In this document: piece by piece, positions 1-64,000 of the stretch
Layout: each line of letters starts with the position of its first letter
Position numbering within the stretch: position 1 is the first letter of the stretch
Assembly (NCBI GenBank): GCA_951406725.2
Contig: OX597816.1
Location: 171,368,001-171,432,000 of the forward strand
Source: Octopus vulgaris
Taxonomy: Eukaryota
Reading direction: 5' to 3'
DNA length: 64,000 nucleotides
Notes under the pieces: model-generated
Told to the model about the DNA's origin: nothing
Seen by the model: only the letters and a program-made list of their open reading frames with translations
The model's database searches: none
Program-made: the position numbers and the translations under genes

Positions 1-642
1 TTTGTTCCAGTTGTTCATAGTTACTCAATTGCCATATTGTTTGGCATAGTCAACAACTTATTGTTTATAACTAATTATTATGTGTATCTGTCTTCTCTTA
101 GTTGCAATTATGTTGTAAAATCAAAGATTGCCAGAGAAATAACTAAGCTGACAGATAACAGATAGTACTTAGCTTAATGGCACTTCTGCCGACCTACAAA
201 TGGCATGAGAGGTACAGTTGATTCACCACAAAACGAACAAAATAAATGATTTTCTGTTAGCAGAACCAGTAGACCCTTGTAAATTTCAAACTAGTTACCA
301 TCAATAAATCATCAAAAACTAATAAGTATGGTAATATACAGGGATATACCTATTACATGTCAGTTGTATTTGTAGGCTTTTATTACGAGATTACAATTCT
401 ACTAAGGACTGGACCCAGATATTGAAGTATTACCTGACCCTTCTGTGATAAAACCTAGGGTGATTTCTACTTTTTTTTCTGAAGGGTAGGGGTGGGGGTA
501 GGGTGGGAGTAGGGAGTAGGGGTGGGGTGGGGTGGGGTGGGGTAGGGTGGGGTGGGTGGGGTGGGTGGGTAAGGTAGGGGTGAGGATGGAATCTCTTTTT
601 TTCCTGTGTACAAAAATGTCTTATGAATCAGGAAATATGGTA
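1..642 (-). mobile_element. Degenerate pogo/Tigger-like DNA transposon end
   Basis: TIR-like TACCATATTTCCTGATTCATAAGAC ending in TA at 641-642. The minus-strand relic VVDYAKQYGN near 30-60 resembles a transposase N-terminal HTH. Confidence 0.4.
484..585 (+). repeat. G-rich (GGGGT/GGGTA)n tract, G-quadruplex potential
   Basis: More than 15 runs of three or more G with 1-4 nt loops. Confidence 0.85.
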
Positions 643-2364
643 TTCAGAAACTTGACTATTATTGAATAAGTACCTAGATTCATTTAATTAATATGTCATA
701 ATGTGAATTTAATACCATCACATTAGAACTTCATTATTGTCGATTAGCATGCCATAATAGTTTGACAAAAATATAATCAGCATTAACGAAAGATCTGCAC
801 CAATTATAAGTAACAGTGAAGTATATTCTGGACAGATTATGACATAATCACTGAAATATAAAAGACATCATAAGAAAACTAAAATCACAAGAATCAGTGG
901 AAAAATATGAAATAAAGAAATACAATAAAGAAATAAATAAAATCACCTAAATGAATTTAAATTACAACTACTACAAACATCTGAAACACTTATAGCAAGC
1001 AGCAGACTGTCTCAGAAACAGACACAGCTTGGCATGCATAAAATTTATGACAATCAGGATAGCATTATTATCTCACAACATAGCACATGAACAGGGGTGC
1101 TTCTAACATTTGGTTGAGGTTTTATTACAAGCAACTGAAAATTTATGTAAGAGCTCTCAAGATCACTTCAATCACATCAACACTCTCTCATTCTCCTTCA
1201 TCCAGTTTTTACTCTACAGCAGCAATTAGTCATAATGATATCTTTTATGGTGGATCAATCAGGATGCAGGCGGTCCAAAGCACCTAGTTTTTTAACTTCA
1301 AGTAAAAGGGAAACTTCACTAAGGTACCAACAAGCTAACAAAGAATTCTCCAACATACCTTTAATTCCAGCAACTAGAAGAAGATTGAAAACAAAACTCT
1401 TAGTGTTTTCAACAAGTGTTAGAATAGTGCAAGTGCACAGTATTATGTTACAGACCTGGAACTAAACCACCATTTTCACTGTTAAACTTGAAAGGAAAGA
1501 CAAATCAATAAAACTGATACTAAGTCACTCTGCAGATAAATACAATCAAACTGTAGACTTATATTAGCTCTATTTTATGGAGCCAGTATTCTAGAGAGAT
1601 ATTGCTAGGAGATGACAAAAATATCAGGTGCAATGAAAGTGAAAGATTGCTTTATATTTACAGAACTAGAACTAGATAAAGTTCTACTAATGCTTGAAAA
1701 AAAAATTGGCACTAAAGTAGTAACTGTATCATTTCAATTAGCAGCAGCTGGAATGGTTAGTAGAAAATTCCAAATGGTGACAATGATAGCTTGTAAGTAT
1801 ACTGGTTTGAAGAAATATAAACAGTAAGAGTAGTTTTATTGCTAGAGTTAGAATGCCTTAGATTTGGGAGGGGAAGAACAAGATGTCTTGAAATTTTGGC
1901 CTTTCCCCAAAACACCAACAAAATGGATTATAATGGCTTCAATAAAAAGTATAACATCAGTTCTGTTAGGGAACAACAACAATAATAAAGAAGCCACTGA
2001 AGGACTATTCATATTCAGTAACAACAACAACAACAACAGCAGCAGCAGCAGAATAGTTGTCATTTTGATTCACCTCTCATTCTTATACTTGTTATACAAA
2101 CGGGGGTGGGGGGTGAGTGTTAGTATTACCACCACCAACACTACCAGCAGTTTTCTGGACAAATGCAATATCCAAAACAATTCAATTGGAAACATATCCC
2201 AAACAGAAGAATCTCAAGATAACGAATTGAGATATAATTTGAATACTGGCTCCAGGGACCATTTCATATGGCAAACCACAAGATCACAACAAAACTCTAA
2301 AACAATATAGCTTGAAAAGAAATATACTTGAAAAAGCAACCTTAATTTTCTTTTTAATTATTAC

Positions 2365-2489
2365 CTGTAAGCTTTGCGGTTTCAATCTGTTTGTTTGTGA
2401 ATTTTTGATTTGTTGACACAACATTTCTACCCAATGGTTCAGTTCATTTCTTGTGGTACATAACACAGTCAGTTTATCGATGAGATTAC
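2365..2489 (-). CDS. ARHGEF7: PIX exon, PH C-terminal helix ([29 protein letters not shown]...LQ)
   Basis: gtttcag acceptor, gtaata donor, 125 nt, phase 1 to 0; conserved PH tryptophan. Confidence 0.9.
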
Positions 2490-5400
2490 CTGAAACAAAG
2501 ACAACAGAAATCACTGAAAGAAACAAAGCAAATGTACTGCCATTTTTTCAATATTTCATCTTCAAATTAAATGCAACGAGATGTCTTTAGACTAAATGAA
2601 AGCACTAGTCACTGTAAGGCACTGAACCTACCACTTCACACAATTTTTTTCTAATCCTAGACTAATAAGACTGACACCCTTTCAGTTTTTCTTGAATATT
2701 TAGAATTCCAAAGAGCCAGCTTAAATGAAGGTGTACTGAATACAGCCAGTCCCAAGGAGCAGAGGCCATTATAGTAGCATTAGAAAAGGTATCAAAAGGA
2801 GACAGTGCAACTGTGGGCTAGATGTTGGAGTGCAACTTTGAGCAACATGATGCTGATTATGTAAACAGAGTTCTTTTCCATCTATTCTTGTTGGAACCTT
2901 TGATACAGAGTATCGAAATTTTAATCTCTTTCACACTTATAAAATGTCAAGCAAACTCAAAAATTTGTCAGTTGAGTAAAGTGTCATCCAAGCTGATGTT
3001 TATTGGTAATTAACTTGATTTGTAACAACTGTGCATATTTATCAGCTTTGTTTTTGTTGGTAATTCTTATCAACAACTTTTCCCATGATAGTGATTTGAG
3101 AAGACATACAGAAGTATGCTAAAGATCAGACAAAATCTGTTGTGGGCAAGAAATTATTATAAACAACACAAACACTTTGTAATTTAATAGCTTTCATTGT
3201 GATACCTGTTAAACAGAAATTATTTTTATTTAATGAAAATTTAATAAAATCTATTCATAAGTAAGTGAAATTATGCTAAACACAACTAAATTGTAAACCG
3301 TTTTCTCCTGGCTATATCGGCAATTCTTAAAACTTTTAGGTGCAAATTTTACATGAGTAGAAGCTTTTTTTTAACAAATATTCTAAAAATCACCTGTGTA
3401 AATTACACAGGTGTGCAAATTACATGGGTTTTTACGGTAATCTGTAGGTTAAAAAAGAAGCAAAGAAAATGCATTACTTACCAGTGATTTCATAGCTATT
3501 AGGCATATTTTCGACTTCAGATTTATTTACAGACAACCCACTCAACTTCAGCTGCCCCTGTAATTAAGAAAAAAACAAATCAAAGCATTTGTAATCAATC
3601 ATTCAGCAAAATAACACCAAAATGACATTCATTATCCAGTATTCAATAAATCATCATTTATCTATTTTTATCTAACATGTTGAATACAATGATTAAAACA
3701 GAAAAATTCAAAGCAATAACCTTCAATAATTAAATAATGATTACTAATTTCTAATTTAAAACCATACAAAACACTGCTGACTTTAAAAATCATGGGATCA
3801 AAATTGATATGAAGTTGAATAAATAGCCATTCATTAATCTTCAATAACTTTAACATCTTTATCACATTTCTGTGAAAAATGCAACCAACACTTTTCATAT
3901 CATCAGTGAAAAAAAATTATTTTTGATCGAAGAGTTCCATTTGATATTTCAAAATTATCTTTCATGTGTATAAGAAAACAGGAGAAAATGTAATAATTTA
4001 CATCTTTTTGTCAAAAAATGAGGCTTTTGTTGTTATTCTTGTTTAGGCCTAAGCTAGTTTTATTTGAGTAGGCCTACAATTAAAGACCTTTTTCACTGAA
4101 GTTTTGTCTTTTTTTCCTCTTTTTTGCTTTAGCAATAAGTGTCTCCACAACTAAAACTGGGTGCTGAAAAAGTTCCTGACTTTGGGTAAAAGAAAATACA
4201 GGAGGATCAGGTATGATTTTATTCAACATATTCCCCGTCTCAGATTCACACACTTATTGCAGCAGTCCATCAGTTTTTCTAAGGCTTTTCGCGATACCCT
4301 TAAAGCCAGGAACTTTTCAACACCCTCTCATACAACGAGTCCCCTTTTTCAATATAATAGTGTATGATCCAAGGGAAAATTCTTGCTATTTCTAGCTTGT
4401 CAAGCAACCATATAAAGGTTCCTTTGTTTGGTCATTTTATTCAATTATAAATCAAAACATTTAGCTGATAAGAAAAAAACTGTTTTCATTTCACATCAGA
4501 TATTTCTACAAACCTCTTGACATTATTACTATAAGTAAACAGTTTCTCTTAATTATTTAGCATTTCATTAACCCTTTAGCATTCAGATTTCTTTGTCAAA
4601 TGTAATGCTTATTTATTCACATTCTTTTGAATTCATCTTGCATTATCTCATAGCTTAGAAATTCTAATGACATGAATGCTTATTTTTATAATAACATTGT
4701 TTGATAATTGTGAGAGCCTGGATCTGGCAGGTTTGAACAGAAAACAAGTACAATATTTGGGGCGGATATTGTCAGTTTGAATGCTAAAGGATTAAATTAG
4801 CTATCATCAGCATTTGTATGAAAATGAAGGTTTTAACCTTCCAGCTGAAATAATTTTACCAATCTACAGTGCTACAATATTTTGTATTTTTAATCCTTTA
4901 TGAGGAAGAGTAGCACCTGTGGCTCTTTTCGAGGACTCTGTGACTTGTTGAAAGGAGGAAGTTATCCTTGAACAAGAGAAGGGTTAAATGCTTGCTAGAA
5001 AATGGACTAAAAACATCTAAGGACCAAGTGGCAATGTTAAACCAAACAAACAGCTTTAGTCCACCACCCAAGAATAGGGAAGGTCTTTCCATCAGGTTTC
5101 CACAGAGTTTCTGTTAAACAAACTGTGCTCACTCAACTTTGGTCAACTTGAGTTTGATAAGGACATTTAGATGTAAAAATCCAATTAATCAAAGGTGAAA
5201 CATTGCAGGTGGAAACACAGCTAAATGCATAAGTAGAGCTAGCACAGGACATATTGGTACAGTGGATGCTAGTAATGCATCATGGGTAGGGATGATATCT
5301 AGCAAACACATCCATCAGATGCCAGTAGAAAGAAAAAATTTTAAAAGTAGTAGTGGTAATAATGGTGGTGGCAGTGATGATACCAAGTTGCTTAGAAAAA

Positions 5401-8400
5401 CAGTATTTTAAAGCAATTCAATTAAAACATGTTGGCAATACGTTTTACAAACCTCATAATGGTAGCCACTCAACCTTGGGCCTAAAGACAACATTACAAG
5501 TACATTCTGGAATAAAACAAATACGCGATCCAATTTTTCACCAGTGAGTGTAATTAGTTTAACTTGTGACAAATAGACAACTTCACCAAGTTGCGTAATT
5601 TCCTGCAAAGAGAGAAAGTAAACAAATCTATATAAATATGCCGAAACAAAGTACAAACAGAATGATGGAGTTATTCTGAAATAAAATGGAATAAACTAAA
5701 ATAACTACAACTACTACTACTACGGTAGTTCCCCATTTATTGTTCTATGCACAAAGGGATGGACATCATTGAAATGAAGCCAACATGGCTGTATTACACT
5801 TTAGTTTGAATAATCATTATTATCCTAACATTTCAAATACTTATATTTCGTGTCTTTATTGAATTTGCTTTTACACTTCCTTTTCAATATTTGTTTATAT
5901 TTTTATTGATTGATTTTTATTCATCACAATCTCTCTCTATATAAACGGCAGTTTGTCTGTGCGTGTTTCTGTGTGTCTGTTTGCTTGTACCCTCACCCAG
6001 ACCACGGCTTTCAACCGATTCTGATGAAACTTGACACACACATAGCCCAATGTCATAATTCAAAACTAACGCAGCGAAAATTTTGAAAAGTTGCCCCAGT
6101 TCTGAAAAAAATCGATAAATTCGACATGGGGTCGAGAATGAGAAACACAAACCGCAAATTGTCTAGGGGACGCAACTCCACCTTTTTTTACTCTCAAAAA
6201 AATTTACCATCATTTTTTTCCATTTTTTTGATATTTTTTGGCTATAACTCTCTAAAAATGCTTTATAGTTATTTCCCTTACAAACCTGAGCAACGCCGGG
6301 CGATACTGCTAGTAAGCTATAATTGTCAATGAGTTTATCCAGGAAAGTAGAGTTTATGAATTAAGAAAGAAACTTATGCTAAATGGTATAATTATGTTCA
6401 GGACAAACTATCAAAAGCAAATTACAAACTGAATGAATATTGTTAAATGAAAGTATATTCATGATTCTTAAAATAATCACGAAGCTCCCACAATTTACAA
6501 GAATGACAGAGTTATTCATTTCAGCAAGCCTATACTGAATTTGATTATGATTTAACAGATAAGCTTCCATCTCTCTCTCTCTCTTTTACTCTTTTACTTG
6601 TTTCAGTCATTTGACTGCGGCCATGCTGGGGCACCGCCTTTAGTCGAGCAAATCGACCCCGGGACTTATTCTTTTGTAAGCCCAGTACTTATTCTATCGG
6701 TCTCTTTTGCCGAACCGCTAAGTGACGGGGACGTAAACACACCACCATATACAGACAAACACAGACACACACATATATATATACATATATATACATATAT
6801 ACGACAGGCTTCTTTCAGTTTCCGTCTACCAAATCCACTCACAAGGCATTGGTCGGCCCGGGGCTATAGCAGAAGACACTTGCCCAAGATGCCACGCAGT
6901 GGGACTGAACCCGGAACCATGTGGTTGGTTAGCAAGCTACTTACCACACAGCCATTTTTCTTTCTTTCTTTAACCATCTAATTGGAGAGAGCATTCTGAC
7001 ATTAATGGGAAGAAGAGACGTTAACCACAGACTTGTAACTTGGTCTGTATGTTCACAACAAAGTGGATTCTGCTAAAGGTATCCATATACTAATAAAACA
7101 CAAACTAAGATTGAATAATTTAAGTGGCAACATCACTGTATAAACTGTAAATAATTCAATATCATTAGTCTTATATTCATTTCTAGGTATAGTACTCTAT
7201 GATAGACTCAAAATAAGTAAATAGTGAACACAGGAGAGATTTCTCACGATTTCTCTAGGAAGGAAAGAAACACAAAATTTGAGAAAGGTTTGATTGTTAT
7301 CATCATCATCGTTTAACGTCTGTTTTCCATGCTAGCATGGGTTGGACGGTTCGACCAGGATCTGGGAAGCCAGAAGGCTGCACCAGGCCCCAGTCTGATC
7401 TGGCAGTGTTTCTACAGCTGGATGCCCTTCCTAACGCCAACCACTAGGTGAGTGTAGTAGGTGTTTTTTACATGCCACCGGCACGGGGGCCAGGCGAGGC
7501 TGGCAACGGCCATGATTGGATTGCCAGCTTCGCCTGGCACCTGTGCCGGTGGCACGTAAAGTGGAGTGTTGCATATACGTCTTTTCAGCCTGAATGAAAA
7601 GGTGATTTTAGTATGGAATTAAATGGAAAGTTACTGCCATTTTACAGCACTTACCATATTTAAGTAAACAAAAAATTATTTTTAAAAATCCCCTTCACTT
7701 CACAAAGCTTGTGAGCAATTGTAGCTGCTGGAGCAACATGAAGTTAAGTGTTTTGCTCAAGAACACAAGTCACCCAGTTCAGAAATTGAAACTACAGTTT
7801 TATCACCACTAACGCCCTAACCACCAAGCCACACACCTCCATTATCATTATAATGACTCACAGAAAACTTTCAACACCAGAGATAAGAAATGAAAGTAGA
7901 ATGTACCAGGACATAATAATGCATAGCATTTTGTAAATCCACTTTATCAATTCTACTGCTATCAGTGCACCACACCAAAATTATTTCCTTTGTGTTGTGT
8001 ACCAAAAACATATCAGCTTAACCTATAGCATCTTATTCCAAGTTTATGTACATCACAGAATCTCAAGAAAGAAGCATAAGTAAAGTGAAATAATTCCACT
8101 AAGTATTGAAATCAGGTTACAATCATGGCTTGCTCAGAACTTGCCAGAACCATCTTGCACTCAAACTAATTATTTTACTTTGTAAATAAATGTATCTTAA
8201 GATAATAGAAATGAAGACTAAGAAATGCCTTTCTTCCATTGAATTATTATATTATATCAGCTAAAGATATGACAATCTTAATTAAGATCAAAATTAACTT
8301 ATTTGATGCTTATTCCTATATATTTTAACTAAAACCATATTTGACATATTCAAAACCTAGTATAACACAGTTTTGTCCAAAGGTTGAAACTATAGCAATG

Positions 8401-8556
8401 GTTGAATAAAAATTTGTAGGCGTAGGAGTGGCTGTGTGGTAAGTAGCTTACTTACCAACCACATGGCACCTTGGGCAAGTGTCTTCTACTATAGCCTCAG
8501 ACCGACCAAAGCCTTGTGAGTGGATTTGGTGGATGGAAACTAAAAGAAGCCTGCCG

Positions 8557-8615
<59 letters not shown>

Positions 8616-9244
8616 TTGTGTGTGTGTCTGTCAGTGTGTGTCCCCCCCCCCCCCACATCGCTTGACAACCGATGCTGGTGTGTTTACGTCCCCCGTAACT
8701 TATCGGTTCGGCAACAGACACCAATAGAATAAGTACTAGGCTTACAAAGAATAAGTCCTGGGGTCAATTTGCTCGACTAAAGGCGGTGCTCCAGTATGGC
8801 CACAGTCAAATGACTGAAACAAGTAAAAGAGTAAAAGAGAAATTTATGAAAGCATTGACATAAAATAAAATTCATGAAATCAACATACTTCTCCTTCCCA
8901 ACCCTTAATGCTGCTGTGGATAATTTCATACTCCATCTCTTTCCGCTTTCTAACTTCAGTACAGGAATTCTATAATAGAAATAGAAATGAAATAGTGTTA
9001 TTTTTAAAATACAAGTGGAAAACAATGGTACAGTATCATGGAAAAAAAGTTTAGGAAAAAATTTTAATCATTAGGCACAGGAGTGGCTGTGTGGTAAGTA
9101 GCTTGCTAACCAACCACATGGTTCCGGGTTCAGTCCCACTGCGTGGCATCTTGGGCAAGTGTCTTCTACTATAGCCCCGGGCCGACCAACGCCTTGTGAG
9201 TGGATTTGGTAGACAGAAACTGAAAGAAGCCCGTCGTATATATG

Positions 9245-9275
<31 letters not shown>

Positions 9276-11020
9276 GTGTGTTTGTCCCCCCTAGCACTGC
9301 TTGACAACCGATGCTGCTGTGTTTACGTCCCCGTAACTTAGCGGTTCGGCAAAAGAGACCAATAGAATAAGTACTGGGCTTACAAAGAATAAGTCCCGGG
9401 TTCGATTTGCTCGACTAAAGGCGGTGCTCCAGCATGGCCGCAGTCAAATGACTGAAGCAAGTAAAAGAGTATCATGGATGTTGCTGGAAACTACTAAAGC
9501 ATAAGACGTAGAATGCTACCATTAAACAGCTTGGACTTTCAAGATATCCTTATAATTGAAAGCATATTTGAATAATAAGATTTTGGTGAATGAAGTTTGC
9601 CACCGTGTTTTAATTCCTTGCTGAAACAGTTTTCAAAATTTTGAGAGAATACATACAAATGATCTCATGTTCTTACAATAGGTCAATAGAAGAACTAAGA
9701 AGATAGGAAGAGTTATCACACACTTGAAAAGATATACACTTTGCAGAACGTGGCTGAGCTATATACAAGAACTAAACTATAGGTTCTACGAAGCATTTGC
9801 TGCAAACCCTGGTGTGACTGCCTGCAACATGGAGGAGAAGAGGTTCAATAAATACAAGAGCCTGACTGGCTGCTGGCAGTTTATGCCAGTCGCTGTTGAG
9901 ATGTCAGATGTTCAAGGACTCCATACTACTCATTTCTTCGGCAAAATAGGGGTAACAGTGGCCCATCAGAGAAATGAGCCCTGCAAAGGAGTAGTGACTG
10001 CTGCAGTGGGCGTCACTGGCTATTCTCTGCAACAATGCCATTGCAGTCATCACTATGGACCACAGCTGAGCACCCTACTTGTTCTGGAATATGTGACCCA
10101 TCACCTCCTCCTCTCCATCTTCTGCCACTTTACCCCCTACCACATTTCTTCTTCACCCACCCCCCCTTTTCTTTCTTTTCTTTTTTAATCTCTCTTCTTT
10201 CCTGTTTCTTTGCATAACAGCACGGACTTTTGTCAGTGAACAGGTCGCGGTCTTAAAGCGACGAAAATATTTTGACAAATTAAACTTAAATGTTGAAGTG
10301 AAACGAACGGCTTTTGCGTGTTTCTTAAATGGCTTACAAACACCTTCCACGCTGCGATTGATTAAATAAACAATTTACACTATATACTTGTCATTGCAAA
10401 TTGTATTCATAGAAAAAGAAATTTAAATCAGATATGAGGAAAAAATTGATGATAGTGGTAGTGATGATCAACAAGTATTACTTTGAAAGGTTTTGGCCAG
10501 TATCGGCCCAGGCCATGTTTAGCTTAACAGCACCACCTATTTTTAAACAAATATGCATGTGGCACTTACTTCACATCATTTCCAATGTTAATACCTTTCT
10601 AATGGTAGGCATACATAATCCTAGATATGTCAACCGTTCATCCATCTTTTATTTTCAACCCAAACTGTTGTAGGGTAAAATTCCCAAAATAAATTTACGT
10701 AGATTATCACAGAATTATTTATACTAGCAGAAAGACTGCCCTCTGAGCAGTTTTCTGCAAGTCACTTGATAATATTTTCACATTTGATTCCTGTTACTAA
10801 TAATCTCGATGATATTTTACACCTAATTATTTCTTTGCATAATAGTGCTCACTTGCTTAGTAAATATTGCTTTCATTATTTTATCATAGTCATAATCTCT
10901 CTTTTTTTAACAAACATCAAGGTAGTCCAACTACAGAGAGTGGAAGCAATTTGTCAAGTCTCACCTTCCCCTCAAAGCAATATAGAGATTTCAGTTCAGT
11001 AGCCCATCTATTAGCTTTGC

Positions 11021-11076
<56 letters not shown>

Positions 11077-14000
11077 CGTGAGACAAAGAGGGGGAGAGAG
11101 AACATTGCAAACAATGATTGAAATAAACATGAAATGAAAAAATTGTATAAATAAGAGGGCATAACTACAGATGTATATGCAGCCAACTTTGTTGCCTAAT
11201 ATCCAGGAAAATAGATAGTTTTTCAGGAAAATTTTTTACAAATACTGTTTAGATGTTATGGCTTCAGAGTATATAGGGATTTAAGGAAAAATATTTTCCT
11301 GAGGGGGTGGAGAGAGGAGTTTCGGAAAATCCACATTATCTTTTTTCTCTCATAACATTCAGGAAAATGGGTATCTTTTAATGAAAGTTTATACAAATAC
11401 CTTTCAAACAGCATAGATTACAACTATAAAGAACTTTGTGCATTAAATGTTTTTCCAGGGGGCTGGGGAGAGGAGTTTCAGATCAGGAAGACCAAATAAG
11501 TTAGAACTACTGTTTTGACAGGAATTTTCCCCATTTTTTTTAAAACCAGTCTTCAAAATGATGAAGTGGGGTAGAGAGCATCTTTGTATGAGAAAAAGTT
11601 TTGAAAATTTTTTACAACCCCCACTCCCTCATCATCCTACTCTGGACCTATTTCGGCGAATTTTTATTGCACTTCAAAACCATGGGCGAAGACTTTTCAG
11701 TACAAAGAAAAGAAAATTGCTTATATTTTCAGAGGGAAAAGTGAATGATTTAAGGGAGATTTGGCTATGTTTCTTTCTCACTCTCACATGTATTGATGTT
11801 TTTCAATATTTTTCTCTCCATAAATACATCTATATGCTAGAGAGAAGAAAATTTGAAAAATTATGAATTTTTTGCAACCCCACTCCCTGCCCCCCGACTG
11901 TTTCTGTTTATAAATTAAAATATTGGAGAGCCTGAGGTCATTGCTGGCATTTATCCACAGTGATATAAAGAAAGAGTTACATAAATGATAATTCATTTTA
12001 ATAGCATACTTGTTAGAAAATGTCATTTCTTACACACATACAGTTTCGCTTGATTGAGGTGGATGTAAAAATTTAGATTGCATATTTTTTTTTTTTTTTT
12101 GCTTACATTCCACCAAAGGACCATGCGTGTTTTACTTAGGCATCATCTTTCTACAAAATGTGTTTAATGTGAGAAAAATATTGAAAATACACCAAACATC
12201 AATAGGCGCAGGAGTGGCTGTGTGGTAAGTAGCTTGCTAACCAACCACATGGTTCCGGGTTCAGTCCCACTGCGTGGCATCTTGGGCAAGTGTCTTCTGC
12301 TATAGCCCCGGGCCGACCGAAGCCTTGTGAGTGGATTTGGTAGAAGGAAACTGAAAGAAGCCTGTCGTATATATGTGTATATATATATATGTGTGTGTGT
12401 ATGTGTTTGTGCATCTGTGTTTGTCCCCCTAGCATTGCTTGACAACCGATGCTGGTGTGTTTACGTCCCCATCACTTAGCGGTTCGGCAAAAGAGACCGA
12501 TAGAATAAGTACTGGGCTTACAAAGAATAAGACTCGGGGCCGATTTGCTCGACTAAAGGCGGTGCTCCAGCATGGCCGCAGTCAAATGACTGAAACAAGT
12601 AAAAGACATGTCTTGGACAAGTAACTCTAAGTCAAAGAACATCTTGTGAGTGAATTTGGAAGACAGAAACCGAACGGAAACTGTCAGATATAAGTAAATA
12701 TGTATGTGTATAAGCTTGTGTGTGTGTCACCTTGTCTTAACATCACAATCATTGTAAATTAGTGTCAGTTTATGACAAAGTTGAGCTTTGTGTTTCCAAT
12801 TTTCTGTGAAAACATATGCAGCCGGGAAGATATATTAACTAGCTTTGGTAAAGCAAGTCAATATATCTTGGTAACAGGAAGGGCATTTGGCTGTAAAAAA
12901 ATCTGTCAACAAATACCATGTGATCTATGTCAGCAGGAAAAGTTGATGGTAAAAAAAACAATATGGTGATAAAATCAAAAGCAAACAATCTTAAATACAA
13001 ACATTATACTTTTCTGTATTTTCTCCTTTTTACTTGTTATATATAACAGGGAAGAAGTGCAAAGAAATGATAAACCCATGGTAGGGGGACTTCGAAAGGG
13101 GTATCAGGGAGTAGCATCCCTGCCTTCCTGAGCTAGTTTTCCACCACATTTCTTAAAAATCATGGTAGAGGCTTTGGTCTTGGGACCACCCATGTCTAGA
13201 AACTGAGGTTGGAGGTAAGCAAGGGCATGATCCCCATAGAAAATCCAGTTCCAGAAAAGTCTTGTGATAGCAAAGGAGAAAGGGCACCAGCCAACCCAAA
13301 GGTAGATCTGGCCACCCACGTTAATGGGGACAAAACCCGGGTTTAAAACACTGGATGATGATGATGATGATGGCAAGCCATGTTTACAACAGAGCTTCAT
13401 CTCTAATGGTTGCTTATGGCTGTCTCTCTCACCTTTAAGGTTTCAGAAGTGAAAGTGATAGCTTAGTAGTTGGGAAGGTCAAAGAGGCCACAGTGAGCCA
13501 AAACGCCTCAAGGTAGGCTGACATTTATTTATGAACACTACAGCAAAACAGAATCTTCAGTAATGTTTCAATGACTCAATGGAAAACTAGTCAAAACAAG
13601 GAATCTAAAAATCATTATACACAGGACACACAAATTTGAGAATATACCAGGTTCAAATCTAGCGCCTTGCCAACATAAACTTATTTCCTCGTATCTCAAG
13701 GATTATCTACCTCAGGAAAACATGAAGTGAACATGCTCTACTGAGAACTAATGAGCTGGGAAAGGAAATGAAGAGGAAAGACTACATTGGTATGGTTGTG
13801 AGTCTTGCAAGTAGCGGTGACCACACTACTGTTGGTGGCGCAAAAACACTATCTAGTACACTCTGTAAAGTGGTTGCCATTAGGAAATGTTTTGCATTCA
13901 GCTGTGGAATCCTTGCAAAAGCAGATATTCTTGTCAAACCATCCCACCTTTTTCTGGCAAGGAAAAAGAGATGTTAAGTAATGATGACAGTTGGGATAAA

Positions 14001-17000
14001 GAAATGCCAAGTGACCAAATGATCCAGGTGAAAGAAACTCCAAGAAGAAAAAGACATGAGAAGCAGCGTAAGCTAATCTCAGGATACTGAAACTCACAAA
14101 ACAGATGACAAAGGACCACATGTGAAAAGATACAGAGCTGGGAAAGACCAATTCAACCAAAACGTATAACGATGGTAATGATAAAATCACAAGAACAGAT
14201 TTTTGAAGAAATGTTATAAAATAGCCTGAAAAAGAGATTGAGTAGAACTTACTGATATATCTCTATAAACTGCAATAGCTCGCTGAGTGTCACCTCGGTC
14301 AACATGACATTCCTATAAAAAGAAAACAAAAAAAGATATGATTTGAGTTTGCCATGGAAATTAAGTGACCTGAAATTTGTAACAAAATTAGAATTCAGAA
14401 TGCTTCATTTCATTTATAACACCCAAGGTAGTAGTTTTTTTATTTTATTTTTATTTTTTTAATTTGTTTTTAAACAAAAGATAATTAGCATATCAATTAA
14501 ATCAGTTAAACCATTCTTGCCAACATTCAATGATTAAAAGAATCCTATTATATTTTTATAATTAAATATTATTAGAAACTGCTTTGAAAAATTGTTAAAA
14601 TAGCTTAAATTTATTGCACATAAATTTTAACAAAATCTTATGTGGACTACCACTACAGCTTCTATTAAATGTCATGTGGACCCCAGCTGAGAATCACTGA
14701 GTTACATGAATAAACTACAGGTCTGTTAACTGAGAGCTCAGAGGTTCTAACTTTGTTTTAGGCGTTTATATTGTTTTCTTAAGTTCAACAGTTTTGGTTT
14801 AAATTTTACATTTAAGAAATTAGCATTCACAATAAAATGCTTGAACATATAATTCAAATAAATACCAAACATTTATATAAATTGATGTAATGCATTGAAA
14901 GATGCTAATGACTATAAGATAATGTTATTTAACCCTTTAGTGTTCAGATTCTTTTCTTCTTTAGAGACAAGGCCCGAAATGTTGGGTAAGGGGCCAGTCA
15001 ATTAGATTGACCCCAGTACGCAGCTGGTATTTAATTTATCGACCCCGAAGGATGAAAGGCAAAATCGACCTCGGCGGAATTTGAACTCAGAACGTAAAGA
15101 CAGACAAAATATCGCTAAGCATTTCGCCCAGCATGCTGACGTTCCTGCCAGCTTGCCACCTTTAGTGTTCAGATTATTCTGTTAAATGTAATAATTTTTC
15201 ACTCAAATTGTTTTTAATTAATCATGCATTATCTTACAGCTTTGAGGTTTCAATGATTGTTTATTTGAACATAAGACATGTAGAATATTTAGGCCGGATA
15301 TGGCCGGTTTAGACACTAAAGGGTTAATGATTGCTATCAAAACTAGTAGGTGCAAACCTTTGTATTTCCTTAATGTTATCAGCTAATTATAGTTATCAAA
15401 AAGGTTCCTTTACAAAGGATAACAATAAGCAGCTTCCAACAGCAATGTTAAATAAACATCAAATAAAAGTAAAATGATTTGAAAAGTAATACAATAGGAA
15501 TTTAACATATCTCATTTATGTCAAAGCTAGTTCTTTCAATTTACACAAAATTCTGAAAGCTGTTGCTGTATGGTTAAAGTTTTTAAAATGTAATACATGG
15601 GTAGTTAGATAACTAAGTAGACATACATGAATACCAGTACCAACTGTAAATAAATTCCAGATCCAATTTATATACACAATAAGTGGTTCTAAGTGTAACA
15701 CCATGAAATTCATACTTCTAAATGTATAGAAAAACATAGGAGAAATGATAGGGAGGGAGATACTCAGGTATGCCATCTACTGGTAAAATAGTTAAGTGGG
15801 TGCCAAAAAAAAAAATTAATGTTAATTACAGTTAAATGCAAATAAAGAAACAAAAAGCTATAAAACTTACTGATTAGTTCTTGTAATGAAAGGCAATGAA
15901 AACAAATTCGAAATTTAAATTAATCAAAATTAATTAAAAATTACATGAAGACAAGCAGTGGAGAACAAGTCTGATCTTTGAGAAGTACAGTGACAACACC
16001 AGAGATGCTTTAGTTTTGCTATGATCTGATAACTGCTGGTGAGAATACACCCCACAGAGGAGGACCAATAAGGCTGGAATATATCTAGAGTTATCACCAT
16101 ACTTGCCAAAGATAAGATGCACACCTCATCGCATGTCCCAATTCAATTTTTAATTAATCTTGATCGTTTAAATTTAAGAATTGCTTCCTTTGCCTCTTTT
16201 GACTTGAAAGAATAATTATGCTAATGGAATGCTTTCTCCTTACTCTATTGTCTACAGATATATTTACATTAGCTAACCTTATTCAGATAGGAAAATGGAA
16301 ATGAAAATATATCCTGAAGTAAATTCTTGAATTCAATCCTTTAAATATTCTTAATATTATACAATATCCCATTTCTATAATACTGGTAATTATTTGCAAG
16401 GGATAATATTTGAATTCTATAATAATGTCAGAACAGTATGAGATTTTGCAGTCCTCAAATTGAGAAGTGCAAGTTACACACTTTTACCAATGACACAATT
16501 ACTCTAAATAAAATGGTCATTTAAAACTGTTCTAAAAATATATGGTTACAATATGATAAATATGAACACATTAATTCTAATATAGTAAACACACACACAC
16601 ACATATATGTATGTATATAAATAGCTAAGAGTGTGTGTGTGTGTGTATAAATATATATATATATATATACTTGATAAATGCAAGCACCTGTATATGCCAG
16701 CTAGTAGCAGAGGTGAGAGGATATATGTATCAAATGAAATAAAATGAAAAACAGGACACAAAGGATGTCGCGGTACACATGTTTCGAGCTTTATAAAACA
16801 ACTTATTCTTACATCAATGTATAATCGACATAACAGATAGTTTAAAAGCCCTCTTTGATGCTGAGCTAGTTTTCCACCTCATTTCTCAAAAGTCACGGTA
16901 GAGGCCTTGGTCTAGGGACCACTCATGTCTAGAAACAGAGTGGGGGTAAGCAAGGGCATGCTCCCTGTAGAAAATCCAGCTACGAAAAAGTCTCATGATA

Positions 17001-19839
17001 ATAGCAAAGGAGAATGGGCACCAGCCAACCCAACGGTTGGGGTAGGCTGCACCTGCCTACCTAAAAAGGGAAGGTGCAAACCCTCATCCTGGGTTGCGCA
17101 AGTATGACTTGCCTAATAAGCTTGGGTTGAGGTTGGGAAGTTGGAATGTGGGCAGTCTGTGTGGAAGGGAAACTGAGGTATGTGAAGAATTGAAGAGTAG
17201 GAGGGTGGATGTGTGCTGTGTGCAGGAGGTTAAGTGGAGGGGCCAGGGTGTAAGAGAAGAAGGTACAAGTTGTGGTGGTCAGGAAACAGCAGGGAGACTG
17301 GAGGTGTAGGAATTTCGGTGAGGGAAGAAATCTATGAGAAGGTGGTGATGGTCAGGAGAATGAGTGACAAAGTGATGACAGTAGTGTTAGCATTTGAGGA
17401 AGAAGTGGTGAGGGTGATTTGTGGGTATGGTTTGCAAAGTGAAAGAGGGACCACAGAGAAAGAGCAGATCATGATGAAATGGCGAATGAATAGGACTTAC
17501 AAAAGATAGATGAATTGGTTTTGGGCATGGGTGATTTTAATGGTCATGTTGGGAGATGGATCCAGGGCTTTGAGGTTGTGTATGGGGGGAAATGGAATTG
17601 GGGAGAGAAATTTGGAAGGAAGGATGCTGTTGGAGTTTTGTGATGACGAGTTGTGTATGGCAAATACATGGTTTAGGAAAACACAGGAAAGGAAGGTGAC
17701 TTTCAGTAGAGGAAGGAATGAGACAGAGATTGATTTTATGTTGGTTGGCAGGAAAAACAGAAAATATCTGAGAGATGTGAAGACAATACCAAGGGAATTG
17801 CAGCACAGGTTGGTGGTTGCTGACTTGGATAAGAGGGAAGTTAAAAAGCTTGTGAGAAAGGGAACGGTTGAGGGGAGAAAGGTGTGGAAACTGAGGGAAG
17901 AAGAAACAAGAGCAAAGTTTGAGGAGAGAGTTGGGGAGTGGGTAAGCATTGATGCAACTGATTTGTGGAAGTCTTTTAAAGAAGGGGTACTAAAAATATG
18001 TTGAAGGATGAAGGGTAGGAGAAATCAAGGAGATACATGGTGGTGGAACAAGGAGGTGAGGGATGGGATAGCAAGGAAGGAAGAAGGAGGCGCACAAAGC
18101 TTTATGTAATAATAGGACTGAGCAAATGAAAGCCAGGTATAACAACATGAAGAATCATGCAAAGAGGGTGGTTGCGAGAACCCAGATAGAGTATTTAAGT
18201 TTATTAAATCAATGAAAAATGATGGAAGAGATGTTGAGGGATGAAGATACATGAGGGGAGTGGTAGAAGCCTGAATTTTACTGAGAAGGATGGGAAGAGT
18301 TTGAAAGGGGCATATGGAGGAAATTATGAATGAGGAAAATGAATGGGATTAAAGGGTGGAAGTTGCTGTGGTGAAGGGGCAAGTGGAGAGGGTTAACTGG
18401 GAAGAAGTAGTAGCAGCAGCAATGAAGGAAATGAAAACAGGAAAGGCAGCTGGTCCATGGGAAGTGTGGAAATGATAACCGCAAGTGGAGAGATAGGGAT
18501 TGTTGTGATGCTGGAGCTCTGCCAAGATGTGCTGGATGAAGAGGAATACCGGACAACTAGGCACTAAGTGTGGTGGTACCGATCTTCAAGGGGAAGGGGG
18601 ATGCAATGAGTTGCAGGGCGTAAAGAGGAGTGAAATTATTGGAGCATGCAATGAAGATAGGGGAAAGGATATTGGAGAGGAGAATTCGGAAAGGGGTGGA
18701 TGTGGATGAGATGCAATTTGGTTTTATGCCAGGAAGGGGGACAATAGATGCAGTGTTCATTGTAAGGAGATTGCAGGAGAAATACAGAGATAAGGGGAAG
18801 GAGTGCCTCGTTGATCTGGAGAATTTATTTGATAAGGTTCCAAGGAAGGTGACTGAGTGGACATTGAAGAAGATAGGTGTAGAAGAGGTAATAGTGAGAA
18901 CAGTGATGAGTTTCTTTGAGGGGGTGAAGAAAAGAGTGAGAATTGGATGAGGGCTGTCGGAGGTGAAGTTGATGTGCATCAGGGATCTGTGTTGTCACCA
19001 TTGTTGTTTGCAATAGTGGTTGATGTGGAGACAGAAAGTGCAAGAGAGGGACTGATAATGGAGATACTGTATGCAGATGATATTGTTCTGAGGAGTGAGA
19101 CAATGTAGGGATTGAGGGATAAGTTCTGGAAATGGAAGAAGGCATTTGAAAGCAAGGGCTTGAAGGTAAACCTCGGGAAGACAAAGGTGATGGTGAGCGG
19201 GGTGGAAGGAGAAGTGTTAGTGAGTAAGGTGGATCCATGTGGTGTATGTGGGAGGAGGGTAATGGCAAATGTGGTGTTGTGTATAAGATGTGAGAAACGG
19301 AGTCATGGTCGATGTACGAAAATGAAGGTGACCCCCAAGACTGGCAAAAGAGTTTGTTTGCAGAAGATGTGAAAAAGAAGCTGGAGGGCTGGTGAAGTCA
19401 GTGGAAATACTATTTGATGAGGTGGATATGGTGAGAGGGTTTTGTTACTTGGGAGATAGGGTGGATGTAAGTGGTGGATGTGAAGCAGCTGTGACAGCAA
19501 GAGTGAGACTTGGTTGGGTGAAGTTCAGGGAATGTGGAGTGTTGTTATAGGGGAAAAGGTTCTCATTTCAGATGAAAGGAAAAGTCTAGAGGAGTTGTGT
19601 GAGAGCTGCAATGCTGTATGGGAGTGAGACATGGTGTTTGAGGGAGGGAGAGAGAGATGGCAATTTTGAGAAGGACTGAGAGAGCAATGGTGAGAGAAAT
19701 GTGTGGTGTGAGGCTCTTTGATAAGAGGAGGATTGAGGAATCAGTGGTATGAGCAAGGGATGAGGAGCATGTTTTGAAGAGTTTGAGGTAAATGGACAGC
19801 AAAGAAAATACACCAAAGAAAATACACACACATATCTAA

Positions 19840-19883
<44 letters not shown>

Positions 19884-19887
19884 CTAA

Positions 19888-19918
<31 letters not shown>

Positions 19919-20090
19919 TATCTAAATATATATATATACACACATACATACATATATATATATATATACACACACACATATCTAAATATATATATACACA
20001 CACATATCTAAATATATATATACATACACATATCTAAATATATATATACATACACATATCTAAATATATATATATACACACATACATATC

Positions 20091-20138
<48 letters not shown>

Positions 20139-23100
20139 TCTAAATATATATATATATAACGAGAAGCTTTATGAAAATAGACAAAAGACGAAGGCAGGTG
20201 GAAAACAAACAAACAATTGTATTAGTATGGCGCTCAGGAAATATAAATAAAACAAGTCTTTAACGTTTCGAGCCTACGCTCTTCAACAGAAAGATACACA
20301 GAGAGAAAAAAAACACAGAAAGAAGGAGAGAAAAAAATGCGTGCAGTAACTAACGAATCAACATGGCGATCTGATTTCGGCCAGAGGTCAAAGATCAAAC
20401 ATGAGACGCGAGAGCGAAATAAGGGGAGATAATAGGGTTGATAATAGGGTTGAATGACCAGCTATTAGTGCGTAGGAGGGGTCTGGACGTGTGTATGTAT
20501 AGGGTTGGTGTATGTATTAGTATGTATTAGTATGTATAAGGGTGTGTGTGTGTGTGTATGAGAGAGTATTAGTGCGTAGGATAGGTCTGGACGTGCGTAT
20601 GTATGGGGTTGGTGTATGTATTAGTATGTATTAGTACGTATTAGTATGTATAAGTGTGTGTGTATGAGAGAGTATAAGTGCGTATGAGGGGTCTGGACGT
20701 GTGTATGTATAGGGTTGGTCTATGTATTAGTATGTATTAGTGTGTATTAGTACGTATTAGTATGTATTAGTTGGTGTATGTATTAGTATGGCACATCATA
20801 TATGATGTGATGTGTAAAGTCGTGTGGTGTAGTGAGGAGAAGAGGGGTAGGGGGAGAAGGGGAGGGGAGGGGAGGGGGAGGGGAGGAGAATGGGAGGGGG
20901 AAGAGGAGAGGAGGGGGAGAGATAGGAGAGGAGGAGGGGGGAGGAAAGAGAGGGAGGAAAGAGGGAGAGGGGGAGAGAGAAGGGGAGTGAGGGAGCAGAG
21001 GGAAGGGGAAGAGGGAAGGAGGGAGGGAGAAAGAGGTAAGAAGGGAAGGGGAGTACGGGTGAAAGGATGAAGGACTGAAGAAGTAGGGGTTGGGGGGGAA
21101 GGATAGGTGAGGAGGGGAGGGGGTTAGATGAGGAGGGGGAGAGTTGAGACCAAATGGCGTATAAGAGCGAAGAGAGAAGATTAATTCCTGTTCACGGCGC
21201 AAACGGGAATCCGGATGGCCTCTGTGTAAGGACAAACCGAACACAGATAGGTGTTGCAAGGAGTGACCGGTGGAGCGGAAATGGCGTGAGACCGGTGTGT
21301 CGTTCGCAAGGTGGATGTCACGAAGGTGTTCCGCGAACCGGTCAGCCAAGCGGCGTCCCGTTTGTCCGATGTACAAGGAATTGCAGAGAGAGCAAGAGAC
21401 GCAATAGATAATATTGCTGGAGGTGCAGGTGAAGGAGTGGATGATGGGATAGGGTCGATGGTGGGTGCTAGTGAGGCGGGTGGTGTTGGAGAGGTAAGGG
21501 CAAGTGCGGCAACGTGGGCGGGAGCAGGGGAACGAGCCGGGTTGGGAGGTAGGGTCAGGGAAGGAGCTATGGACCAAAAGGTCTCGAAGGTTGTGGGCTC
21601 GTTTGAAAGAGGGGAGGGGTCGGTTAGGGAAGAGGTGTGAAGTGGACGGGTCGGACTGGAGATGACGGAAAGCTCGAAGAATGGTGCGTTGGAGACGTAG
21701 GGTCGTGGGGTGGTAAGTGAGGGGAAAAGGGAGGCGGGAGACTACAGGGCGGGTTCGGGGAGAGAGAGCAGATACACGGTCCACGGACCGTGCTCTGGCA
21801 AGGGCGGTGTGGATAGTGGTGAGGGGGTGTGGATAGTGGTGAGGGGGTATCCACGTAGGGTGAAGTGGTGAGCCATGCGTTGAGACTGAGTCTCAAAGTC
21901 ATGGTCGTCACTAAAGAGCCTACGTAGACGGAGGAATTGGGAATAGGGGATGGAAAGCTTGGTGTGTTCTGGGTGGGAGGAAGAGAAGTTGAGGTATGAG
22001 TGTGAGTCTGTGTGTTTGTAGTGAATGGAGGTGGTAAGAGTGGAGTGAAGAATGCTAACCGAAATGTCGAGGAAGGAGACAGAGGTGTTGGAGATAGTGG
22101 AAGTGAAGTGGAGGGCTGGATGGAAAGATTGGACGAAAGAGAGGAAGGAATCTAGATGTTCACGGGAGAGTGAGGTGGCACCGATAATGTCGTCAATGTA
22201 ACGACCATATAGTTCAGGAGTGGGACCAGTGAAATTAGAGAATATTTGGGCCTCAACATAGCCAACGAACAGGCCATGGCCACTCCCGAGACCTGATGGT
22301 AGAACTCGCCCGCGAACGAGAAGCAGTTCAGAGTAAGGACAAGTTCGGCCAGACGAATGAGTGTGGAGATGTCAGGTACAGGGTGAGAGCGGAGGTCAAG
22401 AAAGTGTCGAAGGGCCTGCAGTCCTTCGTGGTGAGGGATAACAGTATAGAGGCTTTGGATGTCCATAGTAAAAAGGATTTTAGAGGAGCCGGGAGGAAAG
22501 GAGAAAGAGTTGAAAAGCCGGAGAGCATGGTTGGTATCGTGGATGTGGGAGGGAAGAGATGCCACTAGGGGGCAAGGACACGGTCGAGGTATTTAGAGAT
22601 GAGCTCCGTGGGGCAGTTACAGGCGGAGACGATGGGGCGGCCAGGGTTGTTGGGTTTGTGGATTTTGGGGAGGAAGTAAATGGTGGGGGTACGTGGGGTT
22701 CGCAGACTTGTATCAGAAAAACGGCTCTGTCCGATCCTTTGGTAATGTACTTGCATACGTAAAGTATGGATTTGACAGAATTACAGAATTATTCGTTGAT
22801 GTGTGCATGAAATGTTTTCCAGAGCATCTTCTTGTGGGGTACGACACACCAATTGCCAACCAAAATAGTGTGGTGAGGGATACAAATATAAGGGAGACAA
22901 TCATTTTCTGAATGTTACTTTGTAAAGAGTTACCTCCCTTACCCACAATAGTCACCCTACAACAGAAATGGAGGTTTTATTGAACCTTTCTAAGCCTAGA
23001 AGCCCCATTACATACACACGTCTTCCATCTTATATATTAAAGATATATCAACTCATATATATATATGCATGCATACATGTCTAAATACGTATATATGTGT

Positions 23101-26100
23101 GTGTGTATATATATATATATACATAAACATTTTTTACATATATATGCGTGTGTGTATGTGGAGGTGCGTGGCTTAGTGGTTAGGGTGTCAACATCATGAT
23201 CGTAAGATTGTAGATTCCTGGACCAGGCGATGTGTTATGTTCTTGAACAAAGCAGACTAGAGTCTGGTACAGCCTTCCAGCTTGCCAGTCCTAGTTAAAC
23301 CATCCAACCCATGCCAGCATGGACAACAGACATTAAATGATGATGATGATGATGACACGAGTTAAAAAACAAAAAATGCACTACATGTATGTATGTATAT
23401 ATATATACATGCACAAACACAGATGGTTATGGTATAATTGCAGCTATACTGGGGCACTCACTTGAATAATTTTTTGTTGAATTACTCGACTCCAGAGCTT
23501 ATTCTTTTAAAGCTTGGTACTTATTCTATCCATATCTTTTACCAAACTGTTATGTTACAGGGACATAAATACACCAACACCAGTTGTCAAGCAGTGGGGG
23601 TCAAACACATACGCACACATCTATGACCGGTTTCTCCCAGTTTCTGTCTACCAAATCCACTCAATAGGTTTCTTTGTCAGCCTGCAGCTATAGCAAAAGA
23701 CATGCCCAAAGTATCTTGCAGTGGGACTGGATTTCAAACCATGTATTTGGAAAGCAAATTTCTTACCACACAGCTACATATATGAAAATTGTCTGAAGGG
23801 ATGTACAGGTTTTATATAGAGAAGAAAAACAAGGTAGTTAAAAATTTGGATAAAAACTATTAGATCTTTTCGGTTTGAACGGCAGTTTTTTAAAATAATT
23901 TCCACGTAACTAAACACTTTTTTAACTTCATATACTGGTAGAATGTGTTTATAAAACATCTTTTTCTCTTGGCTTCATTGAGAAAATTCTATAGTTCGTA
24001 AGATATTTGTTGTTTTTCTTCTTCAATTTCTGCAATTTCAACCAATCAAATACGTCTATTGAGTTAAAAAAAGCATTCTGTGCCGTATGAATATGTCCCT
24101 CGTTTAAGAAACAGATTGGGTTTATTTACATTTCTGAAGAAAAAAAAGATACCCTTCCCCCACCCCTAACCCTAAAACCGATTGAAATGCAATAGATCGA
24201 TTCTAGGGTCATAATGATGGGTGACAATTTCATATGACACCGCTAAAAAAAACTGCCGTTCAAACCGAAAAGATCCAAACTATTTATACAGTGCTTCTAT
24301 GCCTTTCGAGGATTCATCATGACGCACACAAATACAGCTAAATTTAATGCATCATAGTCCGGAAATGACTTAGCTAGCCGAAACTTCGGAGTCACTGTCA
24401 ACAACGTTCTTGTTTTAGAATGATAAACTTTTACTCTCCAAAAGTATAGAGAAGCCCACCAGATTAACGTAAAATTGCGCTTAAAAGTAAGGGGCATTAC
24501 TCTTCCATACTTGAATTAATTCCCTTGATCATTTTTTTCTTTTTCACATATGTATTTGTTCTATATTTGCTTTTTATTAGTGTTTTGGCAAATTAGTATA
24601 ACAAGTGTATAACAAATGTCAATAATTTGAATCTTTGAAAGATATCTGATATAGGTACAGACTTCATCCTCTGGGCTTAACAGCTCAGCTAGTAAGGAGT
24701 AGAATCAAAAAATAGAATTTGTGTCGATAATCTAAAATTTTTATCACCCTAAGCTATTCAATAACTGTTATATATTTAAAGATTCGTGGATGATGTTTGG
24801 AATTTTATGGGAGTTCTGAAGTGATAATATTCTTATCTTCTCAATGAGCATTCTCAAGATCAAATTCTACTCAACTAAATTTCACTTCTTTCCCAGTTGT
24901 GTCAGTATGTATACTAATGTATAATAATCTTCAGATTAAAACCATTGTTTGTAAAGCTCTTACTCTTACTCTTATACTTGTTTCAGTCATGTGACTGTGG
25001 CCATGCTGGAGCACTGCCTTTAGTCGAGCAAATCGACCCCGGGACTTATTCTATTGGTCTCTTTTGCCAAACTGCTAAGTTACGGGAACGTAAACACACC
25101 AGCATTGGTTGTCAAGCGATGTTGGGAGGACAAACGCAGACACACAAACACGCACATACATATATATATATATACATATATACGACGGGCTTCTTTCAGT
25201 TTCCGTCTACCAAATCCAATCACAAGGCTTTCGTCAGCCCGAGGCTATAGTAGAAGACACTTGCCCAAGGTGCCACGCAGTGGGACTGAACCCAGGACCA
25301 AGTTACTTACCACAGAGCCACGAGAAATTTCATTCTGAAGAATATTTTATCCGGCACATAATTCATCAACCTATTGCATGGATAAAGTATTCACACACTT
25401 TTCTATATACTTCTCAAACTATAGCTACTAAAATTCTACCAGTAATAAGTTTCAACTAATCTGTTTCTCTATGTAATTGCACAGTTTGTTAGAAATTCAG
25501 TCAAATTTCCACCAAATCATGCCCAACTGACTTCTCTTTTAGACTTCTATCATCCTCTCACTCTCACCTCACACAGTTACATGGGAGAAAAAAGGACAAA
25601 TGCATGAAGAAAATGCAGGAAAGAAGGGACTCTTTTTACTTTTTCCACAGACAAGACAACCTTCTGATGCTTGTTATCACATGGAAACAAGATAGAGAAG
25701 ATTCATTAGTATTGCTGGGGACAAGACAACTCATCAAGTGATGGTGTCATGATGAAGTGTACCGGTACACTCTGTAAAGTGGTTGGTGATAAGAAGAGTA
25801 CCGAAGCATAGAACCCAAATTAAAATATGTGGAACATGCAAGTGAGATGTGATGCCTGACCCATCTAGGAGGACAATAACTAACAAAAAAATTACTTGAG
25901 TTGTGACGATCCATCCAACTTTTGCGAACATGGAAAAGTGGACATAAAAGTGATAATATGTATTATCTAATATATGTAACTAATATTCTGTAAATCTAAT
26001 GTTTACAGTTATATATGACAATAAAAGTAGTAAAGAAAAATATGTTACCTCTATATGAGTTTCCAATTCCCTAAGCAAGCTTGGATATTTATCAAGACGT

Positions 26101-29100
26101 GTGAATGGTTTAGAAAGATTTGTAGTTAAGGTCATTGCACCAGGAACAGGAGCACCAAGGTATTCCATAAATTTGTTAAGTTCTTCCCTGTCAAACAGAA
26201 GTAAAATGGAGTAAGGAAACCATGGTGATGAAAGAGCATTAACATTTAACTTTAAAGTAAATGAAAATAAAAAACTTATTTTTAACTTGAAATAAATTTC
26301 TCCAGTTTTAAGCAGTCTACAAAATAATCAGTAGAGTCTGCTCAACAAAAATATTTTTGTTTGAGAATGAACATTCTGAGACAAGTTGTCTAAGAGGATA
26401 CTTCACTCCAAATCAGGATAACAATTGCTTGCATCTAAAAAATGTAAATTTTATATCACATTTGATACCAAAATGTTTCGATTTCTATCAGTTCACTGCC
26501 TTTTTTGATGGAGAATGACAGAACAACTGAGGGAGAAAAAAAATTTCAAAGTTTTAATTTTGTTGTTTTAATTATTGAAATCACTGGTTTACCAGTTTTC
26601 TCACAAACGTTTAAATCTTTCGACAATTTACTTAAATGAAAGTACACACATATACATATGTATGGATGGAGGTGTTAAATAGTCGCTCAATTTTTTTTTT
26701 TTTTCTTCAGACTCCTATATTTTCATTCACAGAATTTACAACTTTACATATACTACCAAAGGGGGGAAAAAAGTAAAGAAAAAAAAACAACTTTTCAAAA
26801 TCTTAATTTTCTCTTCCCCCATTTTTGCTACCTTTTTAACCAAATTTTCTTTTTCTCTATTTTTAATTCAATATTTAAAATACAACAGAAATTATGTATT
26901 TTGAGATTAGTATCTTTTTTCAAACTTATCATTTTTGTAGAAATTAACCCTAATCCCTGATCCTCAGCATTTAAAAAAACCTACATCTACCCAGCCTGAA
27001 CCTCCCTGAAGCTTTTAAATTCATTTGCATATACAGGGATGCTTACTGAAGCAAAAGACAACATAAAGGAAAAGACAAACTTTTACTTTTTTCCATTTTG
27101 TAAGTTCAACTTGTAAGCATTGATCAGCTTCAGGTTACGACACTAGCCATTTACCCAATGTTTTGTGTAGTGCAGGAGTATTGAACTCAAAACCAAATGG
27201 CTGCAAAGCAAACTTCTTAACAGCCATGCTTGTGGCCATGTCGATCACCATTTGCTGGGTCCTAATAATGTAATAATGCATCACGTGTTTTGTAGCAATA
27301 ATAATAATAATGGGACTGTGAGTGTCATACGGTTCCTATCAGCAATACTATATTTGAAATGTCATGTATAATTACTAACAACAAACGATAATCATGTTGA
27401 CATTCTAAAACGTAAACATGTAAATGCATATGAAGCCAAAACTAAATTAATAAGTATACAAAGTATTTCTCTCTTACCACTTCGCTTGTAAAATAGCAAC
27501 AGCAGACGGGTGATTAGAACAGTAAACCAAGTAAAGTTCTTTTAGAGTGGAAGCATGTTCCATAAATACTCCGCCCATACGTCGTTGGACAGAAGGAAGC
27601 CTAAATCAGAAGACAGAAAATATGTACATGAATCAAATGAATGAATAACGACACAGAAAATACTTTCCAAAATACAATTCTGGCTAATGACGATTGTAAA
27701 GAGACACAAATGCTCATTCATGCATTCAAATCATTTACTAAAATTAATTCAAAATTAAAAACAAAAAGTACCTTATATACATACATACACATATATACTC
27801 CACCCATCTAACACCCGTGGACATATTTACAAAGTCAGAAAACAGCACAGCTCCCATGACTTTAGGAAACATTTTTTCACGCTGAGAGTTGCTGAGGCAT
27901 GGAACAAACTGCCGGCATCAGTTGTTAGTTGTCGGAGCACTGCATCCTTCAAAATTTCCTTGCTTTCTGAGATTCGCCAACACTACACCTGATTTTCTCC
28001 TCTCCATACACACACAAGCAGGTATCTGACTCATGCATTGTTCGCTTTCCAGACATTTGTACATTACTGCATATGCTTTATACGCACTTTTTGGCGAGTT
28101 GTAGTGCACCTGAGCACTGTATACAATAATTTCATTATTATTATTATACATCATTTAGTCAGGTGGGACAACAGTGCTCATGATGCCAGTTGCCAAGACT
28201 GGTGGAAGGGAAGGAGAAAGGTACCCTCAAATCTGAGACTTGGTATAGTGACCTCTGCTAAAGACAACCCAAGATGCTTGACAGTAGAATCAAACCAGGT
28301 AACAGATTAAATCTAGGTATATGTGATTGAAATCAAGTGTATGGGTGGGGTGCCATGATACCATTATCAGGTATACTGGTTTCAAATTTTGGCATAAGGC
28401 CAGCAATTTTGGTGGAGAGGTAAGTTGATTACATGAGCCCTTGTATTCAATTTTATTGACTTTGAAAGCATGAAAGGCAAAATCGACCACAGTGGAATTT
28501 GAACTCAGAACGTAAAGATGGACAGAAGACGACTAAGCATTTTGCCCAGCATGTGAACAATTCTACCAGCTCGCTGCCTTAACCGTATCAAAAATATTAA
28601 GGCCTAAAATCTTTGGCAAAAATAAAATCTATATCAAATTTTAACATCGAAAAGGTGCCTGTGGTTAATGCAAATTAACCATGTTGAATAATCAGGTAGA
28701 CTTGGTTTCATTCAAGAGTTACAAGAAACTTATGAGTTTTAAGTTGTAGAAACCCTAACATTGCAGTGATACTCGTTAAAAATAATCATTCAAGTTCAAA
28801 GGGTAAAGACTCCCTTCAATTATGAAGGGCCATGGGATTGCACCTAGGAAGTTACCCTCTGAGGCACAAGTCTGGGCAAGATTGTTTATGGAAGACCAGC
28901 AATTGCTCATGCACACCAGCCTCCCCTCTCCATGCCACCAGTGTTATACAAGGGAAAGGCAAAGGGGCCGATACAGCTTGGCACTAGTGACATCGCAACT
29001 CATTTCTACAGCTGAGTGAACTGGAGCAATGCAAAATAAAGTGTCTTGCTCAAAAACACATCACACAGCCCAGCAATAAAACTCACTACCTCATGACTGT

Positions 29101-32100
29101 GAGCCCAGCACTCTAACCACTGAGCCATAAGCCTCCACAAATTACATTCAAGTTACATAGGATGTGTATGCCTGATACAGTTAGTTATTGAAGAGAACCA
29201 CAGATATGAAATGCACCAGTAATGTTCAAGTATTTTTTAAAAATGCCAATTTTAGTTTACTAATATCTTATAGGAGCATAGCAAAGGATTTTGCTGACAA
29301 TTATTTCCATCCTGGATTTGTTGGTAGAATTTTAGTATGTCAGCCCATGTGCATTTTGGTATCTGTTGCAGCCCTATAAGCTCTTAATTCAGGTCCCACC
29401 TTCTGTTATTGGGGGTAAAAAAAAAAAACAAAAAAAAAATAAAACAAATAGTGCTAGTCTTGGGAAAGCCTTATGCAAGTACTCAAGTATTTCAGCTGAC
29501 CCTTCTCAATGCCAACAAACCAGCTGGCATTCAATGCACAAAAGAACATCTACCCATGCACATGCTTATACATATCCACACACACACAGATGATTCATAG
29601 AAATATATAACATGATCATATTAATACCATATATGGATCTTTTCAGTTTGAATGACAGTTTCTAACATAATTTCTAGGTAACTAAAAAAATTTTCAACTT
29701 CGTATACTGGTAGAATGTGTTTATAAAACATCTTTTTCTCTTGGCTTCATTGAGAAAATTCTATAGTTTGTAAGATATTTGTTGTTTTTTTTTCTTCAAT
29801 TTCTGCAATTTCAACCAATCACTGACGTCTATTGAGGTAAAAAACATTCTGTCCCTCGTTTAAGAAACAGATTAGGTTTATTTACATTTGTGAAGAAAAA
29901 AAAGATACCCTTCCCCCTACCCCTAACCCTAAAACAATAGATCGATACTAGGGTCATAATTATGGGTGACAATTTCATATAACACCGCTAGAAAAAAACT
30001 GCCATTCAAACCGAAAAGATCCACAGTAAAACTGACTAAAAATTATATCTTACGTATTAACTTCTTCTAAAGAAGATAAAAATTTTTGTTGAAAAGCAAA
30101 AATCTCTTCAAGATTACCAGTGAGTTGACTAAATTCTGCCTGAGTTAATCTGAAAGGAAAAAAGAAATAATTATAATCAATAAAAAAAATAGTCAAATAA
30201 ACAAACAAATAAATAATAAAAATGCTTTCCATAGCCACCTTGTTTCTTGCAGCATGTTTCAAAAGAAATGAGTGAATTATATAGAACTACTAGGTTTATT
30301 ATTTTATAACCGGTTATAAGTATATATAGAGTGTCACAAGGTAAGATGATTCTATTTGCTCATGTTTACTTTTTTCGTGATAGTCTTATGAACTTTCATG
30401 TTCACGGTATTCTACAGAGCTGCTGTACATGAGGAATCAATATGTAGCAACTTATTGTCACTCGAATCAAACTCCATCATCTTGGAAAAAAGAAAGATAC
30501 AGTTCTAGAGATACTCAACCGCCTTCCATCATAAGTCAGTTCATTCAGAGACGATCTGAGTCAAAAACAATAACAACCAAGAATCAACTACTGAATGTAG
30601 TAGTCAAATCTGCCTCAGTACTCCCAACCAATTTTAACCATTTAACATTCAGATTATTCAATCAATTGTAACACTTATTTATCCACATCATTTTGAATTT
30701 GTCCTCTATTATCCTGTAGCTTTGAGATTTCAATTGTGTGACTAGACTAACATTGTAGGGTAGGTGTGAGAGGTTAGACTTGGCCAGTTTGAACATAATA
30801 CAGGAAGAATGTTTTGGCAGGATGTGATCAATTTCAATGCTAAAGAGTTAAAATAGGGATTACACATTTAAGTCATAAAACATACAGATGATATATCCTT
30901 AAGAAAAACAGGTTTTGGTTCCCTAAGACATTGGTGAGAGGATTATCCCATTAATCACCTCTCTACAATAGATATATCTAAATAGAACTGTTACTGCAAT
31001 TTCTTAACACCAACAATACTCATGTTCAGAAAAAGAAAGACTTGACAATTTATAACTTAACCCTTTTGTTACTGTGTTTATGTTGAGATGCTCAAAATTT
31101 CTTTCAATTGTTTTAAATATAACAATGAATTTAATAAAATAACTTAGTTATCATGAAGCTAGTGTTAGGAACATAAATTGTGACTAAGGTTTGGTGGTAA
31201 ATTTTAATGGAAAACTAATGAAAACAAGACATTTATACTACTGAGTCAGAGCCGGTTTTGGCCGGGTTGGTAACGAAAGGGTTAAATAGTTATATAAACA
31301 TTCAACTTCATCACTGGACAGACCAAAAAGGAAGTTTATGTGGGGTCACTTGGCATGCAAGAGAGCCAAATAGTTTCACACAACACTGTGCTGTCTTTAA
31401 AAGAAGAATGATACACGAGTGAATGTAGACAAACATACACTATGTCTAATGCATAAACAGGATGATCACAGCTGGGGAACTTTAGATTATCAATCTGTTA
31501 ATCAGTCGACATGGAGTTGAGTAACAAGAAACTGGATATTCAGTAATTATTTTTCCAGGCTAGATGGTTTAGCAAAGCTGCGTTCAGTACCATTTTGAAT
31601 GCATAAATATAAATACAAGGTAGCCTTCTTTGTAAAAATGTAGTAAATATTACTATATTCAATTGTAAACTCTGCGTTAAGTAACATGTAATAAAACTAT
31701 TTAACATCTTTTTCTTCCTCACCATCCTCATCACTTTCTGCTGACTAAGCAATAACAGCAATGGTTATTCTACAATTAATTAAGCAAAAGATTAGGTTTT
31801 CATCATCATCATCATCGTTTAACATCCGTTTTCCGCGCTAGCACGGGTTGGACGGTTCGACCGGGGTCTGAGAAGCCAGGGGCTGCACCAGGCTCCAGTC
31901 TGATCTGGCAGTGTTTCTACAGCTGGATGCCCTTCCTAATGCCAACCACTCCGCGAGTGTAGTGGGTGCTTTTTACGTGCCACCGGCACAGGTGCCAGGG
32001 GAGTGTGGCATCGGCCACGATCGGTTGGTGCTTTTAACATGCCACCGGCACGGAAGCCAGCCAAGGCGGCGCTGGCATCGGCCATGTTCGGATGGTGTTT

Positions 32101-33093
32101 TTTATGTGCCACCGGCACAGAAGCCAGTCGAGGCGGCACTGGCATCGGCCATGTTTGGATGGTGCTTTTTATGTGCCACCGGCACAGGTATCACAACTAC
32201 TTGAAATATTACTGAAGAGTTCAGTGAAACTTAACCAGGAAAGCATACACATCAGTGCATTTATTCAGAAATATACCAATGCATATTGCATGCACATAAA
32301 AATAATTAAAACTTATAACTTTCTCAGATAGTAAAATAATGAGAATTCTTGGGAAAATAATTTTCGAAGGTTTCTCTTCAAATTAATACATAATGTTTAG
32401 CATTTCAAGGAAATGGTTTTCATTTAAAAAGCTTTGTAAAATTCAATTAATTCAAATATGCAAATAAAATATTTCCAACTATAAATGATGTTATGAATTA
32501 AAAAGATCTCATTGCAAGTGAAAATTCAAGGTAATAATTGTTTTAATGTATTAATCTTTAAGATAAAGAGACTATATAATGAAAAGCTAAATAATAACAG
32601 TTAAATGAATGAAACAAACAAAAAATATGACAAACAAACCTCCATATAAACAAGGTAATTGTTTCAAACACGCTAGTCATAATACTTATGGGTTTATTAC
32701 TTTATTACTAAAGTAAATCACAGCTAATCTTCATAATTAAAGTGAATCTTATCAACATCAAACAAAATGTACTACAAATACATTTTTTACAGATTTTAAA
32801 GGAAAACTCAAACGATCAATCTCTCAAAGAAAATGTGTGTGCATATATGTATGAATGTATGTATGTATGTATGTATGTATGTATGTATGTATGTATGTAT
32901 GTATAAGATGGCAGTGTCTTTTTGCTTAACTTTTTCGTTTCATCTGAATAATAATGAAATTATTGTATACACATGGTTCCGGGTTCAGTCCCACTGTGTG
33001 GCACCTTGGGCAAGTGTCTTCTACTATAGCCTCGGGCCGACCAAAGCCTTGTGAGTGGATTTGGTAGACAGAAACTGAAAGAAGCCTGTCGTA

Positions 33094-33156
<63 letters not shown>

Positions 33157-34336
33157 TTGTGTGTCTGTGTTTGTCCCCCTAGCATTGCTTGACAACCGAT
33201 GCTGGTGTTTATGTCTCCGTCACTTAGCAGTTCGGCAAAAGAGACCGATAGAATAAGTACTGGGCTTACAAAGAATAAGTCCCGGGGTCGATTTGCTCGA
33301 CTAAAGGCGGTGCTCCAGCATGGCCACAGTCAAATGACTGAAACAAGTAAAAGAGAGTGCTCAGGTGCACCACAACTTGTCAGAAAGTGCGTATAAAGTA
33401 CATGCAGTAATGTACAAATGTCTGGAAAGCGAATAATGTATGAGTCAGATACATACTTGTGTGTGAATGGAGGGGAGAAAATCAGGTGTAGTGTTGGCGA
33501 ATAAATCCATTGTTTTAAGCTAAAATATGCTCAATGCTTCTGTAAATGTGCAAATAATAGTTCCTGTGATATAGAAATCACCCCTATTTTAAAGCAGCTA
33601 CTGATATGAAAAAAAGAGAATAAGCTTTAAAAAAAATGCATTCTCCACATGGAATTTTTCAGTGATACAATATGAGAATCTACTTCTGGTTTTTTTAATA
33701 GAATAAAATCAAATTAAAAAAAAAAAAAAAAAAAAAAATTCAATTCATATGTAACACTCTTAGGAGAAATTCTTCATCAACTTACACATTATTGTTTCGT
33801 AATGGTCGAATATATTTCTGAAGTAATGTTCGCATCTCCCCAACATGTTTTTCTTCTGTTTCAACTACATTTTCAAGTACCTGTAAGCATAAGTAATAAT
33901 TAATTTTATCTGAAACTTCATTAAAATTTTATCTGAAATTTTCAACAAAGAACATCAATTTACAATTCTGTAGAAATATTTTTTTTATTTCAGATAAAAA
34001 AAGAGGAAAAGGAATCTAAACCAATCTTGATAATTGATATTATTTTGACTTCAATAAGAGTTTTAGATTAATGAATTGTAAACTGAACTACAGATATAGC
34101 AACCATTTTCTGAATGGTAGAATATACTCAAAAGCAATTACTAACAAAAAAAAAAAAAAAACTAGATTTGTATAGGCGCAGGAGTGGCTGTGTGGTAAGT
34201 AGCTTGTTTACCAACCACATGGTTCCGGGTTCAGTTCCACTGCGTGGCACCTTGGGCAAGTGTCTTCTACTATAGCCTCGGGCCGACCAAAGCCTTGTAA
34301 GTGGATTTGGTAGACGGAAACTGAAAGAAGCCCGTC

Positions 34337-34398
<62 letters not shown>

Positions 34399-37089
34399 TT
34401 GTGTGTCTGTGTTTGTCCCCCTAGCATTGCTTGACAACCGGTGCTGGTGTGTTTATGTCCCTGTTACTTAGCGGTCCGGCAAAAGGGACCGATAGAATAA
34501 GTACTGGGCTTACAAAAGAATAAGTCCCGGGGTCGAGTTGCTCGATTAAAAGGTGGTGCTCCAGCATGGCCGCAGTCAAATGATTGAAACAAGTATGAGA
34601 GTATACTTCGTATAAATTATTACTTACTCAACTGAAAGAAGAATAAACCACTTATAAGATATACTGGTTCATAATTATGTGATTCCAGGTTCATCATTAC
34701 TGCACGGCATTACAGGCAAGAGTCTTTTATCATAGCATTGGATTGGTCCAAGACTCAGGGAAAAAAATTGATAGATAAAAACTGTGCAGAAACTTAGTGC
34801 ACCTAAGTATGCACACACGTTTGCATGTGAACATGCTAATGTGTATTTTTTACTGATTTAAACCATTCAATTATAGCAATAATTGGAGCACTGCTTCTAC
34901 GTATATAACCAATCATATTAACCAGTATCTAACCTAATAATTTCTTCACGGAATAACAAAATATCAAGGTTTATTATTTTTAAGAGATATAACTGTGATG
35001 TACACATCATCATCATCATCATCATCATTGTTTGACCGTGGTCGAGACAATGGAATTTACCATGCTACGCCAGACTTCACGGTCCATCATGGCATTACGG
35101 AGGTCCTGTTGCTGGATGCCTGTATCCCTGGAGATTACATCAGGGTAGGAGAGTGTGCGCCTTCTGGGATTGCGAGTAGATGGCTTCCAGAGGAGAAGAG
35201 TAGAAATTACCTCTTTTTCAGCTCTACAACATAGACAGACACACACACACACCCGATTTTCTACTAGTTTCTGTTTACCAGATTCCCCTCAAGCTTTTAT
35301 CCAACTGAGCCTTTTCAGATGCAGACCCAGGAATTTTTCGAATGGAGGGCACAAGGTCAGAAGGGAATACAATTCCAGGAGAAAAGGATGTAACATTATT
35401 TAGAAGGGTACACTTTTCTTAAGGGGAGCATGTGCCCCTCAAGCTCCCCCTTGGGTCAACCCTGCTACCGTAGAAAACATTGATTTAAAATACTACACAG
35501 TTGCATCAAATTTGGAACAGAATATTTACAAAATGACTCTCTGCCACCAGTGAATATCAACTAAAAATCTATACAGCAGTGAAAAGACTGGTGAACTATG
35601 GTATTCAAGCAAGAATACCTTGTATTTATTCCACCCAACTTGTAAAAACAGCCCCTTTTGATTCCTATCATTAGAATTGTAATAAACCAGTGACTACCTC
35701 ACTGGAAGCCTATAACCAATGATACTTTTATTCACAAAATGTATGATATAAAATAAACAAACAAATACATAAATAAATGGAAGCATTTGTATTAACCATT
35801 GTGGTGTAAAGTAATCTTCGGGGATGGGGAGAGGTGCACATTAGTACTGAAAGGGTACCCTCAAAATGATCAAGTCAAAAATGCAACTGGACTTTCTTTC
35901 CAACCTGTAGGTATGTTTATCAGCTTTATTTAATATAGACGCAGGCGTGGCTGTGTGATAATTTAACCCTTTCATTACTGAATTCATTTTGTGATGCTCT
36001 GTGTTTCTTTCAATTATTTAAAATATAAAAAAGAATTTAGTAAAATAATTTTGTTATCCTTAACCTAGTGTTAGGAACATAAATTGTGACTAAGATTTGG
36101 TGGAAGATTTTGATTAAAAACTTATGTAAACAAGATATGTATATTAAAGGGCCAGAGCTGGTTTCAGCCAGGTTGGTAACAAAAGGGTTAATACCATAAT
36201 TCTTGAAAAGAAGCACTGGTTTCCAATTGATTAAACAGATTTAGCATTTCTGATGGCAAAAGAGACAACTGTCTAACCTTGGTGCAGGGGACAGCATTCA
36301 TAAAATAGTTTTTTTTTTAATATCTTTATCAGTTTTCTTGCCAATATTGTACGTTGAGGCAGAAGTGAAAGATATACTTGTAGGCAGGAACACACACACA
36401 CACACACACACTTTCCATCTACCAATTTCCACTCACATGATATTGGCCAAACTGAGGCGATAGCATAAGACATTTGCCCAAAGTGCCATACAGTAGAATC
36501 AAATCTGAAGCTAAGCAGTTGTGAAGAAACTCCTTTATCACACTGTAATACCTATATTTCATACATGACGTATAAGTAAGTTGATTAGCAACATGCTATA
36601 AATGTAAGAAATCAGGAATACAAGTTTATGAATTTACATCCGATGTTTATGCATAGCAAACTTTTTAAATCTAATCACTATCTATAGTTAAGGAGGTCCT
36701 TCAAATTCAATGCATGGGAAACATTATCATTATTATATGTTTGACTTTTGCTTTACATTTGCACAAGCTGGCTCCAAGTCTCACTCAGAGACCTCAAGAG
36801 ACAACAAGTTGGAAGTTCATGTTGGTGTTATGCCTAGGGTGCCATATATTTGGTTTCATATTTAGTGTTGTACTAGTGAATGCCTAAAAAAAAAACATAC
36901 GAAAATTATGTTTATTTTAAAACTTGAGATTACAAAGAAAGTATTTTGCATAGGATATGAGCAGTTCCCATGAGCACTATCTTTTGAATTTCTGCCATTT
37001 TGGGGTTTCCTGGTATCTGAGTTAGGTAGCAATCAGCCCCTTTTGCTATCATTCCCAGGGCACCTATGACAACAGGTATTGTTTTAGTC

Positions 37090-37126
<37 letters not shown>

Positions 37127-40100
37127 TATTATTATTACTATTATTATTATTATTATAATTATTATTACTATTATTATTAAACCATCTGATCGTGGCCGTT
37201 GCCAGCGCCGCCCCGACTGGCCTCCGTGCCGGTGGCACGTAAAAGCACCATCCATTCGTGGCCATTGCCAGCCTCGCCTGGCCCCCATGCCGGTGGCACG
37301 TAAAAGCATCATCCGTTCATGGCCGTTTGCCAGCTCCGAAGTGGTTGGCGTTCGGAAGGGCATCCAGCCGTAGAAACACTGCCAGATCAGACTGGGCCTG
37401 ATGCAGCCTGCTGGCTTCACAGACCCCAGTTGAACCGTCCAACCCATGCTAGCATGGAAAGCGGACGCTAAATGATGATGATGATGATTAATATGCTATT
37501 AATTTATTGTAAATGATAACTAGGAAAACAAAAAACAACCATGGATTACACCACTGCACACATTGTTTCTCTTCGTCACTTCAGTGATGAGGAAGAAGAA
37601 CAGGAGCAGAGAAGGAACTTGTAGCTACATAGCACTAAACACTATCAAGTGTAACCTAGTAAAATACAGCTACACAGAAGATAAGGGGACAAAAGAGATG
37701 CCTTCGAGGGGTATAATGAAAATGACCTTAGAATATGACCAAAGTAATCTGAAAGTAGAAAGTAGCCGATATCACTCTTCATTAACCTAATTGAAGAATA
37801 TCATTAAATATGTAACTGTTATTAAAAGCAAGGACAGAAAAATCCTTTCAGATCATTTCGGCCAAATGAGCTACAAGTCACCAACATTAACATGTTATTG
37901 TAGTTCAATAGTCTATTTATAGTGGAGGTAAACTATCAGCAAGCTAGACCAATGGCTCTGTCCCAACTTCCAGATGGACTCATCTGGGTTTATTTATATC
38001 CTTGGAAAAAAAAAAATATGCCACAACTTTCCATGTCCTTAATACTAGAATTATAGGTATCAGAGAAACCTACTTTATAAGGCCAAATTGCTCTTATTAC
38101 ACTAGATGAAGTTATCACTATCATCATCGTTTAACGTCCGTTTTCCATGCTGGCATGGGTTGGACAGTTTGACTGGGGACTGGCAAGCCAGGAGGCCGCG
38201 GTAGGCTCCAACCTGATCTGGAAGTGTTTCTACAGCTGGATGCCCTTCCTAATGCCAGCCACTCCGAGAGTGTAAGTGAGTGCTTTTTACATACCACCAG
38301 CATGGGAGTCAGTCAGGTGACATTGGCATCAGCCACGTTCAGATGGTGCTTTTTACGTGCTACTGGCACAGGAGCCAGTCAGGGCAGGGAGGCTGGCATC
38401 AACCACATTCAGATGGTACTTTTTTTATGTGCCACCGGCATGGGGAGCCAGTCAGACAGCACTGGCAATGAGCCACGCATGCATGGTACTTATTGCGTGC
38501 CACGAGTATGGGAGCCAGTCAGGTGGCACTGGCACCAGCCACAACTAAAGTTTCCATTTGATTCAAAGCTTCCAACAATAATGATGATAAAGATGTGTTG
38601 ATGATAATTTTAATTCCTTACAAAGCATAGAAATAAAAAGAGAAAACATAAAATCAAATTTACAGGACATTTGCAAAACTGGTTGCATTTTAAGATTTGG
38701 ATATATATTTCAAGCAATAATAAATCTCTGAACGAGACGTGGTTAGCCATATTGAGATGGCTGAGTATACCTTACGTTGTCGAGCGGTTACTGTTTACAT
38801 CTCGTTCAGAGATTTATTATTGCTTGCAGACAGTTTTTCGAAATCAGTGACAGAAGTTACTGGGAAAAACATTAAATAGATATTTGCAAACAGGTCCCCT
38901 CATCGAAAACCGGTGATTGCCGTACGTTGACAAGAGGCAAATACCTCGAAACTGCAGTCCGTGCGTATCACTTAGGTTTACGAGAGAGGGATGACCTCCC
39001 TTTGCAAATACCATAAGGGAACAGAAAGTGTGCCTAAAGCCAGCTGGAGACGATGATCTCCTGGGACTAAAAGCTACAGTAACACCCACCCTTAGTGGTT
39101 AGCCATATTGAGATGGCTAGTATACTTTACGATATATATTTCATTTTATAAAAAAACTAACATTGCTCATTCCTGGAGAGTCATTAAATTTTAGTGACTA
39201 AAAGAGTAACATTGATCCCTGAAAAGCCCATGCATGTGAAGTTACATAAATTTACAGTTCTTTCAAGATAAAGTAAAACCTACCATGAAGAAATTTTTTT
39301 TTTGTAATTTTTAAACTTGTACCTCACCCCATAGTATCTTAAAAACTTTGTATTAACCCTTTCGTTACCAACCCGGCTGAAACCGGCTGTGGCTCTTTAG
39401 TATAAATGTCTTGTTTTCATAAGTTTTGAATTCAAATCTTCCACCAAACCTTAGTCACAATTTATGTTCCTAACACTAGCTCAATGATAATGATGTTATT
39501 TTACTAAATTCTTTGTTATATTTTAAATAATTGGAAGAATCACAGAGCACCTCAAAATAAATACAGTAACGAAAGGGTTAAATTGACTAAATGACGTGAC
39601 ATATCACACTTTCCACATGCTTTAGTTTATAAATTAATCAATATTTACGTTATTGCACACTTGCACAACAGACTCATAAAAATGTGGCTTTCAATAAAAA
39701 TTTCATTCCCAAATGTAAAGATGGCTGAAAAAAGTTTAAGTTCAGCAAATTATGCATTAGTGAAATATCTCAAGTTCTGTATGTTATATACTAATCAAAC
39801 TAGGTAAGCTGATTACTAGTGCCAAGCTGTATCTTTTAGAACAAAAAAAGTTTATTTTTTAATTAAACAGGTAATTAAATTAAATATTCATATTTCAAAT
39901 ATACAAATTAGACACAATTTCTCAAATTTTTTACAGGTTACATGGTTATTTAACCTAGGATATGTTTTACTGTTTTAATATATTTATATTTATGTATCAG
40001 TCAATATTAACCTCCTGTTTCAATAAAATATACACAAAAGCATTGCATAAGCGCAGGAGTGGCTGTGTGGTAAGTAGCTTGCTAACCAACCACATGGTTC

Positions 40101-43100
40101 CGGGTTCAGTCCCACTGCGTGGCATCTTGGGCAAGTGTCTTCTGCTATAGCCCCAGGCCGACCAATGCCTTGTGAGTGGATTTGGTAGACAGAAACTGAA
40201 AGAAGCCTGTCGTATATATGTATATATATATGTATGTATGTGAATGTGTTTGTCCCCTTAGCATTGCTTGACAACCGATGCTGGTGTGCTTACGTCCCCG
40301 TCACTTAGCGGTTCAGCAAAAGAGACCGATAGAATAAGTACTGGGCTTACAAAGACTAAGTCCCGGGGTCGATTTGCTCGACTAAAGGTGGTGCTCCAGC
40401 ATGGCCGCAGTCAAATGACTGAAACATGTAAAAAGAGTAAAGAGAGCAGTTAACTTGTCCTAGTAATTTCTTTATCTAAGTAGAAAGTCAAGACTTTATA
40501 GATCCAATAAATTTCTCTTTGCCTATCCTATGTGGCCCGTGATACACGGAACACATTCCCCTGATGTCTAGACATCATATATAACACACATTCCCAACTT
40601 CTTTTTAACAACCAAAATAACTTGGGACTTATGAAAGGAAAGCTTTATCTTACTCAGAACATATGAAACAAGGGCTAACTAGAAGAGTGTGCAAGTGTGT
40701 GTGTGTGTGTGTGTTTGTACACACACAAACACACATGCACATGTGATAACTTTAACCAACCGCCACTCCACTGGTTATGACTACGGAGGTTCCATTTGAT
40801 CCAATCAACAGAACAGCTTGCTCATGAAATTAACATGCAAGTGGCTGAGTATTCCATAGACACGTATACCCTTAATGTAGTTCTCAGTGAGATTCAGCAA
40901 CATACAGAATGCGATATGGCTGGCCCTTCGAAATACGGATACTACTCATGTTTGCCCCCTGAGTGGACTGGGACGGCATGCTCAAGAGCACAACACAACA
41001 CTGGGAATTGAACTCACAATCTTAAAATTGTGAGCTGAATATCCTAACTAAGCCATGCACCTGCACTACATATATGTACAGAGAGAGAGAGAGAGAGAGT
41101 ACAAAATGAAACACTATCAGCTAATCAGAAATGACATAACATAAAACAGAGAAACAACATTTTGAGTAGTTGATGCTTGTAAAATTCTCTGGGGGAAAGT
41201 TCTTCTAGCTTCAACAAAAGTAGGATGAGATCAATAAAAAAAAAAAAGAGGTAAATCAAATAAGATCAATAACAAACAAAAATTATGATTCTGGAATTCA
41301 ATATTTGATTATACAAGTGATAGCCCAAGATTTTTTTTTTTTTTTTTTTTTTTTTTCTAGTTTCAGCTCAGAGCTGCGGCCATGCTGATGCACCACCATT
41401 GTTTAGGAATAAATTTTGTAAAGCCAGAAAGGAACTACTTACAACATTATGATAAAAATTTGTATTTTCTCGGTTGTTTTCTAATGTACTTTTGACATCA
41501 GGTGGAGTAAGTTTTGGTGGACTAGACACGGGATCTGAAACACAAAAAATTTTAACATGAATATTTTTCATCTAATGTGTGTGTATATATATATATATAT
41601 AAACTTTATTTCTAGAAATTGTTATAAAGAATAATGTTTACAAAATTAAAGCTTAATTGCACAAATAAATAAAATTAATTTATTTCTACATCAAGAGTAA
41701 ATTTGAAATTTGTAACTAGGAGCAAGGTCAATTTTTTTAAGGTACAAGAATAGTAAATTGAGTTAATTCAATAAAATACATTTGTATCAACCATGAAAGG
41801 TTGGACATCATGTCAAGCCTTGTAGCTTTTTAAACAGATTCATCCACTGAAATACTAAAATGGATGCAGAATAATTTACTCTGCAATTTTCAAGAGCTCC
41901 AGTACTTTAAGGCTTTCTAATGAAATAATTTATTTTCAATTAATTATGTTAGTTAAATGAACATTAGAGAAACTATAAAAGAGGAAAATTCTCTTACGGC
42001 TTCTTCCCATGGTGGGTCTTTCTAATACCAAGGCAATAATACACATCTATGGATTAAGCTTCCTAATAAACTAAAAGAGTTGACTATTTCATCAGAATTT
42101 GGCATAATTCTACATTTTTTTGTAATTAAAATCAGCTCATTCTTATAATAAAAGATCAGAAAATGAACATCTCATTTTCAATATCACTAAAATACAAATG
42201 ATTGATCTGAGTGAACTTTTGTTAAATACTTAGAAATCAATCTAGCAAAAAATAATAATGCGTTTAAAAACACAATACTGTGAGTTGGTATATTGTTATG
42301 AAATTAACTTAAAATAGATAAACTAAAAGAAAAATTGTAACAAAATCAAAAAGAGAAAAAGAAAGCAGCTAATGCGTAGGTATGATTATACTTTCTTTCA
42401 GAATTCTAATAAATTATCTATAGATAATGAAAGTAATTAATAATGCAGAAATAATTCAGAAAATATTACAAATCCATCATCTTCAAGAAGGATATTAAAT
42501 TTCAAAGCTATACATGTGACAGGTAAAAGAAAATAAACATGAGATGAACAGTGAAGACATAGAAATACATTACTTCTGTGGAAACGAAAACCAAAGGCAA
42601 GCAATATTTAATGAACATTGATGATTTCAAAACTTTCCTATATAGAAAATAGAAATCGATCCATTTAATAAATATTATCTGAGCATTTAAATAGGTTATC
42701 ATTAAACCAATAAGATATACACTGATTAATAGCAGGAGGGATAATATAACAATTATATCTAGGCAAATTGGAATACCAATTTCAAATTCACAAATTTAAC
42801 CTATGAGAACCATTCACATATATTTACATCAGTACAAAACTATTAAAGAAGCAAATTAACAATAACTATAAGCTATGAAATAAGCAAGAAAGTATGTTCC
42901 TCAATACCATATCAGAGATTAAAAATGTTTTCAGAATTACCTATACCACAACAAAAATAATACATACAGTACGAAACATTTGTAAACAACAAAAATTAAA
43001 TCCAGCAGAATGCTCTCATCATCAGTGCAACAAAATGACTACTATGCCCATTATTTTACCCTTGAGAAGCAGAGAATCATATGAACTGAAGTGGTAATAG

Positions 43101-45647
43101 AGAAAACAATGAATAGAATTAAAAAATGCAACATAGTTGAAACACAATTGAAATCATGTGCTCTAACTTGGAGCTTTCTATTAGCTATAAACAATGTAGC
43201 ATTGGTGACTCGGTGTTGGCTATACAATAGAAAAAACACTGCTCAGAGAGAATAATGAATGTCACAAACCACTACACAGGAGAATATGTGAGATGTAAAT
43301 AAAGTCACAGAAAAGCAAATAAATACCGAAATCACATTATTTCAAAAAATTTCTCTCAAACAATCTGGACAGACATCAATCACTGGAACATTTAGTAATA
43401 TTAGAACTCTCCTTTTTGCAAATGCTTTAAATATTTTTTCCCCTATAAACTTTTTTATATATATATACATATAGATTATCCCACTAAGCACCTCAACAAT
43501 AGACTCCCTATACTTGATACTAAACTTTGGTTAGAGACTGTGAACAATAGAGTGCAGCTACTCCACTCCTATTACATGAAACCTATAGCTTCAAAATATG
43601 TTGTTCACAAGAACTCAGCTTTATCACACATGAAAATAAACATACGGATAGCAGACTTAGTTAGGACTAGCAGTATCGCCCGGCGTTGCTCAGGTTTGTA
43701 AGGGAAATAACTATAAAGCATTTTTAGAGAGTTATAGCCAAAAAATGGAAAAAAATTATGGTAAATTTTTTTTTGAGAGTAAAAAAAGGTGGAGTTGCGT
43801 CCCCTAGACGGTTTATGTTTCTGATTCTCGACCCCATGTCGAATTTATCGATTTTTTTCAGAACTGGGGGAACTTTTCAAAATTTTCGCTGCGTTAGTTT
43901 TGAATTATGACATTGGGCTATGTGTGTGTCAAGTTTCATCAGAATCGGTTGAAAGCCGTGGTCAGGGTGAGGGTACAAGCAAACAGACACACAGAAACAC
44001 GCACAGACAAACTGCCGTTTATATAGAGAGAGATAATGAACAGCATGTCCTCATTATTTGAACCCTATGAAATGAAAAAATATATACAGAACTTCATGCA
44101 CTGCATGCAATTCTCTGGATATGATCAGAAAGATAGGGTTCGAGTATACAGGGGTGCTAGAAGGAAATTAGGTAACATTATACATAATGATACAAGTGGT
44201 ACCTGCCCTAGATATAGAAACAAAGACTGGAATATGATACAAAGAACTTGTGACAAAGCAAACAGGGCCAACAAATATCAAGGAGTGATGTTTCTAGATG
44301 CCACAGCCCATGGAGAACTAGTCCGTAGATTTAGAAAAGCCCTGAAGGAGACCAAACTCAATTAAGATTGTTGAAAAGCCAGGGAACTCCGTCAGATCAC
44401 AACTATGCAGGATGTACCCCTTTGAGAATACCATATGCAACAATGACAACTGTAGGATTAGCTCTGGCATTAATTGTAAAACTAGAAATGTAGTTTATAG
44501 CATAAGATGCATAGAAGGTGCTTGTAAAAACATGAACATGACATACATAGGGGAGACATCTAGGAGCATTGCGGAATGACTAAATGAACATTTGAGACGA
44601 TATGATGACAAAAAACTGTACTCCATACTCTACCAACATACCAAGGACCAACATAGAGGCAATCTGGGTCAACATGACATCCCCATCTTATCCAAGCACC
44701 CAAAAGACCCAACACTCAGACAAATATGGGAGTACGTCCTCATAAATGAAACTTCCCCAATACTAAATAGGAAATATACATAGTAGATATCATACCCCCC
44801 CCCCCCTACACACTGTTTACACAGGTTGAATAGAATAGTTAGTGGACTGTTTATGAAGATAGATGTATGTGTGTGTATGGGTGTATGTATAAATGTATAT
44901 GCACATGTATATAAGCATATGGATATGAAAGAAACTAGATCAACATACAGACGGACAGGTACATAGGTTATATGAACAGACAAGCACACATACACAAATG
45001 GAGACTAAAACACATGACCATATATACACACACACTTTACTTGACACAAAGACACATATGGAGACACACGTTCACACAAATGGAGATACACATCCATACA
45101 TACAAACTCGGTACATAGTTGCAAAACACACACACACAGACATGCACACACAAGGAGACAGAGGTAAACGCACACACATATACAAACGCACACACAGACA
45201 TAAAACACACAAACACAGACATGCAAACACATGAATATGCAGAATACATACATACATACATACATATGCACAAATACACACATATGCATATATACATGTG
45301 TATGTGCACACACATTGACCCAGACACATGCACACAAACAGACAAAAAGGAACGCAGTGTGAATAATGGACAGAGTCAAAATTATCGAAAAGGCTGCAAG
45401 ACGCAACGAAAATTTAAGAAAAATAAAAAGGAAACAAGTGGAAATTTTAGTGGGGTGTGTATTAAATTATAAGGCACTAAAAGAGAATGACTCTCCCCAG
45501 ACACAACAGAATATGCTTCAACACACGAACTCACATAAAGAATCTTGCAAACCAAATCCAAAAATGAAATATATAATCATATATATATATATTTTTTTTT
45601 ATCTAGTTTCAGCTCACGAGCTGTGGCCATGCTGGGGCACCGCCATT

Positions 45648-45690
<43 letters not shown>

Positions 45691-46364
45691 CACACACACA
45701 CACATATATGTAATACACATATAGGTATACATATGCATATATATGCACACATACAGACATGTACACATACACATTATATCTACATATATACATACATGTA
45801 TGTAAATATACACCCACAAGCATATGCACACATGCACTTGCATATATATGTGTACACACACATATGCGTGCACACGCATAAATATACAGTAAAAATAAGT
45901 TCTGTCTCAATCGGTAAAACAAAAGTCTAAAAGCACTGTTTTCATATATATATATATATATATACTCTTTTACTTGTTTCAGTCATTTGACTGTGGCCAT
46001 GCTGGAGCACCGCCTTTAGTCGAGCAACTTGACCCCGGGACTTATTCTTTTTGTAAGCCCAGTACTTATTCTATCGTTCTCTTTTTGCCGAACCGCTAAG
46101 TGACAGGGACGTAAAAACACCAGCATTGGTTGTCAAGCAATGCTAGGGGGACAAACACAGACACACAAACATACACACACATATATGTATATATACATAT
46201 ACACGACAGGTTTCTTTCAGTTTCCGTCTACCAAATCCACTCACAAGGCATTGGTCGGCCCGGGGCTATAGCAGAAGACACTTGCCTAAGATGCCACGCA
46301 GTGGGACTGAACCCGGAACCATGTGGTTGGTTAGCAAGCTACTTACTACACAGCCACTCCTGCG

Positions 46365-46400
<36 letters not shown>

Positions 46401-48096
46401 CCTAGTTTCAGCTCAGAGCTGCGGCCATGCTGATGCACCGCCGTTTGCATATCTGGAGCCCTTGCCCACTTTCTTCCTCCAGACACCTCCACCATATGTC
46501 AACTCTCAAAAAGCTTTTCCTTGATATCACTAATCTTTCTCACTGGCCAGAACCACCATGACACTTGATATCCACCTTTCAGCCTTTTTTTATTTTGATC
46601 TCATCCTGAGACACCAGATTATATCTCCGCCTCCACCACCACTGCACATCTCTCACTCCGCCCGCACCCCCATGCTCTATGCCTTCGCATGGACTGCAAC
46701 CTATGCAATCACACAGCATTCCTGTCTCACATGTTCATCATTCCTTTGCCTTCTGTATCAATATTACTCTGGCACAGTTCTTCACCCAACATGCATAATT
46801 GGACACCTCAACTCCCTATCCCTTATCCACCAGCCACTATACCCATCCCCTCAACACCTGTTCTTCATTCATTATATTCACACCAACCTCACTCATTTCC
46901 CCCCCTTCTCGCTCACTCTCCCATACAACTAACATCTACCCACCCACATTCCTGGTTCCTCTGACCCCATTCATCTAATACCTTGAGGATCCACCCACAC
47001 ACTTCATCACCACTATCTTTATCACTTCCCAGCTCCATGTGATAACACAGCCAATATTCTAGAACGACTAATCATGCAGCATCTCTAAAGCAAGGAAGCT
47101 GTTCAACTCAGGCCCCTACCTCCATGCTTTAACCCCTTCATCTCTGAGCACAGAGCTACTTCATTAGGGGGATCACAGTTTTGTAAGCTGCATTGTGACC
47201 TCACTAGTGATGACAGCAAAAGGAAAAAGCACCCACTACACACTAGGAAGGGGTTTCAGGTTAGGAAGGAGATCCAGCCAATAGAAACCATGCTGATACT
47301 TGAACAAGATGCAGTCCAGCTGCTCATTAGATCCTATGGAACATATATATACACACATATATATATATATATATATATATTTCGTTTTTGGATTTGGTTT
47401 GCAAGATTCTTTATGTGAGTTTGTGTGTTGAAGCATATTCTGTTGTGTCTGGGGAGAGTCATTGTCTTTTACTGCCTTATTATTTAACACACTCACCGGT
47501 AAAATTTCCACTTATTTCTTTTATTTTTCTAAAATTTTCGTTGTGTCTTTCAACCTTTTCAATAGTCTTGACTCTGTCCGTTATTTACACTGCGTTCCCT
47601 TTTGTTTGTTTGTGCACATGTGTGTGGGTCAATGGGTCAGTATGTCTGTGTGTGCCTATACATGCATGCATGTACGTATATGTGTGTGTGTGTTTGCATA
47701 CATGCATACAAACATGGTACAGAGTTACATAACACACACACACACACACAAGGAGACAGGGGTGCATACATATACAAACACATGCTCACACACACACACA
47801 GGAAATACACAAACATGGACAGGCAAGCACATAAATATGTAGGATGCGTACATACAGATGCACACACATACATACATATGCATACACACACATATATACA
47901 TACATACACATGCAAACACACACACACACATATATACGTACATGCATGCATGTATAGGCACAGTGTAAATAATGGACTATTGAAACGGTTGCAAGATGCA
48001 ACGAAAATTTTATAAAAAAAAAAAAAAAGAAGTGGGAATTTTACCGGTGAGTGTGTTAAAAGGCACTAAAAGAGAATAACTCCCCCCAGACACAAC

Positions 48097-48142
<46 letters not shown>

Positions 48143-48827
48143 TAAATTAGAGAATGGAGAAACATGCTTCTCCATTCTCTAATTTTGTAGTATTAATTTA
48201 CGGTAATATTATTACCTTTACCCATATAATACAATAGATGAACTGATTGTTTGACAATTTTTAACATCTATGTATTAGTCTTGTTGGGTACCTATCTGGC
48301 AGTATATTGGATATATATTATCCCATGGTGGGTTGAATTTTCAACCCCTATCTCATTTTATATATATATATATATATATACTTGGAAATGGATGTGTCAC
48401 AATCAATTAAATAATAAATAGTAAATATATTTCTTTATTGCCCGCAAGGGGCTAAACATAGAGGGGACAAGGACAAACAAAGGGATTAAGTCGATTACAT
48501 CGACCCCAGTGCATAACTGGTACTTAATTTATCAACCCCGAAAGGATGAAAGGCAAAGTCAGCAGTGCAAATAACATGAAATATGTAAAACAAATGAGTT
48601 AAATACATAAACAACAAGAAATAAATGGAAAACAGGACAAGTAAATGCAGAGAAAGGACCCTTCATCAGTTGTCAGCTGTCTATAATGCTCGAAATGGAG
48701 AGTAGATTGACAGCCGACAACTAATGAAGGGTCCTTTCTCTGTGATAACGTGTCCTGTTTTCCAATTTTTCTCATTTACGTATTTCATGTTATCTGCACG
48801 GTTGGTGATGTCCTGTACCCATATATG

Positions 48828-48867
<40 letters not shown>

Positions 48868-50385
48868 TGTGTGTGTATATATGTGTGTGTGTGGTAATGC
48901 TTCAACAAACAGTAGAAAAGCACTTGATTAGCTAAAAGATTGAAGATACTCTTATAATGAAAAACCACAGATCTTGTAAAGACAGCTACCTAGGGTTTCC
49001 TGGTCAAAATAATTTATTCCACCATCCCTTATTTCCTTGTGTTCCTATATTAATAGGTCCAAAAATGTTCAGAGTGTTCTCTTAGAAAACTTTATCTCTA
49101 AAAACAACTTGAGAACCTTCAATGAACACATAAATTTGAGGAACATTTTTTTCTGTTAGTTCACATTTCAAGAATTACATCTTGTCAGTATTTAGAAGTA
49201 GGACACCAGACACTTAGTAAACCGTTAACGACTTGTTTATGTCTGCTTGACATTGAATTATTGTAACATTGGTTATCTCTTTTGTGTTTTTCTTCTTTTC
49301 TTCTTTACAAGCGTCTCTTGTTTAAAAGTTATCTGCTCAAAAGACAACGTACAAACAGTCTTGTTTTCAAGCTTGATAAAGGGCAGAATAAATTATTTTG
49401 ACCAGGAAACTATGAGTGGCTGTGTAAACAAGATCTGTGGTTTTTTTATGCCGCAATCAAATAACTGAAACAAGTATATAAATAAATAAATATATGTGTA
49501 GATGAGATGCAGTTCAGATTTGTGCTAAGCAGGAGCATGACTGATGCTATATATTCCAGGTTAGGCAACTGCAGGAGAAATATCTAGTCTGTACCTGGCT
49601 TTTGTCAACATGGGGAAAGCCTTTGACAGAGTTCCGTTCCCTTATCTGGTCAATGTGGAAGCTAAGGATAGATGAGTGATTGGTGAGAGCTATTCAAGCC
49701 ATGTTCAGGGATGCTGTCAGTCAGGTGAAGGTTAGCAACAAATATAGCAATGAATTTAGGGTAGATGTAGGGGTTCACCAAGGATCAGTCCCCTCTTGTT
49801 CAATTTAGTCCTCCAGACAATAACAGGAATTTAAGATGGGCTGCCCCAGGAGCTCCTCTAAGCTGATGACTTTGTTCTTATAGCCAAATCACTACCAGAA
49901 CTAGAGAAGAAATTTCAGATATGGAAGCAAGGTCTAGAATTAAAAGGCCTTAGAGTTAACCTAGCAAAATCCAAAGTCTTAGTAAGTAGGAGAGCAGACA
50001 AATCACAAATCCCTTGAGACAGATGGTCCTACTCAATCTGTAGAAACCTTGTCAAATCAGATTGGAGCCTGGTGCAGCCTCCTAGCTTGCCAGTTCTCAG
50101 TCAAATCGTCTAATCCATGCCATGATAATGATGATGAAAGAAAAGTGAAGTAAGTAGAAAGTTAGATGAAAACTAAGTTTAAAAATATTAAAATTGCATG
50201 TGAAGATAGTAAGAGTTGAAAAAAAATCAGTGAAAATGAGGAATAAAAGTCAATTATTTACCAGGTTTATACTCTTTCACATAGTTACTTGGGAACCAGC
50301 CAGTTTTACCATTTAGAGTACCTTCCCACCATCCACCATCGACTACCTGGGTTACCGTGATAAGATCACCTTTCTGGAAGACCAA
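2365..50385 (-). CDS. ARHGEF7: PIX-family Rho guanine nucleotide exchange factor (beta-PIX/ARHGEF7-like), partial: 11 internal exons encoding SH3-DH-PH
   Basis: Manually spliced GT-AG exons give one open frame of 387 codons. It contains SH3 ([20 protein letters not shown]), DH ([28 protein letters not shown]) and PH ([13 protein letters not shown]...SGY) motifs in PIX order. The start and C-terminal exons were not found in the window. Confidence 0.93.
3300..3440 (-). mobile_element. pogo/Tigger-like terminal relic
   Basis: Ends in TTTTTACGGTA, with repeated GTGCAAATTTACA-like subterminal motifs. Confidence 0.35.
3482..3557 (-). CDS. ARHGEF7: PIX exon, PH domain ([25 protein letters not shown])
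   Basis: attacag acceptor, gtaagt donor, 76 nt, phase 0 to 1. Confidence 0.9.
4159..4332. mobile_element. Tc1/mariner-like MITE
   Basis: TIRs GGGTGCTGAAAAAGTTCCTGACTTT and AAAGCCAGGAACTTTTCAACACCC. Confidence 0.7.
4568..4795. mobile_element. piggyBac-like MITE family 1
   Basis: TTAA-CCCTTTAGCATTCA ... TGAATGCTAAAGGA-TTAA; homologous to 14929 and 30634. Confidence 0.75.
5453..5602 (-). CDS. ARHGEF7: PIX exon, PH domain ([14 protein letters not shown]...LSGYHYE)
   Basis: tttgcag acceptor, gtttgt donor, 150 nt, phase 0 to 0. Confidence 0.93.
5930..6312 (+). mobile_element. Non-autonomous Helitron
   Basis: 5' TC, 3' hairpin CCTGAGCAACGCCGGG then CTAG, inserted between A and T; highly similar inverted copy at 43667-44033. 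Confidence 0.8.
6583..6954 (-). mobile_element. tRNA-derived SINE family A
   Basis: A-box TGGCTGTGTGG, B-box GGTTCAGTCC, internal (TA)/(TG) tract, (GTAAAAGA)n tail; more than 10 copies in the window. Confidence 0.9.
7298..7560 (-). mobile_element. RTE-tailed SINE family D
   Basis: (GAT)n tail, AGGAAGGGCATCCAGC motif, GTGCCGGTGGCAC units. Confidence 0.8.
8418..8839 (+). mobile_element. SINE family A
   Basis: Same head, body and tail as other copies; internal deletion of the B-box region. Confidence 0.9.
8889..8969 (-). CDS. ARHGEF7: PIX exon, DH-PH junction ([27 protein letters not shown])
   Basis: ttatag acceptor, gtatgt donor, 81 nt; PIX motif RKRKE..WEG. Confidence 0.93.
9072..9470 (+). 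mobile_element. SINE family A, full length
   Basis: tRNA head through GTAAAAGAGT tail. Confidence 0.9.
9780..10065 (+). mobile_element. CRE-like non-LTR retrotransposon 3' relic (restriction-like endonuclease)
   Basis: ORF reads [11 protein letters not shown]...FMPVAVE, then after a frameshift [12 protein letters not shown]. This matches the RLE-clade E..K..KY..L..F.P.A.E / S.A.QRGNA pattern. Confidence 0.65.
10229..10279 (+). ncRNA. Minimal type I hammerhead ribozyme, G3-C8 variant core
   Basis: Stem I TTTGTCA/TGACAAA; core GTGAACA plus G; stem II GTCGC/GCGAC; GAA; palindromic stem III AATATT; U17. Confidence 0.75.
12203..12605 (+). mobile_element. SINE family A, full length
   Basis: Full head, body and tail; followed by an older degenerate SINE-like stretch. 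Confidence 0.9.
13075..13372 (+). mobile_element. Bipartite non-autonomous RTE derivative (LINE 5' end plus (GAT)n 3' tail)
   Basis: 13128-13298 aligns with the 5' UTR of the LINE at 16861-17032, then continues directly into a (GAT)n tail. Confidence 0.7.
14253..14312 (-). CDS. ARHGEF7: PIX exon, DH end ([20 protein letters not shown])
   Basis: ttttatag acceptor, gtaagt donor, 60 nt, phase 0 to 0. Confidence 0.92.
14929..15327. mobile_element. piggyBac-like MITE family 1 with nested SINE family B (about 14951-15158, minus)
   Basis: TTAA-CCCTTTAG/CTAAAGGG-TTAA ends; nested SINE flanked by a 17-bp TSD CCTTTAGTGTTCAGATT. Confidence 0.8.
16861..19800 (+). mobile_element. Near full-length degenerate RTE-clade LINE (APE, RT, Cys/His finger)
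   Basis: [12 protein letters not shown]...[12 protein letters not shown] and TEIDF; [28 protein letters not shown] and LYADD; finger CGVC...CIRC..SHGRC; many stops and frameshifts. Confidence 0.9.
19821..20158. repeat. Compound microsatellite/minisatellite (CA)nTATCTAAA(TA)n
   Basis: About 9 tandem units with TCTAAA anchors; probable PLE insertion target. Confidence 0.9.
20256..20295 (-). ncRNA. Minimal type I hammerhead-like motif in the PLE 3' terminal repeat
   Basis: TCTTT-CTGTTGA-A-GAGC(GTAG)GCTC-GAA-ACGT-T-AAAGA; A6 replaced by U. Confidence 0.65.
20461..20790. repeat. Tandem repeat of about 105-110 bp, three units, in the PLE 3' UTR
   Basis: AGTGCGTA..GGTCTGGACGTG..GGTTGG..(TATGTATTAG)n recurs at about 20467, 20571 and 20677. 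Confidence 0.85.
23862..24276. mobile_element. TIR MITE, Merlin-like (inferred)
   Basis: TIR (G/A)GATCTTTTCGGTTTGAACGGCAGTTT; 8-bp TSD AAACTATT; internal CCCTAACCCTAA. Confidence 0.75.
24957..25320 (-). mobile_element. SINE family A
   Basis: Reverse complement of the family A pattern. Confidence 0.88.
26049..26187 (-). CDS. ARHGEF7: PIX exon, DH CR3 ([46 protein letters not shown])
   Basis: ttgacag acceptor, gtaaca donor, 139 nt, phase 2 to 0. Confidence 0.95.
27478..27600 (-). CDS. ARHGEF7: PIX exon, DH ([40 protein letters not shown])
   Basis: atttag acceptor, gtaaga donor, 123 nt, phase 2 to 2. Confidence 0.93.
27790..28146 (+). mobile_element. CR1/L2-like LINE 3' end
   Basis: NTRGHIYKV...[17 protein letters not shown]; 3' UTR ending in (ATT)n. 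Confidence 0.85.
28370..28580 (-). mobile_element. SINE family B (GCCTTTCATCC..GGGGTCGATAAA core)
   Basis: Diverged match to the copy at 56404-56600. Confidence 0.75.
28795..29137 (-). mobile_element. tRNA-derived SINE family C variant
   Basis: GGCTCAGTGGTTAGAGTG head and GAGCAAGACACTTTATTT core. Confidence 0.75.
29635..30022. mobile_element. TIR MITE, second copy of the 23862 family
   Basis: GGATCTTTTC...GAAAAGATCC ends and colinear interior; ends about 30 nt from the exon donor. Confidence 0.8.
30054..30149 (-). CDS. ARHGEF7: PIX exon, DH ([31 protein letters not shown])
   Basis: ctttcag acceptor, gtaaga donor, 96 nt, phase 2 to 2. Confidence 0.93.
30634..30851. mobile_element. piggyBac-like MITE family 1, diverged
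   Basis: TTAA flanks; homology to 4568-4795. Confidence 0.65.
31057..31285. mobile_element. piggyBac-like MITE family 2
   Basis: TTAA-CCCTTTTGTTAC ... GTAACGAAAGGG-TTAA; copies at 35963 and 39353. Confidence 0.8.
31800..32200 (-). mobile_element. SINE family D with four internal hairpin units
   Basis: (CAT)n tail on the plus strand; GTGCCACCGGCAC-type unit every 61-67 nt. Confidence 0.85.
32947..33502 (-). mobile_element. CR1-like 3' UTR interrupted by SINE family A (32969-33357, plus)
   Basis: Both flanks join to the reverse complement of 27972-28140. Confidence 0.8.
33786..33880 (-). CDS. ARHGEF7: PIX exon, DH start ([31 protein letters not shown])
   Basis: cttacag acceptor, gtaagt donor, 95 nt, phase 0 to 2; DH CR1 motif ETE. 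Confidence 0.93.
34172..34600 (+). mobile_element. SINE family A, full length
   Basis: tRNA head, long (TA)n, tail. Confidence 0.9.
35005..35232 (-). mobile_element. RTE-like LINE 3' end
   Basis: LLLWKP...[10 protein letters not shown]...AMMDREVWR, stop codon, (GAT)n tail. Confidence 0.8.
35963..36191. mobile_element. piggyBac-like MITE family 2
   Basis: TTAA-CCCTTT...AAAGGG-TTAA; interrupts a SINE head at about 35937. Confidence 0.8.
36725..37090 (-). mobile_element. R4/Dong-like RLE LINE 3' end next to (TAA)n
   Basis: [11 protein letters not shown]...[17 protein letters not shown] motif plus 3' UTR. Confidence 0.75.
37091..37178. repeat. (ATT)n microsatellite
   Basis: Read directly from the sequence. 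Confidence 0.95.
37181..37488 (+). mobile_element. SINE family D
   Basis: Two GTGCCGGTGGCAC-type units, GGAAGGGCATCC motif, (GAT)n tail. Confidence 0.85.
38113..38545 (-). mobile_element. SINE family D, diverged, about four units
   Basis: Homology to 31800-32200. Confidence 0.8.
38701..39140 (+). mobile_element. Non-coding retrozyme/PLE-terminal-repeat-like element
   Basis: 37-38 nt terminal direct repeat (38739-38776, 39095-39131); 30-nt inverted repeat (38711-38740, 38797-38826); central HHR; (TA)n flanks. Confidence 0.7.
38921..38965 (+). ncRNA. Type I hammerhead ribozyme, U3-A8 variant core, GUC cleavage site
   Basis: CGTACG-TTGACAA-GAGG(CAAATA)CCTC-GAA-ACTGCAGT-C-CGTGCG; stem I extends into a long rod (38881-39010). 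Confidence 0.82.
39353..39581. mobile_element. piggyBac-like MITE family 2, opposite orientation
   Basis: TTAA-CCCTTTCGTTAC/GTAACGAAAGGG-TTAA. Confidence 0.82.
40048..40446 (+). mobile_element. SINE family A, full length
   Basis: Family pattern. Confidence 0.9.
40765..41065 (-). mobile_element. SINE family C
   Basis: Homologous to 62718-63041. Confidence 0.8.
41443..41534 (-). CDS. ARHGEF7: PIX exon, SH3-DH linker ([31 protein letters not shown])
   Basis: gtttcag acceptor, gtaagt donor, 92 nt, phase 1 to 0; FYHNV leads into the DH start. Confidence 0.88.
43470..45572 (+). mobile_element. Degenerate Penelope-like element (RT C-terminus, GIY-YIG, terminal repeat); Naiad-like by inference
   Basis: DYP..RLPILD..W...[46 protein letters not shown]...EH, RQIWE...LNRK; starts in (TA)n. 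Confidence 0.8.
43667..44033 (-). mobile_element. Non-autonomous Helitron nested in the PLE ORF
   Basis: CTAG and hairpin at 43667, TC end at 44033; removing it restores ADLVR-IMNS at an A/T junction. Confidence 0.85.
45964..46368 (-). mobile_element. SINE family A, full length
   Basis: Family pattern. Confidence 0.9.
46447..47160 (-). mobile_element. Degenerate LINE fragment (APE/linker region, RTE-like)
   Basis: Purine-rich minus strand similar in style to 17100-18100; reading frames broken. Confidence 0.4.
47376..48098. mobile_element. Head-to-head inverted pair of PLE terminal repeats (same family as 45340-45572)
   Basis: 47376-47640 is the reverse complement of about 45310-45572; 47959-48098 is a forward copy; (TA)n on both sides. 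Confidence 0.8.
47529..47565 (-). ncRNA. Minimal hammerhead motif, U3-A8 core
   Basis: CTA-TTGAAAA-G-GTTG(AAAGACA)CAAC-GAA-AATT-T-TAG; degenerate homologs at 45382-45418 and 47977-48013. Confidence 0.6.
48430..48560 (-). mobile_element. SINE family B, 3' part
   Basis: TTTCTTTATTGCCC..GGGGCTAAACATAGAGGGGAC..GGATGAAAGGCAAAGTC. Confidence 0.85.
48565..48799. repeat. Long imperfect inverted repeat (hairpin)
   Basis: Arms 48565-48681 and 48709-48799 are reverse complements with indels; 27-nt loop. Confidence 0.85.
49495..50045 (+). mobile_element. RTE LINE RT fragment
   Basis: VDEMQF...[28 protein letters not shown]; degenerate. Confidence 0.85.
50262..50385 (-). CDS. ARHGEF7: PIX exon, SH3 domain ([41 protein letters not shown])
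   Basis: ttttgcag acceptor, gtaaat donor, 124 nt, phase 0 to 1. Confidence 0.95.
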
Positions 50386-51554
50386 CTGCAAAAAGAAAAC
50401 ATAAGACATAAGATATATAACACATTAAAAAAAGAAAAGAGATGCACACAAAGTAACATATACTGACGACTCCCATTTAGGGGACACAAGGTATTTGTTT
50501 CGAGTTTTATTGTTTATATATTTTCATTTTTTTTTTTTTGGTATCATTATCATAAGAACAATTCGTTAATCCTTCATATATGTCAATCTACTCAATACTG
50601 CCTTTGATCTCTTCATATCACCCGTCCTAGAACCAAATATATTAAAGTGTTCAAATTAAATTAAAATCTCAGTCATAATTTAACTTTGCTTATCTATATA
50701 AACTGCCAGAAATTTCTCATTAGTTATTTGGCTGTACCTTGGCATCTACAGGTTACAAAATAAGGAGGACTGTAGGATGCTTGGGTAGGGGACAAAGGGC
50801 TTAGAACTGTCTAACAATTGGTGAATTCACATCCTAATAAAAAGCCAACTGCATCTCAGCTTCAAACTTGTACTCACTTTCATACAACTTTTTCTACTAG
50901 TTTCATAAACTGAAATATCTATAATTAGCCCCCGTCTTTCTCTCTTTTCCTCCCCTCATGTTCTCCAAATATAATTTCCTTGCTCTTGTAATAGGCTGAT
51001 AACATTAATGTTACACAAGTCACTGGGGATGACGATTTCCTGCAAAAACCAAAAGACCTGCAACTTCCTGTTTTCGTATTCTCTATTGCCTTACTAACCA
51101 AAATTGTAAAAAATTTTGCTGTTTCCATAAGAGATAGGTTTTCACTGCCTCGTTCATATTTCTTCAAAACCTCTCATCCTGACACTAATGTAATGCTTTC
51201 TTTTCACTATCACAGCTAAGAAGTGCATCAATATTGTTTTAAATAATACTTCTTCCACCAATGACAACATGATTCAACTAAACTCTCTTGCAATATGGAA
51301 TTCTTTAATTCTTTCATTCCTACATGCAAAATGAGCAAACTTTAAATATTTGGATATACATGCTTTTTTTCCAGGTTGCAATGGCAGATCTAAACAGTCG
51401 AGTTTGATCTTGGTCCCATGTCATAATTAAGGCCTTGGGTCTTCAGAATATCATTTCCATTATCATAAGCTTACAATAAAATACAAACATACAAGTTGAA
51501 AATTAATTTCCAAAATCAACCAAATATAACAGAACTAGTCTGTTAAAACAATGC

Positions 51555-51772
51555 ACTATCCGATCGTGGCCATTTGCCAGACTCGTCTGGCACCTGTGCC
51601 GGTGGCACATAAAAAGCACCCACTACACTCGTGGAGTGGGTGGCGTTAGGAAGGGCATCCAGCCGTAGAAACATTGCCAGATAAAACTGGGCCTGGTGCA
51701 GCCTTCTGGCTTCCCAGACCCCAGTTGAACCGTCCAACCCATGCTAGCATGGAAAGCGGACGATGATGATGA
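51555..51772 (+). mobile_element. SINE family D
   Basis: Family pattern, (GAT)n tail. Confidence 0.85.
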
Positions 51773-52434
51773 ATTCATACAGGTCTATCAGTAAAGCCAT
51801 TTTCATAGAATATTGTCTAAAATAGTACCAATTTCACTTAACAGACTAAATGACTAGTGTCAAGAATGACAAATGCCCATAAAAAAAAAAATTAGACAAA
51901 TAGGTTTAAAGAAAAAAACTTGTTTGATGAATATAGTGTAAAAGCCAGATATTTCAATGCACACAATCATGGAAACACAACTGGAAAATAGAACAAAAAA
52001 CACTGTAGATATTAAATTAAGCTGAGTTATTATTTCTCCAAAACAGGGATTAATAAGTGACTGATAATTAGTTTAGTAAAGGTCATTTATGAAGTACTAA
52101 ACCATTATGGGAAATAGGGAAAGCAGACACAGCTTCTCAGTATGACAAATGTTATGTTATACACTGCAAAGTGACTGGATTTGATAGCATTCCGCAATCA
52201 TGTTGAATTCATTAAGTGGCCACTTTCTCCACCAAATATATTTTGCAATCTTTCTTATCTTTCATGTCCAAAAAAGCAACTTTTGTATCTTGTTTCCTGT
52301 GAGTCTGTGAGTTATAGTCTCTACATGCATCATCTATCACTACTACAAATGATCTCAACAAATCTGAATTTGCCAGCTCAATGTGACTCGCCTTTCATCT
52401 TTTGTCTTTGTGATCCAACTCCCAGACCTCATAT

Positions 52435-52665
52435 CTGTTTCTTTATTACCCACAAGGGGCTAAACATAGAGGGGACAAACAAGGACAGACAAATGGATTA
52501 AGTCGATTACAGCGACCCCAGTGCGTAACTGGTACTTAATTTATCGACCCCGAATGGATGAAAGGCAAAGTCGACCTCGGCGGAATTTGAACTCAGAACG
52601 TAACACAGACGAAATACGGCTACGCATTTCGCGCGGCGTGCTAACGATTCTGCCAGCTCGCCTGC
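52435..52665 (-). mobile_element. SINE family B, full length
   Basis: GGCGAGCTGGCAGAATCG head, GAGTTCAAATTCC B-box, conserved core. Confidence 0.88.
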
Positions 52666-53185
52666 CTCACATCAATCATTTAATATCAATGTCCAGACCT
52701 CATCTCAATCATTCAGTATCAATGTCCTTGTCCAAAAGTGAATAACACTAATATGAGCAAGAATTTTAACAGATTACTTCTAATATCAAAAATCTTGTGG
52801 TTTAGCTACTTATTTGAATTACATGGTGTATTACCATGGACTCAACTTTGGCCTAGAAGGGATTAAACTACATTTTTAATGATAAGCACCTTTTATAACA
52901 CAGAAACACAATACAAGTAAACCTCATTAAATGAAGAAAAGTAATATCAAACTTATTAATAATGATTTTCAATACTAGTATGAGGCAGTTTTGAGGCAGA
53001 GACAATCAATTAAATCCATTCCAGTACTTGACCATAGTTTTTTGTTTTTGTTTTTTTCTGTTGTTTTATTGTTTTTTTTTTTTAATATTAAGATTTGAGG
53101 TATGAAATGTAAATGTTAGAAATTTAGTTTGATGTGCCACTGATTCAGCCATTCACCTCCCAAAATAGCCAATAAATTTCATAGG

Positions 53186-53426
53186 CTCTCTCTCTTTTAC
53201 TCTTTTACTTGTTTCAGTCATTTGACTGTGGCCGTGCTGGAGCACCGCCTTTAGTCGAGCAAATCGACTCCGGGACTTATTCTTTTGTAAGCCCAGTACT
53301 TATTCTATTGGTCTGTTTTGCCGAACCGCTAAGTGACAGGGACATAAACACACCAGCATCGGTTGTCAAGCAATGCTAGGGGGACAAACACAGACACACA
53401 AACACATACACACACACATATATATA

Positions 53427-53465
<39 letters not shown>

Positions 53466-53627
53466 GACAGGCTTCTTTCAGTTTCCATCTACCAAATCCA
53501 CTCACAAGGCATTGGTCGGCCCGGGGCTATAGCAGAAGACACTTGCCCAAGATGCCACGCAGTGGGACTGAACCCGGGACCATGTGGTTGGTTAGCAAGC
53601 TACTTACCATACAGCCACTCCTGCGCC
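53186..53627 (-). mobile_element. SINE family A, full length
   Basis: Family pattern. Confidence 0.9.
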
Positions 53628-53678
53628 TTTACTTTTCTTTCAAAAAAATACCTTCTGTTAACAGCTTACCACATTCTG

Positions 53679-53726
<48 letters not shown>

Positions 53727-54569
53727 CCAAATATCAAAACCAGATTCACTCCAATCTGTACCGTTATATTGTTCAAAAATATTGATTAACCAATAATGTT
53801 GGAGTTAACTCCCCTGGTTGATGCTTTTAAACAGCTCTAGAGGGAGATTTTGCCTAGTAATTTCTGGGATAATCTAAGATGATCAAAGTTTCCTGTTCAC
53901 TATATTATATGTGTGAGACCCTAGTGAATTTATATCTAATATGAAGATATTTTCCTCCAGTCAGATCGTTAATCTCCCTTAATGAGCTTTATCAAAAGAC
54001 AAGCTAAATTTATGCCTACAGTTTGTCACTTAGAGTTTATATAGCAAAAGGCTGTTACATAGCTGTTATTACAACTACCATGATTCCAGACATCAATGTA
54101 AGATTATATTCGCAGCTGTTTCCAATTTCAATTATCTCCAAATGTGTTTTAGCAGTATTATTTCTTTCTTCTTTTTTTTTTTTTTTTTTGCATACATTTG
54201 ACAGAAGTTTTGAAAATGTGCTTTGAAGCTAACTTTTTCCTCTGTATTCAAAGAATCTCAACATAACCATAAAATTATCATTCTTCACACTTTTACACTT
54301 CCATTATTTGTATGAGTAATTCTAAGAATTAATACTTTATATTTTTTTCAGTTACATCCCTTTACATTCTAAATATGATTCTTGTGTGAATCAACTTTTA
54401 CCATTTTATTACTAGAGTAATAAAATAGGTACTGGTACAGGTCAATTCTAATATTTCCCGTACACATTCGTGGGATTTTGCAAAAGTAAAAAGAAATAAC
54501 CATTTTCTTTCTATCTATATTATACATGCTTAGGTATACATATATATAAATACAATGAATTTAACGGTA

Positions 54570-54830
54570 TGCACCAGAGATTGTGTTACTATAGACATGT
54601 GATGCATTTGGAGGGTGTCAGTTATGTGAGGAAATGTTGAGTGCACCAGGTAGATGGAAACAGAATCAGAGGAAGACCAAGGAAGAGATGGGACAAAGTC
54701 GTCAAGATAAATTTCAAGAGGATGAACCTCACAAAGGCGTAACAAATGACTACAAATTATGGCAAAGTACTTGTGCTGCAAAGAATCCTCCCAACCCATA
54801 CAAGCGTAGTAAAAACTGACATAAATATGT
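54570..54830 (+). mobile_element. RTE LINE 3' fragment, degenerate
   Basis: RGRPRKRW motif; SNPYKRSK tail resembling the family D tail. Confidence 0.6.
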
Positions 54831-54853
54831 GGTGGGGATAAATGTAGAAATAT

Positions 54854-55171
54854 TGTGCCGGTGGCACATAAAAAGCACCATCCGAACGTGGCCGATGCCA
54901 GCACTGCCTTGACTGGCTTCCGTGCTGGTGGCACGTTAAAAGCACCAACCGATCGTGGCTGATGCCAGACTACCGTGGCACCTGTGCCGGTGGCACGTAA
55001 AAAGCACCCACTACACTCGCGGAGTGGTTGGTGTTAGGAAGGGCATCCAGCTGTAGAAACACTGCCAGATCAGACTGGAGCCTGGTGTAGCCCCTGGATT
55101 CACAGACCCAAGTCGAACCGTCCAACTCGTGCTAGCACGGAAAACGGGCGTTAAACGATGATGATGATGAT
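54854..55171 (+). mobile_element. SINE family D with three units
   Basis: Family pattern. Confidence 0.85.
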
Positions 55172-56314
55172 GTGGGCCTCTTCCAGCCCAAATGTTTAAA
55201 TTAAGTCATTACAAACTACAATACTCCTCTCTTCTTTATTCTTTCATTTATCACTAACCCCTTCACCCAACAATACACCTCCCTGTTATCTCTTCCCCAT
55301 CAGACCAGCTGTGTAATGAAGGATGGCCTCATATTGCATCTGTATGCTCCTTTTATCACTGTACTTCTTTATTGCTAGCTGTCACCGACTTTCTTTCTTC
55401 TCTCTTGTATACACCATCTGATACCTCTAACAACCAGTTCTCTCTCAGCTCATTTCTGTTCTGTGCTCAATGCCTCCTAACATTACTCATCCAGAAGCAC
55501 ATGCTTACTATATTTCCAACCTTTGCACATCCTCTGCTGCATAAATGCCCATGCTTTGCTACCATTCAACAATACAACTAGTAACCAGTGTAAGGATGGG
55601 AAAAGTGAGAATCTGAAACATTCACAACCCTTGCTGATTAGGAGTTAACAGAAGCTGTCAACTACTAGCAGTCTAGACTTATGAAGAAATAGACTGTCTG
55701 GGTGGTTTTAGTACTAACTATTCAGTTCTTCTCTGCCAGATTGTTTATGATGCCCCTGCAGCTCTTGTGCACCAATAGTTTACTGGGTACATCTAAATGT
55801 GGCAAGAATAAATAGATATATAAATCAATAGTGATTAGTAAAAGGGTTAACCTTCTTACTTTAAATCAATATGATTTGTGGTGGGGTTAAAACAATTTAC
55901 CAAGGAAATAATGGGTGGAAGACATCCATATTTCAAGAGCAATATGGAAAGTATTTTATACTAGAGGTGAGGTCTCATTGTTAAAGTGTAGGCCATGCAA
56001 ATAATTGCAAAATTGTGCTCCTCTTTGAAGGAATTTCAGTCTCTCTCAAATCTAAATGTTTTGTGAAAAATAACACTTTTAATATTTGCTTTCCCCTAAA
56101 TTGTACAATTCTTATTCAATCTTGATATTAAAAAAAAAAGCTAAATACAGGTCATAGTTTAAGCAGAGTCTGTTACTGAATGCTCATGCTGATAAGCTTC
56201 TAAAAGCTTGTCTGAAAAAGTTGATCTGAAACGATCCACTTTAAAATAATGCATGACATAATTTTTGGTAACTCCTTATGTTTGCACAGGCATCATGATG
56301 AGAATGAAGAATTT

Positions 56315-56601
56315 GGAGTTGGCACAAACGTTAGCACGCAGGGCGAAATACTTAACGGTATTTCTGAGTTCAAATTCCTCCGTGGTTAACTTCACCTCTC
56401 CGAAGGTGGTGAGCTGGCAGAAATGTTAGCACGCCGGGTGAAATGCTTAGCGGTATTTCGTCTGCCGCTACGTTCTGAGTTCAAATTCCGCCGAAGTTGA
56501 CTTTGCCTTTCATCCTTTCGGGGTCGATAAATTAAGTACCAGTTACGCACCTTGTTTGTCCCCTCTATGTTTAGCCCCTTGTGGACAATAAAGAAATAAG
56601 A
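56315..56601 (+). mobile_element. SINE family B, tandem partial plus near-full copy
   Basis: Two heads at about 56315 and 56404. Confidence 0.8.
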
Positions 56602-56684
56602 ATTTGAAGGTTTTCATGTGTAAAAAGAAAACAAAATAATTTCAGATTTGTCAACAATAAGCCACAAGCTATAAATGTCCAATA

Positions 56685-57043
56685 TCTATATATATATAAA
56701 GCTGAAGTTGTCTGTGTATGGCAGGTTTGGTAGCCTTCAACTAACACTATCTCCTCTGAGACCCTGTGGCGCAAGTTGACCAAAATTGAGAGTATGACAA
56801 GAAAAAATCGGACCATATTAAGAACAACAGTTATTTACATCAAAAAGGTGCTTATTTTTCTATGAAAATCCCTATTTTTTACGATTTTTTGACTGCTGTA
56901 TCGCCATTTTTCGGTGTATTTCAACCAGAAAAATGCTGACTTAAAGAGAATAACAAGCTACATAATGCAAAAGTTTTACTTTTCAAAAATTCCAATTCTA
57001 AAGGGTCGAAACAAACCTGAGCAACGCTGGGCGATACTGCTAG
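56685..57043 (+). mobile_element. Non-autonomous Helitron, second body type
   Basis: TCTATATATA start; CCTGAGCAACGCTGGGCGATACTGCTAG end; A/T junction. Confidence 0.8.
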
Positions 57044-57976
57044 TGATTAATAATTCCATTGTAATTTTCATAACTCCCACTGTTATTATACTGGCCAGTC
57101 ATGTGTGAAAAGTTAAACTCAACGAATCAAACCCACAAAATGTATAATAAAAAAAAAGTTACTGCTAAGCATAAGCAGTGCTGTGGTTCTCTCTAGCTCA
57201 AGCCAGATGCTTGGTTGGTTATCATCATCCTCATAACAACAGTAGAGAGCTTACAATGACATGTTGCCATGTTTGTACAAAATTACTGAGTTGGAATATG
57301 TCAGCAAAGCTTTGAAACATGCGCAGATGAAACATTTGAAGATGACAGACGCAAGGATAATTGAAAATTATAATTTCATTCAGACAAGTGTGGTAGACAC
57401 TAAAGAATTTGACAAACTGACAGACAGCACATACCACAAAACACTGGTTGACCACAGCAATTTGTCTCTCTTATAAAATTCTACACATGCTTTGAGAGGA
57501 GGCCAGGGAGCCTAACCACAAATATAACATCACAATACCATTCAGTTTTCTGCCCAATCTTGTATTATTGTCATTCTTCCAAATTAACCGAATTACCTAT
57601 GACTCCACTGGTTCCATTTCAATTTCACTAAGAACCATTTGTAGTATAACCCTGTTATATTACACACACACACACATACACACACATGCACACACACACA
57701 CGCACATGTGTGCACACACACACACACGCACGTGTGCACACACACACACACGCACATGTGTGCACACACACACACACGCAAACTCTCTCCCTCTCTCTCT
57801 CATACCAACTCACTCTCTTGCGTGTCTCTCTCTCTCTCTCTCCAAGATCTTGTAAATAAAATTAAACTTTACATGCAATCAATTCCTAAACAAGCCTCTA
57901 AAATTATTGAGTTCAGCCTTTCTTCTCTGAATAAACAAACAAGAAATAATAAAAAAAAACCAACAAAATCTACATT

Positions 57977-58009
<33 letters not shown>

Positions 58010-58254
58010 TAATCTGCAGGCAAAACTCTCATGCTTCTTCAACATCCATTATATAAGTCTCTGTTTCTGTACTGATTGTGCCTCTATTTCATTGTACTTT
58101 ATTATATTACAGACTGTAACATACTTCTTGCACATGCAGAAGTAAGAGTCTTAAACAAACAAAGTATATTTTTGTCATCAACAAAGATCTAAATGTCAGT
58201 GCCACATATTCATCGTGTGCTACTGATACCCACCCAGTTTATTTATTATACATA

Positions 58255-58653
58255 CTAGCAGTATCGCCCGGCGTTGCTCGGGTTTGTAAGGGAAATAACT
58301 ATATAAGCATTTTTAGAGAGTTATAGCCAAAAAATAGCAAAAAAATGCATTAAAAATGGGGGGAAAAATTATGGTAAATTTTTTTTTTAATCGTTGACTA
58401 ATTGTAGGCATTTTTAGAGAGTTACTTCCCTTATATAATAGCGAAAAAATGCATTAAAATGGGAAAAAATGATGGTAAATTTTTTTTTAAATCGTAGACT
58501 CATCGTAGACGCGCGCTAATACCCAGAAGGGCTCGATATGAATCACGACTATAAGATACCCGGTTTTGGTTAAACTGCACCGCAAAATGTGGGAGTAGTT
58601 AGGAATCTAAATCGTAGGAGACAGACACATAACTTGACTTTTATATATAAAGA
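58255..58653 (-). mobile_element. Non-autonomous Helitron, third body type
   Basis: CTAGCAGTATCGCCCGGCGTTGCTCGGG at the left; TC start at the right. Confidence 0.8.
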
Positions 58654-58959
58654 TTTCTCCAAGCTGAGTCTGTGAGAACCAGGAACAAAACTGAGTCGTC
58701 ACACACACACACTTTGAATAAATATGGAGTATTTTTTCCTTAACTGCATTTCTCACCAAGATGATATTGCCAACCGTTTTATAACTTTCACCTTGTTTTT
58801 GTAAACGCTGTTGCCATACTTAAAACATACATGAGATTTTATAAAATAATGTTCTAGTTCGTTATTTAATATTCAGTGTCATCTGGTTCTTTTTGCACTC
58901 ACAATATGCCATGGCTAAGCATTTCCTACATAGTACCAACTTAAAACCATCATTTAATA

Positions 58960-61027
58960 TGTATGGTGGAAGGAAGACAGGAAGCGATGAGATGACATCA
59001 CATCAGTGAGTGAAAAGAAAAGTTTTTCCTTGTGCTTGGTTGTTCCTGGGGATGCGAGTAGGGACAGATGCCAGTCATAGAGATAGAGAGATTGTGACAA
59101 CACAGGTGAAGAATTGATCAATCTGCCAGTGGTACCTGATTGCAAGTCGAGGTAAGAACAATTCTATTTACGTGCCTTCAAACCACAAGCTATTTCGGCA
59201 CATTACCTATTTCTTTATTACCCACAAGGGGCTAAACATAGAGGGGACAAACAAGGACAGACATAGGTATTAAGTCGATTATATCGACCCCAGTGCGTAA
59301 CTGGTACTTAATTTATCGACCCCGAAAGGATGAAAGGCAAAGTCGACCTCGGCGGAATTTGAACTCACAACGTAACGAACAATTCTATTTACATGCCTTC
59401 AAACCACAAGCTATTTCAGCACATTTCCAGCTGTGAGGATACGTCCGAGAAGTAGATGTTTTATAATTTTTTTGTTGTTCTTGTTCTTCATTTGTAGCGG
59501 CCACAAAAATCAGAATTGGAAATGATTGTTGAGACCGTTTACAGAGGAAGGCAATGTCGTGGCCTGGATAAAGAAGGTGAGATTAGTGGCGAAAATGCAG
59601 GAAATAAAAGATGTAGCAAGCCTTATGCTATTGTATTTAGAAGGCAATGCATTGAATCTCTACTTGGAGATGGATGAGGTGGACCAAGAGAAAACAGAAA
59701 AATTAAAGAGCAGCTGAAAGACGCATACACAGAGAGGTCTTCTGAAGCCTACTGCAAGCTTAGCAAGGTTAGATGGACCGGTGAGCAGATAAATAATTAT
59801 GCGAGTGAGATTAAGAGATTGGCGTGCCTAACAGGGTTTACTGGAGCAGCGATGGAGCAGATGGTGAAGCTGGCTTCTCTGACCATATCTCTGTATGTCT
59901 GCGGCAGATGCCAGACATTGAAATGACGTCAATAAGGGAGATGATTGATAAATCGCATGTGTTGACACAAAGTGACACTCGGGACATAGCAGCAACAGTG
60001 ATGGTGGTTACGAGTGGGATGAAGAGGCAGGTAACAAACAACAGCAAGCATCTAGTGAGGTGAATGACCAAGGGACCATGTTTCAGATGTCGAGGTCTGC
60101 ACATGGTCAGGGAGTGCACAGAACTAAAGCCAATGATGGTGTGTTTCCGATGTGGCCAGCCTAGGTATATAGCAAAATAACTCCAAGCAGAGAAACAAAC
60201 AAACAAACTACTGTGCTGCTAGTTCCCACCACTACCAATTGAGGGCTCACAACCGAACAATGCTTGTAATGAGACTTAAGGTGGGAGTGAGAGAAGTACG
60301 AGCCCTCGTGGATAAGGGTTGCACAGCAACCCTGGTGACCATAAAAATGGTCGAAAAGTGGAGAAAAAAGACTAAGCTCAGAGAGGTAGATGGTTGGGAG
60401 GTCAAATGTAGGGACATCAGCAATGTGGAAATGGAGATACAGGGGTCCATATTGAGGTTGCAGGCAATTGTAGTTGATGAGATGGTAGACAGTGTCGATG
60501 TAGTGGTCAGAGTGGACATGATCACACTATTAGGAGGTGTGATGGTTGGTGAGGCAGGAGTTGAGTTTGGTGACCGGTGTGCTGTGTGCCATGAGTATGA
60601 AGCAGAGGAAGAAAACTGTAAGAGTGATAAATTACTGGCCCAGAGAGGGTTTTCCGTTGAAGACAAGGACTTCCATGCTGAGTTCAACAACAAAAAATGG
60701 AGTATTTCTTGAAAGGAGAACCTCTCGTACTGAGAAATAGGGTGAGCTGCTATGAGCACACACTGAAAGGAGAAGCCAGATTTGAGTTCGAGACAGAGGC
60801 AAACAGGTGGATAGAAGAGGGCATTCTGATGCCATGGAGTGAAGAAACAATGAGCGGTGAGCTGCCGTTGATGGCTGTGGTTCAGCTGACAAAAAATAAT
60901 GTTCAACCAGTGCTAGACTTCAGGGAACTGAACAAAAGTGTGTCCTGTCATATGGGTGGTGAGGCAGCGGATGTGTGTGGAGAAACCCTTCATGAGTGGA
61001 GACAGATAAGGGGAGCAACTACAATCA
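58960..61027 (+). mobile_element. Gypsy-like LTR retrotransposon relic (gag, protease, RT start)
   Basis: Two Zn knuckles CFRC..H..REC and CFRCGQ; protease ALVD(K)GC; RT LPLMAV.Q..K..VQPVLDFRELNK; stops and frameshifts; LTR limits uncertain. Confidence 0.8.
59205..59376 (-). mobile_element. SINE family B, 5'-truncated, with 49-bp flanking duplication
   Basis: 59156-59204 equals 59377-59425 with 2 mismatches. Confidence 0.88.
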
Positions 61028-61049
61028 TGTGTGTGTGTGTGTGTGTGTG

Positions 61050-61840
61050 TGGCCTTAGAATCAACCTAGCTAAAACCCAAATCCTAATAAGTAGGAAGGC
61101 AAGCAAACCACAAATCCCTTCAGGTAGATGGCCCTGCTCGATCTGTAGAAAAGGTGTAGGTAGAAACTCTTATAAGATGTACCCAGTGTAAGCTATGGAC
61201 ACACATAAGAGGTGCAGCAATATCAAAGGAAGGCTAAATGGGAAGATAGTTTTTGTATGTGGCAAATGCTCAGGAGCAATAAACACTGAAAATGTGCTGA
61301 GAACAACCTCTGCCACATTTCAGGGAGAAAAACTAGAAGTAGTTGATAGCTTCCGTTACCTAGGTGACCAAGTCAGTAGCGGAGGAGGGTGTGCTGAAAG
61401 TGTAGCTGCTAGAATAAGAATAGCCTGGGCAATATTCAGAGAGCTCTTACTTCTGCTGGTGGCAAAAGACCTCTTGCTCAGAGTAAAAGATAGACTGTAC
61501 GACGCATGTGTACGAACAGCCATGCTACATGGCAGTGAAACTTGGGCCGTGAATGCTGAGGATATGTGTAAGCTCGCAAGAAATGAAGCCAGTATGCTCC
61601 GATGGATGTGTAATGTCAGTGTGCATACTCAACAGAGTGTTAGTGCCTTCAGAGAAAAGTTGAACCAAAGAAGCATCAGATGTGGTGTGCAAGAGAGACG
61701 ACTGCACTGGTATGGTCATGTGGTGAGAATGGATGTGGATAGCTGTGTGAAAAAGTGTCACACCCTAGCGGTTGAAGGAACCTGTGGAAGAGGTAAACCC
61801 AGGAAGACCTGGGATGCAGTGGTGTAGCATGACCTTCAAA
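61050..61840 (+). mobile_element. RTE LINE 3' half (Cys/His finger plus C-terminal domain)
   Basis: GLRINLAKT..WPCSICRKGVG..HKRC..FVCGKC..EVVDSFRYLGD..MLHGSETW..RRLHWYGHV..GKPRKTW. Confidence 0.9.
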
Positions 61841-62717
61841 CATATATATATATATATATATACATATATAATATCAATATATATACATAAATATACATAC
61901 ATATATAAATATACATTAGGCAAGAAGTTGAAAGTTTTTTTTTGGCCCATGACACTGTATGGACTCTAAGTTTAGCATGTGTAAAATCTGAATGAAATTG
62001 GTTGGGTAGTTCTCGAATTTTAGGGATTCACACAGACAGACTCACAGACAGACATTTTCAGTTTTATATATTAAGATGGCTATAAAGCGATGGAATTTGA
62101 GCATTATTCTTCAATCTATTATCGTTTACGGTATTAAATTTAAGCTACAAATATAACTTGAACGTAGAGAGAAACCATAGTTAGGTCACAAACATTAACT
62201 AAACAATGTCTACATGATGGTATAGTTTGTAGTGAGGATAGTGTTAATGGCAAACTGTTGATGATGCTGATTAAGATGAGACCGAAGATGAATAGACTTT
62301 AATAGAAAACATATGAAACAGAGATAAACAGATATATATCAGTTGCTCCGAGGAAATCAAAAAAGCCACCCACCCTTCCACCCCTGGGACTGTACAACAA
62401 GCATAGCAATAAACCTAAATTAAAACCATATGTTTCTATTCCCATCAGACCATGTGCTTCTTGGTATACTCCAACAAACCAAAAGAATAAAGTTCTGCAA
62501 CTTTTCAAAGCAGTGATATTCTTAAATCAATTTAAAAAACCTACAGCTGCATTATATTTTGCAGATGATGCAATATCTTCCATTATTGTGAGATACATTC
62601 TGGTCCAACAATAAAATATTTGAAAAGAAATTAGAGGTCAAATCAAATGTCACACTTTGATGACTAAACTCTCGCTAAAAATCAGCAGCTAGAGAGAGAG
62701 TCAATTGACATATTTTA

Positions 62718-63041
62718 AAGACTCCGCCGGTTACGACGACGAGGGTCCCAGCTGATACGATCAACGGAACAGCTTGCTCGTGAAATTAACGTGCAAATGG
62801 CTGAGCATTCCACAGACACATGTACCCGTAACGTAGTTCTCGGGGATAATCAGCGTGACACAGAGAGTGACAAGGCTGACCCTTTGAAATACAAGTACAA
62901 CTCATTTTTGCCAGCTGAGTGGACTGGAGCAACGTGAAAAATAAAGTGTCTTGCTCAAGGACACAACGCGTCGCCGGGAATCGAACTCACAACCTTACGA
63001 TCATGAGCCAAATGTCCTAACCACTAAGCCACGCGCCCTCA
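62718..63041 (-). mobile_element. tRNA-derived SINE family C, full length
   Basis: GTGGCTTAGTGG A-box, GAGTTCGATTCC B-box; TSD CAATTGACATAT at 62702 and 63043. Confidence 0.88.
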
Positions 63042-63576
63042 CCAATTGACATATAAAGTTAGAGAGAAGATCAGCTTGTTATACATTATACAGCTGTTCA
63101 GAATATAACGGAAGATATCACAGAAACTGAAATTGTTAAAGTATATTTTAAATCCAAAATATCAATACAGTCTGAGGAGAACAGACATGAATGAAAAAGT
63201 AAAGATACTTCTAAAAAGCATGACAACTTGACAACTGATGTTGGTTTGTTTACTTCCCCATAACTTAGTAGTTCAGCAAAAGAGGCCAATAGAATAGTAC
63301 CAGGATTTAACAAAGAAAAAAAAAACATTCCTATAACAGTTTGGCAAAAAAAAAACTGATAGAATAAGTACTGAGCTTTAAAAAATAAGCCCTGGGGTCA
63401 ATTCATTCAACTAAAAATTCTTTAAGGTGATGCCCCAGCATGACCACAGTCCAATAACTGAAACAGATGTAAGATAAAAGATATGTACTAGAGTCAAGTC
63501 TTCAAGGCAGACAGCAAGTGCTCCAGCATGGCTTCAGTTCAATGACAGACAAGATAAAAGATAAAAGATAAAACAA

Positions 63577-63900
63577 TCCCACTGCGTGGCATCTTGGGCA
63601 AGTGTCTTCTGCTATAGCCCCAGGCCGACCAATGCCTTGTGAGTGGATTTGGTAGACGGAAACTGAAAGAAGCCTGTCGTATATGTGTATATATATGTGT
63701 GTGTTTGTGTGTGTGTTTGTTCCCCTAGCATTGCTTGACAACCGATGCTGGTGTGTTTACGTCCCGGTCACTTAGCAGTTCGGCAAAAGAGACCGATAGA
63801 ATAAGTACTGGGCTTACAAAGACTAAGCCCCGGGGTCGATTTGCTTGACTAAAGGCGGTGCTCCAGCATGGCCGCAGTCAAATGACTGAAACAAGTAAAA
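63577..63900 (+). mobile_element. SINE family A, 5'-truncated
   Basis: Family pattern; 3' flank identical to that of the 12203 copy. Confidence 0.88.
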
Positions 63901-64000
63901 GACATGTCTTGGACAAGTAACTCTAAGTCAAAGAACATCTTGTGAGTGAATTTGGAAGACAGAAACCGAACGGAAACTGTCAGATATAAGTAAATATGTA

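What the first reader, a model, noticed from the sequence alone, without database searches (positions are those of the whole stretch)
10229..47565. Several unrelated minimal hammerheads in one gene with three different 3-8 base pairs
Seen in sequence: four sequence-unrelated motifs share one architecture (stem I, 7-nt core, stem II, GAA, short palindrome, H17, stem I). The cores are GUGAACA (G3-C8, 10229), CUGUUGA (C3-G8, 20256), UUGACAA (U3-A8, 38921) and UUGAAAA (U3-A8, 47529). Positions 3 and 8 are always complementary. Three have one extra purine between A9 and stem II. The stem III palindromes differ (AAUAUU, ACGU, ACUGCAGU, AAUU). Established: PLE minimal HHRs with palindromic stem III are thought to cleave as dimers. 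Inference: this genome may hold a large under-counted set of variant-core HHRs, and family-specific palindromes could restrict dimerisation to the same family.
Basis: partly seen in the sequence, partly recalled or inferred. Interest (0 to 1): 0.8.

Follow-up and report, generated by a model that had tools for sequence, protein, structure and literature searches.

The report
Variant-core hammerheads of Penelope-like retroelements
Four small hammerhead-shaped RNA motifs sit in introns of one gene because each is the tail of a different high-copy jumping-gene family (three Penelope-like, one retrozyme-like), and most such motifs in this genome carry family-wide changes in the catalytic core that the standard pattern misses; they are predicted, not shown, to cut RNA.

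Summary
Observation confirmed. A descriptor with positions 3 and 8 left free finds exactly these four motifs (3 hits in 200 shuffled windows). They lie in introns of a beta-PIX/ARHGEF7-like gene. Each core is its family's normal state, not decay: G3-C8 (7,047 pattern matches; 85 of the first 100 GUGAACA, none canonical), U3-A8 (4,487), and C3-G8 with U6 inside a 38,461-match lineage that is 59% U6, 24% C4, 11% canonical. In 1.4 Mb of independent sample, 46 of 48 hits pair 3-8 and only 15 are canonical. Sites 1, 2 and 4 are 3' ends of GIY-YIG Penelope-like elements. Site 3 is a 357-nt retrozyme-like unit with a non-minimal hammerhead. Sites 1 and 4 are related, not unrelated. Palindromes are shared between families, so dimer specificity would need stem I too. 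The kind is known (Cervera 2014, 2020), and this scan met U3-A8 and G3-C8 cases in other genomes. High-copy G3-C8, U6, C4 and C9 cores were not in the papers I could read; Lunse 2017 was unavailable. Cleavage is untested.

The parts
10218..10363 (+). F1: 5'-truncated 3' end of a GIY-YIG Penelope-like element
   Evidence: Shared extent -18..+127 around the core in most of 29 other copies. Longer copies carry a GIY-YIG ORF about 1 kb upstream.
10229..10279 (+). F1 minimal type I hammerhead motif, core GUGAACA (G3-C8), extra G, palindrome AAUAUU, predicted cut after 10272
   Evidence: Family pattern 7,047 matches; 85 of the first 100 GUGAACA, 92 keep G3-C8, 0 canonical (counted by eye).
20144..22740 (-). 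F2: 5'-truncated, frameshifted Penelope-like element (RT pieces with YIDD, C-x4-C-x2-C linker, GIY-YIG), ending in a TA microsatellite; left end of the RT piece approximate
   Evidence: weak Pfam GIY-YIG E=0.0045; copies 91-99% identical in the endonuclease.
20257..20294 (-). F2 minimal hammerhead motif, core CUGUUGA (C3-G8, U6), extra A, palindrome ACGU, predicted cut after 20262
   Evidence: 4,948 exact 32-nt matches; wider lineage 38,461 matches.
38739..39131 (+). F3: 357-nt tandem-type retrozyme-like unit with about 37 nt terminal redundancy; short inverted piece at 38711-38740
   Evidence: head-to-tail copies at 358-nt spacing, fixed 3' end, 5' truncation and inversion; no GIY-YIG region was linked to an F3 motif in the loci held.
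38907..38979 (+). F3 type I hammerhead with extended stem I (URC bulge opposite one U), loop II CAAAUA, core UUGACAA (U3-A8), ACUGCAGU, predicted cut after 38959
   Evidence: the same architecture, with covarying stems, in two homologous ~360-nt families.
47341..48104 (-). F4: Penelope-like 3' end with an inverted partial copy (47975-48104, +) forming a hairpin-type insertion
   Evidence: GIY-YIG upstream in longer copies L069, L073, L078, L082, L087.
47529..47565 (-). F4 minimal hammerhead motif, core UUGAAAA (U3-A8), extra G, palindrome AAUU, 3-bp stem I, predicted cut after 47532
   Evidence: 4,487 matches, 83 of the first 100 UUGAAAA, 0 canonical (counted by eye).
45310..45605 (+). Second, decayed F4 copy (core UCGAAAA at 45385, stem II mismatch); the inverted copy near 47980 has A9 changed to C
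   Evidence: neither passes the descriptor.
2365..50385 (-). Host gene, beta-PIX/ARHGEF7-like; exon candidates 50262-50385 (SH3), 27478-27600 and 26049-26187 (RhoGEF), 14253-14312, 5449-5602, 3478-3557, 2365-2489
   Evidence: SH3 exon best match ARHGEF7, E=2.4e-18; RhoGEF E~9e-5 for two exons; the other exons are assigned by recalled resemblance to PIX only. Splicing not checked with reads.

Best explanation
The four motifs are the family-typical type I hammerhead motifs at the 3' ends of four retroelement families inserted in introns of one gene (three GIY-YIG Penelope-like families and one ~357-nt retrozyme-like repeat), and they likely serve to cut the parent element's tandem transcript, not to regulate the host gene. 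Shown: position in the elements, copy numbers, family-wide cores, and compensatory 3-8 swaps inside two homologous groups (F1 G-C / F4 U-A / F5 C-G; retrozyme-like families C-G / U-A). Inferred from published work on such motifs: two copies in one tandem transcript would pair through the stem III palindrome and swap stem I strands, cut after H17, and release unit-length RNA that may be circularised and then reverse-transcribed by the Penelope RT-endonuclease. F3, with 2 bp of stem III as a monomer and a probable loop-loop contact, may also cut alone. G3-C8 and U3-A8 cores are likely active at reduced rate; U6, C4 and C9 cores are predicted to be much slower. The intronic copies are likely inert relics: two are antisense to the gene, and the window holds only one sense copy of each family.
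For: GIY-YIG upstream of F1, F2 and F4 motifs at family-constant distances of roughly 0.6-1.1 kb. Fixed 3' ends, variable 5' truncation, inverted second copies and TA-repeat flanks, as described for PLEs (PMC8557442 passages). F1, F4 and F5 endonucleases are about 50% identical and lie on one side of a 98/99 branch, together with one long-branch row. F3 and two relatives are 50-68% identical ~360-nt tandem units whose stems I, II and 3-8 pair covary. Sample: 46 of 48 hits pair 3-8; all 9 clusters with 2 or more contexts have a complementary majority core. Position 7 takes all four bases in the U6 lineage while C3-G8 is kept in 96 of 100 listed matches. Engineered C3G/G8C partly restores activity (PMC8495972 passage); natural U3-A8 is known and the swap was active in vitro (PMC3088659 section 8).
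Against: No cleavage data for any of these motifs. Published PLE min-HHRs cut poorly even as dimers (PMC4209133), and 8 of 9 Xenopus retrozyme dimers did not cut in vitro (bioRxiv 2026.07.22.740005 passage). Changes at position 6 cost orders of magnitude in Mg2+ (PMC7151607 passages; that is A6C, not A6U). F4's stem I is only 3 bp and both its duplexes have positive predicted energy. For F1, F2 and F3 the monomer's lowest-energy fold is not the hammerhead fold. Very successful lineages carry U6, C4 or C9, which also fits a dispensable catalyst. F3 has no linked RT, so its mobiliser is inferred.
Confidence: 0.78

Rival explanations
1. The fold is kept for a non-catalytic job, such as a dimerisation or RT-binding signal near the element's 3' end, and cutting is weak or lost, at least in the U6, C4 and C9 lineages.
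For: The largest lineage is 59% U6, 24% C4 and 11% canonical; a 3,435-match family has C9 and a non-palindromic stem III in 91 and 98 of 100. Stems and GAAA persist. Naiad PLEs proliferate without canonical hammerheads (PMC8557442 passages).
Against: Compensatory 3-8 swaps and H17 never being G as a family state fit the catalytic fold, though my descriptor excluded G17 by design. A6C, U4C and A9U natural variants keep some activity.
Confidence: 0.3
2. Palindromes are family barcodes that restrict dimerisation to the same family.
For: The four window motifs cannot cross-pair fully; homologous retrozyme-like families differ in palindrome (ACCGGU, ACGCGU, ACUGCAGU); F1 and F4 differ (AAUAUU, AAUU).
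Against: ACGU is shared by 5 clusters and ACCGGU by 4. F2, its sister lineages and the C4 lineage are predicted to cross-pair with 3-5 bp of stem I and full stem III. Divergence by drift gives the same picture. Dimers are thought to form in cis in tandem transcripts, where no barcode is needed.
Confidence: 0.12
3. The variant cores are copy-specific decay of canonical hammerheads, or chance matches.
For: Individual copies do decay (two further F4 copies in the window fail; 15-17 of 100 listed copies differ from the family core).
Against: 0 of 100 F1 and 0 of 100 F4 matches are canonical; 4,948 exact U6 copies; shuffles give about 0.55 hits per 1.4 Mb.
Confidence: 0.02
4. The motifs were co-opted to regulate or cut the host pre-mRNA.
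For: F2 and F4 motifs are sense to the host gene and intronic; domesticated intronic hammerheads exist in amniotes (PMC6155905 passage).
Against: Copies are 93-100% like other genomic copies of their families over the motif region, with no sign of locus-specific conservation; F1 and F3 are antisense; the sense ones are the weakest by prediction and have no same-family sense partner in the window.
Confidence: 0.04

Closest known systems
Minimal hammerheads (min-HHR) of metazoan Penelope-like elements (Cervera & De la Pena 2014, PMC4209133)
   Same: Type I, short stem I, extra base between A9 and 10.1, G10.1-C11.1, palindromic stem III, many sequence families per genome, mostly single truncated copies, inverted pairs, U3-A8 variant (about 1,300 hits in Schistosoma). 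F1, F2 and F4 fit.
   Different: Of the 56 rows of their Fig. S3 (read as text), 2 have U3-A8 and 1 U3-G8; none has G3-C8, U6, C4 or C9 (their descriptor fixed the core). Here these are family states with thousands of copies; the extra base is G in F1 and F4 (their consensus is H, one row G).
Non-LTR retrozymes of animals (Cervera & De la Pena 2020, PMC7229834; Li et al. 2026 bioRxiv 10.64898/2026.07.22.740005)
   Same: F3 and relatives are 357-362-nt non-coding tandem units with one type I hammerhead each; mussel units are 350-390 bp; co-occurrence with PLEs.
   Different: U3-A8 is the main core in two of three families; PLE-like fixed 3' end, 5' inversion and terminal redundancy; circular RNA not shown here; cephalopods are not mentioned in the passages searched.
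Small dimer-forming hammerhead variants of PLEs (Lunse, Weinberg, Breaker 2017, PMC5785218)
   Same: By title and by the review PMC6765202: short palindromic stem III, dimer cleavage.
   Different: Paper not held; I recall about 150,000 variants but cannot say whether G3-C8, U6, C4 or C9 cores are in it.
Natural core variants (Perreault et al. 2011, PMC3088659; Naghdi et al. 2020, PMC7151607)
   Same: U3-A8, A6C and U4C occur naturally with reduced activity.
   Different: Described there as rare single cases in viroids, phages and microbes, not as the dominant state of animal retroelement families; A6U and G3-C8 are not in the passages read.

Membership tests
PLE minimal type I hammerhead (F1, F2, F4) | Located in the 3' repeat of a PLE with RT and C-terminal GIY-YIG, on the coding strand | tested here: met
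   GIY-YIG upstream on the same strand in all three families; RT seen for F2 only.
PLE minimal type I hammerhead (F1, F2, F4) | Stem I, stem II starting G10.1-C11.1, extra base after A9, palindromic 15.1-16.1 region, H17 | tested here: met
   F4 stem I is only 3 bp.
PLE minimal type I hammerhead (F1, F2, F4) | Core CUGANGA or its published U3-A8 form | tested here: inconclusive
   Met by F4 (U3-A8). F1 has the compensatory G3-C8; F2 has U6, which breaks the consensus. F1 and F2 are filed as variants, not plain members.
PLE minimal type I hammerhead (F1, F2, F4) | Self-cleavage as a dimer after H17 | not testable with these tools
   Needs an in vitro assay.
PLE minimal type I hammerhead (F3) | Extra base after A9, no extended stem I, link to a PLE ORF | tested here: not met
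   No extra base; extended stem I; no linked GIY-YIG region found.
Non-LTR retrozyme (F3) | 150-400-nt non-coding head-to-tail repeats, one type I hammerhead per unit | tested here: met
   Units of 353-362 nt, GC 40-50%.
Non-LTR retrozyme (F3) | Canonical type I architecture: 6-bp stem I with internal loop, 4-bp stem II, loop-loop contact | tested here: met
   Secondary structure only: URC bulge and CAA(A)UA loop kept in three families while stems covary. That CAAAUA is loop II of the Schistosoma ribozyme is recalled; the tertiary contact itself is not tested.
Non-LTR retrozyme (F3) | Expressed, self-cleaved and circularised RNA | tested here: inconclusive
   contigs of four runs only guessed to be RNA; go-back joints fit tandem DNA as well as circles.
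Neptune/Nematis-type EN+ PLE | Cysteine linker between RT and GIY-YIG; TA-repeat targets | tested here: inconclusive
   C-x(3-4)-C-x2-C linkers and TA flanks are seen, but no named reference proteins were available for placement.

The most novel reading that the evidence does not exclude
In this genome the most successful Penelope-like lineages have repeatedly fixed changes at catalytic-core positions 4, 6 and 9 (and swapped 3-8 three ways) while keeping the hammerhead scaffold, because PLEs need a slow or non-cutting hammerhead fold. Sister families with canonical, G3-C8, U3-A8, U6, C4 and C9 cores then form a natural series that makes the open question 'what do PLE hammerheads do?' directly testable, and some PLE clades scored as hammerhead-free may only have been missed by CUGANGA descriptors.
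Probability: 0.3. Interest if true: 0.72.

Novelty: new variant of a known kind. Interest (0 to 1): 0.45.

Why it matters
Hammerhead counts in animal genomes rest on CUGANGA descriptors, and Rfam found none of the four here. In this genome about two thirds of descriptor hits are non-canonical (33 of 48), which scales very roughly to 60,000 of 90,000 motifs; five direct patterns already sum to 54,967 matches, not all intact. Natural, family-wide G3-C8 extends a base pair known from engineered mutants. Family-wide U6, C4 and C9 bear on whether PLE hammerheads need to cut at all. The host gene is probably unaffected.

Tried and rejected
Rfam scan: no hammerhead among 106 matches at E<=10. DNA search with site 2 returned nothing because its words are too common; replaced by a pattern. 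A looser descriptor (2-nt palindromes, long loops) on 1.2 Mb gave 43 hits, 40 complementary, against 7.1 per shuffle, 2.0 complementary. The tighter version (palindrome 4 or more, loop 12 or less, C4 allowed) was set, so its lower background is partly tuned. The sample is evenly spaced, not random; 7 of its 48 hits come from one tandem array; it stops at 1.4 Mb. Simple two-sequence alignment of the F1 and F4 motifs did not align the cores; their homology rests on the endonucleases and on the structural parse. The endonuclease tree did not isolate F1/F4/F5 from one long-branch row and has no named outgroup. Sequencing runs: no RNA holder listed; contigs of four guessed-RNA runs cover F3 with go-back joints in three runs, which cannot tell circles from tandem copies or give ends; not used as evidence. 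Host-gene splicing was not checked with reads. The repeat at 6075/43888 has GAAAAUUU but no core and was rejected. Literature searches: hammerhead+G3-C8 gave 1 paper (engineered, data not shown); G3C8 gave 0; A6U gave 1 listed paper on twister ribozymes, not read; hammerhead+Penelope+octopus and hammerhead+retrozyme+cephalopod gave no paper on cephalopod hammerheads. An octopus repeat-annotation paper has no 'hammerhead' or 'ribozyme' in its main text.
Full report
Observation. The four motifs are present as described. A descriptor for a type I hammerhead with positions 3, 6, 7 and 8 free, 0-1 extra base after A9, stem II of 4 bp or more, a palindrome from A15.1 and stem I of 3 bp or more returns exactly these four in the 64 kb, all complementary at 3-8. 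Locally shuffled windows gave 0 hits in 60 and 3 in 200. Rfam returned no hammerhead among 106 matches at E<=10.

Setting. The window lies in a 2.8-Gb, 227-contig assembly. Size and repeat character suggest an octopus; this is my inference and was not tested. Minus-strand exons encode an SH3 domain whose best solved match is ARHGEF7 (E=2.4e-18) and two RhoGEF pieces; further exon candidates reach down to 2365. All four motifs are intronic. Sites 2 and 4 are sense to the gene, sites 1 and 3 antisense.

Families. Site 1 (F1) matches a family with a fixed 3' end, short 5'-truncated copies and frequent inverted partners. A pattern with the core left open has 7,047 matches; of the first 100 listed, 85 read GUGAACA, 92 keep G3-C8 and none is canonical (counted by eye). 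Of 30 longer copies fetched, five show the same GIY-YIG frame about 1 kb upstream of the motif. Site 2 (F2) lies about 0.85 kb downstream of the GIY-YIG frame of a frameshifted RT-endonuclease element in the window itself. Its 32-nt string has 4,948 exact matches. The wider lineage has 38,461 matches; the first 100 are 58 CUGUNGA (N = U 22, A 19, C 11, G 6), 1 CCGUUGA, 23 CCGANGA, 1 CCGACAA, 11 canonical, 3 CUGCUGA and 3 UUGACGA (counted by eye). Site 4 (F4) has 4,487 matches, 83 of 100 UUGAAAA and none canonical; 3 of the 100 look unrelated. Longer F4 copies carry a GIY-YIG frame. Site 3 (F3) is a 357-nt unit found head to tail, with a fixed 3' end and 5' inversions, and no linked GIY-YIG region was found for it.

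Covariation. F3 is 68% and 55% identical to two other ~360-nt tandem families (1,537 pattern matches for the three together). Their cores are UUGACAA, CUGACGA and UUGAAAA; stems I and II change in pairs; palindromes are ACUGCAGU, ACCGGU and ACGCGU; a URC bulge in an extended stem I and the loop CAA(A)UA persist. This is the canonical, not the minimal, type I layout. F1 and F4 endonucleases are about 50% identical, as is a third family, F5, whose motif has C3-G8 but C9 and a non-palindromic AGAACU (3,435 matches; 91 and 98 of the first 100). Stem II reads GUCGC/GCGAC, GUUGC/GCAAC and GUCAC/GUGAC in F1, F4 and F5. So three different 3-8 pairs occur within one group of related elements. The tree places them on one side of a 98/99 branch, with one long-branch row among them and no named outgroup.

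Genome sample. In 140 evenly spaced 10-kb stretches the descriptor gave 48 hits: 36 C-G, 6 U-A, 4 G-C and 2 non-complementary. Forty shuffled replicates gave 22 hits in all, 2 complementary; the reversed sequence gave none. Only 15 of 48 are canonical, 7 of them from one array. Hits are copies, not independent events. Across all loci held, 204 distinct contexts fall in 19 clusters; all 9 clusters with two or more contexts have a complementary majority core, as do 8 of 10 singletons. No A3-U8 family was seen. The descriptor settings were tightened after a looser run (40 of 43 complementary, against 2.0 of 7.1 per shuffle).

Dimer specificity. ACGU occurs in five clusters and ACCGGU in four. In a double hammerhead the 5' arm of stem I of one copy pairs with the 3' arm of the other, so I tabulated both helices for 12 motifs. 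The four window motifs do not cross-pair fully. Families that share a palindrome mostly lack stem I complementarity in at least one direction, while F2, its N7 sisters and the C4 lineage cross-pair. Palindromes alone are therefore not barcodes.

Mechanism. Shown: location, copy number, family-wide cores and compensatory change. Inferred from the literature: dimer cleavage of tandem transcripts after H17, possible circularisation, and reverse transcription by the element's enzyme. Against activity: published min-HHRs are slow, 8 of 9 frog retrozyme dimers did not cut, position 6 changes are costly in Mg2+, F4's helices are marginal, and the lowest-energy monomer folds of F1-F3 differ from the hammerhead. 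Sequencing data did not help: no run on record as RNA holds F3, and contigs cannot separate circles from tandems.

Literature seen. PMC4209133: parts 1-2 of 4 of the text and parts 1-2 of 3 of the supplement, figures as garbled text. PMC3088659: passages and section 8. PMC7229834: passages and sections 14 and 17. bioRxiv 2026.07.22.740005: part 1 of 5 and passages; supplements not seen. Passages only: PMC6765202, PMC8557442, PMC6155905, PMC3884650, PMC8495972, PMC7151607, PMC10085705, PMC13282606. Lunse 2017: title only; not held. It is the paper most likely to hold these variants. Searches for natural G3-C8, A6U and cephalopod hammerheads found no describing paper. Earlier notes of this scan report U3-A8 and G3-C8 cases beside PLEs in other genomes; they are unchecked.

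Verdict. Real, well above chance, and a known kind of element. The increment is the scale and range of family-wide core changes (G3-C8, U6, C4, C9) and the retrozyme-like group with a swapped core. New variant of a known kind; interest 0.45.

Noticed in passing
L295 (minus strand), L211, L121; G000 pattern: Family F5, a sister of F1/F4: core CUGAUGC (C9) and non-palindromic stem III AGAACU in about 3,435 matches; missed even by my descriptor.
   Followed up: partly
G000 pattern; e.g. L131:2573, L186:9261: A lineage with C4 (CCGACGA) makes up about a quarter of the 38,461 matches; some canonical copies could arise from it by CpG decay.
   Followed up: partly
L122 (G000:C1:20002284-20004536), L243-L246, L163: Arrays of 353-362-nt retrozyme-like units with inverted blocks; C3-G8/ACCGGU and U3-A8/ACGCGU families.
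   Followed up: partly
window 39095-39121 and 38739-38765: Small hairpin (TAGCCAT...ATGGCT) just before the fixed 3' end of F3, partly kept in both relatives; a possible RT recognition signal.
   Followed up: no
window 47341-48104: F4 hairpin-type insertion would form long double-stranded RNA in the host pre-mRNA.
   Followed up: no
window 60173-61191 (+): LTR-retrotransposon-like remnant (weak aspartyl protease match, E=0.007), interrupted by a LINE-like fragment at 61192-61827.
   Followed up: no
window 17510-18994 and 9682-10188: Frames that look like decayed LINE-type element fragments (recalled resemblance; no Pfam match for the two pieces scanned).
   Followed up: no
window 5924-6154 and 43809-44039: 231-nt repeat pair, 97% alike, in opposite orientation; contains GAAAAUUU but no hammerhead core.
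   Followed up: partly
window 7473-7554: GC-rich near-perfect 82-nt hairpin inside a repeat (sub-threshold Rfam miRNA match on both strands).
   Followed up: no
window 9053-9468, 12184-12606, 32908-33354, 34154-34598, 40029-40435, 63496-63902 and inverse copies: Abundant SINE-like repeat of about 400 nt with a central TA/TG microsatellite.
   Followed up: no
L282:395, L229:3508, L055:686, L158:8995, L275:1686: Further low-count hammerhead families with palindromes ACAAUUGU, ACGAUCGU and ACCGGU and C3-G8 or U3-A8 cores.
   Followed up: no
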